A program made the translations under genes and the position numbers. The notes beneath the pieces were generated by a model that saw nothing but the letters and a program-made list of their open reading frames with translations, did no database searches and had not been told where the DNA came from. Positions 1-64,000 of a stretch of 64,000 nucleotides of DNA are shown here, piece by piece (position 1 is the first letter of the stretch; every line of letters starts with the position of its first letter). The stretch is taken from the NCBI GenBank assembly GCA_902495325.1, contig CABUWK010000003.1, forward strand, positions 23,645 to 87,644, read 5' to 3'. The DNA is from an uncultured Acidiphilium sp. GTDB taxonomy: Bacteria > Bacillota > Clostridia > Christensenellales > Borkfalkiaceae.

Positions 1-272
1 CACGAAGCAGCCTGTTTGACAGCGAGGAAAAAATCCGCGTTCCGCTCTTTCCATTTTTTCATTAAAAGATGAACGTAATCCTTTTCTTCCGCCGAAGCCG
101 CCATTCCGAAATCGTGATGCCAACCGATAGACGGCAGATAGCCGTGACGGGTGATGGAATTCCCGATGATCAGTATTTTTATTCGTCCGTTTTCGTTACC
201 GTAAAACCTGAGCGAATCCGAGTTCACGAGTTGCCCTTTTGCGGATACGGTATTTTCTTTGATATAATCCAT
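1..272 (-). CDS. SGNH/GDSL-family hydrolase, N-terminal part only (the gene runs off the left edge)
   Basis: Absent from the ORF track because it is truncated. My minus-strand translation from the ATG at 272-270 reads MDYIKENTVSAKGQLVNSDSLRFYGNENGRIKILIIGNSITRHGYLPSIGWHHDFGMAASAEEKDYVHLLMKKWKERNADFF... ILIIGNSIT fits SGNH block I (G-D/N-S). The plus ORF 69..356 is its codon-aligned antisense shadow. Confidence 0.6.
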   Translation of the reverse strand, partial: MDYIKENTVSAKGQLVNSDSLRFYGNENGRIKILIIGNSITRHGYLPSIGWHHDFGMAASAEEKDYVHLLMKKWKERNADFFLAVKQAAS

Positions 273-286
273 GAATTTTTCATTCA

Positions 287-313
287 GGGGGCTGAAAATC
301 AGCCCCCTTTTAT
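287..313. terminator. GC-rich hairpin between the Big_2 lipoprotein gene and the SGNH gene (possible terminator or attenuator)
   Basis: GGGGGCTGA-AAA-TCAGCCCCC (287-307) forms a perfect 9-bp stem. TTTTAT follows on the plus strand. On the minus strand, where the flanking genes lie, the U-tract is poor. Confidence 0.4.
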
Positions 314-321
314 CTGCCTTG

Positions 322-3300
322 TTATGCGTTGTGCGGGTCGGAATCGAGGATCTTAAGATCGGCAAGATAAGTCACGATTCCCGCGCTCCCTTCCAGATAA
401 CTGCTCCAGAAGCTTTCCGGAGCAACCGTTGTGTAATCGATAACGATCTCGTACCAGACACCCTGCGCCATAGACGTAACGGCGTTGCCCTGCATGTCAT
501 AGATCTTCGCGTGGGAAACCGCAGTTACGAAATTGGTGTTTCCGCCTAGCGTAAACACGCCGTTATATTCGTTGCGGATTTTCAAAGAAACGAATTTTCC
601 TTTGAAATCGCCGGAAGAAACGCCAAGCCTTCCCGTCCACCAATTGCCGTTGTTGGTGTATTTATAGGCATTCGCAACTCCTTCGTACGTTCCCGCACTC
701 TCCAGAGTCGACTCTTCTCCTACGGAAAGATACTTCTCAATGTTTCCGTTGTCTTCCGCCACGTCCGCAAACGGATTTTCATCCGAAACCTGCAAATCGG
801 CGATATACATATTGCCACCGTCGAGCGTGATGTACCACAGCCAGTCTGTACTTCCCGTCAGATCGATCAGAACGGTATACCATACGTCTTTGGAAAGGGT
901 CTTTACAAGCTTTCTGTCTGCGGTGTAATATCTGATGTTTCCGTCGAAAGTCCAGCCGTTTTTGTCGTAAGAATTCACGTAGTTCACGGCGTAATAGATC
1001 GCCTGTTCGTTGTTGAGCCTTATTTTAAGCGTGATCGCCTTGCCCGTAACCGCAGCGTTGCCCATACCGAAGTCGAGTCTGTCGGCATACCAGCCCGTAC
1101 TCGTATAAAGATACGCCCCTTCGACGCCGTCGATCGCTTCGTTCTGTTTTGCAAGCGTTCCCGCCGTCTGAATCATCTTTGCGATATTGGAAGTATCCTC
1201 TTCCGGGATCTCGTAAGGACATTCGTCGAGCAAGCGAAGATCGGCTATATACATACTGCCGTCTTTATCGAGAGTGATATAGTTGATCCAGTCGGCAGAA
1301 CCGGAAAGATCGACGATAAGAATATACCAGGCGTTATCCTCCGTCTTTTTGACGTAGTTTCCTTCAAGGTCGAAATAATGGATCTGCTTATCGAAAGTCC
1401 AACCGTTTTTATCGTAAGAATTTACGTAATTTATGCTGAAATACGGTCTCGCCGCCCCGTTGAATCTCACCTTTAAAGACACGACTTTACCGACGTAAGT
1501 CTGCGCCTGAAATTCAAGCCTGCCGGTATAGAAATTTTCGGTCTTGTTCTCGTAGAGATAAGCGTCGGATACGTTATCGACTTCTTCGGTCTGTTTTTTA
1601 AGAGAGGCGGAGGTAGTCAGTTTTGTCGCGATCTCGGAATTGTCGCCTACGATCTCCGGATCTTCCTTCAGATAACTCATGTTTCTGATATATCCGACCG
1701 CGGGCGCATATTTGGAGCCGTTAAGACCGATATAAAACAGATCCCATTCGGGAAGATTCGCATCGTCGTAAGGCACATAAACAAGGATCGTATACCACGA
1801 ACCGTTTCCGAGAGGACTTAAATTACCGTTGGCATTGTATATCCTCACGGTTTCGTGTTCGGTTACGGACGACGTGATATTCATTTCGAGTTTCACGTCC
1901 GCTCCTCCGTTCACGCCCTTGATCCAGTTACAGATCCCGAGCCCGTTACCGCTTGCGATATAAAGATCGAACTTAATATAATGATACCCGTTGCCGAAGA
2001 AACTTTGCGGCTCGAACGTTTTGTTGTGGATATCGTTAAAAGTTATGGTTCCGCTGGAAGAAGTCGTCTGACTTCTGATCTTATAGGCATCTTTGAAACT
2101 GCCGTTTACCACTTTTTTCACCGTTACGGCTTTGGAACCGACGGAGATATTATTAAGGAAATCGTCTTTCTCGTCGGTAACTTCGGGATCGTCGACTTCG
2201 CCGATCGGGTGTCTCTCGTCGTAAGTACCGTCCGGAAGAAGATTTGCGGTGGTATGGAAAGCAAAGTTTTTAAGATATGCTTTCTGGTTGTTTGCCTGAT
2301 CAACGTTGATCGAGAAGCCCATCAGAGACCAGCCGTCGGTATACGTAGAGATATCGTAAACGACGGTATACCATTTTCCCGTAACGAGTTCGGTTCCGTC
2401 CGCCAGGCGTTTTCCGTCTTCGCCGTAAATATGGAGAAGATCGTCGTCGCCCGTATATTTTCCCATTGCCTCGGGACCGAATCTGTTTCCCGAAGCAGAC
2501 AGGTCATACATGCAATATGCGCCCGAACTGCTCTGGAAAGAGGACGGGATGTAAACCACGAAAGCCGCAGTGTCTGCAAAATAGATATCGTAGGAAAAAG
2601 TTTTGTATCCGTTTGCGAGGATACTTTCGAGCGAAGAAGATTCGGTAACCGCATTGTTCCAGTAGTTTCCCTTTTTGCCCAGCTTGTATTCGTAGCAATC
2701 CTTGAATTCGCCGTCGAAAACCTTGGTAAACGTGGAATCTTCCACACCTTTGAGCATTGCGCCCGCCTTATACTCAACCGTGTCGTCGTGAACGGTTACG
2801 GCGATGCTGCCCGTCACGTCGGTTCCGTGATTGTCGTAAACAAGCCTTACCTCGGCTTTTCCTACCGCTTTCGCCCGGATCGTCAACCCGTCGAGCTCGA
2901 TATAATCCGCCCCCGATTCGATTTCTGCGGTTATCGTTGCATTTTCCACCTTTTCGGCATTCACGAAAACTTCCGCTTCGATCTCCGCAGACGTAGGATC
3001 GACATCTCCCGCGATCGTCGAAAGCGAAATTTTATCGGATGCGGGTTTCACCGTGTCAGATTCTTCGACGGTAACGGTAACTGCCTTTGCGGCAGTGGTA
3101 AATCCTTTATAAGTCGCTCTTACCTGCATTCTCGTAACGCCTGCCGTTACGCCGCGGAGCGTTCCGTCTTCTTCCACGGCAATGATCTCGCTCAGCGCAT
3201 TATAGGTAAAGGTTACGCCGCTTTCCACGTTTTTGTCTTTATAAGAAAGGGAAAGAGATTCTTTCACGTCAACGGTTTTCCCTTTATAAACGGAAACGGG

Positions 3301-3657
3301 CGTTACCGACAGGACCGGTCTGTCTCCCGAATCGGTTACGGTCACCGGGTAAGTAACGGTAAAGCCGCCCGCTGTTGCGGTCACGGTAACCGCCCCCTCT
3401 TTTCCTTCCGCGGAAACCACGCCGTCTTTCACCGTTGCCACGGTTTCGTCCGAACTTTTCCATTCGATAAGCCCGGACAATCCCTCGGCAGGAGCAAGGC
3501 TCTTATTCTCGAACAAATCGAGTTCGGTTGCGGGCATTTCTTTCGTTGCGTCTCCCGAAGACGAACTTCCGTTATCGTCGGTGTTACCGCACGCAAAGAA
3601 GCACCCCGTTGATACGGCAAAGCATAAAAGCAATGCCAACAGTCTGATCTTTTTCAT
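322..3657 (-). CDS. Large surface lipoprotein: three Big_2-like Ig domains followed by five tandem beta-sandwich (CBM-like) modules
   Basis: 1111-aa ORF with lipobox MKKIRLLALLLCFAVSTGCFFAC. Big_2-type repeats are present (e.g. IEWKSSDETVATVKDGVVSAEGKEGAVTVTA). Of the five ~140-190-aa modules, the last three are clearly homologous (NYVNSYDKNGWTFD, WY..IDL.GS.DW..YITLD, MYIADL). Confidence 0.85.
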   Translation of the reverse strand: MKKIRLLALLLCFAVSTGCFFACGNTDDNGSSSSGDATKEMPATELDLFENKSLAPAEGLSGLIEWKSSDETVATVKDGVVSAEGKEGAVTVTATAGGFTVTYPVTVTDSGDRPVLSVTPVSVYKGKTVDVKESLSLSYKDKNVESGVTFTYNALSEIIAVEEDGTLRGVTAGVTRMQVRATYKGFTTAAKAVTVTVEESDTVKPASDKISLSTIAGDVDPTSAEIEAEVFVNAEKVENATITAEIESGADYIELDGLTIRAKAVGKAEVRLVYDNHGTDVTGSIAVTVHDDTVEYKAGAMLKGVEDSTFTKVFDGEFKDCYEYKLGKKGNYWNNAVTESSSLESILANGYKTFSYDIYFADTAAFVVYIPSSFQSSSGAYCMYDLSASGNRFGPEAMGKYTGDDDLLHIYGEDGKRLADGTELVTGKWYTVVYDISTYTDGWSLMGFSINVDQANNQKAYLKNFAFHTTANLLPDGTYDERHPIGEVDDPEVTDEKDDFLNNISVGSKAVTVKKVVNGSFKDAYKIRSQTTSSSGTITFNDIHNKTFEPQSFFGNGYHYIKFDLYIASGNGLGICNWIKGVNGGADVKLEMNITSSVTEHETVRIYNANGNLSPLGNGSWYTILVYVPYDDANLPEWDLFYIGLNGSKYAPAVGYIRNMSYLKEDPEIVGDNSEIATKLTTSASLKKQTEEVDNVSDAYLYENKTENFYTGRLEFQAQTYVGKVVSLKVRFNGAARPYFSINYVNSYDKNGWTFDKQIHYFDLEGNYVKKTEDNAWYILIVDLSGSADWINYITLDKDGSMYIADLRLLDECPYEIPEEDTSNIAKMIQTAGTLAKQNEAIDGVEGAYLYTSTGWYADRLDFGMGNAAVTGKAITLKIRLNNEQAIYYAVNYVNSYDKNGWTFDGNIRYYTADRKLVKTLSKDVWYTVLIDLTGSTDWLWYITLDGGNMYIADLQVSDENPFADVAEDNGNIEKYLSVGEESTLESAGTYEGVANAYKYTNNGNWWTGRLGVSSGDFKGKFVSLKIRNEYNGVFTLGGNTNFVTAVSHAKIYDMQGNAVTSMAQGVWYEIVIDYTTVAPESFWSSYLEGSAGIVTYLADLKILDSDPHNA

Positions 3658-3768
3658 ATTTCCTCCTGTTTTTCAAGTGTTCTCCGATCAAACGCCTTCC
3701 CGGTGTTTCCGGCAAAAAAAGCCTTTTTGCCATTGCAGCGGGATTTTGTCCAAGCGGATTTCCCTGAT

Positions 3769-5625
3769 TTATTCCGGTTTTACCGCGATCGCGCCGAAAT
3801 ATCGCAGACCTGCGGTTATATTGCCCGCCGCGTCGATCAGGTTTCTGCCCTTTATCGCAAGCGCGCCGACGTAACATTTTTCTTCTGCGGGAGCGAAACG
3901 GGTAATTTTTTCATAGCCGTCGAAATCACCGCTCAGATCGAATGCGGGGTCGAAACCGAACGCTTTGGAATCCGCCGCAATCTCGGCGAAATTTGCGCTC
4001 ATGTTATAATAAACGTTAGACAGAAACAGATAATCTTCCCCCATATCGGTAAAACGGATATATCCGTTATTCTTCACCGGGCTGTAAAAAATGTTGTTTT
4101 TAAAGTAAAACCCGTTCGGCGAAGACGAATCGTATTCGGAATCCCATTTCGTAACGGTCATAAGCGGCTGCGAGGAGTTATCCGTAAAAATAACCGTGTT
4201 GTTTTCGAAATATACGTTATCGCAGGGCCCCGCGACATGCATAAGCGCGGGATAATTCCCCTCGGTTTTTCCGTTACGGGCGAACACGTTGTTTCTTATG
4301 TATGCGCCGTTCCAGTCGGCTTTGCCTTTCATCGTTACGATTTTGCCGTTTTCGTCCTTGCGCACGTTTCCCTCTTCGTCGCAAAGGGCAACCTGACCGC
4401 CCGTATTGCAAAGCAGGATCCCGCCGCCGTCGTTATCGTGCGAATAGTTATAACGGAAAGTCACGTTGCGGCAACCTATATCGATATCGAACCCCTCTCC
4501 GTCCGCAGCGCCGTTCGCCAGGCGACAGAACGCCGCTTCGTTGAACTGCATTACGATATCCGAAGAAGAGATCGGCCACATTCCCACGTTAGCCGTTCCG
4601 CTTCTGCCGAGATAGTTTGCGTTATAGGAAACGTTTCTTTCGAAATATCCTCCCTTAACGCCTATCATAACGAGACCGTCTCCGCCCGTGATGTCGGTAC
4701 GATTTCCCACGTAATTTACGTTTTTCGAAGGATAATAACCGTGCTCGTCGTCACAATAAGGATTGACGCCCCAGGCAACGCCGATTTTTTTGACCCAGTT
4801 GCTCGTCATGAACACGCCGCTTCTCGAAACTTTCTCGATGCGGTTGTTCTCGACCCACACATTTTCGAGCCAACACGGCACCGTTCCCGAATCGGTATTG
4901 AAAACGATCCCTCCTCGCTCGTACACAAACGCTTCGTCCACTTCTTTCACACCGTTTTTGCCGAGTTCTCCGAGCTTTGCAAGATAGCTTTCTTCCCCGT
5001 CCGGTTTCACCCAGTTCCAGTTCACGTTGTGTATATAACAACCGGAAATAACGATATTTTCGTTATGCCCTTTCGTAAACACGTATATTCCGCGCAATCC
5101 CTTCGGATTTGTGATCTCGAGATTTTTCACTCTCACGTTCCCGCCGCTCACGTACACGGCATTTTCGTTGCCGTTTCCGTCGATCACGGCTTGCTTTTCG
5201 CCGTAAGACGACAGCATAAGCGGCGTTTTTTCGGAAGAGGAATAACCGCTTACTTCGACGGTACCTTTGAAAGTTCCTTTCAGAAAGATCTGCAAAGCGC
5301 CTTTTTTCGACTGTGTTCCGATCACTCTGTTGAGTTCTTCGACGCTCTTTTTAGGCGAAGTTTCCGAAAACCCGTCGTTTTCGTCGTTTCCGCCGTCCGC
5401 GTCGAAATACACGTCCGTATAAGCCCCCGTATTTACCTCGTCATACTTCGGCGCAAACGTAAGGTTCGCGTAACCGCTCAGATCTTCTTCCGCAGGCGGT
5501 TTTCCGCCGCCGGAAGAAGACTCCGCATCGGTCGGGCTTCCGTGATCTCCCCCCGGCGAACAGGAACTCAGCGCGCCCGCGAACACAAGGGCGAACGCCG
5601 CCAGAAATGCGATAAATCTTTTCAT
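3769..5625 (-). CDS. Secreted lipoprotein with right-handed parallel beta-helix (pectate-lyase fold), glycanase-like; paralog 1 of 3
   Basis: 618-aa ORF with lipobox MKRFIAFLAAFALVFAGALSSC. It shares these motifs with 10814..12409 and 12425..14323: NPKGLRGI, WGVNPY, GGDGLV, ANVGMWPI, DGEGFDIDI, YNYSHDNDGGGILLCN. Confidence 0.85.
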   Translation of the reverse strand: MKRFIAFLAAFALVFAGALSSCSPGGDHGSPTDAESSSGGGKPPAEEDLSGYANLTFAPKYDEVNTGAYTDVYFDADGGNDENDGFSETSPKKSVEELNRVIGTQSKKGALQIFLKGTFKGTVEVSGYSSSEKTPLMLSSYGEKQAVIDGNGNENAVYVSGGNVRVKNLEITNPKGLRGIYVFTKGHNENIVISGCYIHNVNWNWVKPDGEESYLAKLGELGKNGVKEVDEAFVYERGGIVFNTDSGTVPCWLENVWVENNRIEKVSRSGVFMTSNWVKKIGVAWGVNPYCDDEHGYYPSKNVNYVGNRTDITGGDGLVMIGVKGGYFERNVSYNANYLGRSGTANVGMWPISSSDIVMQFNEAAFCRLANGAADGEGFDIDIGCRNVTFRYNYSHDNDGGGILLCNTGGQVALCDEEGNVRKDENGKIVTMKGKADWNGAYIRNNVFARNGKTEGNYPALMHVAGPCDNVYFENNTVIFTDNSSQPLMTVTKWDSEYDSSSPNGFYFKNNIFYSPVKNNGYIRFTDMGEDYLFLSNVYYNMSANFAEIAADSKAFGFDPAFDLSGDFDGYEKITRFAPAEEKCYVGALAIKGRNLIDAAGNITAGLRYFGAIAVKPE

Positions 5626-5644
5626 CGTTTCCTCCTCGGTCTGC

Positions 5645-7927
5645 TTACTCCTCTGCCGCGCGGTAGCCTTCCGGCAAAGTCACTTTTCTCGTTCCGTCGC
5701 TGTTTTCCATCGTGACGAAGCCCCCCTTTACGGGAACGCTTATCCGATAGCGTACGGCTACCGTTTCCTTTCGCAAACGAACCACCTTTTCGGTTTCGTT
5801 CACTCCCACAAACCCGCTCACGACGAGAACGATCATATTCGCGGCATAAGAGCCGAAACCGTGATTAAGGCTGCACCGGATACGGTCGTGTTCCCACAGC
5901 GTACCCGTAACCGAAGCCATTTTATAGTAAGATCCCTTTGCGGATTCCAGGAACTTTTCGCCAAGCCCCTGTCTTGCAAGATAATCCGATCTCAGCATGT
6001 TGCCGATAAAGGCGTTGGATTTCGCAACGTTGGGATAAACTTTCTCCTCGTCGCGCGAAGGACCGAACTTTTCAACAAGCGTCCGATAGAGCCGGGGATA
6101 ACGATTTTTATCGGCGGTGCCGAAATAAAAAGCGTAATACTGGCAGGTTTCGGAGATATTTCCGGACAGCACGAGCTTTCCGTCTTTCCGGATCATATTG
6201 TCTTCGAAAAACTCGCCGTTATAAGACAGTTCTCTTATTTTTTCGCGCAGTTGCGAGGCTTTTTTCACGCTGTCGCGATCGCCGTAAAGCTTACCGAAAC
6301 TTTCGAGCGCGGCGGCATAAAGCATGTTCGACGGAAAGTTTACTCCCTTTACGTATTCGGCGTCCCCTGCCTTGGACCACTCGACAAACACCCAGTTGGA
6401 AAGATCCTCCAGCAGACCGAATTCGTTTTCGAATTGCCTGAAATACCGGACGACCTCTCTCGCCTTCTGCTCGCTTATCCCGATCAGCGAAACATCGTCG
6501 GTACGGATAAAACAATCGGCAAGTTCGAGCAGATAAAAAAGCATCCAGTTGGGGATAAACTCCACGTTTCCGAAATCGGCGGGATAGCACATCGCGAGAA
6601 TTCCCTTGCCGAGTCCGAGATCTTCGGGCTGAAAAGCATAATTTTCCAGAAAGTTCCGCTCTACCGTATTACCGCCCGTAAAGAGTTTTTCCGCCCGCGC
6701 CGAAAAATAGGAATCGCAAAGCCAGCCCGCACGCTCTCTCGAAGGGCAATCGGTCAGAACGTCGACGGCGTTCTGAGCCAGCGTATTTCTCGCCGCCTCG
6801 ACGATCGCGTTCAGCTTTTCGTCGTCGCAACGGAAAACCAGTCTCTTCGTTTCCGGATTTTCGTATCTTACAAGCCCTTCTTCCACGGCGGAAACACTAC
6901 CGGAAACCACAAGGATCTTCACGTATCTCGCAGTGTAAGGCTCGAAGGAAATGTGTCTGAACTCCCCTTTTTTTACTTCGTAAGAAATGACGTTTAATGT
7001 GTCGTTACGCCAGAAATCGACGGCTATAGGTTGATCTTCCGTTATTTCTTCCCGGTTGTCGATCTCTTCGAACACAACGTAAACCACGGAATCTTCTTCT
7101 GCCCTGAAACTTGAGGACAAAAACCCCGTGATCGAAACGGGATACCGGAATACCGCATATTCGCCGGCATGCAGTCTGCCGTCGAAAGCGCCGCATTTCT
7201 CTTTTTTATAGCCGTACCCGTAAACGTCGTCAAACGGGGCGATTTCCAGCTCCTCGCGCCGGAAAATTCCGATCGAATCGAGCGTAAGATATCTCACGTC
7301 GCCGAACTTATCTTCACTCGCTTTGAAAAACCTTCCTTTTTCGACAAAGCGATAGGTCTCGGCTTTAAAATCGAGATAAGCTACGTTTCTCGGCAGATAT
7401 TTCTTACAGGCAAACGCGCGCACCTTCGTTCCGGCGAATTTCGCGCCGTTTATGATCTCCTGCGGCGGAAGATCGAACCGGTAACTCTCGGTGAAACTAC
7501 GCTGAAAAGAGAATCTTGCAACTTTTCTGTATCTCTCCCGGAACACGCGGCAGTCTGTTTTTTCGTCTGTTGCGAAAATAATTTTTCCGTCTGCCTCGAC
7601 CTCGGCTTGCAGAAACGACGGCTGATCGAGCGAATAAAAACTTTTGCAGTTATATCCGGCTACTTCTATAAAAAGTCTGTTGCCGCCCTTTTCGCCCTGC
7701 AGTTTTATCTCGTCTACGCGATAGACCCCGTGAGCGGCGCGCGCCGGACCGTAAGCGACGAGTTTTCCGTTAAGAAAAGCCCTGTAAAAACAACTCGCGG
7801 CAGCCCTCAGCGTAAATTCACCGCAATCGCCGAACTCCCACGCGAAAACGCACGTGAGATTCATTGTTTTTTCTTCTCCGTCCGCCCAGACGGGAACGGC
7901 TTTCTGAAACGGTTCGTAATCAAACAT
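5645..7927 (-). CDS. GH78-like six-hairpin glycosidase (alpha-L-rhamnosidase family), cytoplasmic
   Basis: 760-aa ORF with no signal peptide. TDCPSRERAGWLCDSYF resembles the GH78 DCP.R(D)ERLGWTGD motif, and GTLWEHD...SLNHGFGSY is GH78-like at the C-terminus. It is a paralog of 26257..28401. Confidence 0.75.
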   Translation of the reverse strand: MFDYEPFQKAVPVWADGEEKTMNLTCVFAWEFGDCGEFTLRAAASCFYRAFLNGKLVAYGPARAAHGVYRVDEIKLQGEKGGNRLFIEVAGYNCKSFYSLDQPSFLQAEVEADGKIIFATDEKTDCRVFRERYRKVARFSFQRSFTESYRFDLPPQEIINGAKFAGTKVRAFACKKYLPRNVAYLDFKAETYRFVEKGRFFKASEDKFGDVRYLTLDSIGIFRREELEIAPFDDVYGYGYKKEKCGAFDGRLHAGEYAVFRYPVSITGFLSSSFRAEEDSVVYVVFEEIDNREEITEDQPIAVDFWRNDTLNVISYEVKKGEFRHISFEPYTARYVKILVVSGSVSAVEEGLVRYENPETKRLVFRCDDEKLNAIVEAARNTLAQNAVDVLTDCPSRERAGWLCDSYFSARAEKLFTGGNTVERNFLENYAFQPEDLGLGKGILAMCYPADFGNVEFIPNWMLFYLLELADCFIRTDDVSLIGISEQKAREVVRYFRQFENEFGLLEDLSNWVFVEWSKAGDAEYVKGVNFPSNMLYAAALESFGKLYGDRDSVKKASQLREKIRELSYNGEFFEDNMIRKDGKLVLSGNISETCQYYAFYFGTADKNRYPRLYRTLVEKFGPSRDEEKVYPNVAKSNAFIGNMLRSDYLARQGLGEKFLESAKGSYYKMASVTGTLWEHDRIRCSLNHGFGSYAANMIVLVVSGFVGVNETEKVVRLRKETVAVRYRISVPVKGGFVTMENSDGTRKVTLPEGYRAAEE

Positions 7928-7931
7928 AAAT

Positions 7932-10784
7932 TTATAATTCCTTTTTAAAAACGATATCGAAGTCCATTCCGATCGCCTCGTCCTTCACTTCGTATCTTTC
8001 GGGCAAAGGCGCGCCGCAAGCCGCCGATCCCACGCCCGTGGTTTTGTAATCCAGGAAAAACATCGTTTTCCCCGTATGGCAGTCCATTTCGAAATCGTGC
8101 TTTTTATAATCGCAGATATCGAACGGCGTAGCCTGAAAACAGAAGTCTTTCTCGCTCTGAAAACGTACGGAAACCTTCCCGTCAGAGAGTTCCGCCATCC
8201 TCGAATCGCATCTTTCTCCGCTATCCTGCGGCTTGAGATAAACGAAGTTCATATCGGAAACTTTACTTTTATAAAGCGATACGGGCAATCCCTCTTTGCG
8301 GTCGGGATAATTTTCCTTATCTCCCCTGCCGAAATATTCGCAATCCGAAAACTTGCCGGAAAAGGCGAACTTAAAACCGAACCGCGCGACTTTAGTCACC
8401 CAATCGCGCTTTTTCGCCTTTAAAGATATCTTCACGGCATCGGAGAAAAACTCGTACACAAGATCGAAATCGTAAAGCGGTTCCACGATATCCGCAACGA
8501 TTTTTCCCCTGACCAAGACCCTGTTACCTTCCGCACTCATTTCGTCCGCATGCGAACGGATAAATCTGAGCCTTAAACGCTGCCATTCTTCCAGATAAGG
8601 CAGATCGTTATCGATCGGCTCGCGGTACAACGAGAAATTTACGGGAGACAAAAGCGTTTCGCCGTTTAAACAAAGGCTTTTTATCATTCCGTCCTTGCCG
8701 ATCTCCGCCGTATAATTCCCGCCGTCGATCCTGACCCCGTTCCCGGACACCGCAACGTCAGCCTTTCCCGTTTTCGCAATCGGTTTAAAATCCGCGGAAA
8801 CGATTATCTGCCTTGTCGCAATTTTGTCTTTCCCCTTATAAAAATCAAAAATAACCGTGCTATAGCCCGATTTTTTAAAAACCAGAGGAAATTCTTTCCC
8901 TTCATGCGGAGGGATACCGGAAATATCGTAAACCCTTTCTTCTTCAACGATCCCGTCCGTTTCGAAACGCGCTTTCAGCGTTAAATCGTTCAAGGTAAGA
9001 AAATCGTACCGGTTGAAAACGGCAAAACCGTTTTCGGTCCTCCGGACGTCGACGGGAGCGTAAACCTGAGCGATTTCGTAAAGCGAAGGGTGAACGCGTC
9101 TGTCGGTATCCACCAGTCCGTCCACGCAGAATTTCCCGTCGTACCGGCTGCACGGTTCCTTTTCGTTGAAATCGCCGCCGAACAGATACCTGCCGTCTTC
9201 CGTTCTTACCGTGTGGCAACACCATTCCCAGACGAATGCGCCGAGAAAAGTTTTTTCGCCGTAAATATAGTCCCAGTATTCTTTCGCGTCCCCGCAGGAA
9301 TTTCCCATTGCATGCGTATACTCGCAGAGCATGAACGGCACGCCGATTTTCTCTTCTGTTTTCCTGCGGCAGGTATCGACGCTTGCGTACATCATGGACG
9401 CAACGTCCATATATTCCGGATCCCTCCATTCGGTTTCCGGCAAAAGCCTTGTGGTGTTGCCTTCGTAATGCACCGGACGGGAATCCACCGAATGAAGATA
9501 TCTGCTCGCCTCTTTGAAGTTTTCACCCCAGCCTGCTTCATTCCCGAGCGACCACATTACGACAGACGTTCTGTTCTTATCCCTTTCGTACATTCTCTCC
9601 TGACGGTGAACGTAAACGTCGCGGTAATCGGGGTTATTTGCGAGATCGTCGAAATGACGAGGATCGCCGTAATAATGTATCGTTTCCAGACCGTGCGTTT
9701 CGATATCCGCCTCTTCCAGAACGTAGATACCGTATTCGTCGCATAACCCGGCAAAAAGCGGGTGCGGCGGATAGTGCGAGGTTCTGACCGCGTTGATATG
9801 ATACTTTTTGAAAAGCTCGAGATCTTTTCTCATGAGATCCTCGCTTTCCACAAAACCGTCGTTCGTCACGGAATGTCTGTTCACGCCTCTGAACTTCACG
9901 GGAACCCCGTTGATTTTGAACACGGAATCTTCTATCGTTATCTTTCTTATTCCGACTTTTTCTTCGATAAACTCGCCCGCGCACGACAGGACAAGTCTGT
10001 AAAGATAAGGCGTTTCTGCCGTCCAGAGCGAAGCGTTTGCGATCGTAAAGGATATCTCGTCGCCGAAGGCGCAGCCGATCAGCTTTTCTCCGTCGTATAG
10101 CTTCGCCCCGGCGGGCTTATCGCATTTCAGCGTGATAAACCCGTCGATAAGATCGGTATCGACGGAGATTTTATAGTCCGTCAGATGCCCTTGCGGACGG
10201 GATAAAACGTAAACATCGCGGAAAATGCCGCTCATACGCAGTTTATCCTGATCTTCGAAATATGTCCCGGAACACCACTTCAGAACGACGGCTTTGATTT
10301 TGTTCTCCCCTTTTTTTACGAAAGGAGAGATATCGAACTCTGCCGGCGAATGGGAAACCGTGGAATATCCGACGAATTGATCGTTCACGAAAAGGTACAG
10401 ACAGCTGTCCGCTCCGTCAAACACGATATAGTGTTTTCTGTTTTCGTCCTTCACGAAATACGAAGTGACGTAAACGCCGCAGGGATTTTCTTTATCGACC
10501 TTCGGCGGATCGAACGGGATCGGATAAAAAAAGTTGGTATACTGGTTATAATCAAATCCCTTTACCTGCCAATTGAACGGGACCGAAAAAGTTTCGGTCG
10601 GCTCTGATAAGAATGCTTCCGGCGTAAATTCCGGTATGAATGCGAATTTCCATGAACTTAAAAGAGTGACTTCCTGCGATTTCGTTTTATCGCCGGAAAA
10701 ATTTTCGTCCGTAAACGGGATATAATAACTTCTCGTTTTCAGCGCGTTTACCTGCGTTACGATTTTTTCGTGATACAATTCCAT
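7932..10784 (-). CDS. GH2 beta-galactosidase (LacZ-like)
   Basis: 950-aa ORF. The acid/base region WSLGNEAG and the nucleophile region MLCEYTHAMGNS match LacZ WSLGNESG / ILCEYAHAMGNS. NRHS and HYPPHP motifs are also present, and there is a C-terminal small-chain-like domain. Confidence 0.92.
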   Translation of the reverse strand: MELYHEKIVTQVNALKTRSYYIPFTDENFSGDKTKSQEVTLLSSWKFAFIPEFTPEAFLSEPTETFSVPFNWQVKGFDYNQYTNFFYPIPFDPPKVDKENPCGVYVTSYFVKDENRKHYIVFDGADSCLYLFVNDQFVGYSTVSHSPAEFDISPFVKKGENKIKAVVLKWCSGTYFEDQDKLRMSGIFRDVYVLSRPQGHLTDYKISVDTDLIDGFITLKCDKPAGAKLYDGEKLIGCAFGDEISFTIANASLWTAETPYLYRLVLSCAGEFIEEKVGIRKITIEDSVFKINGVPVKFRGVNRHSVTNDGFVESEDLMRKDLELFKKYHINAVRTSHYPPHPLFAGLCDEYGIYVLEEADIETHGLETIHYYGDPRHFDDLANNPDYRDVYVHRQERMYERDKNRTSVVMWSLGNEAGWGENFKEASRYLHSVDSRPVHYEGNTTRLLPETEWRDPEYMDVASMMYASVDTCRRKTEEKIGVPFMLCEYTHAMGNSCGDAKEYWDYIYGEKTFLGAFVWEWCCHTVRTEDGRYLFGGDFNEKEPCSRYDGKFCVDGLVDTDRRVHPSLYEIAQVYAPVDVRRTENGFAVFNRYDFLTLNDLTLKARFETDGIVEEERVYDISGIPPHEGKEFPLVFKKSGYSTVIFDFYKGKDKIATRQIIVSADFKPIAKTGKADVAVSGNGVRIDGGNYTAEIGKDGMIKSLCLNGETLLSPVNFSLYREPIDNDLPYLEEWQRLRLRFIRSHADEMSAEGNRVLVRGKIVADIVEPLYDFDLVYEFFSDAVKISLKAKKRDWVTKVARFGFKFAFSGKFSDCEYFGRGDKENYPDRKEGLPVSLYKSKVSDMNFVYLKPQDSGERCDSRMAELSDGKVSVRFQSEKDFCFQATPFDICDYKKHDFEMDCHTGKTMFFLDYKTTGVGSAACGAPLPERYEVKDEAIGMDFDIVFKKEL

Positions 10785-10813
10785 ATTTTCGTCTCCCGCA
10801 TGCAGCGGCGATT

Positions 10814-12409
10814 TCAGCGAATAACGGTTATCCCGTCGGTTTGCGCGGCGATTTTTCCGGCGTTTTCGTATCCGTCGAGATCCTTCGGAAGGGTTATCGT
10901 GCCTTTAAACGGATAAGCCGAGGTTTCCTTTGCCGAAACGATACACTTTTCGCCCGTGTTTTTGTAGTAATTCCCCGAAAACTCGAAACGATCGCAATGA
11001 TCGGTATTGAAATCGCATTCGTTTTTTACGGGAGAATAAAAGAGATTGTTTCTGAAAACGAGGTCGTCCTGATTCCCGCAACCGGCGTAATCCCCGCTCC
11101 TCGTGATCAGTTGCCCGGGCATATCCGGGCGCATTACGATCGTGTTGTTTTCGACTACGAGCTCTCTGCAAGTGCTCGAAAAATGAATAAAATTCGGATG
11201 TTCGGGGGCTTTGCCGTTATTTACCGACACGCAGTTTTTAACGGTAACTCTGCGCCATACGCCTTCGGCGCGATATTCTTTCTGCCTGCCGTTCTCGTCC
11301 GTTACGGGATTCCCGTGCTCGTCAAACTGCGGCTGAGTGGTTTCGGCGTTACATAAAAGCAACGCTCCGCCGTCATTGTCGTGCGCGTAATTATATTCGA
11401 AAAGGATATCCTCGTTGGCGATATCGATATCAAATCCCTCGCCGTCCAGTCCGCCGTGTTCCAGATGCGAATAAGCCGCTTCGTTATAGCGGATCAGAAC
11501 GTCTTTACAGCCGATCGGCCAGATGCCCGCATTCGCGTTCCCCGTTCTGCCGAGATAATTCGAATGGTAAGAAACGTTTCTTTCTATCACCGAGTGGACC
11601 GATCCGATCAGAACGATCCCGTCTCCGCCCGTATACGAAACTTTATTGGAAGAAATCTCGATCCTTTCCGACGGATACCACCCGTTCTCGTCGCTGTAAT
11701 AGGGATTTACCCCCCAGCAGGTACCGGGACGGCGGATCCACAACCCCGTAAGAAAAATTCCGCTTCGAGAAACCCTCGTAACTTCGTTGCCGATAATTCT
11801 GATATCGCGGTAATTGCAGGGCTGTTTCGCTTCGTCGCCCGCAAGAAAAATAATACCGCCCGTTTCGTAATAAAACCGTTTTTGCGGACAAACCGTTTCG
11901 GGATCGATCTCTCTGATATCGATCTCTTTCTCTCTTTTTTCGTAAATCCAGTTATAATTGACGTCTTTTACGACGCAGTTTTTTATGGTGAGATATGCCA
12001 GACTGCCCGCCTCTTTTACCTTTACGAAAATACCGATAAGTCCTTTCGGATTCGTAACCGCAATTTCGGAAATTACGGCATACCCGCGCGATATTTCCAC
12101 CGCGCAGTCGTTGCCGTCGCCGTCAAACAAAGGCAGTTCGCCCTCGCCGTAAGACGATATCGTAAGCGGAAGATCCTCATGCGCCGCCATTCCTCCGGCT
12201 TCGAGTTTTCCTTTGAAAACGCCGCCGCGCTTTATCAGAATGCGGAGAGGTCTTTCGAGTTTCAGTATTTCGTTGAGTTTACCGAGACTTTTAAAGGGAG
12301 TTCTCTCGCTTTTCCCGTCGCTCAGATCGCTGCCGTTTACGGCGTCGAAATAATAGGTATCGTACCGGGCATTGCAAAAATCATATTCTTCCGGTCGTTG
12401 ATCAAACAT
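10814..12409 (-). CDS. Beta-helix protein, paralog 2 of 3; no signal peptide, so predicted cytoplasmic
   Basis: 531-aa ORF starting MFDQRPEEYDFCNARYDTYYFDAVNG. It carries NPKGLIGI, WGVNPY, GGDGIV, ANAGIWPI, DGEGFDIDI and YNYAHDNDGGALLLCN. Confidence 0.85.
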   Translation of the reverse strand: MFDQRPEEYDFCNARYDTYYFDAVNGSDLSDGKSERTPFKSLGKLNEILKLERPLRILIKRGGVFKGKLEAGGMAAHEDLPLTISSYGEGELPLFDGDGNDCAVEISRGYAVISEIAVTNPKGLIGIFVKVKEAGSLAYLTIKNCVVKDVNYNWIYEKREKEIDIREIDPETVCPQKRFYYETGGIIFLAGDEAKQPCNYRDIRIIGNEVTRVSRSGIFLTGLWIRRPGTCWGVNPYYSDENGWYPSERIEISSNKVSYTGGDGIVLIGSVHSVIERNVSYHSNYLGRTGNANAGIWPIGCKDVLIRYNEAAYSHLEHGGLDGEGFDIDIANEDILFEYNYAHDNDGGALLLCNAETTQPQFDEHGNPVTDENGRQKEYRAEGVWRRVTVKNCVSVNNGKAPEHPNFIHFSSTCRELVVENNTIVMRPDMPGQLITRSGDYAGCGNQDDLVFRNNLFYSPVKNECDFNTDHCDRFEFSGNYYKNTGEKCIVSAKETSAYPFKGTITLPKDLDGYENAGKIAAQTDGITVIR

Positions 12410-12424
12410 TCGGGGAATCTCCTT

Positions 12425-14323
12425 TTATTCGCAGAATGCGCCGAGATATCTCTTACCTGCGGTATTTACCCCCGCAAAATCGAATTTGTTGAGCGAAGCG
12501 AGTTTTTCGCCGAGCGCAAACACGTCTGCATTCCCGGGTTTATAAGCGAAAGCCGCGCTGTATCCCGTTCTTCCGGAAGGCACGGAGATCTTCGGATCCA
12601 CATTTAAAATCGCTTTGGCGTCGCTGATCCCGTTCCATTCGTCAAAGAAGGAGTCCGGGAAATTCCAGTAAAGATTGTTTTCGAAAACATAATCTTCGGA
12701 ATACGCCATATTGATTTTCGAGTATTGTTCGCCCGGGCTGCAGAAAATATTGTTTCTGAAGACAAAACCCTTCTGATTGCCGCAATTGCCGTAGTCCGCG
12801 GTATAAACGAGATCCTGCGAGAACATCCCCTTTTTCATTACGACGATGTTGTTTTCGCACACGGCGTTATAGCAATCGCTCGACACGACCAGAAACGCCG
12901 CGTTGGAACCGCCTGCACCGTTATTCGCAAACACGTTGTTTCTGATAAATACTTTATCCCAGTTTCCGCGGTCTTCGAAGGTTTTCTGTCTGCCTGTCGC
13001 GTCGTCGATCACCGCCCTGCCGTTTTCATCGAATAAAGGCATCTGCGAATGTACGTTACATAAGAGCAGTCCGCCGCCCGCGTTGTCATGCGAATAGTTA
13101 TACTGAAAATATATTTCGGAGCACCCTATGTCGATATCGAAACCCTCGCCGTCGGTACAGCCGTTATCGAGATGCGTATAGCCCGCTTCGTTATACCGGA
13201 TATAAACTCTTCTCGCATTGACGGGCCATATTCCCGCGCAGGCGTTGCCCGCTCTGCCCAGAATGGCGGAATGGATCACCGTGTTCCTCTCGATCCAGCA
13301 ATCCTGCACGCCGATGGGAACGATCCCGTCGCCGCCGACGTAGGAAATATCGTTGCCGCTTATCACGACGAACTCCGGCGGATACCAGCCGTCGTCCTGA
13401 CTTCTGTATTTGTTCGCGCCGCCCCAGTTGCACCCGTTTCCGGACTGCCACTGGCTGTCGAAAATGATACCCGCTCTTCCCGTCTCGCGGACGATGTTGT
13501 TATTGACCCAGACGTTCCGGAACATTCTGTAGTGTTCGCCGTCACCCTTGGGCGCGGAAAAATAGATCCCGCAGGTACCGTAATGGTAATTGCCGTCGGA
13601 ACATACTTCCTTCACGTTTACGACGTCTTTGGTATTGCCTTCCGCTTCGGCAAAAGCCTCCACGCCGAAATCGTAAGTCCAGTTCCAGCAGATCTTGTGC
13701 ACGAAACAGTTTTCGACGACGATATTTTCGCTGACGCCGTTTTTAGCCGCTTCTACCCTGATCCCCTGCGTGCCGGTCGGGTTGGACACTTCCAGATCGA
13801 AAATTCTCGCGTTGTCACCCAGAAGGTATACTGCGCTGCCTCCGGTCCCGTTGATCGCCGCACGCCCCTCGCCGTAACTGCCGACATACAACGGCTTCTC
13901 TTCGGAAGAGGTGAATTTTTCGAGTATTAACTGTCCGTTGAACGACGTTCCGCCTTTGAACAGGATCTTCAGAGGTCCGGTCGACCCGTTTACGAGAGCC
14001 GAAGCCGCCGCCAGGGTCTTTTTTGCCGAAGCTTCGCTTTTGCCGTCGTTTGCGTCGTCACCGTTTTCCCCGTCAAAATAATACACCGAGTAATCTCCGT
14101 AATCCACGGTTTTATAAACGGGAGCCGAAGGGACTTCGACATACACCGAATCGTCCGTTCCGGGGTCGGATCCCGGATCGGAAGCCGGCTCCGACGTGCT
14201 TTCCTCCCCCGTATTCCCGGAAGTTCCGGACGGATCGGGATCCTTTTTCCCGCACGACGCGAAACATGCGCACGAAACGGCAAAAAACATGACCGACATA
14301 AGAACGCAAAATAATTTTCTCAT
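12425..14323 (-). CDS. Secreted lipoprotein, beta-helix paralog 3 of 3
   Basis: The ORF track gives 12425..14425. I prefer the internal ATG at 14323 (MRKLFCVLMSVMFFAVSCACFASC lipobox), which is preceded by GGAGAAAAAG. Motifs: GGDGIV, CAGIWPV, DGEGFDIDI, YNYSHDNAGGGLLLCN. Confidence 0.85.
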   Translation of the reverse strand: MRKLFCVLMSVMFFAVSCACFASCGKKDPDPSGTSGNTGEESTSEPASDPGSDPGTDDSVYVEVPSAPVYKTVDYGDYSVYYFDGENGDDANDGKSEASAKKTLAAASALVNGSTGPLKILFKGGTSFNGQLILEKFTSSEEKPLYVGSYGEGRAAINGTGGSAVYLLGDNARIFDLEVSNPTGTQGIRVEAAKNGVSENIVVENCFVHKICWNWTYDFGVEAFAEAEGNTKDVVNVKEVCSDGNYHYGTCGIYFSAPKGDGEHYRMFRNVWVNNNIVRETGRAGIIFDSQWQSGNGCNWGGANKYRSQDDGWYPPEFVVISGNDISYVGGDGIVPIGVQDCWIERNTVIHSAILGRAGNACAGIWPVNARRVYIRYNEAGYTHLDNGCTDGEGFDIDIGCSEIYFQYNYSHDNAGGGLLLCNVHSQMPLFDENGRAVIDDATGRQKTFEDRGNWDKVFIRNNVFANNGAGGSNAAFLVVSSDCYNAVCENNIVVMKKGMFSQDLVYTADYGNCGNQKGFVFRNNIFCSPGEQYSKINMAYSEDYVFENNLYWNFPDSFFDEWNGISDAKAILNVDPKISVPSGRTGYSAAFAYKPGNADVFALGEKLASLNKFDFAGVNTAGKRYLGAFCE

Positions 14324-14339
14324 CTTTTTCTCCGATATT

Positions 14340-14801
14340 TTATTTGGATAGTCCCTTTGCCATGTAAATAAACGGCACGGGAAGAGCGAGCAACGACAAA
14401 ATTTTAAACATAACTTTTTTTGCACCCGCGTATTCCTCGCACACGTTGAACGCCGATTTCACCACGGCGACATAACAAAGCGCAAGACAGATCACGATGG
14501 GCAGAAGCATGACCTGCCCGAGCCAGGTATACGCTTTGAGCGTAAGGTTGTGTACGCCCCAGTTCCAGTAAAGCGCGCAGAGAAAGGAAACGATCAGAAG
14601 TTCCGCAAAAAAGCCGGACGGCCTGGTTACGGGAACGCTCAGAATTCTGATCTTTCCCGCGACCGCGGTGAGATATTTAAGCCCGTAAACGGGGATAAAC
14701 ACCGTATATAAATTTTTCTCACCCGAATCTTTCATCAGGAAAAAGATTCCCGTCTGTAAAAGTTCGAGATATACGAGTATGGCGATAACCGCAACCCACA
14801 T
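14340..14801 (-). CDS. Small polytopic membrane protein of unknown function (about 4 TM)
   Basis: 153-aa hydrophobic ORF with a GGGAG RBS 6 nt upstream. It is packed between the SBP gene and a beta-helix gene (16- and 28-nt gaps). I recognise no family. Confidence 0.6.
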   Translation of the reverse strand: MWVAVIAILVYLELLQTGIFFLMKDSGEKNLYTVFIPVYGLKYLTAVAGKIRILSVPVTRPSGFFAELLIVSFLCALYWNWGVHNLTLKAYTWLGQVMLLPIVICLALCYVAVVKSAFNVCEEYAGAKKVMFKILSLLALPVPFIYMAKGLSK

Positions 14802-14829
14802 GGTAAACTCCCGTAAATACCGAAAGGTT

Positions 14830-16524
14830 TTAACCTCTCATCTGCTTCATTATGTTATATTGCTGCGTTAAGAAATCAAGATAATCCGCGTCGTCTTCGA
14901 GATAGTTTCTTCTGTAGAACTCCGCAAGCGACAGATTCGGATTTTCGCTGCTCGCGTTGGACGGATTGGTATTGCCCGACCACGCAGACGCCGCAACGCC
15001 GTTCCAGTAAGTATTGAGCGATGCGGAATGAAGCTGGCTCATGCCCGCGTTTCTCGGAAGAATGTAATCGATGATATCGTTATCTACGTAATATTCTTTT
15101 TTCTGAGAATTTGCGATCCAAGCGCGTTCCTCGGCGGTGTAACCGCTGTACAACAGGTTGGACATATTCTGGTTTTCGACAAGGCTGAAGATACCGGAAT
15201 ACGGCGCTTTGGTAAGATAATTCTCTTTGCCTTCGGGATAAGAGTAAGTACCGTCGCCGTTGTTGACCCAGTGAGTGCCTTCCACGCCGTAAGCGCAGAG
15301 ATTATAGTTCGCTTCATCCGAGTACATCCAGTTAAGATATTTTACGATGTCGGCGGCGTTGGACGAAGAAGACATCACGATCGCCGCTTTATACCCGGTG
15401 GAAAGACGCATGAACCCTTTCTTGTCGGGAGAACTTTCTCTCGCGAGAGGTCCTAACACGGTAAATTCCGCTTCCGGGTTCTGAGCTTTTGTCTTTCTTG
15501 CCACCTTGATGAGATGCGAAACGGTCGGATCCGTCATGAACACACCCGTAAGCCCCGCGATAAACTGACCTTCCGACGCTTCGAGCGATTGCGTATTGGC
15601 GTCGCTCGGCAGAATCTTGGAATCGTGTACCCATCTGTATTCCGTCTGTAAAAGGTCTTTGAATCCTTCCTGCGCAAAACCGGGAGCGATTATCGTTTCG
15701 CCTTTTTCGTTCGTTGTCTCGCCGTAGAAGAAATAGCCCGCGTTGGAGAAGGCACCCGTAAACACTTTTTCGATATCCCAGATCGCACCGCTGATCGAAT
15801 ACGAAGAATCGTTATCGTGCCCCGTAACGTTTTTTGACTTCATCTTTTTGCACATATCCTCGAACTGCTCGACGGTGGTTAAAAGCGTAAGTCCTTTTTC
15901 CGCAGCTTCGTCGGCGTCGTCGGTGTAACCGACGGCTCTCATGTAGTCCTTTCTGACGAGAATTCCGTGTTTGTACGGATTGACGTAAGAAGGGATCCCG
16001 ACAAGTTCGTCGTTGAAAGTCGTCATCGTGTTAAGATCGGTTTTTTCGGAAATATTGTATCCGTACTGATCGACGAGTCTCGCGAGGTTGTAATAGATGC
16101 TCTGCCCGATCGCGTAATCGTCGATTCCCGAATCGAATCTCGTGTGCGATATCACCACGTCTACCTGTTCGTGCGCGACCAGGCTGTTCGCGAGAACGCT
16201 TGACATATTGGTGCCGAGATACGAAACGCTGAAATCGAGCGAAATGCCCGTATCGGCATAATAAGCGTCTTCGACCGCTTTTTTAACCGCTTCTTCTTCG
16301 GATCCTTTCACCACGCTGTATTCGGAAGAACCGCCGCAGTAAATAACGATCTTTTTCCCCGCGGGGCGTTTGGAAGGATCGTATTTCGTACCGCTTTCGG
16401 ACGAAGAATCCGCCGAAGACTGCTGATTGTCCGTGCTGTCCTTTTTCCCTCCGCCGCAGGCAGCGAAAGAAGCCGTGATCGCAAGCGCAACGATAAGACT
16501 GAGTGCTTTTTTGAAGATTTTCAT
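14830..16524 (-). CDS. ABC transporter extracellular solute-binding lipoprotein (large LplA-like sugar/oligosaccharide SBP)
   Basis: 564-aa ORF with lipobox MKIFKKALSLIVALAITASFAACGG and a Ser/Asp-rich linker. Its size and genomic context are typical of LplA-type SBPs. Its start overlaps the stop of the upstream gene (ATGA at 16521-16524). Confidence 0.85.
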   Translation of the reverse strand: MKIFKKALSLIVALAITASFAACGGGKKDSTDNQQSSADSSSESGTKYDPSKRPAGKKIVIYCGGSSEYSVVKGSEEEAVKKAVEDAYYADTGISLDFSVSYLGTNMSSVLANSLVAHEQVDVVISHTRFDSGIDDYAIGQSIYYNLARLVDQYGYNISEKTDLNTMTTFNDELVGIPSYVNPYKHGILVRKDYMRAVGYTDDADEAAEKGLTLLTTVEQFEDMCKKMKSKNVTGHDNDSSYSISGAIWDIEKVFTGAFSNAGYFFYGETTNEKGETIIAPGFAQEGFKDLLQTEYRWVHDSKILPSDANTQSLEASEGQFIAGLTGVFMTDPTVSHLIKVARKTKAQNPEAEFTVLGPLARESSPDKKGFMRLSTGYKAAIVMSSSSNAADIVKYLNWMYSDEANYNLCAYGVEGTHWVNNGDGTYSYPEGKENYLTKAPYSGIFSLVENQNMSNLLYSGYTAEERAWIANSQKKEYYVDNDIIDYILPRNAGMSQLHSASLNTYWNGVAASAWSGNTNPSNASSENPNLSLAEFYRRNYLEDDADYLDFLTQQYNIMKQMRG

Positions 16525-18362
16525 ATTTTCGCCTCTTTTATATTATTTTTTTTATTTCCGATAAATAAAACCGCCGCAAGTGCCGGAAATACCGGCGGAA
16601 CGACGCCGACCGACGATCTGCAGCCTCCCGGGGAAGCCGATCCGGAAGATCTGTCTTCGCTTGCCGTACCGGCGGGATCTCCTTCGCCCTTCACGGAGAT
16701 TGCGGCTTTTACGGTCCGCCGCAGTTCCTTCGGGGAGTTCTCGTCCTTTACGGTAAGCACGGCGTCGATCCCGTTTTCCGAACTCTCCCAGACAAACTGA
16801 ACCGCTTTTACTTCGATCGTTTCTCCGCCGAAAGTAACCGCTTTTATCGTAAACTCCGCATTTCCGAGATCCTCTTCTCGCCCGATCTCCAGAGACGGTT
16901 CCGGGATCGTTCTGATAAGATTTCCGAAATCGTCCGCATTGTTGTTGGTGATCCCGCTTATACCGATTGCCGCACAGAACGCGTCGTCGTAAGTCCATTG
17001 CCAGAGACCGTATCCTCTGTCCTTCAGATTGGAATTCGCAAATTTCGCATAGTTCAGCTGCGAAGAACAATCGAACGACATATTCCACGCGGTCGCCTTT
17101 TTCACATATCCGTCGAAGTTATCCGCGGTAACCGTTGCAAGCGTCGCGACGGGAAGTTCCGGGAAAACGTCGTGCATTTTAGCGATCTGCCCGTCTTCGC
17201 CGTCATAAAAACTGATGGCAAGCGTCTGCTTTTCGGCTTTATGCTTTTTGATTTCGGCGGCGATCAGAGCGCATGTCAGCGGATTTGTATCCTTTATCTC
17301 AATGACCGCAATCAGATCTTTGCCTTTGCAGTATTCCAGAACGTCGCCGAGAAAAGGGATCGCCGATTGTTTCCCCGTGACTTTTCCGTCGATATTTTTT
17401 ATCACCGAAAAAGCAGAAAGCTCGCTTTTTGTCATTTCGGAAATTTTCCCGCTGCCGTTCGTCGTTCTGTTTATCGTCGCATCGTGCATGACGGCAAGTT
17501 CGCCGTCTTTCGTCATCTGAACGTCGATTTCCACGTGGGTCGCGCCGCATTCGTAAGCGGCGGCGATCGCATCGATCGTATTTTCGTTCTCTGCCCGCGA
17601 AAGCCCCCTGTGCGCCACGTTATAATATGTTCTCGGAACGGAATACAACGGATATTTGCCGTAAACTTCCGTCAGCAACGAAAAGTTTTTGCATACGATC
17701 CCGTATGCGCCGGTCGTAACCGCCGCGGCAAAACCGTATTCGCTTTCGTTTCCGGCAACCGTCCATACGGTCGTAAACCGTGCCTGCAGATAGGCTGTCG
17801 TGTCCTCGTCCGATTGTTTTTCGGTTAAAACCACAATATTTCCGCCGCCTCTTCTCGCAGCCGCAAGATATTCGTAAGGCTCCGGAACATCTTTTTCCGT
17901 TGCATCGTAAATCGTTCTTACCCCGACGGTGTTTTCGCTCACGAACGCAAGCAGATCTTCGCTTTTGCTCATGACCGAAAGATCGGTCAGCTTTGCCCGG
18001 TTGATCTCGTTTGCGAGACCTTCGGCATCTCCCTTATCGTCCGTTTTCAGAATAAAAAGGATCCCGCTTTTATCGAGTGCGCTCTTTATGCTTCCGATGT
18101 CGCCGGCAACGTCGCCGCTTAAGTATTTTGCATTTCCTTCTCCGTATAAAAACACGGCGGAAGATGGTTTCACGGTCGCCTTTCTCATCTCGTCAAAGGA
18201 CTTTTCGTCTGCCGCTTCGGCAATCACCGACGGCGAAGCCATAAGTCCGGTATAGATTTCTTTTACGTCGGTATAGGCATCCGCTTTCATTCTTTCCGGA
18301 AAACCGGCAAACGCAAGAACGAATGCGGCGGCGGCAAGCAGAACGTTTTTCGGATGTTTCAT
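16521..18362 (-). CDS. Extracytoplasmic glycerophosphodiester phosphodiesterase (GDPD) domain protein with a C-terminal membrane anchor
   Basis: The ORF track extends to 18818, but that N-terminus overlaps the permease gene. The ATG at 18362 (MKHPKNVLLAAAAFVLAFAGF signal) overlaps the permease stop (ATGA 18359-18362). GDPD motifs: HRGLSRAENENT, ATHVEIDVQMTKDGELAVMHDATINRTTNGSG. The C-terminal TM is VVPPVFPALAAVLFIG. Confidence 0.85.
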   Translation of the reverse strand: MKHPKNVLLAAAAFVLAFAGFPERMKADAYTDVKEIYTGLMASPSVIAEAADEKSFDEMRKATVKPSSAVFLYGEGNAKYLSGDVAGDIGSIKSALDKSGILFILKTDDKGDAEGLANEINRAKLTDLSVMSKSEDLLAFVSENTVGVRTIYDATEKDVPEPYEYLAAARRGGGNIVVLTEKQSDEDTTAYLQARFTTVWTVAGNESEYGFAAAVTTGAYGIVCKNFSLLTEVYGKYPLYSVPRTYYNVAHRGLSRAENENTIDAIAAAYECGATHVEIDVQMTKDGELAVMHDATINRTTNGSGKISEMTKSELSAFSVIKNIDGKVTGKQSAIPFLGDVLEYCKGKDLIAVIEIKDTNPLTCALIAAEIKKHKAEKQTLAISFYDGEDGQIAKMHDVFPELPVATLATVTADNFDGYVKKATAWNMSFDCSSQLNYAKFANSNLKDRGYGLWQWTYDDAFCAAIGISGITNNNADDFGNLIRTIPEPSLEIGREEDLGNAEFTIKAVTFGGETIEVKAVQFVWESSENGIDAVLTVKDENSPKELRRTVKAAISVKGEGDPAGTASEDRSSGSASPGGCRSSVGVVPPVFPALAAVLFIGNKKNNIKEAKI

Positions 18363-19240
18363 CCCTTTACCGCTCCTATCGTGATTCCGTCTACGAAATA
18401 TTTCTGGATAACGGGGAAGATCGCAAGCAACGGAGCAATCGCTATCACGACCGCCGCGGATTTCGCCGAAAGCACGGGGGTAATGGCGGAAGACCCGTCC
18501 AGTCCGCCCGAAGTGCCGGAATTTTCGAGGATCTGTTTCAGCACAAACTGCAACGGACGAAGAGATTTGCTCCTTTCGCTCTGCCCTAAATATAACAGCG
18601 CGTCCATCCAGCTGTTCCACCTGTCCACGAACATAAAAAACGCAATGGTTAAAACCATGGGCACGGAAATAGGCAGGAATATTTTCACAAGCACCTGAAA
18701 ATCGTTTGCCCCGTCTATCATGGCGGCTTCTTCCAGCGCGGCGGGCAGCGAATAGAAGTAACTGCGCACCAGGATGATGTGGTAAAGGCTGAACATTCCC
18801 GGAATGATCAGCGCCCACATGGTATCGTAAAGACCGATATTTCTGATCACAAGATACAGAGGAATGGTCCCGCCCGCAAAAAACATGGTTATCATATAAA
18901 AGATATTCAGCCCTTTTATTCCGACGACGTATTTTTTACTGAGCGCGTAAGCCGTTATGAGCGATACCGTTACGGACAAAACCGTGCCGGACACCGAAAT
19001 GATCAGCGAATTCAGAATCGCGCGCAGAATGTTATATTCGTCCGCCGAAAATATGTACTTGTACCCCGCCGTGGAAAAAGCCGCGGGAAACAGTTTATAA
19101 CCGTTTACGCGGAGAGAGATCTCTTCGGTAAACGAACTGATGATCATCATCCAGAACGGCAGAATGAAGGTGATGCAAAGCAGAATGATGATCAGCGCGT
19201 TAAAAATATCGAAAACTCTGTCGCCTTTATACTTTTTCAT
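18359..19240 (-). CDS. Carbohydrate ABC transporter permease (LplC-like)
   Basis: The membrane ORF contains the EAA-type loop ALEEAAMIDGANDFQVLVKIFLP. I chose the start at 19240 (MKKYKGD) because GGGAGAG lies about 7 nt upstream. The ORF-track start at 19267 is also possible. Confidence 0.88.
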   Translation of the reverse strand: MKKYKGDRVFDIFNALIIILLCITFILPFWMMIISSFTEEISLRVNGYKLFPAAFSTAGYKYIFSADEYNILRAILNSLIISVSGTVLSVTVSLITAYALSKKYVVGIKGLNIFYMITMFFAGGTIPLYLVIRNIGLYDTMWALIIPGMFSLYHIILVRSYFYSLPAALEEAAMIDGANDFQVLVKIFLPISVPMVLTIAFFMFVDRWNSWMDALLYLGQSERSKSLRPLQFVLKQILENSGTSGGLDGSSAITPVLSAKSAAVVIAIAPLLAIFPVIQKYFVDGITIGAVKG

Positions 19241-20024
19241 TTTCATTCTCTCCCGTATTTTCAACAAGGTAATGATACGCGGTACCTATCAGCGCAACGT
19301 CGTTGAACTCGCGCGGATAAGCCGAAACGATCGAATGAATCCCGGAAATCAGATATTCGGCGGTAAGCATGTACCCCGACGGATTCATATGTCCGTTAAA
19401 ATAATTCTTCGTTTTGAATCCGGAATCGTAAACGGGCGCATATTCGTTAAGGTCGATCACGTAACAGTTATCGATCGCTTCGCTGAAGGCGTACATAAGC
19501 TGTGCGTGCCGTCTTTTAAGACCGGCGCGTTTTTCGTCGTCGCTCTCCTCTTTCGGCATCGTGACAAAGAAAAATTTCGCATGAGGTTCTATCTTTTTAT
19601 ACCTCGTTACCACATCGGAAAAATATCTGGCGAACGTGTCCGCGTCGCTGCCGATATCGCCCGCATCGCCGACTTCCTGTCCCATGTTCATAAGATCGTT
19701 GATTCCGAGCGCAACGATATATGCCTGGCACTTTTTCTCTTCGTCGAAACAGCCGTTCTGCTCTCCCCAGCCCTCGATAAACTGTTTTGCGGACATTCCC
19801 CCGCGGGAGAAATTATAAACCTTTGCCCCCGTAATTCTCGCAAGAAATTGCCCCCAGGAATATTCGTAAAGATCGAGATAGTGTCCTTCTCCGTTTCTGA
19901 CAATTTCTATTTCACCCGACGCGAGAGAATCTCCCACGCATGCGATTCTTCTGAATATCGCGCAGCTTCCTCCGCCGTAAGGCTTCCGGAAAAGCGGATC
20001 TTTGATACCGAGTTCCTTTTTCAT
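19227..20024 (-). CDS. SGNH/GDSL hydrolase (carbohydrate esterase-like)
   Basis: Block I is IACVGDSLASGE, block III is ALGINDL, and there is no signal peptide. The start at 20024 (MKKELGI, GGTGA RBS) avoids overlap with the upstream permease. The ORF-track start at 20072 is the alternative. Confidence 0.8.
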   Translation of the reverse strand: MKKELGIKDPLFRKPYGGGSCAIFRRIACVGDSLASGEIEIVRNGEGHYLDLYEYSWGQFLARITGAKVYNFSRGGMSAKQFIEGWGEQNGCFDEEKKCQAYIVALGINDLMNMGQEVGDAGDIGSDADTFARYFSDVVTRYKKIEPHAKFFFVTMPKEESDDEKRAGLKRRHAQLMYAFSEAIDNCYVIDLNEYAPVYDSGFKTKNYFNGHMNPSGYMLTAEYLISGIHSIVSAYPREFNDVALIGTAYHYLVENTGENENEKV

Positions 20025-20037
20025 CCCGTTCACCGCC

Positions 20038-21972
20038 TTATAAAACGCCTTCGTTATCGGTTTTCTTTGCAATGTTGTTCGTTACGATAACGAGCACAAG
20101 ACCTATCATCCCCTGTATGAGCCCGAACGCGGTAGCCATCGCATAACCGGAACCGCCCATAACCGCCGAGTAAGCCATCGATCCGACGATGTAAGTCGAA
20201 TTGCTCAGATACTGGCTTCCGTTTGTCAGTGCGAGCACCTGTTCGTAGTTATCTCTTATCAGGTTGCCCGCATCCATGATAAGCTGAAGCATGATCACGT
20301 TTGCGATCCCCGGAATAGTGACGGTTATAATCTTTCTGAACCTTCCGCCGCCGTCGATACTGCAGGCGTCGTACAGTTCGGAGTTGATGCAACCGAGTGC
20401 GGACATGTAGATTATGGTTCCCCATCCGAGCGACTTCCACATCGACGAAAGCGCCAGAAATATCCACCAGACGGTCGTGTTTTCGCTGTACCAGTCTTTC
20501 ACGTAAGCCTGACCTTTAAAAAGAGAAATGATCCTGTTGAGAAGACCGCCGTCCATCGCGAAAATCGAAAGCGCCATACCGCCGACCGCGATCCAGGAAA
20601 TAAAGTTCGGCAGATAGGATATCGTTCTTATCACCGACTTCGCCTTGCCGGAATGCACTTCGTTGATCATCAGCGCGAAGATAAGAATCGCGGGGAAGTT
20701 TGTGGCGACCCTGATCAGCGAAATGTAGATCGTATTTCTGAAGACCAGGAATACGTTTTCGTCCGCACCCGTCACGATGTGCCTGAAATATTTTAACCCG
20801 ACCCATTCGCTGCCGGCAAAACCGTCGGTCAGCGTGAAGTCCTTGAAGGCGATAAACACGCCGAACATAGGTACATAACAGAACGTAACCACGAGGATCG
20901 CGCTCGGAATCAGCATAAAATATATCATTTTGTGCCGTTTCATTTTCGCGAACTTCTCACCGCGGAAAAAATTCTTTACCCTGCCCGTCGCCAGGGCAAA
21001 AACAAACAGAGCCGCAAGCGCGACGCCAAGCCCGGCAAGACATCCGATCAGAATGTAGTTCGGAAAGTTTTTATAAGCGAAGTAGCCGAGCATATAATCG
21101 ATTTCCGCTCTCTCGATCACTTCCTTCTTCAAGGGTTTTCCGTCTTCGTAAACGATCTTGCCGCTTTCGTCCGTAACGTAATCGTAACCGACGACGTTTG
21201 CGGTCGTTCTGAACGAAGTTATTTCTATTTTGTTTTTCCCGACGACCTTCATCCCGTGCGACGACGTATAGGTTATCCTGCCCGGAACTTCGAGAACGAT
21301 CTTATCCAGAAAACCGACCCCCGCAAGACGGAACAATCCGAAATATTCTTTTCCGGATGCGGCGGAAGCCGCTTCCGCAAATTCTTCCACGCCGACCGTT
21401 TTCCCGGAAGACACTTCCACGGGAAGTATTTTCACATCGGGATTTTTTATCATTTTATACTGTCCTATCGGCAGCGAACCTTTCACTTTCATGACCGACT
21501 TTACGAGATAACCGTCGGCAATATCGGCAAGTTCGGTATAAGTCGAGCTCGTCGCGCTTGCGTAAGCGGAGAATTTATCCCACGCGAACCAGTTCCATGC
21601 GCTCGTAAGTCTCGCGCTCAGTCTTCTCGTTCCGATACCGACTTTATAGGCGGTTCCCTCTTCTCTGATATATTTAAGGTCAAGGGTATCGCTGTCGGCA
21701 GAGTTGTTGATCAGTATTTTAACGCTTTCCTTTACGAAAGTCGAGAAATCGTCGAAATCGCCGAGATATCCGGGCAATCTGTCCTTCTGGATCACCATAT
21801 CGATTTCCGCCCTGCCCGACTTGTCGAGTTTCGCTTTGGCGTAAGACCCGGTTTCCGTATCGCCGGCGGCTTTCGCCGTTGCCGGTACGGCAAGTGCCAT
21901 CGAAAAACACAAAACGATAAGCACGGCAAGCACCGCCGCGATATATCCCGTCAAATTTCTCGTCTTTCTCAT
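20038..21972 (-). CDS. ABC transporter permease (LplB-like) fused to an N-terminal TM plus an extracytoplasmic domain of about 290 aa
   Basis: The start at 21972 (MRKTRNLTGYIAAVLAVLIVLCF) is preceded by AAAGGTGA. Residues ~1-350 are TM, soluble domain, TM. From MIYFMLIPSAILVVTFCYVPMFGVFIAFKDF onward it is a canonical 6-TM permease (EAA loop ELYDACSIDGGGRFRKIITVTIP). Confidence 0.85.
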   Translation of the reverse strand: MRKTRNLTGYIAAVLAVLIVLCFSMALAVPATAKAAGDTETGSYAKAKLDKSGRAEIDMVIQKDRLPGYLGDFDDFSTFVKESVKILINNSADSDTLDLKYIREEGTAYKVGIGTRRLSARLTSAWNWFAWDKFSAYASATSSTYTELADIADGYLVKSVMKVKGSLPIGQYKMIKNPDVKILPVEVSSGKTVGVEEFAEAASAASGKEYFGLFRLAGVGFLDKIVLEVPGRITYTSSHGMKVVGKNKIEITSFRTTANVVGYDYVTDESGKIVYEDGKPLKKEVIERAEIDYMLGYFAYKNFPNYILIGCLAGLGVALAALFVFALATGRVKNFFRGEKFAKMKRHKMIYFMLIPSAILVVTFCYVPMFGVFIAFKDFTLTDGFAGSEWVGLKYFRHIVTGADENVFLVFRNTIYISLIRVATNFPAILIFALMINEVHSGKAKSVIRTISYLPNFISWIAVGGMALSIFAMDGGLLNRIISLFKGQAYVKDWYSENTTVWWIFLALSSMWKSLGWGTIIYMSALGCINSELYDACSIDGGGRFRKIITVTIPGIANVIMLQLIMDAGNLIRDNYEQVLALTNGSQYLSNSTYIVGSMAYSAVMGGSGYAMATAFGLIQGMIGLVLVIVTNNIAKKTDNEGVL

Positions 21973-22096
21973 ATTTTCACCTTTCGGGGGCACTTCTTCG
22001 CTTTTCCGGCGAAGAGCGGAGAAATCCGCCCGCCCGTTCCGCATTCGTACACAGGAAACCGCACAAAACGTTTTTCTGCAACTTTTTTACTATTTT

Positions 22097-22125
22097 ATTA
22101 TAACGCGCACATGGTGAATTGTCTT
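22097..22125 (-). promoter_or_regulatory. Candidate promoter of the long glycan operon (weak -35, probably activator-dependent)
   Basis: The minus strand reads AAGACA-17 nt-TATAAT (-10 at 22097-22102, -35 at 22120-22125), about 125 nt upstream of the ATG at 21972. Confidence 0.3.
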
Positions 22126-22289
22126 TCTTTTTTTTATCAACAAACTGTGAATTATTGACTATTTCCCGACTGTTTCATGAAAATAAACGGCAGACTTATC
22201 CCGTTTTTACGGCTGCAAATTGGCATTTTTTGATTGCAACGCTTATTATATAAGTTAAAATTTAACAATCCCCGTTTTTTGATTTTCTC

Positions 22290-22318
22290 TTGACAAAGGG
22301 GCATTATAGTATTATAAT
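22290..22318 (+). promoter_or_regulatory. Sigma-A type promoter of the AraC regulator gene
   Basis: Perfect consensus TTGACA (22290-22295), 17-nt spacer, TATAAT (22313-22318), 31 nt before the ATG at 22350. Confidence 0.7.
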
Positions 22319-22349
22319 CGTTATATGATAAGTTTTCGGAGAATTTTGA

Positions 22350-23246
22350 ATGTCAAAAAATACAAACTATCCCATTTATAATTTTAATTTGATCGACGGG
22401 CTCTATACGAATTTAATTTTTAACCACAATATCGAGCGTCATTGCCACATTTTCTGGGAGATCACGGTATCTCTGAAAGGCGAATACGTAAATCATTTCG
22501 ACAGCGGCGACATGCTGCTGAAAGCGTGCAGTTTAACGATTATCCGTCCTTCCGACATTCATTACGTCAATATAAAAGAAACTTCGGCTGTATACCGGGA
22601 CATCTACGTTTCCGACGAAAAAATGCGCCGTTTTTCGGAAGTGATACACGAAGGATTATACGACGAATTGTTGCAAAGCCCCACTCCGATCACCTGCGTG
22701 ATAGATAAGGCGCATATGGATTCGATCGAAGCAACCGCCACGAAAATCACGAACTTAAAGGGCAGCCTGAGCAAAAACGAAATAACGATCCTTCACAATT
22801 GCCTGGTATCGGAAGCGCTTTCCGCCTATGCGGAAACGAGATATTATCCGGGCAAACAGACGCCGGACTGGATTCTCGATATGCTTTCGAAACTGAATCT
22901 GCACACCTCGTCGGAATTAGATCCCCCTATTTCGTCGCTGCCGGACCTTATCGAACAAATCGGTTACAGCCACGGGCATATCTGCAGAAAATTCAAGGAA
23001 TATTTCGGATGCACGCTAATCCAGTACATAAACCGTCAGAAAATGGCATATTCAACCACTCTGCTGTTAAACACGAATTTATCCGTTTCGGATATCGCTC
23101 AGACACTCGGTTATTCAAATCAGAGCAACTACATAAACTCTTTCAAAAAGGAATACGGGATGTCCCCGCTGAACTGGCGTAAAAACAATCTGAAGCTCGT
23201 TCATCCCGCCGACCCGCCGTCGGACCGCAACAAAGACGAGACATAA
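22350..23246 (+). CDS. AraC/XylS-family transcriptional regulator
   Basis: 298-aa ORF. The C-terminal double HTH (SDIAQTLGYSNQSNYINSFKKEYGMSPLNWR) is typical of AraC. It is divergent from the glycan operon. Confidence 0.9.
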   Translation: MSKNTNYPIYNFNLIDGLYTNLIFNHNIERHCHIFWEITVSLKGEYVNHFDSGDMLLKACSLTIIRPSDIHYVNIKETSAVYRDIYVSDEKMRRFSEVIHEGLYDELLQSPTPITCVIDKAHMDSIEATATKITNLKGSLSKNEITILHNCLVSEALSAYAETRYYPGKQTPDWILDMLSKLNLHTSSELDPPISSLPDLIEQIGYSHGHICRKFKEYFGCTLIQYINRQKMAYSTTLLLNTNLSVSDIAQTLGYSNQSNYINSFKKEYGMSPLNWRKNNLKLVHPADPPSDRNKDET

Positions 23247-23250
23247 AAAA

Positions 23251-23284
23251 TCTGCCCCGGAAAATTTTCCGGGGCAGATTTTTT
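23251..23284. terminator. Bidirectional intrinsic terminator
   Basis: TCTGCCCCGG-AAAATTTT-CCGGGGCAGA (23251-23278), flanked by AAAAAA upstream and TTTTTT downstream. It lies between the convergent AraC and CMD genes. Confidence 0.8.
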
Positions 23285-23314
23285 GCCGCTGTCTATAAAG
23301 CCAGGCATTCGCCG

Positions 23315-23638
23315 TCACTCTTTTGTATAAACTTCTTTTGCCATGCGGAAAGCCGCCCATGCGTTCGGCCAGCCGGCATAAAACGCGAGCTGCGTTAAAA
23401 TTCCCGCCATTTCGCTTTGCGTCACTCCGTTTTTCTTTGCCGATTCCAGATGATATTTTAAAGAGGAATCGGTGATCCCTTTTCCGATCAGAGCCGAGAT
23501 CGTAACGATCGAGCGCAGTTTCAGGGGAAGTTCTTCCTCTCTCGCCCAGACTTCGCCGAAAAGCACGTCGTCGTTCAGTTCGGCAAACTTCGGCGCGAAT
23601 TCTCCGAGCGCGTCTCTCCCCGCGGTTTGTTTTTTCAT
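23315..23638 (-). CDS. Carboxymuconolactone decarboxylase (CMD/AhpD-like) family protein
   Basis: 107 aa from MKKQTAGRDALGEFAPKF. LRSIVTISALIGKG and LTQLAFYAGWPNAW are typical CMD-family segments. The start overlaps the cupin stop (ATGA 23635-23638). Confidence 0.8.
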   Translation of the reverse strand: MKKQTAGRDALGEFAPKFAELNDDVLFGEVWAREEELPLKLRSIVTISALIGKGITDSSLKYHLESAKKNGVTQSEMAGILTQLAFYAGWPNAWAAFRMAKEVYTKE

Positions 23639-24076
23639 CTTTCTACCCTCCCCGGCAATTTGTCGTATTCTTCGTCCGTCACCGGTTCGCACCATTCCGT
23701 GCGGCAGTCCTTTCCCGGCACTTCGACGGCAATGTGCGAAAACCACGAATCCGCCTTCGCTCCGTGCCAGTGTTTTACGTTTGCGGGGATCGCGACCACC
23801 GAACCCGCTTTTAAAGAAACGGGATCTTTTCCTTCCTCGCAATACCATCCTTCGCCCGCGATGCAGATCAGGATCTGACCGCCCCCCTTCGGACGCATGA
23901 TGAATGTGCCAGTTGTTTCTGCACTTCGGTTCAAACGTAACGTTTGCGAGAAACAACCCGCATTCCGGATCGGTCAAAGGGTTCAGGAAAGAAGTCCCGA
24001 TAAAATATTTCGCGTAAGCGGTGTTTTCTTCGCCCTTTCCGAAAACGTTCTTTTCGTTAAATTCTTTTTCTTCCAT
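23635..24076 (-). pseudogene. Cupin-domain protein interrupted by a +1 frameshift in a G6 run (C6 on the plus strand, 23882-23887)
   Basis: The N-terminal frame reads MEEKEFNEKNVFGKGEENTAYAKYF...NNWHIHHASEGG. The continuation GGQILICIAGEGWY...AIPANVKHWHG is in another frame. Removing one G restores HIHHASEGGGQILICIAGEG, which carries cupin motifs 1 and 2. RBS GGGGAGAG lies before the ATG at 24076. Confidence 0.75.
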
Positions 24077-24215
24077 TGATTCTCTCCCCGCGACCGCCCT
24101 TCGGGCGAACGCTCTTATCCGGACGATCCGGGCGTTTCCGGTGTTTTCCGGCACTTTCCGGAACGGACGTTCCGCCCGCGCCCCGATCTCCGCTTTTATT
24201 TTATCACAAAATTTG

Positions 24216-24244
24216 TTGACTGTGAATCGACTATTTGTTATAAT
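24216..24244 (+). promoter_or_regulatory. Sigma-A type promoter of the LysR regulator gene
   Basis: TTGACT (24216-24221), 17 nt, TATAAT (24239-24244), with TG at the extended -10 position (TGTTATAAT). Confidence 0.6.
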
Positions 24245-24327
24245 GGTATCAACCGTTTGTTTACACTGTCCGGTTCCGCCGGCTTTCCGTCCGGCAGGAT
24301 CCCGTTCGATACGGGGAGGAAAATTTT

Positions 24328-25224
24328 ATGTACGACCGTTTGCTCGACAGTTTTATCGCCGTGGTGAACAGCGGCAGTTTCACCAAAGCCGCAGACACCC
24401 TTTACGTGTCCCCCACGGGCATTATGAAACAGATCAACGCACTGGAAACAAGGCTCGGGATAAAACTGCTCGTCCGCACCTCTTCCGGGGTGAAACCGAC
24501 GCCCGCCGGGGAAAAAATTTACCGCAGCGCGAAGTTTATGATCGACTATTCGGAAAAAGCCGTTCTCGAAGCCAAAGCGGAAGAAGCCCGCTACGAAACG
24601 ACCTTCTGCGTGGGCACTTCTCTTCTGAACCCGGCAAAGCCTTTTATGGATCTGTGGTATCGCGTGAATGCGGATTTCGCCGACTATAAACTTCACCTCG
24701 TTCCCTTTGAGGATGCGCACGAAGGCATTTTATCCGAAATAGCAAAACTCGGCGAAAAATTCGATTTTCTCATCGGCGTGTGCGACTCCCGCGCATGGTT
24801 GTCTCTGTGCTGTTTTTTCAAACTCGGAACCTATAAAAAAATGATCGCCGTGCCCCGCAATCACAGGCTTGCCGGGAAAAGCGTGATTTCCCTCGACGAT
24901 CTTCGCGGAGAAACTCTGATGATGGTAAAGCGCGTCGATTCCGGCGTGAACGACGCCATCCGGAACGATCTCGAAACCAACCATCCGGAAATCGCCATCG
25001 AAGATACCTCGCAGTTTTACGACCTTTCCGTTTTTAACCGTTGTGCGGAAACGGGAAACGTTCTTCTGACCGTGGAATGCTGGAAGGACGTTCATCCCGG
25101 GCTCGTCACCATTCCCGTCGACTGGAATTACGAAATTCCTTACGGTATTCTGTACGCGAACGATTCCCCTGCAGACGTCCTCGATTTTATCGGGCATGTG
25201 GATAAATTGCTGCATTCCGACTGA
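24328..25224 (+). CDS. LysR-family transcriptional regulator
   Basis: The N-terminal HTH FIAVVNSGSFTKAADTLYVSPTGIMKQINALETRLGIKLLVRTSSGVKPTPAG is classic LysR. It is divergent from the cupin/CMD pair. Confidence 0.9.
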   Translation: MYDRLLDSFIAVVNSGSFTKAADTLYVSPTGIMKQINALETRLGIKLLVRTSSGVKPTPAGEKIYRSAKFMIDYSEKAVLEAKAEEARYETTFCVGTSLLNPAKPFMDLWYRVNADFADYKLHLVPFEDAHEGILSEIAKLGEKFDFLIGVCDSRAWLSLCCFFKLGTYKKMIAVPRNHRLAGKSVISLDDLRGETLMMVKRVDSGVNDAIRNDLETNHPEIAIEDTSQFYDLSVFNRCAETGNVLLTVECWKDVHPGLVTIPVDWNYEIPYGILYANDSPADVLDFIGHVDKLLHSD

Positions 25225-25280
25225 AATTCAGACAGGAGGTCTTTGCCGTTTTCTGCTGCGCCCTTGTATTTACAAAGCAA

Positions 25281-25313
25281 AAATCCCGCGATAATCGACT
25301 TATCGCGGGATTT
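25281..25313. terminator. Bidirectional intrinsic terminator
   Basis: AAATCCCGCGATAA-TCGAC-TTATCGCGGGATTT, a perfect 14-bp stem between the convergent LysR and DUF4432-like genes. It shares a 17-nt core with the terminator at 33172-33200. Confidence 0.75.
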
Positions 25314-25340
25314 TATTGATCTTTTGTCAAACAATCGCGA

Positions 25341-26255
25341 TCACGCTTCCGAAAATTCAAGCGTAACGAGGAAATTCACGCTTTCGCCAGCCTTCACGGT
25401 ACGGTACGCAAAATCCGGCTTATCAAGAAAGGAGGTACACGGCTCGATCCCGAGCGCGTAATCGCCGCTCGCGCCGCTTTTCCATTCCACAAGGCAAGGG
25501 AGAGTATCGCCGGAATAACCGATCGTAAGGCTTTTCCCGAGAATCGGATTCACGACCTTCACCCGAGGGGTTTTCAGGAGGATAAAATAACAACGTTCTT
25601 CTTCGTTATCGACGGGTGGCTGAAATTTTTTCACGTCGGAAAGCGCGGCTTTCGCCCATTCCGTACGGGGAACGATCGATTCTTCGTCATACGCGATCGT
25701 CGTCCGGTCGCAGAGGAAAGGATACCCGCTGTTGATATGATACAACAGACAATAGGGTTCGTCCCGATAACCCTCGTTTCTCAAAGTGTCGGAAATTTCA
25801 ATCCTGCCGGAGCCTGCGGGAATAAAAATCTTTCGCGTAAAACAAAGATTCTGCCCGAACAAGGCGGAATCGCGGATCTCCCCTTCGATCGTCGCCCCCG
25901 TTTCTTCCGCACGGGCGGTAAAAACGGTTGCGGGAATATGATGCAGATTCCCGTGCAGGGCGTGCCCTTCGATCGCGCCGATCGCATCCAACCCGCAGGT
26001 ATAAAGCATTCCCCCGGGGAAAGAACGATGAAAGCCTTCTTCTTTTCTCGCCGTAATGCCGTTTCTGGAAATAAAATTCATGCTCATTCCCCGATAGAAC
26101 ACGCGGGAAATATCAAGCGCGCGGTTTTCGAGAAATTCAACGTTCATTACGCCGTTGGAAACGGTAATCGTTTTCAGCCCGGCGCGCTCTCCGTCCGTAC
26201 AGACGGCGCGGACGACTTCGCAAAGCTGCGAAAGATGATTCACTTCTCTTCTCAT
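25341..26255 (-). CDS. Aldose-1-epimerase-like (DUF4432-type) protein
   Basis: The ORF track extends to 26429, overlapping the upstream gene. The ATG at 26255 (MRREVNHLSQL) sits 1 nt after that gene's stop. HALHGNLHHIP and LLYHINSGYPF resemble mutarotase-fold proteins. Confidence 0.6.
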   Translation of the reverse strand: MRREVNHLSQLCEVVRAVCTDGERAGLKTITVSNGVMNVEFLENRALDISRVFYRGMSMNFISRNGITARKEEGFHRSFPGGMLYTCGLDAIGAIEGHALHGNLHHIPATVFTARAEETGATIEGEIRDSALFGQNLCFTRKIFIPAGSGRIEISDTLRNEGYRDEPYCLLYHINSGYPFLCDRTTIAYDEESIVPRTEWAKAALSDVKKFQPPVDNEEERCYFILLKTPRVKVVNPILGKSLTIGYSGDTLPCLVEWKSGASGDYALGIEPCTSFLDKPDFAYRTVKAGESVNFLVTLEFSEA

Positions 26256-26256
26256 G

Positions 26257-28401
26257 TCATTGTTCTCCCTTCTTTTCCGCAATCCCGCGAAAGCCCCCGC
26301 AATTTTCGGTAAGCAAAACGGCAATAAAAGAGGCAAAGCCGTGATCGAGGCTGCCGAATATGTTGTCGTGCTCCCAAAGGGTGCCCGTAAGGGTTGCCAT
26401 TTTATAGAAATAATCGAGCGTTTCGTCAAAAACCTCGCGGGAAAGCCCTGCCTCGCTCAGCAGGATCAATCTCAGATAGTCTCCGATAAACGCATTGGAA
26501 GGATAAACTTCCGGATAAGTCTTCGCCGGATCTCTATTCGGTCCGAACTTTAAAAGAAGTTTGTTCCAGAGTTCCGGATAGTCTTCTCTCGTTGCCGTTT
26601 TCGTAAAGAAGGCATAATACTGGCAGGTTTCCGTCATATGCCCGGAAAGCGATAATCTGCCGTTTTCTCTCACGGCGTTATCTTCGAAAAATTCCCCGTT
26701 AAACGACTTATCGCGTATCTTTTGCCTGATTTTTTTCGCTTTCTCCGAAAGCTCTTTCCTTCCGTACAGCGAAGAGACGGAATCAAGCGCGAGAGCGTAA
26801 AGCATATTCGAAGGATAGTTCACGCCCGCCACGAATGCGGGATCGTTCGCCTTGCTCCATTCAAGAAAGATCCACCCTTTCAGATTTTCGAGCAACCCGT
26901 CCTCGTTTTCGAACTTTTCAAAATATGCGAGAAGACCGTTTACCTTATCTTCGCTGAGTTTCGCGATACGGTCGCTTCCCGTGCGCCGCTTGTTTGCAAG
27001 AAGTTCGACGAGATACCACATTGCCCAATTCGGAATAAACAGATCCGGTTCGGAAAAATCCGCAGGGTAACACATCGGCACCATTTCTTCGGGAACGTTC
27101 GGCTGTTTTCCCGCCAGGGCAATGTTTTCCAGCAGGTTATTTTCCGCCTTGTTATCGCCCGTGAACAATTTTTCCGCCTGCGCGGAAAACCAGCTGTCGC
27201 ACAGCCACCCCGCCCGCTCGCGGGAAGGACAATCGGTAAGCAGATCGACCGCGTTGTGGCGGAAGGTTCTCACGGCGGCGTCGATCACCGCATTCATTTT
27301 ATCGTTTCCCGTGCGGAAAACAAAGTTTTTGCAGTCCGGATTTTCGTAGCGGATCACGAACAGATTTTTCAGCCCGATTTCCCCTTTCGTTACGATCACC
27401 TTGACGTATTTCGCTGTATACGGCTCAAAGCAAAGAGGAGAATACTCTCCCGCCGCGACGTCATATTCCACGATATTAAAGGTTGTATTCCGATAAAAAT
27501 CAACGTTAATCGGCTTATCGGCTGGCTTTTCTTTACGATAATCCACCTCGTCGAAAATCATCAGCAGATGGGAATCGGTTTTTGCCGTAAACGAAAGCCC
27601 GAGAAATCCGGTTTCCGAACAGGCAAAGGAATAAACGGCATATTCCCCCGCTGAAAGTTTCCCCGTATACTTTTCTTTTTCCGAAAGGAAATACCGGAAA
27701 GAGGCAAGATCGTCCGACGGGAGAGTTTCGAGGGCGGCGATCGGAAAAATCCCGAGTTCGCTCATCGTTAAAAAGCGATCGCGCATCGGCGGCTCGGCTC
27801 CCTGATCGTCAAACGTACCGCACTCGGTAAAGCACGCGGCGCACCGATCGTATATCGGATACGAAACGCCGCGCGGCAGCAATTTTTTTTGCGGAAGAAT
27901 TTCCGTTCCGCAAGAGTCCCGCACTTCGCCGTAAACAAGATTAAGCGGCTTACGATACACATAGCTTTCCGAAAACGGACGCTGATAGCTGAACCGCGCA
28001 ACCTTTTGTACCCGTTCGGAAAGAACGCGGCATGAGAAATCGCCTTCCCTTCCCGTCGCTTTCACAACCCTTTCGCCCGACAGGATCTCCGCCTGCCAAA
28101 AAGGTTCCTCGTTCATACAATAAAAAGTATTGCTGCGATACCCCGCCACCTCAAATACGATCACGGTCTCCTCGCCGGAATCGAACTCGTATTCGTCCAC
28201 GCGGGCATATCCCTTTGCGGCACGTGCGGGACCGTAACCGAAAAACTTTCCGCCGACGAACATGCGGTAAAAATTGCACGCCGTAACGCGGATCTTCGTT
28301 TTTCCTTTTTCCGCCTTTGCGGAAAAAAGGCACGTCACGTTCATTTCACCCCGTTTCTCTTTTGTCCATACGGGCTGAGCGATAGTAAAAAAACCATCCA
28401 T
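26257..28401 (-). CDS. GH78-like six-hairpin glycosidase, second paralog, cytoplasmic
   Basis: 714-aa ORF. TDCPSRERAGWLCDSWF, NGEFFEDNAVR, ETCQYYAF and GTLWEHDNIFGSLDHGF are collinear with 5645..7927. Confidence 0.75.
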   Translation of the reverse strand: MDGFFTIAQPVWTKEKRGEMNVTCLFSAKAEKGKTKIRVTACNFYRMFVGGKFFGYGPARAAKGYARVDEYEFDSGEETVIVFEVAGYRSNTFYCMNEEPFWQAEILSGERVVKATGREGDFSCRVLSERVQKVARFSYQRPFSESYVYRKPLNLVYGEVRDSCGTEILPQKKLLPRGVSYPIYDRCAACFTECGTFDDQGAEPPMRDRFLTMSELGIFPIAALETLPSDDLASFRYFLSEKEKYTGKLSAGEYAVYSFACSETGFLGLSFTAKTDSHLLMIFDEVDYRKEKPADKPINVDFYRNTTFNIVEYDVAAGEYSPLCFEPYTAKYVKVIVTKGEIGLKNLFVIRYENPDCKNFVFRTGNDKMNAVIDAAVRTFRHNAVDLLTDCPSRERAGWLCDSWFSAQAEKLFTGDNKAENNLLENIALAGKQPNVPEEMVPMCYPADFSEPDLFIPNWAMWYLVELLANKRRTGSDRIAKLSEDKVNGLLAYFEKFENEDGLLENLKGWIFLEWSKANDPAFVAGVNYPSNMLYALALDSVSSLYGRKELSEKAKKIRQKIRDKSFNGEFFEDNAVRENGRLSLSGHMTETCQYYAFFTKTATREDYPELWNKLLLKFGPNRDPAKTYPEVYPSNAFIGDYLRLILLSEAGLSREVFDETLDYFYKMATLTGTLWEHDNIFGSLDHGFASFIAVLLTENCGGFRGIAEKKGEQ

Positions 28402-28466
28402 AATATTCTTTCCCTTCCATCGATCCGGAACACGCCTGTAAGCACGGACCTTCCTTTTTCTCTTCT

Positions 28467-28495
28467 ATTTTAACTGAAACGGCTCCGTTTGTAAA
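28467..28495 (-). promoter_or_regulatory. Candidate promoter of the GH78-like/DUF4432 operon
   Basis: The minus strand reads TTTACA (28490-28495), 17 nt, TAAAAT (28467-28472), about 65 nt upstream of the ATG at 28401. Confidence 0.5.
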
Positions 28496-28532
28496 TCGAT
28501 TTCCTCCTGTTTTCCCTTTTTATTTTCTTAGG

Positions 28533-28572
28533 CTTAGCATTCGTCCGACTTAAGTCTTAGCATCCGTCCGAC
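28533..28572. repeat. Tandem direct repeat, 2 x 17 bp with a 23-bp period (candidate activator/operator site)
   Basis: CTTAGCATTCGTCCGAC (28533-28549) and CTTAGCATCCGTCCGAC (28556-28572) match at 16/17 positions. Both are preceded by TTA(G/A)G. They lie about 40-80 bp upstream of the -35 at 28490-28495. Confidence 0.7.
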
Positions 28573-28652
28573 CGATGACGGCGTTCCGCCAGGGCGAAAC
28601 GAAACCGGATACCGGCGATTACGGGAAAAAAGATTTTTTGTTCTAACGGAAA

Positions 28653-28686
28653 AGCCCCTTGTCTCTTAAAAAGAAACAAGGGGCTT
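28653..28686 (-). terminator. Intrinsic terminator of the nag operon
   Basis: The minus strand reads AGCCCCTTGT-TTCTTTTTAAGAGA-ACAAGGGGCT followed by TTTCCGTT, directly after the nagA stop (28703). Confidence 0.7.
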
Positions 28687-28702
28687 CCGTGCGGATTCCG
28701 GA

Positions 28703-29854
28703 TCATCCGCGATAGACGATTTTTCCGCCGACCATAGTCATAAGCACGTCGAAATTCGCGTTTAAAAGTGTTATATCCGCACGTTTTCCCACTTCGAGCG
28801 TACCGCGATCCTTCTCTTTGCCGAGATTTTTCGCGGGGTTATACGTGCATGCGTCGATCGCGTTTCCGAACGACACGCCCACCTTTTCCACAAGGTTTTT
28901 CACGGCGACGTTCATCCTCAGAACGCTGCCGGCAAGGGTACCATCCTCCAGTCTCGCCTCGCCGTTTTTCACGTAAACCTTCTGTCCGCCGAGTTCGGAA
29001 ACGCCGTCCGGCATTCCTTTGGCGCGCATGGCATCCGTAATCAGGGTAAATTTATCGCGCGGTTTGTTTTTCACAAAGAGTTTGATTGCGGGTACGGACA
29101 CGTGAATCGTATCGCAGATCATTTCCGTATTGAGCTCGTCCGTTAAAAGCGCGGCGCCGACAACGCCCGCCTCGCGGTGATGAAGCCCCGTCTGAGCGTT
29201 ATAAGTATGCGTTACGCTTGTCGCGCCCGCCTTCACCGCACGCTCCGCATCCCTGAACTTCGCATCCGTATGTCCGATCGAAGCGACCGTTCCGATCTCT
29301 TTCAGGTGAGAGATCAGCTCTTCTCCGCCCGGCTCTTCGGGGGCAAGCGTTACAATACGGATGTTTCCGCCGGACAACTCGTTGAACTTATCGAATTCCT
29401 TTACGTCGGGATGAAGAATATATTCCGCCGGCTGTGCGCCTGCGTGTTTCAGGCTGATAAACGGACCTTCGAGGTGAACGCCGAGCACTTCCGCGCCCGC
29501 ATATTCTCCTTTTTCCATCACGTTTTTTACGTTTTTCAGCGCTTTGCCGATATTTTCTCTGCTCTGCGTCATTGTGGTGGCGAGAAACGCGGTCGTGCCT
29601 TCTTCGGCAAGTTTTGAGGAAATCGTCTGCAAAGCTTCCGGGGTCGCGTCCATCGCATCCGCACCGCCCGCGCCGTGAATGTGTTCGTCGATAAACCCGG
29701 GAACAAGTATACCTTCCGGCAATTTTACGATCTCTTCGATCTCGGGGTTCTCCTTCCCGATGTAGGCGATCTTCCCGTTTTCAATTCCGATGTCCGCCGT
29801 AATAATTCCCTGATCACGAACATATAGCCGCACATTTTTAAAACCTTTCATCAT
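28703..29854 (-). CDS. nagA: N-acetylglucosamine-6-phosphate deacetylase
   Basis: PGFIDEHIHGAGGADAMD and the overall collinearity are typical of NagA. The start MMKGFKNV at 29854 is preceded by GAGGTGA. Confidence 0.92.
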   Translation of the reverse strand: MMKGFKNVRLYVRDQGIITADIGIENGKIAYIGKENPEIEEIVKLPEGILVPGFIDEHIHGAGGADAMDATPEALQTISSKLAEEGTTAFLATTMTQSRENIGKALKNVKNVMEKGEYAGAEVLGVHLEGPFISLKHAGAQPAEYILHPDVKEFDKFNELSGGNIRIVTLAPEEPGGEELISHLKEIGTVASIGHTDAKFRDAERAVKAGATSVTHTYNAQTGLHHREAGVVGAALLTDELNTEMICDTIHVSVPAIKLFVKNKPRDKFTLITDAMRAKGMPDGVSELGGQKVYVKNGEARLEDGTLAGSVLRMNVAVKNLVEKVGVSFGNAIDACTYNPAKNLGKEKDRGTLEVGKRADITLLNANFDVLMTMVGGKIVYRG

Positions 29855-29864
29855 GGAAATCACC

Positions 29865-30587
29865 TCAGAGAAGACTTGCCGCCTCATCGTCCACGACAAC
29901 CGTGCAATCGGGATGAAGCTGCAGAACGCTTGCCGGAAGCTGTTCGGTAACGGGACCTTTCACGAGCCCGTAAACGGCTTTCGCCTTGTTTTTGCCGTTT
30001 GCGAGAATGACGATTTTTTTCGCGTTCATGATATTTTTCAACCCCATCGTAAACGCCTGACGAGGAACGTCTTCGATACGGGCAAACAGGCGGGAATTAT
30101 CCCTGATCGTGCTTTCGGTAAGATCCACGATATGCGTTTCGCTCCCGAAGGGCGTGCCCGGTTCGTTGAAGGCGATATGTCCGTTCGATCCGATTCCGAG
30201 AACCTGAACGCTCTGTTGCATTTCGTGGAGAAGCGCGTTATATCTTTCGCATTCCTTTTCGCGATCCGCAGCTTTCCCGTTTTCGATATTGGTATTCTTT
30301 CTGTCGATATCGAGAGAATCGAAAAGATTTTTGCACATGAAATACACATAGCTCTGATCGCTCGTCTCGTCAAGCCCGGCGTATTCGTCGAGATTGACGG
30401 TGCGGACGTTGCGATAGCTCGTTCCGTTTTCTTTGTGGTCGCGGATCATTTCGCGATACATGCCGATCGGCGTGGAACCGGTCGCAAGCCCGAGAACGGC
30501 ATCCGGATCGGCTTTCACGACACCAAGCACGATCTTTGCGGCTTCCCTGCTCATTTCCTCATAATTTTTCGTAACGATAACTTTCAT
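29865..30587 (-). CDS. nagB: Glucosamine-6-phosphate deaminase
   Basis: MKVIVTKNYEEMSREAAKIV...LGLATGSTPIGMY...NLDEY...GIGSNGHIAFNEPG are classic NagB motifs. The ATG at 30587 is preceded by GGAGA. Confidence 0.93.
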   Translation of the reverse strand: MKVIVTKNYEEMSREAAKIVLGVVKADPDAVLGLATGSTPIGMYREMIRDHKENGTSYRNVRTVNLDEYAGLDETSDQSYVYFMCKNLFDSLDIDRKNTNIENGKAADREKECERYNALLHEMQQSVQVLGIGSNGHIAFNEPGTPFGSETHIVDLTESTIRDNSRLFARIEDVPRQAFTMGLKNIMNAKKIVILANGKNKAKAVYGLVKGPVTEQLPASVLQLHPDCTVVVDDEAASLL

Positions 30588-30651
30588 ATTTTCAATCTCC
30601 TTCCGTGCAGGAAAAGGATAACCAAGCCCTTTTCCGGCATCCGCTTTTCGT

Positions 30652-32022
30652 TTATTTTGTTTTTTTCGATTCCGCCAGAGACGCCGCCGCAATGCTCTGC
30701 CCCACCCTGCGGTTGGTTTCGTCCGGCATTTCGAGGCGGAAGGAAAGCTCGGGATATTCCGCTTTCAGCACTTCGTTCGCCTTTTCGAGAATGATCGTGC
30801 CGCCTTCGCCGCTCGTTACTCTGCCAAGCAGAAGAACGTGCCTGATCTCATAAAACATGGCGTAGAACGGAAGGGTATACCCGAGATAAATACCGATATC
30901 CTCATAGATCCTGCGGGCAAATTCGCTTCCCTCTTTCATCTCTTTCTGGATCGCTTTCAGCTTTTCCGCCGGGGTAAGCCCCTGTTCAAACACATATCCG
31001 CCGTTTTCGGCAAGTTTGATCACGCTGTCCTGCGAAAAATATTTCACGCCGCAACCGTAATCTCCGCTCCATTCGTCCACCATGGAATCGCGGTTATAAT
31101 CGACGGGAACGAACGCCAGTTCGGAAAGCCAGCCGTTCAGCTTGCCTTCGGCGTTGATATACCCGACCGCTTCGCTCGTGCCCATCGCAATGCCGAGAAC
31201 GTCGTTATCGCCGAGATCGATCGCGCCGGCAAGAGCGGTCACGTCGCCGTCGTTCGCGACGACAAGGGGAATATCTCCCATTTCCTTCGCCACGTCGATA
31301 TACATGTTTTTTACTTTCTTATCGAAATCTTCTTCGCCGACCTTAAGGAAAAGCGAAGCGACCATGATCTTATTGTTAATGTATACCCCTGCGCTCGAAA
31401 CGCCGATCGCGTCCACACGAGGCATTTTCGAAGCGGCGGTTTTCATGGCTTTTAAAATTTCCGCCTTGTGATAATCGGGGTTCGGCTCCGTTTTCGGATG
31501 CCACACAACCTCTTCGCTGTAAACCACTTTTCCGTCTACGACCGCGCTTACTTTTCTGTCGCTGCCGCCGGCATCGAACCCGATGCGGCATCCGTCCAGA
31601 TGTCCGCCGACGGAAAGAGAGCATACCTTCTTTTCGGGGAAAGTCTTCTCGTCGCAGAAAATCACTTCAAACGGCTTTTCGTAAACTCTTTCCATAAAGC
31701 CCTTATCGAAGGCACGGATCCCGTTTGCCGTATAAGCCTTTGCGATAAATTCGTATATTTCCTTATCGCCGCAGATATAAATTTTATATCCGCCAACCAC
31801 CCACAGCACGGCTTTGATAAGGCGTTCCGCCATGCGGAAGTTTTCTTCCCTACCCTCTGCAAATGCAAAAACATTGTAGGAAAATATATAATTGTAACCG
31901 TCGTTTCTTTCCACGCATACGGAAAGTTTTTTTCCGCCCTCTTTGTTTACTTTTTCTTCATAGCTTTTATATTCCGCGTAAATCGGTCTGAACGCGGGAT
32001 CGAAATGGGGAACGAATTTCAT
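30652..32022 (-). CDS. ROK/ASKHA-type sugar kinase-like protein with an N-terminal extension of about 135 aa
   Basis: 456 aa from MKFVPHF (RBS AAGGAGA). The ATPase phosphate-1-like segment is IGFDAGGSDRKVS, followed by ANDGDVTALAGA and VLGIAMGTSEAVGY. I see no CxCGxxGC zinc motif. Confidence 0.65.
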   Translation of the reverse strand: MKFVPHFDPAFRPIYAEYKSYEEKVNKEGGKKLSVCVERNDGYNYIFSYNVFAFAEGREENFRMAERLIKAVLWVVGGYKIYICGDKEIYEFIAKAYTANGIRAFDKGFMERVYEKPFEVIFCDEKTFPEKKVCSLSVGGHLDGCRIGFDAGGSDRKVSAVVDGKVVYSEEVVWHPKTEPNPDYHKAEILKAMKTAASKMPRVDAIGVSSAGVYINNKIMVASLFLKVGEEDFDKKVKNMYIDVAKEMGDIPLVVANDGDVTALAGAIDLGDNDVLGIAMGTSEAVGYINAEGKLNGWLSELAFVPVDYNRDSMVDEWSGDYGCGVKYFSQDSVIKLAENGGYVFEQGLTPAEKLKAIQKEMKEGSEFARRIYEDIGIYLGYTLPFYAMFYEIRHVLLLGRVTSGEGGTIILEKANEVLKAEYPELSFRLEMPDETNRRVGQSIAAASLAESKKTK

Positions 32023-32180
32023 TGTGTGTCTCCTTTGTTTCCTTTTGTCTGCCACAGGCGATCGTGCCTGAACCCGATCGCCTGAGGATAACTATATTAT
32101 AGTCCTTTTCCCGCAAAAGGGATAGTCATAATAATTCCGATAATTTATTCTATCTTTCACAAAATAAATCGAAAAATATA

Positions 32181-32209
32181 TTGCAAAAACAGAAAAAAGG
32201 ATGTATAAT
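32181..32209 (+). promoter_or_regulatory. Sigma-A type promoter of the second AraC regulator gene
   Basis: TTGCAA (32181-32186), 17 nt, TATAAT (32204-32209). Confidence 0.6.
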
Positions 32210-32253
32210 AAAACGGAGACGATCGAAGATACCGATCGGAAGGGAGAACGGCG

Positions 32254-33135
32254 ATGGAAAACAAAACGTTTTACATGTATAAGATCTCGAACATGTTCAG
32301 CATTTCGAAAATCGTGACCATCCACTATCAGAAACTGTTGAAAAACTATGTTTACCCTGCGGAAAAGCACGATTTCTGGGAATTGATCTATTGTGACAAA
32401 AATCAGCTTTACATCACGGTGGACAGCGAAAAGAAACTGCTGGAAAAAGGCGAAGTGATCTTTATCGCCCCGGACGTTCCGCATTCTGTGGAAGGAGATA
32501 ACGAACACGACAGCAACATTTTTATCGTGAGTTTCGTATGCAAATCGAAAACGATGTCTTATTTCAGAGACAAACTTTTCGGCGTGCCCGAAAACCTCCG
32601 GTTTCTTCTCTCGTCCGTCATGACGGAAGCGAAACACACCTTCCGCATCCCCGATTTCAACCCGGACCTTCCCGGACTCGAACTGTTGCCGAACCCAAAC
32701 CTCGGCGGCGCGCAGATCATCAGAAACGATCTCGAGAAATTTCTGATCACCCTCGTGCGGGTGGAGACGGCAAAGCCGACTTCTTCCGAAATTTTCATCT
32801 CGAAGGCGGAGGATTCCGACGCCTTAGAGGACGAAATCGTGAATATTCTCGAGCAGAACGTTTACGGAAAAATTTCTCTCGACGATCTTTCCCGCCAGCT
32901 GCATTACGGCAAAACGACCATATGCAACACCTTCAAGAAAAAAACGGGAAAATCGGTGATCGGATATTATCTCGAACTTAAAATCGACGAAGCAAAAAAA
33001 CTGATCCGCGAGAACAAGAGTTTTTCCGAAGCGGCGTCTCTTCTGAATTTCGATTCTCTCCCCCACTTTACGAAAACGTTCAAAAGGGTCACGTCCATGA
33101 CCCCGCGTGAATACAAAAACAGCATTTTAAACTGA
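32254..33135 (+). CDS. AraC-family transcriptional regulator (cupin-type sensor plus HTH)
   Basis: 293-aa ORF. The N-terminal cupin-like segment is GEVIFIAPDVPHSV. The C-terminal segment LSRQLHYGKTTICNTFKKKTGKSVIGYY...LNFDSLPHFTKTFKRVTSMTPREY is an AraC HTH pair. Confidence 0.9.
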   Translation: MENKTFYMYKISNMFSISKIVTIHYQKLLKNYVYPAEKHDFWELIYCDKNQLYITVDSEKKLLEKGEVIFIAPDVPHSVEGDNEHDSNIFIVSFVCKSKTMSYFRDKLFGVPENLRFLLSSVMTEAKHTFRIPDFNPDLPGLELLPNPNLGGAQIIRNDLEKFLITLVRVETAKPTSSEIFISKAEDSDALEDEIVNILEQNVYGKISLDDLSRQLHYGKTTICNTFKKKTGKSVIGYYLELKIDEAKKLIRENKSFSEAASLLNFDSLPHFTKTFKRVTSMTPREYKNSILN

Positions 33136-33171
33136 CAGGATACCGGTTCAAAATCGCGTCGAACAATAAAA

Positions 33172-33200
33172 ACAAGCCGATAATCGACTTATCGGCTTGT
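33172..33200. terminator. Bidirectional intrinsic terminator
   Basis: ACAAGCCGATAA-TCGAC-TTATCGGCTTGT, a perfect 12-bp stem flanked by AAAAA and TTTTTTATTTT. It lies between the convergent AraC and DUF368 genes. Confidence 0.8.
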
Positions 33201-33233
33201 TTTTTATTTTATGATCATTCGTCTGTTTTATGA

Positions 33234-34256
33234 TTATTCGTCTTTTCCGCGCTCTATCACCACAAGGCGATAGGACGCAAACATGCCGCCCGCAAACAGA
33301 ACGATACCGAGCAGAAGTTCCCAGATACGGAACCCGCCGTTTACCCAATCCTGATATACGGCATACATATCGGGGTTGAAAAACATCGTGACGGCAGATC
33401 CGAGCGAAAGCCCGGCGACTGTGAAAAACGTCGGCGCTCTTTTTTTGGAAAGAAGACCGGATAAAAATCTGGAAAACGTGAGAAGCCCCGCAAGGAAACC
33501 GACGATCAGGCACACATACACGATAAACACCTGCGGAGACGATTTCCAGTAAGTAATGCTGACGGAAGCCATCAGCGGGGCAAAATATCCGAACATCATC
33601 AGAAGCGCCGTTGCGGACAATCCGGGAACAACCTGCGTGATCGCGACCGCATAACCGAGCGCAAGGAAAAGGATATAATGTCCGACCGAAAGATTTTCGA
33701 GCGAGCGTTCCCCCGTGATCAGAAACACGGAAAGAACGGCTACCGCGACGGGCACGAGAAATCCCGCGGCAAACAATGCCTTTCTCTGCGGCGTAGCGCG
33801 TTCTCCTTTGAACTGATCGGTCACGGCGGGGAAAGCCCCGATCATCAGCCCGGCAAACAACGCAACGACGGCAAACGGCAATATTTCAAGCAGATATCTC
33901 ACGCTGAAAAAACCGCCCGCAACGCCGATCACCGCCCCGATCGCGATCGGAATCAGAAATTTAACGCATTTTTTAAACCGTTTCAGCAGGTTGCCGAACG
34001 CATATAATAACTTTTCGTACAGGCGGAATATGATGGCAACCGCCGATCCGCTCACACCGGGAACGATGATCGCAAGTCCGATAAAAAAACCGAGCAACCC
34101 GCCTTTCGCGACTTCTTTCCCGTCGCGGTAACGAAGATCGAGTTCTTCGCTTTCCGCCCCGTCTCTCTTTTCTTCGCCCGCCGCAGGATCCGGATTGTCA
34201 CACCCGCAATCCCCGCGCGCGGCGGTATTTTTATTCTTATTTTCGTTTTCCGTCAT
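33234..34256 (-). CDS. DUF368-family polytopic membrane protein (a family reported as undecaprenyl-phosphate translocase, PopT)
   Basis: GLLGFFIGLAIIVPGVSGSAVAIIF and the later VVPGLSATALLMMFGYF form the duplicated DUF368 signature. I chose the start at 34256 (MTENENK) because of the AGGAGAG RBS. The ATGs at 34274 and 34313 are alternatives. Confidence 0.75.
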   Translation of the reverse strand: MTENENKNKNTAARGDCGCDNPDPAAGEEKRDGAESEELDLRYRDGKEVAKGGLLGFFIGLAIIVPGVSGSAVAIIFRLYEKLLYAFGNLLKRFKKCVKFLIPIAIGAVIGVAGGFFSVRYLLEILPFAVVALFAGLMIGAFPAVTDQFKGERATPQRKALFAAGFLVPVAVAVLSVFLITGERSLENLSVGHYILFLALGYAVAITQVVPGLSATALLMMFGYFAPLMASVSITYWKSSPQVFIVYVCLIVGFLAGLLTFSRFLSGLLSKKRAPTFFTVAGLSLGSAVTMFFNPDMYAVYQDWVNGGFRIWELLLGIVLFAGGMFASYRLVVIERGKDE

Positions 34257-34321
34257 TCCGATCTCTCCTGCCATAAAAGATTTTACGAATTTTTCGCCGT
34301 TAAAACTTAACAAGTTTCGCT

Positions 34322-34361
34322 AAAATGCCGCGAAGTACGACCCCGTATTCCGCGGCATTTT
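34322..34361 (-). terminator. Hairpin after gyrA (probable terminator)
   Basis: AAAATGCCGCG...CGCGGCATTTT forms an 11-bp stem with an 18-nt loop, immediately downstream of the gyrA stop (34369). Confidence 0.55.
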
Positions 34362-34368
34362 GCCTGTT

Positions 34369-37068
34369 TTATTCTTCCGTTGTCTCTTCGGTCAAGCCTT
34401 CGCCCGCAACGCTTTCCGCATTGCCGGTCCCGTCTTCGTCTTCCGATCCGTCAGATCCTTCCTCGCCTTCCGGAAGCTCTTCTTCCTCGTCCTCATGCGG
34501 GGCGATTGCAACAGACGCGATCTCCGATCCGTCAAGCCGCATGACTTTTACGCCCTGCGTATCTCTGCCGATCAGCGAGATCTCGTCCACCTGCATGCGG
34601 ATCGCAACGCCGCCGGAAGAGATCATCATGAGATCTTCCCCTTCATGGACGGGTTTGATTCCGACCAGTGAGCCCGTCTTTTCGTTGAAAGTACCCGCCT
34701 TGATACCTTTCCCCGCTCTCGACTGCAAGCGGTAATCGTCGATCAGACTGCGTTTTCCGTAGCCATTCGAAGATATGGTAACGATGGTATCGCCCGGCTG
34801 AATGACGGTCATATCGATCACGTAATCGCCTTCGGAAAGATCCATCGATCTTACGCCCTGCGTATCTCTGCCCATCGGGCGGACGTCGTGTTCGCTGAAG
34901 CGGATACACTTGCCTTCGTGCGAACCGATGAGAACTTCGTCGTCGCCGCTCGTCAGCTCGACAGAGATGAGTTCGTCTCCGGGAAGAAGACTGATCGCGA
35001 TCTTTCCGCCTTTGCGGATGGAATCGAATTCGGAAAGCGCGGTCTTCTTGATGAGCCCGAACTTCGTAGCCATCATGATGTAGCCGCCTTTATTTTCGCC
35101 GTTCTCTTCCGTTAAAGTATCTTCGACCGGCGTTTCTTCAACTGCAGAAACTTCGGTTTCCGTCGTTTCTCCGATTTCTTCTTCGGGAAGCGCGGAACCG
35201 CACGTAAGATCCTTTCTCGGAATAACCGCCGTAATGCGCTCGCCGTTGTCGATCTGAATCAGATTGACGATCGCTCTGCCCCTTGCCACTTTCTGCCCTT
35301 CCGGGACCTCGTACGCCTTGATACGGTACACTTTACCGAGCGAGCTGAAGAACAGCAGATCGTCGTGCGTGGAGCAGATAAACATGCTCTTCACGAAATC
35401 TTCGTCCTTTGCCTTGTGCGCCGTGACCCCTCTGCCGCCGCGGCGTTGCGCCTTGCACTCTTTCGTCGCGATGCGTTTGATGTATCCCATGTTCGTGAGG
35501 GAGATAACGACGTCCTCTCTCTCGATAAGATCCGCTTCGCCGATGTCGGCAAAATCGGTGGAGATCTCCGTCTTTCTCGGGGTGGGATAGCGGTTTTTGA
35601 TATCGAGAAGGTCGTTTCTGACGATCGCGCGCACTCTTTCGGGTTTTGCGAGAATGTCTTCGTAATCGGCGATCAGGGCGTCCAGCTGGCGAAGTTCTTC
35701 GTTCAGCTTTTCCACTTCCATGGAAGTAAGTCTCTGGAGACGCATATCGAGGATCGCCTGCGCCTGCTTGTCGTCGAGAAGGAAACTCTCTTCGAGTTGT
35801 CTCATCGCGTCGTCTTTGTCCTTACTGCGCTTGATAATGGCGATCACCTCGTCGATGTTCGCAAGGGCGATCACGAGACCTTTTACGATGTGTTCCCTTT
35901 CTTTCGTTCTCGCTAAATCGTATTTCGTTCTTCTCTCGATCACGTCGATCTGATGCGCGACGTAATGCGTGAGGATCTCTTTTAAGTTGAGGATCTTCGG
36001 ATCGGTGCCGACGAGCGCAAGAAGAATGATACCGTCGGAAACCTGAAGATTCGTCTGTTTGTACAGGGTGTTGAGAACGACCTGCGCGTTCGCGTCCTTC
36101 TTGATCTCGATGACGACGCGCATCCCGTGACGGTCGGATTCGTCGTTGATGTTGGAAATGCCTTCCAGCTTTTTGTTCTTGACGTAATCGGCGATCGTTT
36201 CGATGAGTTTCTGTTTGTTGACCTGATAAGGAAGTTCGGTCACGATGATACGTTCTCTCGTGCCGTTGTTGAAATCTTCGATTTCGCATTTCGCGCGGAG
36301 AACGATATTCCCTCTTCCGGTGCGATAGGCATTGCGGATGCCGCTTCTGCCCATGATGATACCGCCCGTCGGGAAATCGGGCGCGGGAATATATCTGATA
36401 AGTTCGTCGACCGTGATATCCGGGTTATCGATCAGGGCGATCGTACCGTCGATCACTTCGCCGAGGTTATGGGGCGGAATGTTCGTCGCCATGCCGACGG
36501 CGATGCCGTCCGCGCCGTTCACGAGAAGATTCGGATATCTTGCGGGCAGAACGACGGGCTGCATTCTCGTATCGTCGAAGTTGGGATAAAAGTCGACCGT
36601 TTCCTTATCGATCTCGCGAAGCATTTCGAGCGCCATTTTGCTCATTCTCGCTTCGGTATAACGATAAGCGGCGGCAGGGTCGCCGTCGACGGAACCGAAG
36701 TTTCCGTGCCCGTCCACAAGGGGCATATTGATGGAGAAATCCTGCGCGAGACGAACGAGCGCGTCGTAAACGGAGCTGTCGCCGTGCGGGTGATATTTAC
36801 CGAGCACGTCGCCGACGATGGTCGCGCACTTTTTGTACGCTTTGTCCGGCGTGAGCCCGAGTTCGTTCATGGAATATAAAATTCTTCTGTGCACGGGCTT
36901 CAAGCCGTCGCGCACGTCGGGGATCGCCCTCGAACGGTTTACGCACATCGCGTAGTCGATAAAGCTCTGTTTCAGCTCTTTATCCACTTCGATGTCGATG
37001 ATCTTTGTCATTTCGAGCGTTTTACGGAATTCGTCCGTAAGCGCCTGATCGAATTCTTTCTTAGCCAT
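34369..37068 (-). CDS. gyrA: DNA gyrase subunit A
   Basis: [38 protein letters not shown] and active-site [10 protein letters not shown] are all present, and the CTD blades follow. An acidic insertion and an acidic tail are also present. Confidence 0.98.
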
Positions 37069-37079
37069 GCGTCCCTCCC

Positions 37080-38990
<1,911 letters not shown>

Positions 38991-39082
38991 TCACTCCTTC
39001 GTCTTTGATACCCCGATATCGTATAACCGACCCTCGGTTGGCGGAAACGGACGGAATTTCCGATCGTTTCCCTGATATACCT

Positions 39083-39111
39083 ATTATATATCAAAACAAA
39101 AAATAAGTAAA
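39083..39111 (-). promoter_or_regulatory. Candidate gyrBA promoter
   Basis: The minus strand reads TTTACT (39106-39111), 17 nt, TATAAT (39083-39088), about 95 nt upstream of the gyrB ATG. Confidence 0.5.
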
Positions 39112-39146
39112 GCGAATCGGGGCATTTTCCGTTTTTTGTGCAAAGG

Positions 39147-39189
39147 AAAAAATAAAGAAAACGCGGGAACGGCATCGCTCGTTCCCGCG
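39147..39189 (-). terminator. Intrinsic terminator after gdh
   Basis: The minus strand reads CGCGGGAACG-AGCGATGC-CGTTCCCGCG followed by TTTTCTTTATTTTTT. Confidence 0.8.
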
Positions 39190-39225
39190 GAAGATTTTTC
39201 TTCTTTTTCGTTTCCGGAAACCCCT

Positions 39226-40494
39226 TTATTTCAGCAGGGAAACGACTTCCGACAGACGGGACAACGCCACCGCGTATGCCGCCGTGCGGAGAGAACATCC
39301 GTAAGTCGCGGAAGCGTTCCATACCGCCGCGGAAGAAGCCGACATCTTCTTCTCGAGTTTTTCGTTCACCTCTTCTTCCGACCAGTAGAAGCCGGCGAGA
39401 TTCTGCACCCATTCGAAATAGGAAACGATCACGCCGCCGCCGTTCGCAAGGATATCCGGAATGACGGTAATTCCCCGTTTTTCGAGAATTTCGTCCGCTT
39501 CGGCGGTCGTGGGTCCGTTCGCCCCTTCCGCGACATAGCGGGCTTTGATCTTTGCGGCGTTCGTGCCGTCGATCTGGTTTTCGAGAGCTGCGGGCACCAG
39601 AATATCCGCTTCCGTTTCAAGCAGTTTCTCGTTTCCCTCTTTCCCGGCGACAAAAACCGTTCCGTCCGTAAGAGGGTACTCCTTCAGCGACTTTTTCTTC
39701 AGCGAATATTCGCGGATCGTCTCCGAGGAAATTCCTTTTTCGTTGAAAATCGCCCCCGAACCGTCGGAAACGGCGACGAGTTTCGCCCCTTCTCTTTCCA
39801 GCAGAAGAGCGGAAACGCTGCCTACGTTTCCCTTACCCTGCACGGCGAAGGTCTTTCCTTTCAGGCTTTCGCCTTTTTTCGCAAGGATCTCGCGAAGGGC
39901 GATCATAACGCCCCTGCCCGTCGCTTCCTCTCTGCCGAGGCTTCCGCCCAGCGCGAGGGGTTTTCCCGTTACGACCGCGGGCGTGAAAGCCCCCGCCGTT
40001 TTGGAGTATTCGTCGCAGAACCATGCCATGATCTGCCCGTTCGTGTTCACATCCGGCGCGGGAACGTCCTTCCGCGGACCCACGTCGGGCGCGATCGCCG
40101 CCGCATACGCGCGGGTCAGCCTTTCGAGTTCTCCCTTCGAAAGGTTTTTCGGATCCACGCAGATACCGCCTTTCCCGCCGCCGTACGGAATATCCGCAAC
40201 GGCGCATTTCATCGTCATCCAGGCGGAAAGTGCCTTCACCTCGTCGATATCGACGTTCTGATGATAGCGGATCCCGCCTTTGTAAGGTCCTCTCAGCGAA
40301 CTGTGCTGCACGCGGTAACCGCGGAAGGTGCGGAGCGTTCCGTCGTCCATGCGGACGGCAAGCGTCACGTCGATCTGTCTTTCCGGGGAAGAGAGGATCT
40401 TTAACGTCTCTTCGGAAAGACCGATCTTTTCCGCCGTTTTTTCAAGCACGGAAAGATAATTCTCGTAAGGGTTATACTTTTTTGCGTTTTCCAT
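39226..40494 (-). CDS. gdh: Glutamate dehydrogenase (Glu/Leu/Phe/Val dehydrogenase family)
   Basis: 422-aa ORF. It carries the catalytic-Lys motif IPYGGGKGGICVDP and the Rossmann motif FAVQGKGNVG. Confidence 0.92.
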   Translation of the reverse strand: MENAKKYNPYENYLSVLEKTAEKIGLSEETLKILSSPERQIDVTLAVRMDDGTLRTFRGYRVQHSSLRGPYKGGIRYHQNVDIDEVKALSAWMTMKCAVADIPYGGGKGGICVDPKNLSKGELERLTRAYAAAIAPDVGPRKDVPAPDVNTNGQIMAWFCDEYSKTAGAFTPAVVTGKPLALGGSLGREEATGRGVMIALREILAKKGESLKGKTFAVQGKGNVGSVSALLLEREGAKLVAVSDGSGAIFNEKGISSETIREYSLKKKSLKEYPLTDGTVFVAGKEGNEKLLETEADILVPAALENQIDGTNAAKIKARYVAEGANGPTTAEADEILEKRGITVIPDILANGGGVIVSYFEWVQNLAGFYWSEEEVNEKLEKKMSASSAAVWNASATYGCSLRTAAYAVALSRLSEVVSLLK

Positions 40495-40576
40495 TGCCGG
40501 TCACCTGTCCTTTTGATTTTTTTCGTTTATAAGGAGTGCCGGACCGCATAAAACGACCGGCACATCCCGACGGAGC

Positions 40577-42340
40577 TTACGCTCTTTCTTTGTTTTCTTT
40601 CACGACTCTTTCCACAAACTCGCCGAGCCCGCAGGAAATCGTTTCGTTCGTATCGCGAAGACGGACGGAAACAACGCCTTCGTCCTCTTCTTTTTGCCCG
40701 ATAATCAACATATAGGGCACTCTTTCTTCCATTTGCGCCTGGCGGATCTGATAGCCGATCTTCTCGTTGCAATCTCCTTTTTCCACGCGGACGCCAGCGG
40801 CTTTCAGCGCGTCGTAAACCTTGTCGCCGTACGCCGTGAATTTATCCGACACGAGAAGAACTTTCACCTGGACGGGCGCAAGCCACACGGGGAATTTGCC
40901 AGCAAAATGTTCCGTTAAAACGCCGATAAAACGTTCGATCGAACCGAAGCACACGCGGTGCACCATGATCGGTCTCTGTTTCTCGCCCTTTTCGTCCACA
41001 TATTCGAGCCCGAAATTTCTCGGCATCTGGAAGTCGAGCTGAATGGTGCCGCACTGCCAGGTCCTGCCGATGCTGTCTTCGAGGTGGAAGTCGATCTTCG
41101 GTCCGTAAAACGCGCCGTCGCCTTCGTTCACCGTGTACGGAAGCCCGAGTTTTTCAAGCGCGGTGATAAGCCCGTTCGTCGCGGCTTCCCACTCCTCGTC
41201 GCTGCCCATGCTGTTTTCCGGACGGGTGGAAAGTTCCACCTGGTAGCGGAAACCGAATTTTTCGTAAACGGAATTGATCAGGTGTACGACGGAGACGATC
41301 TCGTCCGTGATCTGATCTTTTCTCATGAAAATGTGCGCGTCGTCCTGCGTGAAGCAACGCACGCGGAAAAGCCCGTGCAACGCGCCCTTGAGTTCGTGGC
41401 GGTGCACGATGCCGAGTTCGCCTACGCGCATGGGAAGGTCGCGGTAGCTGTGCGGCTTATTCTTGTATACAAGCACCCCGCCCGGGCAGTTCATCGGCTT
41501 GATGCAGTAGATCTCGTCGTCGATGATCGTGGAATACATATTGTCTTTATAGTGATCCCAGTGTCCGCTCGTCTCCCAGAGCCGGCGGTTCATGATGAGC
41601 GGCGTGGAAACTTCCACATAGCCCGCGTCGCGGTGGATCTCTCTCCAGTAATCGATCAGGGCGTTTTTGATCACCATTCCGTTGGGAAGGAAGAAGGGGA
41701 AGCCGGGGGCTTCGTCCCTCAGCATGAACAGTTCCATCTCCTTGCCGATCTTGCGGTGATCGCGTTTTTTCGCCTCTTCCTGCATTTTTTCGTATTCCGC
41801 AAGTTCTTCTTTCGTTCTGAAAGCGATCCCCTTGATACGCGTGAGCATTTTGTTGTTGCTGTCGTTTTTCCAGTACGCCCCCGAGATCGCGTTCAGGCGG
41901 AAAGCCTTCAGCGCCTTGGTCGAAGTGACGTGAGGTCCGACGCACATATCCGTATAATCGCCCTGTTTGTAGAAGGAAATCACGGCGTCTTCGGGAAGAT
42001 CCCCGATGTGCTCGACTTTATAGTCCTGCCCTTCGCTCTTCATCAGCGCGATCGCCTCTTCCCTGGGAAGGGTGAACGGACGGATCGGAAGGTTCTCTTT
42101 TGCGATTTTTTTCATTTCCGCTTCGATTGCGGGCAGATCTTCTTCCGTCGGGGCGTTGTCGCCGAAATCGACGTCGTAATAAAAGCCCTTTTCGTTTGCG
42201 GGGCCGTAGGCGAATTTCGCCTGCGGGTAAAGGTGCATGATCGCCTGCGCCATCAGATGGGCGCAGGAATGGCGCAGCACGTGAAGCTCGTCTTCCGCGG
42301 CGCACTCGGTAACGGTTCCGTCAGATAAAATAATTTTCAT
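40577..42340 (-). CDS. thrS: Threonyl-tRNA synthetase with a truncated N-terminal TGS region
   Basis: 587-aa ORF. It has the editing-domain motif HVLRHSCAHLMAQA, class II motifs (FRVRCFTQDDAHIF, GTIQLDF) and an anticodon-binding C-terminus. Only about 20 residues precede the HxxxH editing motif. Confidence 0.95.
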   Translation of the reverse strand: MKIILSDGTVTECAAEDELHVLRHSCAHLMAQAIMHLYPQAKFAYGPANEKGFYYDVDFGDNAPTEEDLPAIEAEMKKIAKENLPIRPFTLPREEAIALMKSEGQDYKVEHIGDLPEDAVISFYKQGDYTDMCVGPHVTSTKALKAFRLNAISGAYWKNDSNNKMLTRIKGIAFRTKEELAEYEKMQEEAKKRDHRKIGKEMELFMLRDEAPGFPFFLPNGMVIKNALIDYWREIHRDAGYVEVSTPLIMNRRLWETSGHWDHYKDNMYSTIIDDEIYCIKPMNCPGGVLVYKNKPHSYRDLPMRVGELGIVHRHELKGALHGLFRVRCFTQDDAHIFMRKDQITDEIVSVVHLINSVYEKFGFRYQVELSTRPENSMGSDEEWEAATNGLITALEKLGLPYTVNEGDGAFYGPKIDFHLEDSIGRTWQCGTIQLDFQMPRNFGLEYVDEKGEKQRPIMVHRVCFGSIERFIGVLTEHFAGKFPVWLAPVQVKVLLVSDKFTAYGDKVYDALKAAGVRVEKGDCNEKIGYQIRQAQMEERVPYMLIIGQKEEDEGVVSVRLRDTNETISCGLGEFVERVVKENKERA

Positions 42341-42436
42341 GTCGGCTAATGTCCTCCGTTTTTGTCTTCTTCAGCCGCAGGCGAGCGGCGCCCGCACGCG
42401 CGGACTGCGATCGCCTGCTTCCGACCGCCCCGCCGG

Positions 42437-42735
42437 AAACAAAAAAGCCCCCGGCGAGACGGAAAAAACCGTTTCGTCAAGGGCGCGGATTCTCGCGCGG
42501 TTCCACCTTGATTTCTCACTCCGGCTCCCGGAAGAAAACCTTTCTTCGGCAACCTTGTTCTCTGACGCGGATTCACGGCGACGCTTACGGGGGCGATCTC
42601 TCGTCCGCTCGGCGCGCGGCTCCGGAACGGTCTTCGCGTTTTTCCTCTGCCGGGATCTCTCAGCCTTGCCGCCGTGCGGCAGGATCCCTTCTCTGTGAGC
42701 GCTCCGAAAAACCTACTCTTTCCTTCTCAGCCTGT
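42437..42735 (-). promoter_or_regulatory. T-box riboswitch leader of thrS (probable ACC Thr specifier) with terminator/antiterminator
   Basis: The minus strand contains the T-box core AATCAAGGTGGAACCGCGCG (about 42494-42512). It is followed by the hairpin GCGCCCTTGACGAAACGG-TTTTTT-CCGTCTCGCCGGGGGC plus TTTTTTG (42440-42486). Upstream are AGAGA-type stem I elements and GAAGACCG, with ACC at 42629-42631. Confidence 0.8.
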
Positions 42736-42741
42736 ACTTTT

Positions 42742-42770
42742 ATTTTACCACTTTCCTCTTTTTCCGTCAA
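42742..42770 (-). promoter_or_regulatory. Promoter of the thrS T-box leader
   Basis: The minus strand reads TTGACG (42765-42770), 17 nt, TAAAAT (42742-42747), with an extended -10 TG (GTGGTAAAAT). Confidence 0.65.
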
Positions 42771-42880
42771 CCGTTTGATAAAAATTTCCGAAATTTTTCT
42801 TGCGGACGGAACGATCCGCAGATCCGCACCCTCCGCGACTGCCGTTTTTCTTATATATTTTGCAGATCGACGATATTTTA

Positions 42881-42909
42881 TTGACTTGAAACGGGTTTTG
42901 TGATAAAAT
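42881..42909 (+). promoter_or_regulatory. Promoter of the zinc-ribbon membrane protein pair
   Basis: TTGACT (42881-42886), 17 nt, TAAAAT (42904-42909), with an extended -10 TG (TGATAAAAT). Confidence 0.6.
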
Positions 42910-42978
42910 ATTTTCAATCGCTCCGGAATATCCGGAGGAAACAACGAAGCCTTAGCGGGCAAAAGGGAGGAAATACAC

Positions 42979-44421
42979 ATGATCGCTTGTAACAACTGCC
43001 ATACGGAAAACGAGGAAGACGCCGTTTTCTGTAAACAATGCGGAAAACGGCTCGACGGAAAGGTCGTATGCCCGGACTGCGGCAAACTCACACCGGAAGA
43101 CGGTTGCTTCTGTCAGAACTGCGGTGCGGATCTCCGTAACCGGGAGACGATCGGCAAAAACACTTCCGAAACCGAACTCTGCCCGAACTGTGACGCAAAT
43201 TCCGGTTACCGGCAGACAACGGATTCTTCAAAACAAAACGCAAACACCTCCGCAGATCCTGCGATTAAAAAGGTGCGTTGCGAAAAAGCCAGAAGGTTCA
43301 CGTTTACCCTTTCCGGTTACGTAGCGGCGGCGGGCGCGTTATTCGCTTTCGTTTTCGTTTTCCTGATCGGGCTGAAATTCAAGGTCGTCGGAAACGAACG
43401 ACAGTTCACCGGTCTTCTGGAAGAGCTCGGCGTTTCCGCCGAAGAAGAATCGATCTGGTACTTTTTCTACGAATCCTTCGAGGACGCGAAATCCCTCCTC
43501 GCTTCCCTTTCTTCCTATGACGGAGCTTATTCCGCGGCGGTATGGGTGCAAACCGTGCTTTCGGCGGTCGTTGCAGGCGTTACCCTGTTATCCGTCGTCG
43601 CGTTCGGCGCGATCACGGCGGTCAAAGTGGTAAAAAACCTGTTGTACGGAAGAGAAGATAATTTCTTCCCCTTCGCGCTTGCGACCGTTTTCTCCTTCCT
43701 TTTCGGAAGCGTCGCTCTCCTTCGCTTAAGCGGTCTGAATCTGAAAATACGCTCGGGATCGACTTTTGCGAGCGTGCAGACCTGTCTCACCGCGCCTGCC
43801 GTCGTCGGCATCGTCTTTTCGTCCGTTCTGACGGGGCTCGCCGTTCTCGGAAGACTTGCCTGCAACGTGAAAAAACACCCGTCCCATCATCTGATCGCAA
43901 GAAAGCTGTCCGCCGCGCTGTGCGTTGCGCTGACTCTCGTTACGGCGATTCTTGCGGGAAACGTTTTATTTACCGTAAAAATGTCCGACGGTGGCTCCGG
44001 CGCCGTAAAGATCTCCGCCTCGGAGACGGTCTGGTCGACCGTGTTTACGGCGGGCACGGCTACTACTTACGATATTCCGCAGGAACACGTATTTATTCTG
44101 ATCGGCGCGACGGTTGCCGTAACGGCTTCTCTGATCGTCGTTGCGATCTCCGTGGCGAGACTTGTCGGTCTCCTGAAAGAAAGCCGGAAGAAATCTTCCG
44201 TTTTCTCTTCGGCGGTGATCTTCGCGTTGTCCGCATTCCTTCTTGCGGGATATATCCTTATCGTTCCAAACGCAAAAACGACGGAAATATTATCCTCGGC
44301 GGACTGTAAAATAAGCATTGCCGGAGCGATCGTACTCGTCGTATTCTCCCTGTTATCCCTTCTTGCCGCGATTCTTCATCATGCCGCGTTGCGGATCGAA
44401 ACGGCGGCGGAAACCGACTGA
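42979..44421 (+). CDS. Double zinc-ribbon N-terminus plus polytopic membrane protein, unknown function (paralog A)
   Basis: 480-aa ORF with RBS GGGAGGA. The CxxC pairs are CNNCHTENEEDAVFCKQCG...CPDCGKLTPEDGCFCQNCG. A polar linker follows, then about 8 predicted TM segments. Confidence 0.8.
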   Translation: MIACNNCHTENEEDAVFCKQCGKRLDGKVVCPDCGKLTPEDGCFCQNCGADLRNRETIGKNTSETELCPNCDANSGYRQTTDSSKQNANTSADPAIKKVRCEKARRFTFTLSGYVAAAGALFAFVFVFLIGLKFKVVGNERQFTGLLEELGVSAEEESIWYFFYESFEDAKSLLASLSSYDGAYSAAVWVQTVLSAVVAGVTLLSVVAFGAITAVKVVKNLLYGREDNFFPFALATVFSFLFGSVALLRLSGLNLKIRSGSTFASVQTCLTAPAVVGIVFSSVLTGLAVLGRLACNVKKHPSHHLIARKLSAALCVALTLVTAILAGNVLFTVKMSDGGSGAVKISASETVWSTVFTAGTATTYDIPQEHVFILIGATVAVTASLIVVAISVARLVGLLKESRKKSSVFSSAVIFALSAFLLAGYILIVPNAKTTEILSSADCKISIAGAIVLVVFSLLSLLAAILHHAALRIETAAETD

Positions 44422-44458
44422 TAAAACTATTTTTTACTTAGAATAAAAGGACTTATTT

Positions 44459-45943
44459 ATGACCCAGATCAAACAGACCGAAAACACGAAAAACGAAAAG
44501 AAGAAGATCTGCCCGGAGTGCGGCGAACCCGCCCCGGAAGAGGCGTTCTTCTGCGAAATCTGCGGAGCCCGTCTCGACGGAAAAAAGAGCTGCCTTGCCT
44601 GCGGCGCCACGTTCGAAGGCAAAGTCTGCCCCGTGTGCGGCGAGCCGGCACCCGCAAAGAAGAAGAAAGAGAAAAAAGAAACGGTCGCTCCGACCGCTTC
44701 GGCTTACGCGGGCGGACCGACCGTAAAAGAAAAAGTCGCGAAAAAGAAAGGAAACGCCTTTTATATATCGGCGATTTTCGCTTTTCTCGCTTCCGTCTGG
44801 TCGCTTTTCGGCTGGTTTATGATCGGTACATTCGCCGGCGGCGCGGGGAACAAAACTTTCTCCTGGAACCGCGCGCTCTCCGTCTCCGATAATCTGAATA
44901 AGCTTTCCGCGTTTCTGAGCGATTTTTTCGCAAACACGAAACGGGTGTTCTATTTCTTCGGACAGAATTTCAAAGACGTTACGAAACGGCTGTCTTTCCT
45001 GCCGGATAAATCGAGACTGAGCGCGCTGAACCTTTATTCGCAACAGGTATTTATCACGGTCGTTCTCTCTCTTTCTCTGATTTCGATCGTGATCTCCGTC
45101 ATCGCGGCGGCAAAACGCATGTATCGCAATCTCTCGGGAAAAGACGATGCTCCCGCGCTTGCTCCCGCATCTTTTGCGGTATTCTCCCTGCTTTGCGCAA
45201 ACATGGTATTCTCCCGCCTGATCGCAAACTTCACCGATCTCGGCGGAGATTCTTATTCCTTCACCGCCCTTTCGGGATTTTCTTACGGCGGCATGTTCTT
45301 CCCCGCCGTCCTGTGGCTCGTCGCCTTTTTCACCTCGCTGAAAAACGGCAAAAAAGCGACAAAGCAAATGCGCAGACACAACGCCTGGACCCGCCGTTGC
45401 GGATTCCTCGCGCTGGTCGCCGTATTCCTTATCGGGTTTTCATGGATCAACGTGTTTGTGGATAACGTGAAAAACGAAGCGATCCTGCTTTCCGGTCGTT
45501 CCGCTGCGGGCGAATTCGGTTACGCCCTCTCCTTTGCCGACGAATTCTGGGACGGAACGCTCGCGTCCGGACAGCGCCAGATTTTCTTCTACGTGTCCAT
45601 TCTTTCGGGAACGTTGCTCACGGCAGCCGCCGTCGTCCTTCCCGCCCTCGCGGCGTGCCTTTCTTCCGCAAAACGGGATCACGGCGGAGACGAGATCGCA
45701 ATCGCAGCCATTACGTTCGTCCTTTCTCTCGGGCTGCTCGCCGCCGATATCATTCTTTCCGTTACCTTTAAAAACGCCTACATGCGGACCTTCGCGGAAG
45801 TTTCCGTTTCCTTCCCGCTTGCGATCGCAACGTGCGTCGTTTCCCTTCTTCTGCTCCTCTCGACGGTTGCCCGCAAATGTGCGGAACCGAAGATCACGAC
45901 GGAAGAGAACGAAGCGCCTCTCCTTTCTTCTCATCATTTCTGA
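44459..45943 (+). CDS. Double zinc-ribbon N-terminus plus polytopic membrane protein, unknown function (paralog B)
   Basis: 494-aa ORF, 37 nt after paralog A. The CxxC pairs are CPECGEPAPEEAFFCEICG...CLACGATFEGKVCPVCG. A Lys-rich linker follows, then about 8 TM. The post-TM1 motif VFYFFGQNFKD matches WYFFYESFED in A. Confidence 0.8.
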   Translation: MTQIKQTENTKNEKKKICPECGEPAPEEAFFCEICGARLDGKKSCLACGATFEGKVCPVCGEPAPAKKKKEKKETVAPTASAYAGGPTVKEKVAKKKGNAFYISAIFAFLASVWSLFGWFMIGTFAGGAGNKTFSWNRALSVSDNLNKLSAFLSDFFANTKRVFYFFGQNFKDVTKRLSFLPDKSRLSALNLYSQQVFITVVLSLSLISIVISVIAAAKRMYRNLSGKDDAPALAPASFAVFSLLCANMVFSRLIANFTDLGGDSYSFTALSGFSYGGMFFPAVLWLVAFFTSLKNGKKATKQMRRHNAWTRRCGFLALVAVFLIGFSWINVFVDNVKNEAILLSGRSAAGEFGYALSFADEFWDGTLASGQRQIFFYVSILSGTLLTAAAVVLPALAACLSSAKRDHGGDEIAIAAITFVLSLGLLAADIILSVTFKNAYMRTFAEVSVSFPLAIATCVVSLLLLLSTVARKCAEPKITTEENEAPLLSSHHF

Positions 45944-45962
45944 CCGAAAACAAAAAGCACGC

Positions 45963-46000
45963 CGCAACGACGAGAAAATCGTGGTTGCGACGTTTATTTT
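45963..46000 (+). terminator. Intrinsic terminator after the zinc-ribbon pair
   Basis: CGCAACGACGA-GAAAA-TCGTGGTTGCG (one mismatch) followed by ACGTTTATTTTTCTCTTTTTT. Confidence 0.65.
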
Positions 46001-46067
46001 TCTCTTTTTTCGTCAATACTACGGGAAAAAAGGGCGTGCTTGCCGTTTGCCGCCCGAAAGGACAGCT

Positions 46068-47567
46068 ATGACGAAAATCGTGATCGTAGGCGGGGGCGTA
46101 AGCGGGCTTTCCGCCGGAATTTATGCAAAAAAAGAAGGATTTGACGTAACGATACTCGAAAAACACGCCGTTGCGGGCGGAAATCTCACGGGGTGGAAAC
46201 GGAAAGGATTTACGATCGACAACTGCATCCATTGGCTTACGGGAACCAATCCCGCATCTTCCCTGTACAAAACATGGAAAGAGCTCGGCATCCTGCCCGA
46301 ACGGGAAAAACTCGTTTATCGGGAAGAACTTTTCACCTGTTTTTACCGCGGCGAAAAATTCGGGCTTCCGAGAGATCTCTCCGAATTTGCCAAAAGGATG
46401 CTCGCCAGATCGCCGCGAGACGAAAAGGAGATCTTCCGTCTGATCTCGGCGATCGGGATCGTTCAGGGGCTTTCCGGGATCGCCGGAGAAGGAAGGAACG
46501 AGGATCTTTCCCCGAGAAATATTTTGCGCGCTCCCCTGCTCTTTCGCTATTTCACCATGACGACGGGAGATTTGTCCCGCAGGTTTCACGATCCCCTTCT
46601 TCGGAAATTTTTCTCGTCCGTTCTGACCGATTCGTTCGGCGCGCTCGGACTGATCGCCGTTTTTGCCCATTTCTGCGGGGGAAACGCGGACGTTCCCGCG
46701 GGCGGCTCGCTCTGCGCGGCGCAACGTATGGCGGAACGCTTTTTATCCCTCGGCGGCGAACTTCGCCTTTCCTCGGAAGTCGGACGGATCGACGTAAAAG
46801 AAGGAAAAGCCCGCGCTCTCACCCTTAAAAGCGGAGAACGGGTCTCCTTCGATTTTCTTCTCGTTTCGATCGACCCCGCCGTTGCCTTTCCGATGCTGAT
46901 CGGCATGCCGTTGCCGAAAAAACTTGCCGCGCTTTATAACGATTCCCGCATGCACCGTTTTTCAAGCGTTCAGTGCGCATTTGCCTGCAAAACGGAAGAC
47001 CTCCCCTTCCGCGGAGAAGCCGTGCTTCCTTCGGACGAAAAAGGAGAAACGCCCCTGCTCGTGCGGGAGTTTTCCTTTGAAAGAGACTTCGCCCCTCAGG
47101 GATACACGATCGTACAGACGATGGCTTTCTGCCTCGAAACGCAGGCGGAACGATGGATCTCCCTTCACAGATACCCGGACGTTTACCGCGCGGAAAAAGA
47201 AAAAGCGATCCGCCGGACGACGGAAAGGATCGGAAAAAGCTTCCCTTCGCTGAAGGGAAGCCTGGAAATTCTCGATTGCTGGACGCCCGCCACCTATCGC
47301 CGGTACGTCGGATCGGAAATCGGTTCCTACATGGGATTCGCGTTTTCTTCCCGACGGATGCCGAAAAAACTCAGCCCCGCGATCAAAGGCGTAAAAAATT
47401 GTTTTTTATGCGGACAATGGTTACAGGCTCCCGGCGGCTTGCCGATCGCGGCGGAAAGCGGGAAACGCGCCGTAGCCGAAGTGAAAAAAAGCCTTGCGAA
47501 AGGAAAGTTCCGTTTCCCCGCCGCCTTGCGCGCCTTTCTTTCCGGTCGCCGCGCCCGTCAGGAATGA
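46068..47567 (+). CDS. FAD/NAD(P)-dependent oxidoreductase, phytoene-desaturase (CrtI)-like family
   Basis: The ORF-track ORF (45534..) overlaps the preceding gene. The real start is MTKIVIVGGGVSGLSAGIYAKKEGFDVTILEKHAVAGGN (GxGxxG dinucleotide fold) at 46068, after AAAGGA. Confidence 0.8.
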   Translation: MTKIVIVGGGVSGLSAGIYAKKEGFDVTILEKHAVAGGNLTGWKRKGFTIDNCIHWLTGTNPASSLYKTWKELGILPEREKLVYREELFTCFYRGEKFGLPRDLSEFAKRMLARSPRDEKEIFRLISAIGIVQGLSGIAGEGRNEDLSPRNILRAPLLFRYFTMTTGDLSRRFHDPLLRKFFSSVLTDSFGALGLIAVFAHFCGGNADVPAGGSLCAAQRMAERFLSLGGELRLSSEVGRIDVKEGKARALTLKSGERVSFDFLLVSIDPAVAFPMLIGMPLPKKLAALYNDSRMHRFSSVQCAFACKTEDLPFRGEAVLPSDEKGETPLLVREFSFERDFAPQGYTIVQTMAFCLETQAERWISLHRYPDVYRAEKEKAIRRTTERIGKSFPSLKGSLEILDCWTPATYRRYVGSEIGSYMGFAFSSRRMPKKLSPAIKGVKNCFLCGQWLQAPGGLPIAAESGKRAVAEVKKSLAKGKFRFPAALRAFLSGRRARQE

Positions 47568-48811
47568 TCGGGCTTTTTTGTCAGGCATTCTTTCAGATCG
47601 TACAGCAGGAAACACAAAACGACCGTGTTGATCACAGCGGCGAGTTGCACGCAGTTTTCCCCGAGAGCCGATATGATATACCCGCCGAACAGAAAATGCG
47701 TGTAGCAAAGCAAACTCGAAAACTGCATCATCGGGATCAGAAAATATCTCTTTCCGGAAACGATCGCGTACAGGATCACGGCGACGTCGGCAAAATAGAA
47801 ATACCTTTCGTGCATGTGCGGCAGAACGTACGGCACGAGCACGGCGAAAAGCGCGGTCACAAGCATACAGTTCCCGGGAGAAGGAGGCATGCCCTTGCGG
47901 AAAAGCACCGCAAGCACCGCCCCTACGACCGCCACGGCAAACAGAACCGCCGCGCCGTTGTTCAGATATCCGTAAACGTTTTTAAACTGTAAAAACGCGT
48001 ACATATTCGCCGCGCCGTAATTGGCGTTCGGATACTTTCCGAGTTGGGTAAAAAACATTTTAAAGGGTTCCGCAAACGGAGTGCCGAAACAGTATGCGGG
48101 CAAAAACGTGATCACATACCCTACGGCGATCATCAAAAGATTCCTCACCCTCATCTTTTTCGCAAGGAAAAGCCATGCGAGCACAGGCAGAAAAAACACG
48201 GCTTGCGGCTTGTTGGCAAAAGCAAGCCCGATCACGAACGCGGAAAGATTTCTGCGCCCGCGGATCGCGAAATACAGCGACCACACCGCCCCGCAGGTAT
48301 AAAGCTGATCGCACTGTCCCCAGACGGCGGAATTAAGAATGCCGGTCGGCATCAGGCAAATCGCGCACAAAGCGACGACCCCGCAACCTTTCTTTCCCGT
48401 GATCTCTTTCGTAAGAAAATAACCGCCGGATGCGAGAAGATAATCGAAAAAGAAAGAGGACAACTTGATCGCAGTCACTTCGTCGCACGGGAGATAGGAT
48501 AACAGGGCGAGAAGCTCGATATAGGCAACCGGGTAATCGCAGGCTTTCGGCGTGAAATTCGGGTAATACTTCAAAGCGAAAAATCCGCCGTTTTCCCGAA
48601 GAAATACCGTCCATGGTTGCAGGGCGTTTTTCATATCGCCCGAAACGTAACCGCGGAACGACCACCTGACAAACGCGGACAGAACGATCACGAGCGCGGC
48701 GGCGATCCACACGATATTCTTTTTCATAAAATCGAGAAAGCGGTCGGTCGCACCGTCCGCCTTCTTTGCGTAAACGCGGAAGCCTTCTTCCAATTTGTTT
48801 CCGGGTTTCAT
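47558..48811 (-). CDS. Polytopic membrane protein, GT-C-type glycosyltransferase-like
   Basis: About 11 TM segments. The first periplasmic-loop segment YVSGDMKNALQPW resembles the acidic loop of GT-C enzymes. I prefer the start at 48811 (MKPGNKL) because of the strong GGGGGAGGG RBS. The ORF-track start at 48910 overlaps the trehalase gene. Confidence 0.5.
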   Translation of the reverse strand: MKPGNKLEEGFRVYAKKADGATDRFLDFMKKNIVWIAAALVIVLSAFVRWSFRGYVSGDMKNALQPWTVFLRENGGFFALKYYPNFTPKACDYPVAYIELLALLSYLPCDEVTAIKLSSFFFDYLLASGGYFLTKEITGKKGCGVVALCAICLMPTGILNSAVWGQCDQLYTCGAVWSLYFAIRGRRNLSAFVIGLAFANKPQAVFFLPVLAWLFLAKKMRVRNLLMIAVGYVITFLPAYCFGTPFAEPFKMFFTQLGKYPNANYGAANMYAFLQFKNVYGYLNNGAAVLFAVAVVGAVLAVLFRKGMPPSPGNCMLVTALFAVLVPYVLPHMHERYFYFADVAVILYAIVSGKRYFLIPMMQFSSLLCYTHFLFGGYIISALGENCVQLAAVINTVVLCFLLYDLKECLTKKPDHS

Positions 48812-48887
48812 TTTTCCCTCCCCCTGATTTTCTTTTTCGTCCTGCCCGTCGTTTTTTCCGGGACCGACCGCGGATTCTCCGGAGTTT

Positions 48888-50102
48888 TTACAGATCCTCT
48901 TTTTCGACAAACATGCGATAAACGCCAGCCGTCCATCCCATCATGGGCATGGTTTCATATTCCGCCGTCACCGCAATCTTACCGGTCAGAGCGTCGTATT
49001 TTTCCCAAAGCCTGCCCGTTTCGTCAAAGATGTTTCTTACCGCGCTTACGTATTTTTCCGCAATTCTCCTCGCGTCTTCGTCGAGACCGACGTTTTTCAG
49101 CCCCATATACGCAAAACAGGTCGCGGCGGGCCACATACAGGGATAATCCCATTGAAAAAACACGTCGTCTTCGCGTTTTTCGCAGGTGGAAAGTCCGAAC
49201 GGCAGCTCGAGGCGTTTCAGGACCTTCCGCGCGCCCGCCTTATCCCCCGAAACGCCGAACGCATAGGGGTATAAAGAAACGGCGGAAAGAATTTCGGAAT
49301 GCGCGCCCGTTACCATATTGTAATCGAGATAGATCCCGTCTTCCGTGAGATAATACCGATCGATAAGTTTTTTTCTCTCTTCGGCGCGTTTTGAAAATTC
49401 ATCCGCTTCGTCGCACCTGCTTAAAAGTTTCAGCATTTCCGACGTCCGCATTTCTACGTCGAACAGGATACAGTCGAGATCGAGATGCGAAAACTCGTGC
49501 GCGGCGATACGGCTTTCCTTCGTACGGAAACGGACGTTGAAATCGAGCCCGCTTTCGGCGATTGCCATGATGTCTTTACCGATGCGGAGTTTTTCCTCTT
49601 CCGTTTCTCCCGTTTCCAGAACGCGGGAATGATGCCACCCGTAGTTGTTCAGAATATCGGTTTTTCCTCCGTTATTCCCGTACGAACTTAAGCCGATTTT
49701 ATTTTTCCGCTTCGTCTGCCAGAAGGTATATTCCTTCAGCACCGCCCCGATATAATCTTCGATAACCGACCGGTCGCCCGTATGAACGTAATAATCGTAA
49801 ATCATGCGGGTGAATAAAGGCGGTTGCGACCTGTCCGAAATATAGTTCACGTTCGGCATAAAACCGAGCGCGTCGATAAATCTGGAAATATTGTCTATGT
49901 TATTTCTCGCCTGTTCGGTAAATCCGTCGGCTAACAGACCGATATTGATAAAATAAGTGTCCCAATAAAACAAGTCGGTGTAATGATCCGCCGTACACGG
50001 CGAGACATACGGATGGTCTATTTTTATCTCCCCGGACAAATCCCCCGCGGGATGAAACGTTTTGCGCCAGTTCTCTTTTATATACAGCGAAACCTTATCC
50101 AT
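48888..50102 (-). CDS. GH37 trehalase-family glycosidase, cytoplasmic
   Basis: DLFYWDTYF and DRSQPPLF match trehalase signature 1, and FQWDYPCMWPA matches signature 2 (QWDYPNAWPP). There is no signal peptide. Confidence 0.8.
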   Translation of the reverse strand: MDKVSLYIKENWRKTFHPAGDLSGEIKIDHPYVSPCTADHYTDLFYWDTYFINIGLLADGFTEQARNNIDNISRFIDALGFMPNVNYISDRSQPPLFTRMIYDYYVHTGDRSVIEDYIGAVLKEYTFWQTKRKNKIGLSSYGNNGGKTDILNNYGWHHSRVLETGETEEEKLRIGKDIMAIAESGLDFNVRFRTKESRIAAHEFSHLDLDCILFDVEMRTSEMLKLLSRCDEADEFSKRAEERKKLIDRYYLTEDGIYLDYNMVTGAHSEILSAVSLYPYAFGVSGDKAGARKVLKRLELPFGLSTCEKREDDVFFQWDYPCMWPAATCFAYMGLKNVGLDEDARRIAEKYVSAVRNIFDETGRLWEKYDALTGKIAVTAEYETMPMMGWTAGVYRMFVEKEDL

Positions 50103-50129
50103 AGCAATATACCTGTGTATTTTTGTTTG

Positions 50130-50158
50130 ATTATATCACTTTTCCTTCCGGAATGCAA
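50130..50158 (-). promoter_or_regulatory. Promoter of the trehalase/GT-C-like operon
   Basis: The minus strand reads TTGCAT (50153-50158), 17 nt, TATAAT (50130-50135), with an extended -10 TG (GTGATATAAT). Confidence 0.6.
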
Positions 50159-50216
50159 GTAAAAAACGAAACTTTGCCCGGGCGACGATACCGCGTGCCG
50201 AAGTTCGTCGGAAGGG

Positions 50217-50253
50217 AATAAAAATCGGGTCGCCCGATAACAGGCAACCCGAT
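50217..50253 (-). terminator. Intrinsic terminator after the Cys-rich lipoprotein gene
   Basis: The minus strand reads ATCGGGT-TGCCTGTTATCGGGCG-ACCCGAT followed by TTTTTAT. Confidence 0.55.
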
Positions 50254-50301
50254 CGTTTTTACGGTGAAATTCGGTTTACGACTGTGTCAGCCGTCGCAAT
50301 T

Positions 50302-52338
50302 TCAGAACAGATCTCCCATCCGGTATTTGCCGTTGTTCATCAGAAATACCTTCAGATACTTTCCTTTTTCGGTTTCCGGTTCCCCTTCTCCTGCCGTAAC
50401 GGTTTTCACGTAATCCGCAACGACGAGGGTTTCTTTCACGGCATTTTCGCCGGATCCGGAGCTTCCGTAGATCACTTTGGAAAGGTCGATCGTGTAAACC
50501 GTAACGGTAGTAACCGTCACGTCTCCCTCACCCGTTTCCGTTTCGGTAACGGTGATCGTAAGGATATTTCCTTCCGAAGTCGCCGTCGTCGTTTCATCGG
50601 TATACACGTTGCCTACCGTCATCGAAACGATCTGTTTTTTCACGTTTTCTTCCACTTTCGAATAGTCCACGGTCGAAACGTAATCCGTCCCTAAAATAAG
50701 GGAAGCCTTCATGGTCGTGGAAGACACGGTGTTTTCGGTTTCGTCGTTTTCCGTAAAGCTCGCCCCGATCGACAGCAAACGTCCTTCTTTATCCGTCACG
50801 ATCCTCACGTCGATCGAATTTTTGATCTCGTCGATCATCGCCTGAACGGACGCTTTGATCGTAGCCGCGGTGATCGAATCGTCTTCCTGAGATGCGATCG
50901 ATGCGATCAGCTGATAGACGTTCATCTTGCCGTATGTATCGAGATACATTTCAAGCTGCGCCGCCGTGGGAAGGGTAACGGATACGGAGCCGTCTCCCGC
51001 GCTTGCGATGATTTCGGTAAGAACGGTCTTCACCGTTTTCGCCAGGAACTCTTCATCCGAGAGCATTCCGGTGATATTCGTCTGAACCTTTCCTTCCGTT
51101 GCCGCAAGGATCAACTCGTCGATGTTTTTGATCTCGCCGTTCGTCATTGCGGCGATCTGCTGATTGAATGCGTCGATCTCTTCCTGCAGGTCGACGCCGA
51201 GCGTCTGCTGGAGCATCGCGACGGCTTCGGCAACCGTCATGCCCATAACGGACTGATAATTTTCAACGATCGTTGCCGACAGATCGCCGTAAGGATCTTC
51301 GGAGGGTTCGTTACCGCCGAAACCGTAAAGGGTATTATAGATATCGGCAACGGACATTTTCGAAAGAGCCTCGTTCAGAGCGTCGAGAAGCCCGAAGTTC
51401 AAAGCAAAGGAATATCCGTTCGCTTCCGCCGTCGGAACGAACGCGACTTTGATCACCTGCCCGAGATTTCCGAGAACGGTCGTAAGAATTTCGGTAACGT
51501 CGGACATTCCTCCCGGTATTTCGGGGATCTTATCGCTGAGAAGGCTCACTTCGTTCTTCCATGCAAGGGTTGCGGTTTCGTCGCTGCCGCCGCCGTTGAT
51601 CCCGCTTTCGATCAGCGCCTTGACGAGATCTTCCATAACCGCGGCGGGAACGCTGTAATAACTTGCTTCTCCGTCTTCCTCTTCGGTACCCGCGCCGACG
51701 ATCTCCGCATAAAGCGTTTCGTCTTTCAGAACGATCTTCGCGGTAGTCGACGTCGTTTCTTTTTCCACGTCTGCAGAGCTATCTTCGGTCGACGATTCGA
51801 CCGTGAAGGAAACGTTCAGCGTTAAATTCGTAACGGTAAACGAACCTTTCGCATCCGGAAGCAAGGTGTAACGGCATACGATTTCGCCGTTTTTCACGCT
51901 GTTTGTAACCGTATAGGTTCCGTCGCTCCAGGCATAAGCATAGTCATAACCAAACGTAACGGAAAATCCCTTCATGATTCCCTGCATTGCGGAAAGGGCG
52001 AGATTTCCCATAAAATCGTCCGTTAAAAGCTGTGCGCCGCATTTTGTGCAGGTGTAGCCGCCGTCGAAGGTGTGCGCCCCGGCGGATTTTTCGATCGTGT
52101 CCGCCTGCGTGATCTCGGTCGTGGCTTTTTCGTCCGCAAAATATTTATTGCACTTTTCGCACTGCCAGTAAGTTTTCGTTCCGTCCTTCAGACAGGTTGC
52201 AGCAACACTCTCGTGCTTCATGAGAACGTGATCGCACGACGCCGTGCCCGAATCTTTTTCGCATGCCGTAAGCGCAAACGCCGTGATAAAGCAGCAGAAC
52301 AAAGCGGTAAGCACGGTAAGCAACTTCTTCTTTTTCAT
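50302..52338 (-). CDS. Large secreted lipoprotein with an N-terminal Cys-rich (CxxC-type) module, unknown function
   Basis: The start at 52338 (MKKKKLLTVLTALFCCFITAFALTAC lipobox) is preceded by AAGGAGAAG. The mature N-terminus is CDHVLMKHESVAATCLKDGTKTYWQCEKCNKYF...HTFDGGYTCTKCG. The rest is Thr/Glu/Val-rich with no motif I recognise. Confidence 0.8.
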   Translation of the reverse strand: MKKKKLLTVLTALFCCFITAFALTACEKDSGTASCDHVLMKHESVAATCLKDGTKTYWQCEKCNKYFADEKATTEITQADTIEKSAGAHTFDGGYTCTKCGAQLLTDDFMGNLALSAMQGIMKGFSVTFGYDYAYAWSDGTYTVTNSVKNGEIVCRYTLLPDAKGSFTVTNLTLNVSFTVESSTEDSSADVEKETTSTTAKIVLKDETLYAEIVGAGTEEEDGEASYYSVPAAVMEDLVKALIESGINGGGSDETATLAWKNEVSLLSDKIPEIPGGMSDVTEILTTVLGNLGQVIKVAFVPTAEANGYSFALNFGLLDALNEALSKMSVADIYNTLYGFGGNEPSEDPYGDLSATIVENYQSVMGMTVAEAVAMLQQTLGVDLQEEIDAFNQQIAAMTNGEIKNIDELILAATEGKVQTNITGMLSDEEFLAKTVKTVLTEIIASAGDGSVSVTLPTAAQLEMYLDTYGKMNVYQLIASIASQEDDSITAATIKASVQAMIDEIKNSIDVRIVTDKEGRLLSIGASFTENDETENTVSSTTMKASLILGTDYVSTVDYSKVEENVKKQIVSMTVGNVYTDETTTATSEGNILTITVTETETGEGDVTVTTVTVYTIDLSKVIYGSSGSGENAVKETLVVADYVKTVTAGEGEPETEKGKYLKVFLMNNGKYRMGDLF

Positions 52339-52480
52339 ATCTTCTCCTTTGCCGGCGGAAACGCTTTTCCGCATGTTTTCCCCGGCGATCCCGAAAAGCC
52401 GGCGCATCCGCGGCAACCGTTTCCGGAACGCAAAAACCCGGAAACGCCGCGCCCGCAGGCTCGTTCGTCTTACATTATAT

Positions 52481-52509
52481 ATTTTATTATAATTCGCGGA
52501 ATCTGTCAA
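52481..52509 (-). promoter_or_regulatory. Promoter of the Cys-rich lipoprotein gene
   Basis: The minus strand reads TTGACA (52504-52509), 17 nt, TAAAAT (52481-52486). An AT-rich UP-like tract lies upstream (52510-52640), and a GC-rich leader of about 135 nt follows. Confidence 0.55.
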
Positions 52510-52642
52510 TCCTTTGCATGAAATTTTTTTATTTTCGCAAATGAAATTTAAAACAAAACAAAATTAAAGAATCGTAAAACTTTACAATCCGTGCAACAAA
52601 AAGCAATTCCGCCCGGAAAAGTTTTTCTGTTTCCCCCCGAAG

Positions 52643-52675
52643 GCAAAAGAAAAAACCGATCGTACGATCGGTTTT
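52643..52675 (-). terminator. Intrinsic terminator after the cvpA-like gene
   Basis: Perfect palindrome AAAACCGATCGTACGATCGGTTTT (52652-52675), followed on the minus strand by TTCTTTTG. Confidence 0.75.
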
Positions 52676-52725
52676 CCCTTTAAATGAAAATTAAGAAACA
52701 CTTAGTGTAAGCGTGATTTCAAATA

Positions 52726-53412
52726 TCATTCGCCGTCCTTTCCGACGCCGAACCAACCGGCAATCAGATCGTTCAACGGATTGTGTTCATAAATAAACCC
52801 GCCGAAAGGAGCCGCCGAAATGTTTTCGTGCACGGAAGTAATCGTTTTTTCGAGCGAACGGTTTACCGGCGCGTAAATTTTCTGATCACCTTCGAGAACG
52901 TTTTTATATCTGTCCCCTTCGTTCAGCGCGTGAATCGCACCGAAAGAGAAAAGAACCAGCGCGCAGACGAGACCGATGTTCAGAACGAACCCGAGCACGT
53001 TATCGATGATCTTCCACGGTTTCCAGTCGATCCGGCATTTTCCGAGGGTCACTTTATACAAAAGACCGATGAGAAGGAAAACGAGAACGTAAACAACGAT
53101 CGCAACGATGATCCCTAAAGGTATGTAACCGACGATCGCGCAGAGTTTTTCATAAGTCGCCTGATTCCACGTTTCTCCGATGTTCGACCCGACGTTTCCG
53201 AAAAACGAAGCGACGTTATCGCCCATCAGCCTGAGCCAGCCGACTTTATCGAAAAGAAAATAAAGCCCGACCGCCGCGCCTATGCCCGCCGCGATAGAGA
53301 GAATCGTTTTCACGAAGCCGAACACGAAATGCCCGGTAAACCCTTTTTTAATACTGAAAAGGATCGCCAAACCGAGCAGGACGAACAGCACGATATCGAT
53401 TAAAAAGAACAT
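52726..53412 (-). CDS. CvpA-family-like membrane protein
   Basis: 228-aa ORF with 4 TM. The N-terminus MFFLIDIVLFVLLGLAILFSIKKGF resembles CvpA-family starts. Confidence 0.5.
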   Translation of the reverse strand: MFFLIDIVLFVLLGLAILFSIKKGFTGHFVFGFVKTILSIAAGIGAAVGLYFLFDKVGWLRLMGDNVASFFGNVGSNIGETWNQATYEKLCAIVGYIPLGIIVAIVVYVLVFLLIGLLYKVTLGKCRIDWKPWKIIDNVLGFVLNIGLVCALVLFSFGAIHALNEGDRYKNVLEGDQKIYAPVNRSLEKTITSVHENISAAPFGGFIYEHNPLNDLIAGWFGVGKDGE

Positions 53413-53445
53413 AACGCTATCCCCGCTTTATAATGATCTGTATTT

Positions 53446-53474
53446 ATTATAATACACTTTCACGCAATTGTCAA
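53446..53474 (-). promoter_or_regulatory. Promoter of the cvpA-like gene
   Basis: The minus strand shows perfect consensus: TTGACA (53469-53474), 17 nt, TATAAT (53446-53451). Confidence 0.65.
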
Positions 53475-53523
53475 TGTTTATTTCGAAAAAACGGCTGTTT
53501 TTTCGGAAAAAACTGTATATTTT

Positions 53524-55194
53524 TTATTTCTGCGGCTTATATCCGTCCTTTAAAGAGACGATTTCCGACAGTACGAGCTTTCCGTTTTCCGTTTTCTTTC
53601 TGTAATACCCCTTTCTCATCAGCTGGAAGCTCTTTCCCTCTTCCGCTTCACCGAGATAGGCTTCGCATTTTCCGTGATACACGTGCACGCTGTCGTAATT
53701 CATGCGTTCGGAGAAATCCTGCCCGGGATATTCGGCGTCTTTCAGCAGATAGTCGTACTTGCGGATCTCCGCGTCCGCGCAGTCTTCCGCGTTCACCCAG
53801 TGGATCACGCCCTTTACTTTGATGCCGCTCGTATCGTTGCCGCTTCTCGATTCGGGAACATAGGAGCAAAGCAGTTTTTTCACGCTGCCGTCTTCGCCGA
53901 GGACAACGTCTTCGCACTTGATGATATACGCATTTTTCAGGCGCACGTACCCGTCCTTTTTCAGCCGGAAATATTTCGGCGGGGGGCAGAGGGAGAAATC
54001 TTCCGCGTCGATGTAGATATGTTTCGAAATCGTGATCTTTCTCGTGCCCTTTGCGGGGTCGCCCGGGTTGATCTCGAAATCTTCCGTTTCCGTTCCATCG
54101 GGGAAATTGACGATCTCGACTTCGATCGGCTCGAACACCGCCATCGCACGCTCCGCATGCTCGTTCAGATAATCGCGGATGAAGTGTTCGAAATAAGAAA
54201 CCTCGATCTCCGAGTTCGCTTTCGCAACGCCGATCGCCTCGCAGAAGTTTTTCAATGCTTCCGCCGGAACGCCGCGGGCACGAAGCCCCGTAAGCGTGGG
54301 CATTCTCGGATCGTCCCACCCGGTAACGGCGCCGTCTTCCACCAGTTTTTTCAGATAACGTTTGCTCATCACCGTATTCGTGATGGCAAGCCTTGCGAAT
54401 TCGATCTGACGGGGTTTGTGTTCCACGCCCGTATTTTCCACCACCCAGTTGTACAGAGGGCGGTGATCTTCGAATTCGAGCGTACACAGAGAGAAGGTCA
54501 CCCCCTGCATGGAATCGCAGATGGGATGCGCGAAATCGTACATGGGATAAATGCACCACTTATCCCCCGTTCTGTGATGGCTCGCGCGGAGAACGCGGTA
54601 AATCACGGGATCGCGCAGATTGATATTGGGAGAAGCCATATCGATCTTCGCGCGAAGGACTTTCTCTCCGTCTTTGAACTTACCGTCGCGCATGGCGCGG
54701 AAAAGTTCGAGATTCTCTTCGACGGAACGGTTTCTCCACGGGCTTTCCGTGCCCGGCTCCGTCAGGGTACCGCGCGTTTTGCTGATCTCTTCCGCGGAAA
54801 GATCGCACACGAACGCTTTGCCCGCTTTGATGAGCTCTTCCGCCTTTTCGTAGATCACGTCGAAAAAGTCGGACGCATAGTGGATCTCGTACCAGTGAAA
54901 GCCGAGCCACTCGATATCCGCTTTGATCGCTTCCACGAACTCCGTCTTTTCTTTGGAAGGATTCGTGTCGTCGAAAAACAGGTTGCACTTTCCGTTGTAT
55001 TTTTTAGCCGTACCGAAATTCAGGCAAAGAGATTTCGCGTGCCCGATGTGCAGATAGCCGTTCGGTTCCGGGGGAAAACGGGTGTGAACTTCCGTCACTT
55101 TTCCCTCGGCAAGCTCTTCATTGATAATGTCTTCGATAAAGTTATTCGCTTCTTCCTTTTCCGTTTCCGCAGCTGTTATTTTTTCGGTTTCCAT
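53524..55194 (-). CDS. glnS: Glutaminyl-tRNA synthetase
   Basis: TRFPPEPNGYLHIGHAKS carries the HIGH motif and VMSKR the KMSKS motif. The length is 556 aa, and the C-terminal beta-barrel region is typical of GlnRS rather than GluRS. Confidence 0.93.
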   Translation of the reverse strand: METEKITAAETEKEEANNFIEDIINEELAEGKVTEVHTRFPPEPNGYLHIGHAKSLCLNFGTAKKYNGKCNLFFDDTNPSKEKTEFVEAIKADIEWLGFHWYEIHYASDFFDVIYEKAEELIKAGKAFVCDLSAEEISKTRGTLTEPGTESPWRNRSVEENLELFRAMRDGKFKDGEKVLRAKIDMASPNINLRDPVIYRVLRASHHRTGDKWCIYPMYDFAHPICDSMQGVTFSLCTLEFEDHRPLYNWVVENTGVEHKPRQIEFARLAITNTVMSKRYLKKLVEDGAVTGWDDPRMPTLTGLRARGVPAEALKNFCEAIGVAKANSEIEVSYFEHFIRDYLNEHAERAMAVFEPIEVEIVNFPDGTETEDFEINPGDPAKGTRKITISKHIYIDAEDFSLCPPPKYFRLKKDGYVRLKNAYIIKCEDVVLGEDGSVKKLLCSYVPESRSGNDTSGIKVKGVIHWVNAEDCADAEIRKYDYLLKDAEYPGQDFSERMNYDSVHVYHGKCEAYLGEAEEGKSFQLMRKGYYRKKTENGKLVLSEIVSLKDGYKPQK

Positions 55195-55229
55195 AATTTC
55201 TGCTCCGTCTCGAAAATTTTATTGATTCT

Positions 55230-55258
55230 ATTTTAGCATAAACGAAACAATTTATCAA
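55230..55258 (-). promoter_or_regulatory. Candidate glnS promoter
   Basis: The minus strand reads TTGATA (55253-55258), 17 nt, TAAAAT (55230-55235), with an extended -10 TG. Confidence 0.55.
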
Positions 55259-55287
55259 TTATTCTTAAGCGATTTTTATCCGTTTGC

Positions 55288-55316
55288 TTGACTTTATTTC
55301 CGAAAAAGCATAGAAT
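55288..55316 (+). promoter_or_regulatory. Candidate glyQS promoter
   Basis: TTGACT (55288-55293), 17 nt, TAGAAT (55311-55316). Confidence 0.55.
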
Positions 55317-55401
55317 AGTTTTAATCTTGCCGGCAGAGAAAGCGCGATCCGCTTTTCTCCGCCCGGCATCGACGCAAGAAACAAACGAGGTAAAAACGAT
55401 C

Positions 55402-56784
55402 ATGGAAGAAAACAGAGCCGTCACGATGGATAAACTCGTCAATCTCTGCAAAGCCCGCGGGATCATCTTCCCCGGCAGCGATATTTACGGCGGAATGGGC
55501 AACACCTGGGATTACGGTCCCGTAGGCGTGGAGATCAAAAACAACATCAAACGCGCCTGGTGGAAAAAATTCGTTCAGGAAAGCGACAACTCCTTCGGGG
55601 TGGACGCCGCCATTTTAATGAACAGCAGAGTGTGGGAAGCTTCCGGGCACACCACGAGTTTCTCCGACCCCAAGATGGACTGCAAGGAATGCAAGACCCG
55701 TCAGCGTGCGGATAATCTGATCGAAGCGCACTCCAAAGGCACGGTGGACGTGGACGCGATGACGCAGGAAGAAATGCAGGCTTATATCGACGAGCATCAG
55801 GTCAAGTGCCCGATCTGCGGCAAATTCAACTGGACGCCCATCCGCAACTTCAATCTGATGTTCGAAACGTCGAGAGGGGTAACGGAAGCCAACCAGAATA
55901 AAATTTATCTCCGTCCGGAAACGGCGCAGGGCGAATTCGTGAACTTCCAGAACGTTCAGAGATCCACCCGCGCGAAAGTTCCCTTCGGCATCGCTCAGAT
56001 CGGCAAAGCTTTCCGCAACGAGATCACGCCGGGCAACTTTATTTTCCGCACCATCGAATTCGAACAGATGGAGCATCAGTGGTTCTGCAAAGAAGGAACG
56101 GACCTCGAATATTACGAATACTATAAAAAAGCCGCCTGGGATTTCCTGATCTCCCTCGGCTTCGCGCCCGAACGGCTGCGCTACAAAGATCACGAAAAAC
56201 TTGCCCACTACGCAAAGTGCGCGTGCGATATTCAGTACCTTTTCCCCATGGGATGGTCGGAACTCAACGGCATTCACAACAGAACGAATTACGATCTTTC
56301 CCGCCATCAGGAATTTTCGGGCAAAAGCATGCTTTACGTCGACCCAGTCACCAACGAAAAATATATCCCGTACGACATCGAATATTCGATCGGCGCGGAC
56401 AGACTTATGCTCGCCGTTCTCTCCGAAGCTTATGACGAGGAAACGCTCGAAGGGGGCGATACGAGAGTCGTTATGCACTTCCATCCGGCGATCGCGGCAT
56501 ACAAAGTCGCCGTGCTTCCCCTGCAGAAAAAGGAAATGGGAGACAAGGCGAAAGAAGTTTACAAAACCCTTTCGAAACACTTCATGTGCACATACGACGA
56601 ATCGGGTTCGATCGGCAAGAGATACCGCCGTCAGGACGAGATCGGCACGCCCTACTGCGTGACCGTCGATTTCGACACGTTAAACGACGATACCGTTACC
56701 GTCCGCGACAGAGATTCCATGGAACAGATCCGTCTTCCCCTGAAAGATCTCGTTTCGTGGGTAGAAGAAAAAATCGCTTATTGA
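55402..56784 (+). CDS. glyQS: Glycyl-tRNA synthetase (alpha2 type)
   Basis: The start MEENRAVTMDKLVNLCKARGIIFPGSDIYGGMGNTWDYGPVG follows GAGGT. The class II motifs FRNEITPGNFIFRTIEFEQME and GADRL are present. Confidence 0.95.
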   Translation: MEENRAVTMDKLVNLCKARGIIFPGSDIYGGMGNTWDYGPVGVEIKNNIKRAWWKKFVQESDNSFGVDAAILMNSRVWEASGHTTSFSDPKMDCKECKTRQRADNLIEAHSKGTVDVDAMTQEEMQAYIDEHQVKCPICGKFNWTPIRNFNLMFETSRGVTEANQNKIYLRPETAQGEFVNFQNVQRSTRAKVPFGIAQIGKAFRNEITPGNFIFRTIEFEQMEHQWFCKEGTDLEYYEYYKKAAWDFLISLGFAPERLRYKDHEKLAHYAKCACDIQYLFPMGWSELNGIHNRTNYDLSRHQEFSGKSMLYVDPVTNEKYIPYDIEYSIGADRLMLAVLSEAYDEETLEGGDTRVVMHFHPAIAAYKVAVLPLQKKEMGDKAKEVYKTLSKHFMCTYDESGSIGKRYRRQDEIGTPYCVTVDFDTLNDDTVTVRDRDSMEQIRLPLKDLVSWVEEKIAY

Positions 56785-56821
56785 CGAACCTATTGCCACA
56801 CATTATAAAAAGATCAATCAG

Positions 56822-56866
56822 AAACGGCTTCCTTCCGGAATCGGAAGAAAGCCGTTTTTCTTTTTG
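56822..56866 (+). terminator. Intrinsic terminator after glyQS
   Basis: AAACGGCTTCCTTCCG-GAAT-CGGAAGAAAGCCGTTT followed by TTCTTTTTG. Confidence 0.8.
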
Positions 56867-56896
56867 TATGCGTTCCCGGAAAACAGGTTCCCGGGC

Positions 56897-57490
56897 TTAA
56901 ATGGGTTTTCTGTCGAGCAGTGCGCGGGAAATGGTCACCTCGTCGGCATACTCGATCTCGCTGCCGATGGGAATACCGTGCGCGAGACGGGTGACTTTGA
57001 TTCCGAGGGGTTTTAACAGCGAAGAAATGTACATCGCCGTCGCTTCTCCTTCCACGTCCGGATTGGTTGCCATGATCACCTCGTTCACGCCGCCTTCCGC
57101 CACGCGGGCAAGAAGTTCCTTGATGCGGATATCGTTCGGGGTCACTCCGTCCATCGGGCTGATCACCCCGTGCAACACGTGATAAACCCCTTTGAACTCG
57201 TGCGCTTTTTCCATGGCGATCACGTCTTTCGGTTCTTTCACCACGCAGATCACGGAATGATCGCGTTCACGGCAGATATCGCACACCTCGCCGTCGGTAA
57301 AATTGCCGCACACTTTGCAATAATGCACTTCTTTCTTTGCGCGAAGGATCGCTTCGGCAAACGCCGAAGCTTCTTCTTCCGTCATATTGATCACGCGGTA
57401 CGCATAGCGCTGCGCCGTTTTGCTGCCGACCCCCGGCAATTTCGTAAATTCGTTGATCAGTCTGCCGATCGGTTCGATAAATACTTTCAT
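56897..57490 (-). CDS. recR: Recombination protein RecR
   Basis: [14 protein letters not shown] (HhH), the C4 zinc finger [16 protein letters not shown] and a Toprim segment are present. Confidence 0.95.
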
Positions 57491-57498
57491 GAATGACG

Positions 57499-57840
57499 TT
57501 ACAGCAAGCCGCCCGCTCCGCCGAACGCGCCCATCTTCTCCTCGTGCATTTTCTCGGCTTGATCGTACGCGCTGTTAAGGGCGGCAACGATCAGGTCTTC
57601 CAGCATTTCCACGTCGTCCGGATCGACCGCCGCGGGCGCGATGGTAAGGGATTTCACTACTTTTTTCCCGTTTACCACAACCTTCACGAGACCGCTTCCG
57701 CTTTCGCCGGTGATCTCCGCTTCTTCAAGCTCTTCCTGCGCTTTTGCCATCTGTTCCTGCATTTTCTGCGCCTGTTTCATGAGTTGCTGCATTTGCGCTC
57801 CGCCGCCGAAACCGCCGAAGCCTCCTCTGTATCCTGCCAT
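57499..57840 (-). CDS. ybaB: YbaB/EbfC-family nucleoid-associated protein
   Basis: 113 aa. [24 protein letters not shown] and [12 protein letters not shown] are present. The position between dnaX and recR is canonical. Confidence 0.9.
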
Positions 57841-57909
57841 TTTAAAAAGTCTCCTTTTTTATCTGATTTCTCCGCGATTTCCGCGGGTTTGTTTCCGTAT
57901 TATCCGCCG

Positions 57910-59805
57910 TTACCGGATCGTAACGGGCGCGCCGAAATCGTGTTCCAGCGTTTTCGCGTCCGCCGCCGTACGGTCTTCCGCCGTGCCGCCGCCTTCTTTT
58001 ACGACTTCCACTTCGTAATCGCCGATCCCCTTAACCGTTTCGGAAAGAACGGCAAGGTTGCTTTCCTTCGTGATCGCCTGATAGCCGCTGTCGTCCTGAG
58101 CGACGATGCGGAGCGTTCTTCCGCTTAAACTCGCCTTCATTTCCTGACAGGCGACCCACAACATAATGTTGCCGCCCGCGCGGAGTTTGCGGATCACCGT
58201 ACCCCAGAGCCGGGATGCGCTCATGCCGCCCGCGGGCGGCTCGTTCGCCGCCGAAGGGGAAACCGGCGCTTTTTCGCGTTGATCTCCGACCGGCGCGGAT
58301 CCGGCAGATCTTACCGTCCCTGCGGATGCCGGAGCCGGAGAAGTTCCGGAAGCCGGGGCGGAAGAAACGAATCTTTCCGCCGCACGAGTCGGTTTCGGGG
58401 AATCCGCCGCCCTGCGCGAACGTCCCGGCTGCGCGCCTGAAGAAAATCCGCCGTCGTAAAATTCTTCCGGCGGAACACCGGGATCTTCCGGCGGAGGCGC
58501 AAAACCGGGGTCGTCTCCGTAATCTCCGGGATCGTTCGCCGTCTTTTTCGCGGTCGGTGCCCGTCGTTCTTCCGCCTTTTCCTTCATCAAAGTCACGCGT
58601 TCGGTATAAGGTTTGTTTTCCGCCTGCGGTTTTTCCGTTTTTACAACGAAATTTCCGCTGTTCAGCCTTTCTTCCAATGCGGAAATGCGGGAAAGAAGAG
58701 CGTCGATATTATAGTCCGCCGCAGGTTCGGCGGCTTTGATGCAGGCTGCTTCCAGCACCACCCTCGGCGTCTGCGAATAGCGGAGCGTCGCTTCCGCTTC
58801 GCTGAAAATCTCCACCGTCCGGAGCAGCCTGTGCTCGTCTACGGAATCGGCGAGTTGTTTCAGAGAAGAAAACACGTCATCCGGCAGTTCGAGAAGTTCT
58901 TTCGCCGTTTTGCACGTTTTGCAGACGATCAGTTCCCGAACCCTCGAAATCAGGTCGCGGCAAAGCACGCCGATACTCTTTCCCGAGTCGGCAAGGCTCT
59001 CCACGATCTCAAGCATTTCCCCCGTTTCGGACGCAAAAATATGAGCGAGCGTTTCGGTGATCTTCGAAGAATCGGTCGCGCCGAGGATCTCGAGCACGTC
59101 GCGGTAAGTCAGCTTGCCGTCCCGGTAAGAAACGCAGATATCGGCGATGGAAAGAGCGTCTCTCACACTGCCCGCCCCCGCTTTCGCAATCGCGACGAGG
59201 GCTTCTTCTTCGTATTCTTTGCCGATCTCCCGGTAAATTTTCCCGATCAGCGCGGCGATCTCCTTCGTGGGGATCAGATGGAAGTCGAACCGCATGCAAC
59301 GGGACAGAATGGTGGAAGGCAGTTTGTGCACTTCCGTGGTGGCAAGGATGAACACCGCATGCTTCGGCGGCTCCTCCAGCGTTTTCAGAAGGGCGTTGAA
59401 CGCTTCCGTCGTGAGCATGTGCACTTCGTCGATGATATAAACTTTGTACTTGCCGCTGACGGGCGGGTACTGAATTTTATCGCGGATCTCGCGCACGTTT
59501 TCCACTTTGTTGTTGGAAGCGGCGTCCATTTCGAGAATATCGAGATTGGAAGGATCCGCCAGCGCGCGGCAGACTTCGCACTTGCCGCAGGGCGAACCGT
59601 TCTCGGGGGAAAGACAGTTGATCGCGCGTGCGAAAATTTTCGCCGCGGAAGTTTTTCCCGTTCCTCTCGCCCCGCAGAAAAGGTATGCGTGACCGATCCT
59701 GCCCGTTTCGATCTGATTGGTCAGCGTGCGAACGACGTGGTCCTGACCGATCAGCCCGCGGAAACCGCTCGGGCGAAATCTTCTGTATAATGCCAGATAT
59801 GCCAT
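57910..59805 (-). CDS. dnaX: DNA polymerase III subunit gamma/tau
   Basis: MAYLALYRRFRPSGFRGLIGQDHVV, the Walker A motif GARGTGKTS, the zinc module CGKCEVC and the SRC motif are present. A long Pro/Ala-rich linker follows. The start at 59805 is preferred over the ORF-track start at 59844. Confidence 0.93.
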   Translation of the reverse strand: MAYLALYRRFRPSGFRGLIGQDHVVRTLTNQIETGRIGHAYLFCGARGTGKTSAAKIFARAINCLSPENGSPCGKCEVCRALADPSNLDILEMDAASNNKVENVREIRDKIQYPPVSGKYKVYIIDEVHMLTTEAFNALLKTLEEPPKHAVFILATTEVHKLPSTILSRCMRFDFHLIPTKEIAALIGKIYREIGKEYEEEALVAIAKAGAGSVRDALSIADICVSYRDGKLTYRDVLEILGATDSSKITETLAHIFASETGEMLEIVESLADSGKSIGVLCRDLISRVRELIVCKTCKTAKELLELPDDVFSSLKQLADSVDEHRLLRTVEIFSEAEATLRYSQTPRVVLEAACIKAAEPAADYNIDALLSRISALEERLNSGNFVVKTEKPQAENKPYTERVTLMKEKAEERRAPTAKKTANDPGDYGDDPGFAPPPEDPGVPPEEFYDGGFSSGAQPGRSRRAADSPKPTRAAERFVSSAPASGTSPAPASAGTVRSAGSAPVGDQREKAPVSPSAANEPPAGGMSASRLWGTVIRKLRAGGNIMLWVACQEMKASLSGRTLRIVAQDDSGYQAITKESNLAVLSETVKGIGDYEVEVVKEGGGTAEDRTAADAKTLEHDFGAPVTIR

Positions 59806-59851
59806 AATTTTCCTGATATCGCAGCTTACCGGTTTCCCCCGCAAGCAACTT

Positions 59852-60403
59852 TTACTGTAATTTTTTTCTGATCCTGAAAAGGGCGTTGTCCACCGCTTTT
59901 TCGCTCACGCCGAGTTTTTCGGCGATCTCCCGATAACAAAGCCCGGCGAGATACCCGCGAAGAACGCCGTATTCGAGAGAAGAAAGCGTCGCGGAAATTT
60001 TGCGGTCGAATTCCTCTTCGTCTTCTTTCCCGATCACCGTTTTCTCGGGGTCGATCTCCGAAACGAGTTTATCCCCTTCTTCGCTTAAATCGGACGATAC
60101 GTTAAGCGGATAATTTCCCGCCGAAAGAGAGCGTTTCACCGCCGTTTTCATTCCAGATTCGACGCAGAGATGCGCGAAGGTAGAAAACGCCGTGCCCGCT
60201 TCCGGGTTATAGGTGTTCACGGCTTTTAAAAGACCGAGCATTCCTTCCTGCATCAGATCGTCGCGGTCGCCCCCGACGAGAAAATAGGAAGACGAAAGCC
60301 CCCGGATCATCTGCCGGTAACGGTCGAACAGGGCGGGAAAAGCGTCGATATCCCCCTTTTTGTGCAGGTCGATCAATTCGCCGTCCGTCAGATCCTCAAA
60401 CAT
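59852..60403 (-). CDS. sigH: RNA polymerase sigma factor SigH-like (sigma-70 family, early sporulation type)
   Basis: YFLVGGDRDDLMQEGMLGLLKAVNTYNPEAGTAFSTFAHLCVESGM parallels Bacillus SigH region 2. The C-terminal HTH is REIAEKLGVSEKAVDNALFRIRKK. The position after mrnC-rlmB is syntenic with Bacillus. Confidence 0.82.
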   Translation of the reverse strand: MFEDLTDGELIDLHKKGDIDAFPALFDRYRQMIRGLSSSYFLVGGDRDDLMQEGMLGLLKAVNTYNPEAGTAFSTFAHLCVESGMKTAVKRSLSAGNYPLNVSSDLSEEGDKLVSEIDPEKTVIGKEDEEEFDRKISATLSSLEYGVLRGYLAGLCYREIAEKLGVSEKAVDNALFRIRKKLQ

Positions 60404-61121
60404 TTTTTCTCTGGCGCATCGCCTCGAACACGCCGACGCCCGTCGCGACGGAAGCGTTCAGAGAATTGACCTTTCCGTACATGGGAATGGAGATCATTCC
60501 GTCGCATTTTTCTCTCGTCAGTTTGTTCACGCCAGTATCCTCGCCGCCGACCACGAAACAGATCCTTCCTTTCAGATCCGTTTTATAGATCGACTGCCCG
60601 CCGAGCTCGAGCGCATACGTCCAGATATTCTGCTTTTTGATCTGCTCGATCGCGGAATTCAGATTCACCACACGGGCGATCTTCAGGTGATTCGCGCTGC
60701 CTTCCGAGATCCGCATAACGGCGTCCGTAACGCTCGCGCTCCTGTGCTTTCCGATCACCAGACCGTCAACCCCGGCGCACTCGCACACGCGGATAACGCT
60801 GCCGAGATTATGCGGATCTTCCACCCCGTCCAGAACGACGATAAACGCGTCCTCTTTCTCCTTGCACGCGTCTAAGATCGCGTCGAGTTCCTGATACCGA
60901 TAATCGGACACGTAGGCGATAAACCCCTGATGCCGTCTGCTTTCGCTCTCTTTGTCGAGCACGGATTTATCGCAGAACTGAATTTTAACGCCCGCCTGTT
61001 TGATGCGCGAAACGAGATCTCTCGCCTCGGCGTCTCTCATGCCGTTCATCACAACCACTTTATCGATCGTCTTTTTCGTTTTCAACAGTTCGCGTACCGC
61101 GTTTTTTCCTTCGATTTTCAT
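60396..61121 (-). CDS. rlmB: 23S rRNA 2'-O-methyltransferase (SpoU/TrmH family, RlmB/YacO-like)
   Basis: VVLDGVEDPHNLGSVIRVCECAG, FVVGGEDTGV and SLNASVATGVGVFE are SpoU motifs. It overlaps the mrnC stop (ATGA) and overlaps the sigH start by 8 nt. Confidence 0.85.
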   Translation of the reverse strand: MKIEGKNAVRELLKTKKTIDKVVVMNGMRDAEARDLVSRIKQAGVKIQFCDKSVLDKESESRRHQGFIAYVSDYRYQELDAILDACKEKEDAFIVVLDGVEDPHNLGSVIRVCECAGVDGLVIGKHRSASVTDAVMRISEGSANHLKIARVVNLNSAIEQIKKQNIWTYALELGGQSIYKTDLKGRICFVVGGEDTGVNKLTREKCDGMISIPMYGKVNSLNASVATGVGVFEAMRQRKNV

Positions 61122-61693
61122 ATTTCGTCTCCGTTGACCGCCGCGTTTTCTTCCGCCGCGGCGGGGTGTATTTCTTTCTTTTCTTCCGTCTTTCCTTCTG
61201 CGGCTTTCTCTTCCGGAATTTTATTCTCCGGGGCTTTGGTTTCCCCGGCTGCGCAAGCCGCCTGTTTTTCCTTCCGCACCTGCCCGGTTTCTTCCCGGGA
61301 AATGCGTTCCGCTAAAGCGAACAGTTCGCTCAGCCTGTCGTAATTTCCCGTAAGATACAGATAGCCGAAAACCGCTTCGAGCGCGGTGGAAAGGTTATAT
61401 TCCGCAACGGCTGCGTGTTTTGCCCGCGTGGGTTTCTTTGCGTTGCGCCCGCGGCGGAACACACTTTGCTCTTCTTCCGTGAGAGAAGGATAGATCCCTT
61501 TCGCGACGACCGCCTGCGCCCTTGCGCATACGACAGCGGAAGAAGCTTTGTTCAGATCGCCCGTTTTATAATCGCCTTCCGAAACAAGCTTTTCGCGCAC
61601 GTAAAGAGAATAGACGGCGTCTCCCACAAACGCGAGCACGACGCCGCCGAGCGAATCCGTCTTTTCTTTTCCGAGTTTTTCGTTGAATTTCAT
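61118..61693 (-). CDS. mrnC: Mini-ribonuclease III with a low-complexity C-terminal extension
   Basis: LAFVGDAVYSLYVREKL and ARAQA...RRGRN are Mini-III signatures. The last ~55 aa are Lys/Glu/Ala-rich. Confidence 0.85.
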   Translation of the reverse strand: MKFNEKLGKEKTDSLGGVVLAFVGDAVYSLYVREKLVSEGDYKTGDLNKASSAVVCARAQAVVAKGIYPSLTEEEQSVFRRGRNAKKPTRAKHAAVAEYNLSTALEAVFGYLYLTGNYDRLSELFALAERISREETGQVRKEKQAACAAGETKAPENKIPEEKAAEGKTEEKKEIHPAAAEENAAVNGDEI

Positions 61694-61727
61694 ATCCGCC
61701 TTCCGACACCGAAGCCTATATAATTAA

Positions 61728-61756
61728 AGTATATCATAAAACGGTTTTTTTTTCAA
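61728..61756 (-). promoter_or_regulatory. Promoter of the mrnC-rlmB-sigH unit
   Basis: The minus strand reads TTGAAA (61751-61756), 17 nt, TATACT (61728-61733), with an extended -10 TG (ATGATATACT). Confidence 0.55.
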
Positions 61757-61796
61757 CGGTTTTCGCCTGAAAAATCGATAAAAAAGGTGAACGGAG

Positions 61797-61834
61797 CGAA
61801 AAAGAAAAAGCGACGCCCCGTAAAGTGCGCCGCC
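61797..61834 (-). terminator. Intrinsic terminator after ylmC/ymxH
   Basis: The minus strand reads GGCGGCGCAC-TTTAC-GGGGCGTCGC (one mismatch) followed by TTTTTCTTTTTCG. Confidence 0.65.
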
Positions 61835-61859
61835 GAAGTTTTTCAGATCCCCGGTTCTC

Positions 61860-62150
61860 TCATTCCTCTTCGTTTTCTTCTCTTTCCGCCGCGGGACGAT
61901 TTTTGCAGCCGCATTCCCCCGGCGCGCCGACTTTCACAAGGATCGAATCGTCACCGATCCGATCGATACATCCGAACCCGATGATGAGTTCGCTTCCGCC
62001 GAAAAGCCCGCCTTTCTTTCCCGGTACGATGATCCCCGTCACCCGTCCGTCCGGACAGGAGATCACGAGATCGCAGATCTTCCCGAGGTTTTTCCCGTCG
62101 GACAGATTGATCACGCTTTTCTTTTTCAGATCCGAATAATTATATTCCAT
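61860..62150 (-). CDS. YlmC/YmxH-family PRC-barrel sporulation protein
   Basis: 96 aa. KKSVINLSDGKNLGKICDLVISCPDGRVTGIIVPG and FGCIDRIGDDSILV are typical of the family. Confidence 0.8.
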   Translation of the reverse strand: MEYNYSDLKKKSVINLSDGKNLGKICDLVISCPDGRVTGIIVPGKKGGLFGGSELIIGFGCIDRIGDDSILVKVGAPGECGCKNRPAAEREENEEE

Positions 62151-62170
62151 ATTTCCGCCTCGCTGTCATC

Positions 62171-62199
62171 ATTTTATGCGTTGCAAAAACAAAATATGC
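62171..62199 (-). promoter_or_regulatory. Sporulation-type (sigma-E-like) promoter upstream of ylmC/ymxH
   Basis: The minus strand reads GCATATT (62193-62199), 14 nt, CATAAAAT (62171-62178). The Bacillus sigma-E consensus is kmATATT-N14-CATACAhT. Confidence 0.4.
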
Positions 62200-62262
62200 C
62201 TTGCTATAAGCCGATTAAGCCTGCCATTCGTCATCATCGACCGTTTTTTCGGAAAATCTTTT

Positions 62263-63036
62263 TCAGTTCGTCATTCTGCTCTTCACGCTTTTCAGCGCGC
62301 TCTTCTCGAGCCTTGACACCTGCGCCTGCGACAACCCGATCTCCGCCGAAATTTCCGTCTGCGTTTTCCCTTCGTAATAGCGTTTATACAGAATGGAACG
62401 CTCCCGGTCGCCGAGCCCGCCGATCGCCGATTCCAGCGCGACGTTCTCCGTCCACTTTTCGGCGGTATTCCTTTCGTCGCCGATCTGATCCATCAGTTCG
62501 AGAGCGTCTCCCGACTTGTTATATACGGGATCGAACAGGGAAACGGGATCGGAAATGGCGTCGAGCGCGTAAACGACTTCTTTTCTGGCAAGGGAAACGC
62601 GCTCCGCGATCTCGTCGAGTGTGGCGGAATCGTTTTTCTCCGCTTCGATGTCCGTGCGCGCCTGCAGAATACGATACGCCGTATCGCGGACGCTTCGCGA
62701 TACCCGCAGGCTATTGTTTCCGCGGATCACGCGCTTGATCTCCCCCACGATCATCGGAACGGCATAAGTGGAAAACCTCACACCGACGGACAGATCGAAG
62801 TTATCGATCGACTTCATAAGCCCGATCATTCCCGCCTGAAACAGATCGTCGGAAGAAACTTTCGTCTGCGGAAAACGCCTGATCACTGACAGCACGAGCC
62901 GCACGTTCGCAAGCGCGAACGTCTCCCGCGCCCCCTCGTCGCCTTCTTTTATTCTTGCAAGCAGTTCTTCGCTTTCGCGGTACGTCAGTCTTTTTAAACT
63001 CGAAGTATCGACCCCGCAGATTTCAACTTTACTCAC
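62263..63036 (-). CDS. sigG: Sporulation sigma factor SigG
   Basis: VSKVEICGVDTSSLKRL..., NVRLVLSVIRRF, GMIGLMKSIDNFDLSVGVRFSTYAVPMIVGEIKR and LSQAQVSRLEK are nearly collinear with B. subtilis SigG. I chose the GTG start at 63036, 7 nt after GAGAGGAGAG. The ORF-track ATG at 63132 would add an atypical N-terminus. Confidence 0.92.
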   Translation of the reverse strand: MSKVEICGVDTSSLKRLTYRESEELLARIKEGDEGARETFALANVRLVLSVIRRFPQTKVSSDDLFQAGMIGLMKSIDNFDLSVGVRFSTYAVPMIVGEIKRVIRGNNSLRVSRSVRDTAYRILQARTDIEAEKNDSATLDEIAERVSLARKEVVYALDAISDPVSLFDPVYNKSGDALELMDQIGDERNTAEKWTENVALESAIGGLGDRERSILYKRYYEGKTQTEISAEIGLSQAQVSRLEKSALKSVKSRMTN

Positions 63037-63190
63037 GCGGTAACTCTCCTCTCTTACGGGGGTTGCCCGGAAGATATGTACCGCGTTTATTATCGTCCTT
63101 TTCCCGTTTTTTATTCCCCGCCGGAAAATCAAAAACGAAAAATAAGCTGTTTATCGGCTTATCGGCATGTTTTTAAAAAAGCAAAAGCCG

Positions 63191-63895
63191 TCAGCCGAAC
63201 TTTTTCATTTCTTTTCTCAGCCTCGTAACGATCTTCTTTTCGAGCCTGGATATGTAACTTTGCGAAATGCCGAGAAGGTCCGCAACCTCTTTCTGCGTCA
63301 TCTCTTCCGTACCGTTCAGCCCAAACCGGAGATCCATGATCTTTTTCTCGCGCGGGCTCAGTTTTGCAATGGCTTCTTTCAGCATTTCGTGTTCCGCACT
63401 CGTTTCGATGTCTTTGTACACCACGTCGTTATCGGTGCCGAGCACATCCGAAAGCAAAAGCTCGTTGCCTTCCCAGTCTACGTTTAAAGGCTCGTCGAGA
63501 GAGACTTCCCCTTTCAGCTTAACGACCCGCCTTAAATACATCAGGATTTCATTTTCGATACAGCGGGACGCATAGGTGGCGAGCTTGATGTTTTTATCCG
63601 TATTGAAGGTATTCACAGCCTTGATCAGCCCGATCGTACCGACGGAAATCAGATCGTCGAGCTCCACGCCCGTGTTATCGAACTTGCGGGCGATGTACAC
63701 CACAAGGCGAAGGTTGTGTTCGATCAGGTCGTTCCGGATCGACTCTCCTTCCTCTTCGAGACGGGATAAGATCTCCTGCTCTTCGTCCGCCGTATAAGGC
63801 TTCGGCAGAACTTCCGCCCCGGAGAGATAATGGATCGCGTTCTCATCGCTTTGCGCAAAAAACTTCCGTAACATTCCGGCTATCGTTTTCAACAT
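63191..63895 (-). CDS. sigE: Sporulation sigma factor SigE (pro-sigma-E)
   Basis: [64 protein letters not shown] and [21 protein letters not shown] are almost identical in pattern to B. subtilis SigE. The ATG at 63895 is preceded by AGGAGGAAGG. Confidence 0.93.
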
Positions 63896-63930
63896 GTTTC
63901 CTTCCTCCTGTCGTTCGGCGTCTGCCGGAC

Positions 63931-64000
63931 TCACACGACCCTTCTCTCCTCTTCCGCCGCCGCGGGATTCAACAAAAGATCGTATTCTCCCCCGTTGCAG
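63931..64000 (-). CDS. spoIIGA: 3' end of the probable sigma-E processing peptidase SpoIIGA (partial; runs off the right edge)
   Basis: My minus-strand translation reads ...[22 protein letters not shown], with the stop at 63931-63933. The call rests mainly on the conserved spoIIGA-sigE-sigG order. Confidence 0.4.

Follow-up and report, generated by a model that had tools for sequence, protein, structure and literature searches.

The beta-helix proteins considered here are related to the GH136 lacto-N-biosidases. Their known activities are lacto-N-biosidase and Lewis a/b-releasing only (PMC7335108), the catalytic aspartates of ErLnb136 being D568 and D575 (PMC7335108), and every characterised GH136 enzyme requires an LnbY-type (GH136_I) subunit or domain (PMC7335108, PMC8106489). 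Furthermore, all crystallised GH136 enzymes carry a galactose-stacking tryptophan (W548). The window, that is, the whole stretch of 64,000 nucleotides that was analysed, holds an operon with three such beta-helix proteins, in all of which the equivalent of W548 is Ile or Val. With somewhat better than even confidence, this operon of an uncultured gut Clostridium, Christensenellales-like in type, is read as an AraC-activated polycistronic CAZyme cluster (a Gram-positive "PUL") that would target a Gal/HexNAc heteroglycan and have at its centre three GH136-family glycosidases, which are probably ancient duplicates.

Twelve genes, all in one direction on the minus strand, run from 21972 (or 22044) to 322 in the ORF listing and in gene calls made independently on identical contigs from metagenomes. 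These calls bear out the operon proposed by the sequence-only reading, with its gaps of at most 111 nt and its ATGA overlaps. The ATG at 21972 as the start of G1 is backed by alignment with orthologous loci. The genes, in operon order, and the associated signals are:

20038..21972, minus strand: G1, LplB/UgpA-type ABC permease with N-terminal fusion, 644 aa (BPD_transp_1 at residues 431-637)
19227..20024, minus strand: G2, predicted cytoplasmic SGNH/GDSL esterase, 265 aa, accessory (Lipase_GDSL_2, 2.2e-11)
18359..19246, minus strand: G3, second ABC permease, LplC/MalG type (BPD_transp_1)
16521..18362, minus strand: G4, predicted extracytoplasmic three-domain GDPD phosphodiesterase, 613 aa, accessory (GDPD 3.5e-27, residues 251-471)
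14830..16524, minus strand: G5, large LplA-type solute-binding lipoprotein, 564 aa (SBP_bac_1, 28.7 bits against a 26-bit cutoff)
14340..14801, minus strand: G6, predicted multi-pass membrane protein, 153 aa (hydrophobic segments)
12425..14323, minus strand: G7, predicted surface lipoprotein, GH136-like beta-helix, paralog a, 632 aa (NCBIfam LnbX match)
10814..12409, minus strand: G8, predicted cytoplasmic GH136-like beta-helix, paralog b, 531 aa (PDB phmmer, best E 6.3e-22)
7932..10784, minus strand: G9, predicted cytoplasmic LacZ-type GH2 beta-galactosidase, 950 aa (Pfam domains)
5645..7927, minus strand: G10, predicted cytoplasmic divergent GH78-fold enzyme, 760 aa (Bac_rhamnosid6H, 2.8e-19)
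3769..5625, minus strand: G11, predicted surface lipoprotein, GH136-like beta-helix, paralog c, 618 aa (Beta_helix 3.5e-07; NCBIfam LnbX match)
322..3657, minus strand: G12, predicted surface lipoprotein, 1111 aa, Ig-like N-terminal region (five tandem ~150-aa modules)
286..308, minus strand: GC-rich hairpin following the stop codon of G12 (10-bp stem with 7 GC pairs; -20.2 kcal/mol, z -3.6)
22097..22125, minus strand: candidate operon promoter, AAGACA-17-TATAAT (promoter scan)
22350..23246, plus strand: divergent AraC-family regulator, 298 aa (HTH_18 1.3e-19; HTH_AraC)

By Pfam and NCBIfam, the operon thus encodes two BPD_transp_1 permeases, SBP_bac_1, GDSL/SGNH and GDPD proteins, three Beta_helix proteins, a five-domain LacZ-type GH2 and a Bac_rhamnosid6H protein, in the order permease, SGNH, permease, GDPD, SBP and then the rest, including the 153-aa membrane protein and the 1111-aa lipoprotein, with the AraC gene alongside. 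The intergenic gaps are 13, -20, -4, -4, 28, 16, 15, 29, 4, 19 and 111 nt; the second is an overlap (-14 with a G3 start at 19240), and the two of -4 are the ATGA start/stop overlaps at 18359-18362 and 16521-16524. Within the operon, sites resembling terminators are no commoner than in shuffled sequences (21 versus 18.6; 15 versus 16.3), in line with the earlier impression that a convincing internal terminator is lacking, and none on the minus strand falls within any intergenic gap. The 111-nt spacer before G12 could leave room for an internal promoter or a processing site. The hairpin, a strong one, probably marks the operon end, though a U-run is missing on the operon strand and a terminator role is therefore uncertain. 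The partial ORF at 1-272, previously taken for a second SGNH gene, had no match in a family search.

The AraC_binding match of the divergent regulator is slightly under its cutoff. Orthologues with 73-81% identity occupy the equivalent position in three related loci (L001-L003), and the same three (L001, L002, L003) keep the -35/-10 pair together with the upstream block GTTAATTATTCACA..TTATTGCAAAAAAAA. This block, just upstream of the candidate promoter, is likely an AraC site; on this conservation, the promoter would drive the operon and the AraC protein would regulate it.

The GH136 assignment is carried by several lines of evidence. LnbX is the sole NCBIfam match of the beta-helix proteins, and their relatives of solved structure are GH136 lacto-N-biosidases only. 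The PDB phmmer matches of G8 are all GH136 chains, its profile matching 6kqs (ErLnb136) with E 1.8e-39. The three paralogs are mutually 38-41% identical, and a catalytic D-x6-D pair, invariant in their alignment (D322 and D329 in G8, which has no signal peptide), aligns with D568/D575 of ErLnb136, the chain numbering being derived from the PDB alignment. G7 and G11, both with a lipoprotein signal, share the motif DGEGFDID and have WPV and WPI, respectively, at the Trp position (alignment A1). The tryptophan is missing from all 49 close homologues in which the motif could be located (56 examined) and from all 38 such representative clusters (top 45 examined), and WPW is found in more distant members. 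Judged by sequence, G7, G8, G11 and their relatives are a distinct GH136 subclade. Family and structure-database searches detected no LnbY-type partner among the operon proteins, so on their own the three paralogs may lack activity, or they may not be glycosidases of the known type.

The importer is of the CUT1/Lpl type (LplABC-type) and has no ATPase gene in the operon, as the sequence-only reading had stated in describing a single-strand glycan-utilisation operon beside a divergent AraC gene; that description holds. The gene content is confirmed as well, but G1 is not a plain permease: a TM helix and a ~300-aa extracytoplasmic domain are fused to the permease (hydrophobic segments 4-37, then 303 onward). 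Pfam and PDB searches gave no match for this N-domain, whose counterpart is a separate gene of ~310 aa in L015, L018 and L022. G3 has sub-threshold NCBIfam matches to GlcU, UgpE and MalG and is 83-89% identical to its counterparts in L001, L002, L003 and L019. G5 has a signal peptide with Cys, and a PDB search found no related structure. G6 has no match in family searches; homologues or size-matched genes lie 3' of the SBP gene in L001-L004, L014-L016, L019 and L022. G12 is indeed a lipoprotein; the "Big_2/CBM-like" label given to it fares less well, the Big_2 match being sub-threshold (E 0.015) and the five tandem modules (~296-470, ~500-681, 680-835, 834-979 and 987-1110 in a jackhmmer self-scan) having no family match. 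It has orthologues of 61-65% identity in L001-L003 and analogous proteins of 1068-1207 aa in L014, L015, L016 and L018, and presumably binds glycan.

G9 comprises Glyco_hydro_2_N, Glyco_hydro_2, Glyco_hydro_2_C, LacZ_4 and Bgal_small_N, and scores 650 bits against the LacZ-type model NF052611, under the equivalog cutoff. G10, labelled "alpha-L-rhamnosidase-related", matches RhaB (2okx) with E 2.3e-13 and DCPSxExxxWxxD aligned; the top 11 Foldseek matches of its AF2 model (pLDDT 86.8) are all GH78 proteins, with E 2.9e-34 and TMq 0.78 to 2okx. G2 has no hydrophobic segment. G4 has a C-terminal TM anchor, its motifs HRG, ExD, HD and ExK are invariant, and on motifs and model it is predicted to be catalytically intact. 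Structures that resemble its AF2 model (pLDDT 82) are those of GDPDs, among them GlpQ and WTA-degrading enzymes of phages, a similarity that is generic to the family.

The GDPD gene is present in L004 and L019, in the same slot between permease and SBP genes as in the window, and absent from L001-L003, which make up three of the four nearest loci at species level, as well as from the more distant L014, L015, L016, L018 and L022. The SGNH gene is present in L001, L003 and L019 and absent from L002, L004 and L014, so that the two come and go independently among close relatives. G4 also diverges faster than its neighbours (53% versus 65-89% identity to L019). GDPD and SGNH are accessory and not core, and the emphasis of the sequence-only reading on the phosphodiesterase is weakened.

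Next to the operon lies a GlcNAc-6-P catabolic operon:

25341..33135, mixed strands: adjacent AraC-controlled operon (Pfam and NCBIfam)
32254-33135, plus strand: its AraC gene (Pfam)
30652-32055, minus strand: ROK-like kinase (weak ROK match)
29865-30692, minus strand: NagB (TIGR00502 nagB, 277 bits; cutoff 237)
28703-29899, minus strand: NagA (TIGR00221 nagA, 357 bits; cutoff 226)
26257-28401, minus strand: GH78-like paralog, 45% identical to G10
25341-26429, minus strand: DUF4432 (Pfam)

Adjacency and the shared GH78-like paralog suggest that this operon may be the downstream pathway of the 12-gene operon, and an amino-sugar-containing glycan is probably the food. Signal peptides and TM segments give the predicted topology, and the proposed order of action is as follows. 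G12 would hold the polymer at the cell surface, where G7 and G11 would clip short "biose"-type oligosaccharides by means of an Asp acid/base and Asp nucleophile pair, and G4, where present, would strip phosphodiester-linked substituents outside the cell. The products would be imported by G5 and the permeases G1 and G3, powered by an ATPase encoded elsewhere, with the G1 N-domain and G6 taking part as conserved accessories. In the cytoplasm, G8, the beta-galactosidase G9, the 6-deoxyhexosidase-like G10 and the esterase G2 would finish the breakdown, and released GlcNAc would pass to the kinase, NagA and NagB. The substrate would then be a beta-Gal/HexNAc heteroglycan with 6-deoxyhexose, O-acyl and strain-dependent phosphodiester decorations.

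The primary idea of the sequence-only reading, a rhamnogalacturonan-like pectin locus in which the beta-helix proteins would act as pectinases or RG-lyases, the GH78 enzyme would take off Rha, the GH2 would remove galactan side chains and the SGNH protein would be an RG acetylesterase, is now highly improbable. Pectinases also belong to the Beta_helix Pfam clan, and some distant homologues show a weak Pel9A-like_beta_helix match. Known RG-I systems include a GH78-like enzyme, a beta-galactosidase and an SGNH esterase. However, the premise that beta-helix means pectinase fails: the proteins keep the GH136 catalytic motif, and PDB searches up to E 1 returned GH136 chains only, with no PL1, PL3, PL9 or GH28 chain. 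Family searches found no pectate-lyase, GH28, GH105, GH88, PL11, PL26, uronate isomerase, KduI/KduD or other uronate-catabolism genes, whereas GH123 and GH35 occur in related loci and amino-sugar catabolism is adjacent. The substrate is not pectin. It is unlikely, too, that the genes are neighbours but not one system, GDPD and SGNH being an inserted, independent cassette for scavenging phospholipids or glycerophosphodiesters. Their variable presence, the occurrence of a GDPD/GDSL esterase pair without GH136 in L020 and L021, and the resemblance of the GDPD domain to small-diester GDPDs would agree with this, but the GDPD gene has ATGA overlaps with both neighbours (translational coupling) and a slot shared by the window, L004 and L019, the protein is extracytoplasmic and multi-domain, and the L020 pair is again embedded in a glycan locus with AraC, ABC-importer and Big_2-protein genes.

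Two substrate hypotheses remain live. One, a possibility well short of even odds, is a canonical host or milk glycan locus whose GH136-like enzymes would release lacto-N-biose, galacto-N-biose, LacNAc or Lewis-type units, the source being mucin O-glycans, milk oligosaccharides or the glycans of glycosphingolipids, with GH2 taking beta-Gal, GlcNAc going to NagA/NagB and G10 having a non-rhamnose specificity, e.g., removing fucose from Fuc-GlcNAc. It draws on the two known GH136 activities, the adjacent GlcNAc operon, the beta-galactosidase partner (Christensenellales-like and RF39-like loci), GH123, a beta-GalNAc-ase family, in L014, L015 and L018, GH95 near the module in L022, and L023, where a GH78-like paralog and DUF4432 adjoin a FucI-like isomerase, an FGGY kinase and an aldolase; the sources of all close relatives, moreover, are gut metagenomes or gut MAGs. 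Against it, the galactose-stacking Trp is lost throughout the subclade, for which reason plain lacto-N-tetraose is probably not the substrate; an LnbY-type partner was not detected; GH20, GH29, GH33, GH95 and GH112 are missing from the operon; what the GDPD would do on vertebrate glycans is not obvious; and G10 retains both the acidic motif and the fold of GH78, a family with no known fucosidase. L-rhamnose, or a similar sugar implied by a GH78-like enzyme, is missing from vertebrate glycans. The other hypothesis, the second idea of the earlier reading and likewise possible rather than probable, is scavenging of a microbial glycan, here a bacterial surface polysaccharide or exopolysaccharide that contains L-rhamnose, Gal and GlcNAc/GalNAc and is decorated with O-acetyl and glycerophosphate groups, such as the rhamnose cell-wall polysaccharides of streptococci, lactococci or enterococci, or teichoic-acid-like polymers; GDPD and SGNH would take these groups off, and the GH136-like enzymes would have a new, non-LNB specificity. 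The constant GH78-fold partner with its intact acidic motif speaks for it, as do the strain-variable SGNH and GDPD, expected of decoration-specific accessories, the pairing of GDPD homologues of G4 architecture with GDSL esterases in L020 and L021, and a G7 homologue (54% identical) that L017 carries amid three metallophosphoesterase genes. With 4215 clusters at 50% identity, the GH136-like superfamily is large; the homologues include soil actinomycete proteins (e.g., Nonomuraea, Streptomyces), so the superfamily is not tied to host glycans. The GlpQ and phage teichoic-acid-degrading neighbours of the GDPD fit as well, but that similarity is family-generic; GH136 action on such polymers is without precedent, the window has no rhamnose catabolic genes, hydrolases of peptidoglycan or of teichoic-acid backbones are lacking, no lysozyme or teichoicase set lies alongside the operon, and phosphodiester removal cannot be central since most related loci lack the GDPD. 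Without host-glycan enzymes and without a lysozyme or teichoicase set, the operon fits neither substrate class cleanly.

With respect to known systems, a literature search of titles and abstracts found no locus combining GH136 with GH78/GH2 or with GH123, and the gene set was not matched to any described locus there, as the sequence-only reading had supposed. The neighbourhood search that it had proposed shows that six or more related, uncultured Clostridia keep the layout: gene order is retained in L001-L004, L014 and L019, with identities from 89% down to 29% (weakest for G6 in L014), all three GH136 paralog types are kept in L014, and L004 has four; the close homologues are metagenome proteins throughout. 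Across lineages the GH136-like genes have constant partners, namely a beta-galactosidase (GH2 or GH35), a divergent GH78-fold enzyme, a giant repeat lipoprotein and an LplABC-type importer with two odd accessories. In unrelated lineages, too, a GH78-like gene and GH35 or GH2, at times with GH123, stand beside GH136-like genes and share the transporter module.

Products and cellular locations were assigned to the twelve minus-strand genes of the operon (G1 to G12) by Pfam and NCBIfam searches and by hydrophobicity scans. The products named in the sequence-only reading were right, but its gene order and the nature it ascribed to G1 were not.

Predicted products and locations, in operon order
G1: N-terminal transmembrane helix and domain of about 300 residues fused to an LplB-type permease; membrane, domain outside
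G2: SGNH esterase; cytoplasmic
G3: permease; membrane
G4: GDPD with signal peptide and C-terminal transmembrane anchor; outside
G5: 564-aa lipoprotein SBP; surface
G6: 153-aa multi-pass membrane protein; membrane
G7: beta-helix protein, lipoprotein; surface
G8: beta-helix protein; cytoplasmic
G9: five-domain LacZ-type GH2; cytoplasmic
G10: Bac_rhamnosid6H protein; cytoplasmic
G11: beta-helix protein, lipoprotein; surface
G12: 1111-aa lipoprotein; surface

In G12, an Ig-like N-terminal region is followed by five tandem modules of about 150 residues, which have no family match. All five LacZ Pfam domains, including Bgal_small_N, score above their cutoffs in G9, which thus has the LacZ-type GH2 architecture; its full-length match to NF052611 scores 650 bits, short of the 999 set as equivalog cutoff. 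Searches of solved structures with the SBP, the SGNH protein and G12 gave no match that is informative on the substrate.

By homology and by their predicted catalytic machinery, the three beta-helix paralogs G7, G8 and G11 are members of family GH136. In a phmmer search against all PDB sequences, G8 matches five GH136 lacto-N-biosidase chains only (LnbX, BsaX, ErLnb136 and TnX; best E 6.3e-22), and a profile of the three paralogs and their homologues matches ErLnb136 (6kqs) with an E-value of 1.8e-39. The LnbX model is the sole NCBIfam match of all three, below the equivalog threshold. The catalytic pair of ErLnb136 consists of the acid/base D568 and the nucleophile D575 (PMC7335108). Such an Asp pair, seven residues apart, is kept: the motif DGEGFDID is invariant in the alignment of the GH136-like proteins, and D322 and D329 of G8 align to DSMAWDAD of 6kqs and to DGQAWDAD of LnbX.

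The three proteins nevertheless seem to stand apart as a subclade of their own, one whose -2 subsite differs, because neither the tryptophan that binds galactose nor the partner subunit of the known enzymes was found. In ErLnb136, W548 stacks on the -2 galactose of lacto-N-biose (PMC7335108). All four crystallised enzymes (LnbX, BsaX, ErLnb136 and TnX) have a WPW motif, and by the chain numbering worked out from the PDB alignment its second Trp corresponds to this residue. The motif reads WPI in G8 and G11 and WPV in G7. A Trp at this position is present in none of the 49 closest homologues with a locatable motif (56 examined), nor in any of 38 clusters at 50% identity with a locatable motif (top 45 examined); WPW persists in more distant members, among them ErLnb136-like sequences. 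The GH136-like superfamily as a whole comprises 4215 clusters. Furthermore, the characterised GH136 enzymes all depend on a helical subunit or domain of the LnbY/GH136_I type (PMC7335108, PMC8106489). G8 is a beta-helix from the start (its alignment begins at residue 16), and low-complexity linkers are all that G7 and G11 have in addition. No LnbY/GH136_I partner emerged when the G1 N-terminal domain and G6 were compared by sequence with the PDB, 6kqs and Pfam at E-values up to 10.

A pectic, rhamnogalacturonan-like substrate had been proposed from the sequence, partly on account of these beta-helix proteins. This reading does not hold, as they match GH136 only. As pectinases they are ruled out, the matches being to GH136 structures and not to PL or GH28 families, and no Pfam match to PL, GH28 or GH105 families occurs in the twelve operon proteins or in the neighbours scanned. 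Pectin is in practice excluded because pectinolytic families and a uronate pathway are missing, amino-sugar catabolism adjoins the operon, and relatives carry GH123 and GH35 enzymes.

The adjoining catabolic genes lie in a second sugar operon on the minus strand at 25341-32055, with its own divergent AraC gene (the whole region extending to 33135). It encodes NagB and NagA, both above the NCBIfam equivalog cutoffs, a ROK-like kinase (weak match), a DUF4432 mutarotase-like protein and a 714-aa GH78-like paralog that is 45% identical to G10. In L023, one of the comparison loci, the same pair of GH78-like paralog and DUF4432 protein adjoins a FucI-like isomerase, an FGGY kinase and a class-II aldolase. 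Through these neighbours the GH78-fold family is linked with GlcNAc and with a sugar broken down by an isomerase/kinase/aldolase route, which may be rhamnose or fucose. Between the two AraC-controlled operons, at 23315-25224, lie a carboxymuconolactone-decarboxylase-family gene and a divergent LysR regulator. The regions 42979-45943 and 47558-50102, which encode two adjacent proteins of about 480-490 residues with N-terminal double zinc ribbons and, further on, a GT87-like membrane glycosyltransferase beside a trehalase/GH37-like protein, are unrelated to the operon.

G10 itself scores 70 bits for Bac_rhamnosid6H (cutoff 24.5 bits) and matches RhaB of Bacillus sp. GL1 (2okx) with an E-value of 2.3e-13. 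Its AlphaFold2 model (pLDDT 86.8, pTM 0.90) retrieves GH78 structures at all of ranks 1-11 in a Foldseek search of the PDB (2okx: E 2.9e-34, TMq 0.78). The predicted fold is that of an (alpha/alpha)6 catalytic domain flanked by beta-sandwich domains. Within the acidic motif DCPSxExxxWxxD, D393, E398 and D405 of G10 fall on DCPSYEQVFWVGD of 2okx; they are invariant in 19 family members, and the loop is of low pLDDT in the model. The corresponding active-site acids of RhaB are D567, E572 and D579, and its general-base Glu is E841. For the latter, the motif TGTLWE679, invariant in the G10 family, provides a candidate only. The clade of G10 is very large, and its proteins in gut Firmicutes are unnamed or 'rhamnosidase-related' at NCBI.

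The neighbourhood is conserved. The gene order from the AraC gene to the big lipoprotein gene is identical in four genomes found in one scan of species-representative genomes: the uncultured Clostridiales MAG UMGS1072, Clostridiales bacterium SUG310, an 'Acidiphilium' MAG and an uncultured 'Christensenella' MAG. Two comparison loci, L014 and L019, are further examples. Identity to the window proteins is highest for G3 in L001 and L003, at about 89%, and lowest for the GDPD in L004, at about 43%. L002 (CAZHGN010000015.1), titled 'uncultured Acidiphilium sp.', carries a Clostridia-type locus at 57-83% protein identity and is probably a mislabelled or contaminated bin. All three types of GH136 paralog are kept in L014 and L004 has four copies; the paralogs are therefore old, non-redundant duplicates. 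RF39-like 'Enteromonas' and other Bacilli possess a reduced module, the enzymes of which are a GH78-like protein, a GH35, one GH136-like protein and often a GH123, together with AraC, a protein of about 310 residues corresponding to the G1 N-terminal domain, two permeases, an SBP, the small membrane protein and a surface protein of about 1180 residues. A G7 homologue (54% identical) is found in a quite different cluster, at 4854-16375 of L017 (an ERZ15610166 contig), amid three metallophosphoesterases and GH116, GH43, GH130-like, GH63-like and GH140-like genes. The G7-type enzyme is therefore also used outside the conserved module.

In the sequence-only reading much weight was placed on the glycerophosphodiester phosphodiesterase, as a pointer to a glycerophosphate-decorated, rhamnose-rich cell-wall polysaccharide or a teichoic-acid-type polymer. 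The enzyme appears intact and extracytoplasmic, and its gene is absent from L001-L003, L014, L015, L016, L018 and L022. Both the SGNH and the GDPD gene are accessory.

SGNH and GDPD genes in the window and in related loci
Window: SGNH present, GDPD present
L019: SGNH present, GDPD present
L001: SGNH present, GDPD absent
L003: SGNH present, GDPD absent
L004: SGNH absent, GDPD present
L002: SGNH absent, GDPD absent
L014: SGNH absent, GDPD absent

G4 scores 96.5 bits for PF03009, and H251, E278, D280, H293, E355 and K357 are invariant in the GDPD alignment, which suggests an intact catalytic set; in this family such residues provide the catalytic His pair and the metal-binding Glu/Asp/Glu. The model (pLDDT 82) has three domains: an alpha/beta N-domain, the GDPD barrel and an Ig-like domain. 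Foldseek superposes it on the TIM-barrel GDPD 2pz0 with a TMt of 0.83, and its fold neighbours are generic GDPDs, including GlpQ and teichoic-acid-degrading GDPDs of staphylococcal phages. For the confidently modelled alpha/beta domain (residues ~45-235) neither fold search nor family match gave a result. A near-invariant Gly-Cys (580-581) ahead of the C-terminal transmembrane helix and basic tail recalls a C-terminal sorting signal. The search for homologues of the same architecture yielded only 16, and the GDPD diverges faster than the rest (53% identity to L019 versus 65-89% for the other proteins). GDPD and GDSL esterase genes are paired in two unrelated contexts, one of them a glycan locus with AraC, ABC importer and Big_2 protein; a role of G4 in trimming substituents would fit. 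In L020, which has such a pair and no GH136, a 640-aa protein is without a family match, and the sub-threshold GH106 match of an upstream 938-aa protein is too weak to use.

The importer is of the CUT1/LplABC type, with two BPD_transp_1 proteins and one SBP_bac_1 protein, all above cutoffs. No ABC_tran gene is present in 322-23246; importers of this type may use an ATPase encoded in trans. The N-terminal part of G1 (20968-21972) is fused to the first permease in Christensenellales-like loci; in those of RF39-like and other Bacilli it has a gene of its own, immediately upstream of the permease gene:

L015, 5078-6013: stand-alone gene for the G1 N-terminal domain
L018, 5119-6048: stand-alone gene for the G1 N-terminal domain
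L022, 15450-16400: stand-alone gene for the G1 N-terminal domain

This domain has no Pfam or PDB match. The small membrane protein gene G6 (14340-14801), likewise without a family match, comes after the SBP gene in all lineages with the module, and its product may therefore be an unrecognised transporter accessory.

The ORF map bears out an uninterrupted run of twelve genes on the minus strand, beginning with the ATG at 21972 and ending with the stop at 322, as well as the two ATGA overlaps that had been placed at 18359-18362 and 16521-16524. It also contains an in-frame alternative ATG for G1 at 22044; alignment with orthologous loci favours 21972. Independent gene calls on identical metagenome contigs from four ENA samples give the same gene boundaries; ERZ28565153 and ERZ13617508 are examples of records with the identical locus. 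The intergenic gaps are, in operon order, 13, -20, -4, -4, 28, 16, 15, 29, 4, 19 and 111 nt. The 377-nt region between G1 and the divergent AraC gene (22350-23246) contains two promoter candidates:

377-nt shared region: candidate for the AraC gene, perfect TTGACA-17-TATAAT
22125-22097, operon strand: candidate for the operon, AAGACA-17-TATAAT

The operon-strand candidate and a block upstream of it are conserved in three other species. The view that there is no convincing internal terminator stood up as well: hairpins of terminator type are not more frequent in the region than in shuffled sequence, and the operon-strand gaps contain none. Directly after the G12 stop lies a perfect 10-bp GC-rich hairpin (286-308, z -3.6), which lacks a U-tract on the operon strand, its T-run being confined to the plus strand. 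The hairpin is not reached by any plus-strand gene; on the minus strand the next ORF begins at 272. The 111-nt spacer between G11 and G12 (3658-3768) can form one long stem-loop (-33.2 kcal/mol, z -2.9), ending about 15 nt before the ribosome-binding site. Neither its fold nor its sequence is conserved in L001-L003, and L001 has three tandem copies of a 20-mer in place of the stem-loop. The spacer was therefore discounted as a possible functional RNA. The gap at this junction is unusually long (100-230 nt) in all related loci. No Rfam family was detected in the window at 1-33500.

Parts list, topology signals, motifs and synteny constitute what has been observed of the mechanism, and from these we infer the remainder. 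Upon AraC-dependent induction of the operon, G12 would bind the glycan at the surface, where G7 and G11 would perform an exo-type 'biosidase' cleavage, with trimming by the GDPD as an option. The products would be imported by G5, G1 and G3 with a shared ATPase and finished in the cytoplasm by G8, G9, G10 and G2, and GlcNAc would enter the Nag operon.

As to the class of substrate, two readings are about equally likely. Host or milk-type glycans of Gal and HexNAc would account for the GH136 proteins, the beta-galactosidases, the GH123 of relatives and NagA/NagB; the GH78-fold enzyme, the lost Trp and the GDPD do not fit them. The latter enzyme, being variable, the GH78-fold protein and the SGNH esterase fit instead a microbial heteroglycan with Rha, Gal, HexNAc, acetyl and glycerophosphate, as does the metallophosphoesterase-rich context of the G7 homologue in L017, but for such a substrate there is no precedent in GH136.

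A bolder proposal, to which we give a rather small chance, is that the GH136-like subclade, which lacks the Trp and is apparently independent of LnbY, and the GH78-fold enzyme as its constant partner constitute a two-enzyme module so far unrecognised, in which each family would show a new specificity. The surface 'biosidases' might, for instance, free units containing 6-deoxyhexose/HexNAc from the rhamnose-GlcNAc cell-wall polysaccharides of Gram-positive bacteria or similar microbial glycans, in which case the strain-variable GDPD and SGNH would strip glycerophosphate and acetyl decorations. Uncultured gut Firmicutes would then have a dedicated system for feeding on the surface glycopolymers of other bacteria. 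In a variant of this proposal, the GH78-fold enzymes might not be rhamnosidases and might cleave Fuc- or Rha-GlcNAc disaccharides feeding the adjacent Nag operon.

Gram-positive clusters of AraC, ABC importer and CAZymes are of a known kind, and so is GH136. In the literature searched, the Trp-less subclade without a detectable partner, the constant GH78-fold partner, the transporter accessories and the variable GDPD/SGNH appear undescribed; no described locus unites GH136 with GH78/GH2 or with GH123, nothing relevant was found on GDPD in gut glycan cross-feeding, and the close homologues are all unnamed. Metagenome surveys count GH136 genes as markers of the use of human-milk and mucin type-1 chains (PMC13388695). 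Uncultured Christensenellales-like and RF39-like gut bacteria seem to have a conserved subclade that keeps the catalytic machinery, lacks the galactose platform and, as judged by sequence search, the obligatory partner subunit, and is coupled to a GH78-fold enzyme where HMO enzymes would be usual. Should the specificity of this subclade differ, microbiome inference from GH136 would need subfamily resolution. The module offers a way into the nutrition of lineages without cultured representatives, with the G1 N-terminal domain, G6 and the strain-variable GDPD/SGNH 'decoration' genes as concrete handles for testing.

The operon resembles the Gram-positive LplABC/CUT1 importers under AraC control of Paenibacillus, Bacillus and Clostridia in its lipoprotein SBP of about 560 residues, its LplB- and LplC-type permeases, an ATPase encoded elsewhere and a divergent AraC activator. 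It differs from them in the conserved extracytoplasmic domain of about 300 residues, of no recognised fold, on the first permease and in the conserved multi-pass membrane protein of about 150 residues always encoded after the SBP. With GlpQ-type (5t91) and phage tail GDPDs (9f5m, 9eul), G4 shares the TIM-barrel, the predicted catalytic His/Glu/Asp/Lys and an extracytoplasmic location; unlike these, it is a three-domain protein with a C-terminal transmembrane anchor, encoded in a glycan-import operon. G10 has the predicted (alpha/alpha)6 fold, the N-terminal beta-sandwich domains and the aligned acidic motif of RhaB (2okx) and SaRha78A (3w5n), but is only 13-16% identical to solved structures, and its partners are GH136-like proteins, beta-galactosidases and GlcNAc catabolism instead of rhamnose catabolism or pectin enzymes.

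The closest parallel to the beta-helix proteins is provided by LnbX/LnbY of Bifidobacterium longum and by RhLnb136, RiLea/b136 and ErLnb136 of Roseburia and Eubacterium (PMC7335108), which have a homologous beta-helix and the same Asp pair. Extracellular and intracellular variants, coupling to an ABC importer and occurrence in gut Firmicutes are also common to these loci and the window. The window proteins are only about 25-30% identical to the known enzymes, have Ile or Val at the position of W548 and come without an LnbY/GH136_I partner detectable by sequence search. Furthermore, there are three paralogs per locus; their partners are GH2 and GH78-like enzymes (as well as GDPD and SGNH), and not GH112, GH42, GH29 or GH95; and they are combined with an LplABC-type importer that has a fused extracytoplasmic domain and a small membrane protein.

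Follow-up and report, generated by a model that had tools for sequence, protein, structure and literature searches.

The window, by which we mean the whole 64-kb stretch of DNA analysed, comes from an uncultured gut Clostridia bacterium and carries an operon of about 21.7 kb, with 13 genes on the minus strand running from 22044 to 322 and a hairpin terminator at 286-308 (Table 1). Three of these genes, here called A, B and C, encode the related beta-helix proteins considered below. For C, the longest open reading frame extends to 14425 with a GTG start; the signal peptide comes with the ATG at 14323, which is also where gene callers place the start on six independent metagenome contigs, giving 632 aa.

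Table 1. Features of the locus, numbered from the first letter of the window; localisations, activities and catalytic residues are predictions.
Position	Strand	Length (aa)	Feature
322..3657	minus	1111	last operon gene; surface lipoprotein with weak Ig-like (Big_2) similarity and internal repeats
3769..5625	minus	618	A; GH136-like beta-helix glycosidase, lipoprotein (lipobox LSSC)
4480..4503	minus		DGEGFDID octapeptide of A; acid/base D375, nucleophile D382
5645..7927	minus	760	cytoplasmic relative of GH78-fold (alpha/alpha)6 alpha-L-rhamnosidases
7932..10784	minus	950	cytoplasmic GH2 LacZ-type beta-galactosidase (Pfam GH2 domains)
10814..12409	minus	531	B; GH136-like beta-helix glycosidase, cytoplasmic
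11423..11446	minus		DGEGFDID octapeptide of B; acid/base D322, nucleophile D329
12425..14323	minus	632	C; GH136-like beta-helix glycosidase, lipoprotein (lipobox AVSC or FASC)
13130..13153	minus		DGEGFDID octapeptide of C; acid/base D391, nucleophile D398
14340..14801	minus	153	polytopic membrane protein
14830..16524	minus	564	lipoprotein, solute-binding protein of ABC importer (Pfam SBP_bac_1); kept in related loci
16521..18362	minus	613	secreted glycerophosphodiester phosphodiesterase (GDPD) with extra N-terminal domain
18359..19240	minus	293	ABC permease (Pfam BPD_transp_1)
19227..20024	minus	265	cytoplasmic GDSL/SGNH esterase (Pfam Lipase_GDSL_2)
20038..22044	minus		first operon gene; ABC permease fused to an N-terminal extracellular domain of ~320 aa
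22350..23246	plus		divergent AraC-family regulator (Pfam HTH_18, AraC_binding); kept beside the locus in relatives

Among the neighbours, the GH78-fold gene is the partner most consistently co-conserved with the beta-helix genes; its product matches Pfam Bac_rhamnosid6H (E 2.8e-19), and a Foldseek search with its AF2 model (pLDDT 94.5) returned GH78 rhamnosidases as the top 11 matches, the best being 2okx (E 7e-38, TM 0.77). The GH2 protein is of the NCBIfam Bga2A/LacZ type (E 7e-195), and the GDSL/SGNH esterase is likely an oligosaccharide deacetylase. The 1111-aa lipoprotein is presumed to bind glycans, and the related loci L084-L086, L088 and L089 have a counterpart of 1000-1200 aa after the beta-helix gene. 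The gene for the 153-aa membrane protein, which matched no Pfam or NCBIfam family, lies directly upstream of a beta-helix lipoprotein gene across related loci; in L084, L086 and L090 the extracellular domain of the permease fusion is encoded on its own, by a gene of about 310 aa, and the GDPD gene was found in the window species and L008 only. Gene order in L007-L009 and L085 is that of the window. Related loci additionally carry GH35, GH123, SIS/ROK and more paralogs, one of them also GH28, and the window itself has, not far from the operon, genes for NagA, NagB, a ROK kinase and a second GH78-like protein. The organism has been detected in faecal and gut metagenomes, bovine ones among them, and a bovine metatranscriptome holds 100%-identical contig fragments of the genes for the 1111-aa protein, A, GH2, C, the binding protein and GDPD, in contigs that are shallow and could include some DNA carry-over. 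The context genes point in diverging directions: a rhamnosidase-like enzyme, a beta-galactosidase and an esterase also suit pectic rhamnogalacturonan-I, and GH123 and amino-sugar genes suit host or microbial glycans.

The initial annotation had described A, B and C as similar over their full length, and a MAFFT alignment agrees, with 37-39% identity and colinearity from end to end; by tblastn they match each other far beyond chance (E 1e-93 to 1e-109). The motifs GGDG(I/L)V, G(I/M)WP(I/V), DGEGFDIDI and YNY(S/A)HDN(D/A)GG.LLLCN are indeed present in all three, while NPKGL.GI and WGVNPY, claimed for two, belong to A and B only, their counterparts in C being NPTGTQGI and WGGANKY. The C-terminal tail D.AG..G..Y.GA is common to A, C and LnbX, and B lacks it. 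Each protein falls in a separate subclade together with orthologs from other species. We take the three to be paralogs of ancient origin, belonging to a deep and as yet uncharacterised branch of GH136.

Localisation was read directly from sequence and gives, as originally proposed, two putative lipoproteins and one cytoplasmic protein. The N-termini of A (MKRFIAFLAAFALVFAGALSSC) and C (MRKLFCVLMSVMFFAVSCACFASC) each show a hydrophobic signal and lipobox followed by a low-complexity linker, and that of B (MFDQRPEEYDF) contains no hydrophobic stretch. Because only 15 nt separate B from the stop codon of C, B can have no hidden upstream start, and signal peptides are absent from its whole subclade. 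A and C would thus lie outside the cell and B inside it.

Assignment to GH136, the family of retaining beta-helix glycosidases of which the lacto-N-biosidase LnbX was the founding member, rests on both sequence profiles and fold. A profile built from the three paralogs matches all the GH136 crystal structures (6kqs, 7v6m, 5gqc and 7v6i, E 1e-27 to 2e-20), and with a 70-sequence profile the matches extend over the full length at E 1e-81 to 1e-97. Compared one by one with the catalytic domain of ErLnb136 by BLASTP, the three show 25-27% identity (E 3e-16 to 4e-28), A being at the weak end (E 3e-16, 25% identity, 443 aligned columns); the NCBIfam LnbX model matches partially, and across the characterised GH136 enzymes identities lie at about 20-27%. 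Pfam recognises the expected right-handed beta-helix in all three (PF13229), assigning them only to the generic Beta_helix family. The AF2 model of B (pLDDT 95.9) is likewise a right-handed beta-helix, for which the six best Foldseek PDB matches all belong to GH136 (E ~1e-17, TM 0.55-0.67), followed by GH120 (E 2e-7). The motif set, initially regarded as private, is shared: GGDGI, AGIWP, D-x6-D and YNYSH.N.GG..C also occur in LnbX, ErLnb136, TnX and BsaX. Likewise, the suggestion that the proteins may form an uncharacterised family gives way to a characterised CAZy family, of which A, B and C are, judged by profiles and fold, distant and uncharacterised relatives. Membership does not bring a known specificity with it, because the clade departs from the lacto-N-biosidases in substrate-contact features and has no characterised member.

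The suspicion that the acidic DGEGFDID block is catalytic appears well founded: in alignments, D568 and D575, the acid/base and nucleophile of ErLnb136 (PMC7335108), correspond to its first and last Asp. In B, the residues D322, D327 and D329 are invariant across the 70-sequence alignment, and PDB 24mr, a sequence variant of LnbX, has Ser in place of the last Asp of the pair. Since the GH136 catalytic pair is kept, all three proteins are predicted to hydrolyse a beta-glycosidic bond by double displacement, and the lyase activity once considered is unlikely, the pair being of the retaining hydrolase type. The position of ErLnb136 W548, which stacks on galactose, is aligned after GIWP and holds Ile in A and B and Val in C; the Trp is replaced throughout the clade and retained in more distant homologs. 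Three loops that wall the GH136 pocket are missing, among them the greater part of ErLnb136 loop 1 and a portion of loop 2, and these alignment gaps suggest that the active site is less enclosed than in the lacto-N-biosidases.

The notion of cutting outside the cell and trimming inside it, put forward in the initial annotation, fits an operon with an ABC importer and cytoplasmic exo-glycosidases. In such a scheme A and C, with the 1111-aa surface protein and the secreted phosphodiesterase, would act on an extracellular heteroglycan to release oligosaccharides; the ABC system with its large binding protein would take these up, and cytoplasmic B, the GH2 beta-galactosidase, the GH78-fold enzyme and the GDSL esterase would dismantle them. 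We consider it probable that A, B and C are GH136-type retaining hydrolases dividing their labour in this way between outside and inside. The substrate would most likely be a glycan that contains rhamnose, galactose and N-acetylhexosamine and is possibly acetylated and decorated with glycerol phosphate; that it is of microbial origin, e.g. a bacterial cell-wall or capsular polysaccharide, is a tentative suggestion to which we give clearly less than even chances.

The proteins might instead be ordinary GH136 lacto-N-biosidases or galacto-N-biosidases, freeing Gal-beta-1,3-HexNAc from host glycans (milk oligosaccharides, mucin, glycosphingolipids) for cleavage of the disaccharide by the beta-galactosidase. 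Lacto-N-biosidase is the sole GH136 activity found in the literature searched, LnbX also frees galacto-N-biose from glycolipid glycans, and the E. ramulus GH136 locus, too, couples its enzyme with a beta-galactosidase and not with a GH112 phosphorylase; the GH35, GH123 and amino-sugar genes of related loci and the nearby NagA/NagB would also be in keeping. We nevertheless regard this as unlikely, given the clade-wide loss of the galactose-stacking Trp, the missing pocket-walling loops and the absence of both a GH136-I partner and a GH112 gene. Moreover, rhamnose, to which the most consistently co-conserved enzyme points, is not a host sugar, the organism comes from bovine and other faecal or gut metagenomes, and identities of 37-39% argue for differing specificities among the paralogs.

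Action on rhamnogalacturonan-I, or on a related plant glycan rich in rhamnose and galactose, in a herbivore-gut organism would account for the GH78-fold, GH2 and GDSL genes, the presence in the bovine gut and the GH28 gene of one related locus, and pectin enzymes typically have beta-helix folds. However, matches of the B model to PL1, PL6, PL9, GH28 and GH87 structures do not go beyond E 1e-5 to 1e-4 (TM 0.3-0.5), against 1e-17 for GH136, and the catalytic pair is of the GH136 type, not the GH28 triad. With no GH105, PL or uronate-catabolism genes in the operon or window, and with GH123, NagA/NagB, SIS/ROK and GDPD ill-suited to pectin, we find this quite improbable. That the proteins are non-catalytic adhesins or glycan-capturing surface proteins, their motifs conserved for purely structural reasons, would agree with the frequent beta-helix architecture of adhesins, the generic Pfam assignment and the surface location of two of the three; yet neither the two catalytic Asp nor the GH136 active-site motifs around them vary in 70 homologs, B is cytoplasmic, a senseless place for an adhesin, and the genes sit among glycoside hydrolases and an importer, which makes this reading extremely improbable.

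Whether the putative hydrolases need a partner of the GH136-I/LnbY kind is a separate matter. No LnbY-like partner gene was found in the window, and the gaps between A and C are too small for a further gene. The probe, a profile of chaperone-like proteins encoded beside distant homologs, detects 16 such ORFs in 13 loci, none of them in the window, L001-L027 or L084-L086. It has no sequence match to the ErLnb136 N-terminal domain and matched only HP_0175, the closest structural relative of that domain (Pichler et al.), so a very divergent partner, or one elsewhere in the genome, could still exist. We put the chance that A, B and C act independently at about even.

Of the known enzymes, ErLnb136 of Eubacterium ramulus (6KQS) is the best sequence match (E 1e-27 and 2.7e-97 with the 3- and 70-sequence profiles), and its D568/D575 pair is conserved here. 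Like the window organism, it and RhLnb136 of Roseburia hominis come from Clostridia; their loci also encode an ABC importer, to which that of E. ramulus adds a beta-galactosidase, and RhLnb136 is intracellular, as B is predicted to be. ErLnb136 requires a fused N-terminal all-helical GH136-I domain of ~220 aa, which wraps the helix and supplies the active-site Y145, and RhLnb136 a separate GH136-I subunit, whereas A, B and C appear to have neither fused domain nor partner gene; they also lack W548 and most of loop 1 (residues 330-341), and their loop 2 (520-543) is shorter.

LnbX of B. longum (5GQC), BsaX (7V6I) and TnX (7V6M) share with the paralogs, at about 19-25% identity, a full-length homologous right-handed beta-helix including the N-terminal cap YYVDS..G.D.N.G, the motifs GGDGI, AGIWP, D-x6-D and YNYS..N and, in A and C, the C-terminal D..GN..G...LGA tail; LnbX is also extracellular and membrane-associated, as A and C would be. 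They differ in the Trp after GIWP (Ile or Val here), in the large pocket loops missing here, and in clade-specific insertions of ~20-30 residues after DVN.NW and after LLLCN. Those enzymes are large multidomain surface proteins, in contrast to the lipoprotein anchoring predicted here, no LnbY-type chaperone gene lies next to A, B or C, and operon content and host habitat differ as well. With phage tailspike and depolymerase beta-helices, a resemblance noted for LnbX (PMC8106489), the paralogs have the general right-handed architecture in common; no viral structure matches better than E 2e-10 (TM about 0.45-0.58, 10-16% identity), trimerisation and virion-attachment modules are lacking, and the genes are chromosomal and metabolic. 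As an operon, the locus resembles the LplABC/AraC-type polysaccharide-utilisation loci of Gram-positive bacteria, e.g. the yes/lpl pectin loci of B. subtilis, in its large lipoprotein binding protein, two permeases and AraC regulator and in pairing surface enzymes with cytoplasmic exo-glycosidases and esterases. It differs from them in having GH136-like depolymerases rather than PL or GH28, and in two extra conserved parts, the ~150-aa membrane protein and the permease-fused ~320-aa extracellular domain.

Sequence, fold and catalytic residues all place the three paralogous beta-helix proteins A, B and C in the GH136 superfamily. Membership of a CAZy family is decided by sequence, and a profile built from A, B and C matched every solved GH136 lacto-N-biosidase (ErLnb136, 6kqs, E 1.1e-27; TnX, 7v6m, 2e-24; LnbX, 5gqc, 2.5e-21; BsaX, 7v6i, 1.7e-19), with no other meaningful match in the PDB. 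A 70-sequence family profile reached E values of 1e-81 to 1e-97 against the same structures, over the full length, N-terminal cap and C-terminal D..GN..G..LGA tail included. By BLASTP against the catalytic domain of ErLnb136, A, B and C scored 3e-16, 4e-28 and 1e-22, respectively, at 25-27% identity, and they gave partial matches to the NCBIfam LnbX model NF047897 (B 1.8e-19, C 5.5e-9, A 1.9e-7) that lie far under its equivalog cut-off. Judged from the pairwise scores, a match to the dbCAN GH136 HMM would probably pass the usual filter of E<1e-15 plus coverage. Of the two Pfam families that the initial annotation had singled out, the generic Beta_helix family PF13229 was found, as the sole Pfam match to the three proteins (20-31 bits), but PF12708 gave none. 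The AlphaFold2 model of B is a confident beta-helix (pLDDT 95.9, pTM 0.94). A Foldseek comparison with the PDB put six GH136 structures at the top (E 2e-17 to 3e-16, TM 0.55-0.67); the next family, GH120, follows ten orders of magnitude behind at 2e-7. A and C, colinear with B and with one another at 37-39% pairwise identity over their full length, would be expected to share this GH136-type fold. The blocks GGDGI, AGIWP, D-x6-D and YNYSH.N.GG..C are visible in the alignment rows of LnbX, ErLnb136, TnX and BsaX. Since both profile and structure matches go to GH136, what had been taken for a private motif set of a new, unassignable family is the GH136 signature.

The position of the catalytic residues follows from the characterised enzymes. 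In ErLnb136, D568 is the acid/base, D575 the nucleophile, and W548 the platform for the galactose of lacto-N-biose (Pichler et al., PMC7335108). This numbering was mapped with an assumed offset of +2 between the PDB SEQRES and the paper, chosen because no other register puts an Asp at both 568 and 575 and a Trp at 548; D568 and D575 are then the first and last Asp of DSMAWDAD, seven residues apart. DGEGFDID of A, B and C aligns with this motif and with DGQAWDAD of LnbX, and the acid/base and nucleophile predicted by alignment are D375/D382 in A, D322/D329 in B and D391/D398 in C. The catalytic residues of LnbX, which we take to be D411 and D418, agree with the alignment, and PDB entry 24mr, which has the LnbX sequence with Ser at the position of the last Asp, looks like a nucleophile mutant. 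Across 70 homologs the first and last Asp of DGEGFDID are invariant, and little or no variation is seen at the intermediate Asp, the GIWP Trp, NE in YNEA, or N, H, N and C in YNYSHDN...C. Because the GH136 catalytic pair is kept, A, B and C are predicted to be retaining glycoside hydrolases, and the earlier suggestion that the acidic block is catalytic is borne out as far as sequence allows.

Other beta-helix enzymes and proteins were weighed against GH136. The initial annotation had left room for a lyase; that mechanism finds no support, the catalytic pair being of the retaining hydrolase type. Membership of a pectin lyase, GH28, GH55 or GH87-type family was rejected: no GH28 or PL family was matched in Pfam, and in the Foldseek comparison that the initial annotation had proposed, GH136 came out best by far: PL6, PL9-like, GH28 and GH87 structures matched the B model at E 1e-5 to 4e-4 (TM 0.3-0.5), and pectate, alginate and chondroitin lyases and tailspikes at 1e-5 or worse. 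A phage depolymerase as the closest tie was rejected because the viral structure library yielded only a generic tailspike-like likeness, with nothing better than 2e-10. A non-catalytic adhesin was rejected because the catalytic residues are conserved and B appears to be cytoplasmic. In the literature searched, we found neither another GH136 activity nor a closer characterised family.

The three minus-strand reading frames described from the sequence are present and colinear and contain all the motifs quoted for them, NPKGL.GI and WGVNPY being found, as described, in A and B only. By tblastn within the window they match each other at E 1e-93 to 1e-109, and the 64 kb hold no fourth paralog. The longest reading frame of C reaches 14425; its signal peptide arises from the ATG at 14323, the start called for C on six independent metagenome contigs. 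The N-termini of A and C show a hydrophobic signal, a lipobox (LSSC in A; AVSC or FASC in C) and a linker rich in Ser, Gly, Pro and Asp. B starts 15 nt past the stop codon of C with MFDQRPEEYDF and has no hydrophobic segment, so that two lipoproteins stand beside one protein lacking a signal peptide, as had been read from the sequence. In a neighbour-joining tree A, B and C each belong to a subclade of their own, the three being sisters, and each subclade also contains orthologs from other species; all members of the B subclade lack a signal peptide, and nearly all of the A and C subclades carry a lipobox, a few having a signal peptide without one. From these orthologous subclades and their subclade-wide localisation it follows that both the tripling of the gene and the relocation of one copy to the cytoplasm are old and have been maintained. 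A metagenomic locus (L088, 1..11821) has four beta-helix genes grouped about the GH2 and GH78-like pair known from the window, which shows that paralogs have multiplied repeatedly in this clade.

Homologs that share at least 32% identity, some 55 clusters at 90%, come from metagenomes and metagenome-assembled genomes only, assigned to uncultured Clostridia, Candidatus Enteromonas, Candidatus Scatosoma, Erysipelotrichaceae, Acutalibacteraceae and a few Paludibacteraceae and Bacteroides; any name given to them is "right-handed parallel beta-helix repeat-containing protein". Among species representatives, the closest is the uncultured Clostridiales bacterium UMGS1072 (locus L007), with 76% identity to B. 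The DNA is present in faecal and gut metagenomes, bovine gut included, and 100%-identical contig fragments of the genes for the 1111-aa protein, A, GH2, C, the binding protein and the GDPD in a bovine metatranscriptome are a weak but positive sign of transcription.

A, B and C lie in a co-directional block that starts at 22044 and ends at 322, with a GC-rich hairpin behind it. The entire arrangement recurs in L007 and in three further homologous loci (L008, L009 and L085). The constant core in more distant relatives comprises the extracellular-domain protein, two permeases, a large binding protein, a membrane protein of ~150 aa, a beta-helix lipoprotein and a surface protein of 1000-1200 aa; GH78-like, GH2 or GH35 and GH123 (beta-N-acetylgalactosaminidase family) enzymes, SIS/ROK amino-sugar genes, a SASA-type esterase and up to four beta-helix paralogs are variable.

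Features of the beta-helix operon and of other gene groups in the window
Feature	Coordinates	Strand	Length (aa)	Remark
AraC regulator	22350..23246			divergent from the block
Gene 1, ABC permease	20038..22044	-		fused to ~320-aa extracellular domain
Gene 2, GDSL esterase		-
Gene 3, ABC permease		-
Gene 4, GDPD phosphodiesterase	16521..18362	-		secreted
Gene 5, binding lipoprotein		-	564
Gene 6, membrane protein	14340..14801	-	153
Gene 7, C	12425..14323	-	632	ORF call
Gene 8, B	10814..12409	-	531	ORF call
Gene 9, GH2 beta-galactosidase		-		LacZ-type
Gene 10, Bac_rhamnosid6H protein	5645..7927	-	760
Gene 11, A	3769..5625	-	618	ORF call
Gene 12, surface lipoprotein	322..3657	-	1111
Hairpin	286-308			GC-rich
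Second sugar cluster	25341..33135
DUF4432	25341..26429
GH78-like paralog	26257..28401			46% identical to gene 10 product
NagA	28703..29899
NagB	29865..30692
ROK-type kinase	30652..32055
AraC regulator	32254..33135			divergent
Paralog pair, first	42979..44421	+	480	double zinc-ribbon N-terminus
Paralog pair, second	44459..45943	+	494	double zinc-ribbon N-terminus
GT87-like glycosyltransferase	47558..48910	-		membrane protein
Trehalase/GH63-like protein	48888..50102	-		six-hairpin
Weak zinc-finger matches only	50302..52509	-	735

Several neighbours merit description. The AlphaFold2 model of the 760-aa protein (pLDDT 94.5) has GH78 alpha-L-rhamnosidases as its 11 best PDB matches, headed by 2okx (E 7e-38, TM 0.77), and on this model the protein does have the GH78 fold; the paralog in the second cluster, beside NagA, NagB and a ROK-type kinase, ties this GH78-like family to amino-sugar catabolism. 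The 153-aa protein is a polytopic membrane protein without a Pfam or NCBIfam family, and a gene for 150-165 aa lies immediately upstream of the beta-helix lipoprotein gene in L007-L009, L014, L018, L020, L084, L085 and L090. The permease of gene 1 is of the LplB type; its extracellular domain (residues 25-345), considered as a possible analogue of the GH136 partner protein, had no match in a homolog search of its own and occurs as a separate membrane-anchored protein of ~310 aa in the Enteromonas-type loci L084, L086 and L090. The 1111-aa lipoprotein contains three or four internal repeats of ~130 aa (...AY.Y.N...GRL...GK.VSLKIR...WY...DL.G...YITLD...YIADL), with no tandem repeats in the DNA and no PDB or Pfam match beyond a weak Big_2; similar giant surface proteins sit after the beta-helix gene in related loci. 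The GDPD reading frame has an upstream GTG-initiated extension (16521..18818, 765 aa) that overlaps the permease gene, and metagenome gene calls give a 613-aa form with a signal peptide; ~240 residues without assigned function precede its catalytic domain, and the gene occurs only in the window species and L008. In the adjacent paralogs of 480 and 494 aa, no family was assigned beyond the double zinc ribbons.

The characterised GH136 enzymes require a GH136-I/LnbY protein, either fused or co-expressed, and the nearest structural relative of GH136-I is the Helicobacter pylori chaperone HP_0175 (Pichler et al., PMC7335108). A fused N-terminal GH136-I domain is absent from A, B and C: B starts directly with the helix cap, which in A and C is preceded by no more than a signal peptide and a linker. 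With intergenic gaps of 4-29 nt, the stretch from A to C has no space for a further gene. In Blautia hansenii (L065, 7170..12499), a 1502-aa cell-surface GH136-like gene has a 269-aa membrane-anchored SurA/PpiD-like protein directly upstream, and loci from Paenibacillus, Acidobacteriota, Ruminococcaceae and others have a homolog of it beside their beta-helix gene. These proteins probably represent the LnbY-type partner family; by phmmer the 269-aa protein has no match to ErLnb136. A profile of 11 chaperone-like sequences encoded beside distant GH136-like homologs, which matches HP_0175 (5ez1, E 1e-10) and not 6kqs, was run by hmmsearch against six-frame translations of 86 loci (L001-L086) and the window. 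It detected 16 partner-like ORFs in 13 loci and none in the window, L001-L027 or L084-L086; the probe itself does not match the GH136-I part of ErLnb136. Within the 64-kb window and the loci of the clade, dependence on GH136-I/LnbY, a defining feature of the family, thus does not appear to extend to A, B and C, a reading based on this indirect probe and on gene-by-gene accounting of the operon.

The proteins would act in sequence. A and C, tethered on the outer face of the membrane, may hydrolyse beta-linkages of an extracellular heteroglycan held by the 1111-aa protein and stripped of phosphodiester decorations by the secreted GDPD; fragments could then be bound by the 564-aa lipoprotein for import, and cytoplasmic B would cut the same type of bond in shorter oligomers. 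The GH2 enzyme, the GH78-fold enzyme and the esterase may remove galactose, rhamnose (or a related sugar) and acetyl groups, and N-acetylhexosamine would pass to NagA/NagB. Localisation signals and operon thus favour, as far as sequence can, the division of labour between outside and inside put forward in the initial annotation. The rhamnosidase-like, beta-galactosidase, GH123/amino-sugar, esterase and GDPD genes led us to prefer a bacterial cell-wall or capsular heteropolysaccharide over milk or mucin glycans or pectin as substrate, a choice that is tentative and at best possible.

Compared with the characterised GH136 enzymes, to which their identity is about 19-27%, A, B and C appear to differ in the substrate-contact features that define lacto-N-biosidase specificity. 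Searched against 1.84 billion cluster representatives, the A/B/C profile found 6957 proteins at E<1e-3 and 536 at E<1e-30; its best 150 matches all score at least 162 bits and the solved GH136 enzymes 73-100 bits with the same profile, which places the latter far from the A/B/C clade. The galactose-stacking Trp of ErLnb136 (GIWPW) is replaced by Ile, Ile and Val in A, B and C, and by I/V/M/H/Q throughout the clade; GIWPW is kept in more distant homologs from Acidobacteriota and Actinomycetota. Relative to ErLnb136 and LnbX, A, B and C lack ~23 residues after the NG turn, which make up most of ErLnb136 loop 1 (330-341), 17-30 residues after ITN and 10 residues of loop 2 (520-543), and have insertions of their own of ~20-30 residues each behind DVN.NW and behind LLLCN. 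Pichler et al. (PMC7335108) connect shorter loops 1 and 2 with a more open site that accepts branched substrates. The Trp and loop changes argue, short of proof, that the pocket differs from the closed -1/-2 pocket of lacto-N-biosidases. A, B and C are best filed as an uncharacterised, partner-less GH136 subfamily. That the clade goes further and constitutes a self-sufficient subfamily working without GH136-I/LnbY, its pocket opened to a cleft, as a depolymerase of non-host glycans, we regard as unlikely; were it so, the most attractive candidate substrate would be a wall or capsule polysaccharide that other gut bacteria build from rhamnose, galactose and HexNAc, possibly decorated with acetyl and glycerol-phosphate groups. 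This would represent the first new GH136 specificity and reveal a locus by which Gram-positive bacteria of ruminant and other guts scavenge microbial glycans, including two conserved membrane components that are uncharacterised.

Lacto-N-biosidase is the single characterised GH136 activity in the literature searched, and the family serves as a marker gene for the use of human milk oligosaccharides. The profile search reveals a GH136-like superfamily of great size, some 7000 clusters at 50% identity (E<1e-3), most of it unexplored, and the characterised enzymes represent an outlying part of it. The A/B/C clade, about 35-60 clusters that all come from uncultured gut Clostridia/Bacilli and a few Bacteroidota, has kept the catalytic machinery and lost the partner protein along with the stacking Trp and pocket loops. 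If active, it would demonstrate that a GH136 protein can fold and function in the absence of LnbY, would extend the family by a new specificity and would counsel caution in reading every metagenomic GH136 match as milk-oligosaccharide use. Two enzymes outside and one inside could also provide a tidy model for the division of labour between surface and cytoplasm in Gram-positive gut bacteria. The finding would overturn nothing; it points to an unexplored specificity, and possibly to folding without a chaperone, in a family that is at present used as a marker of one function.
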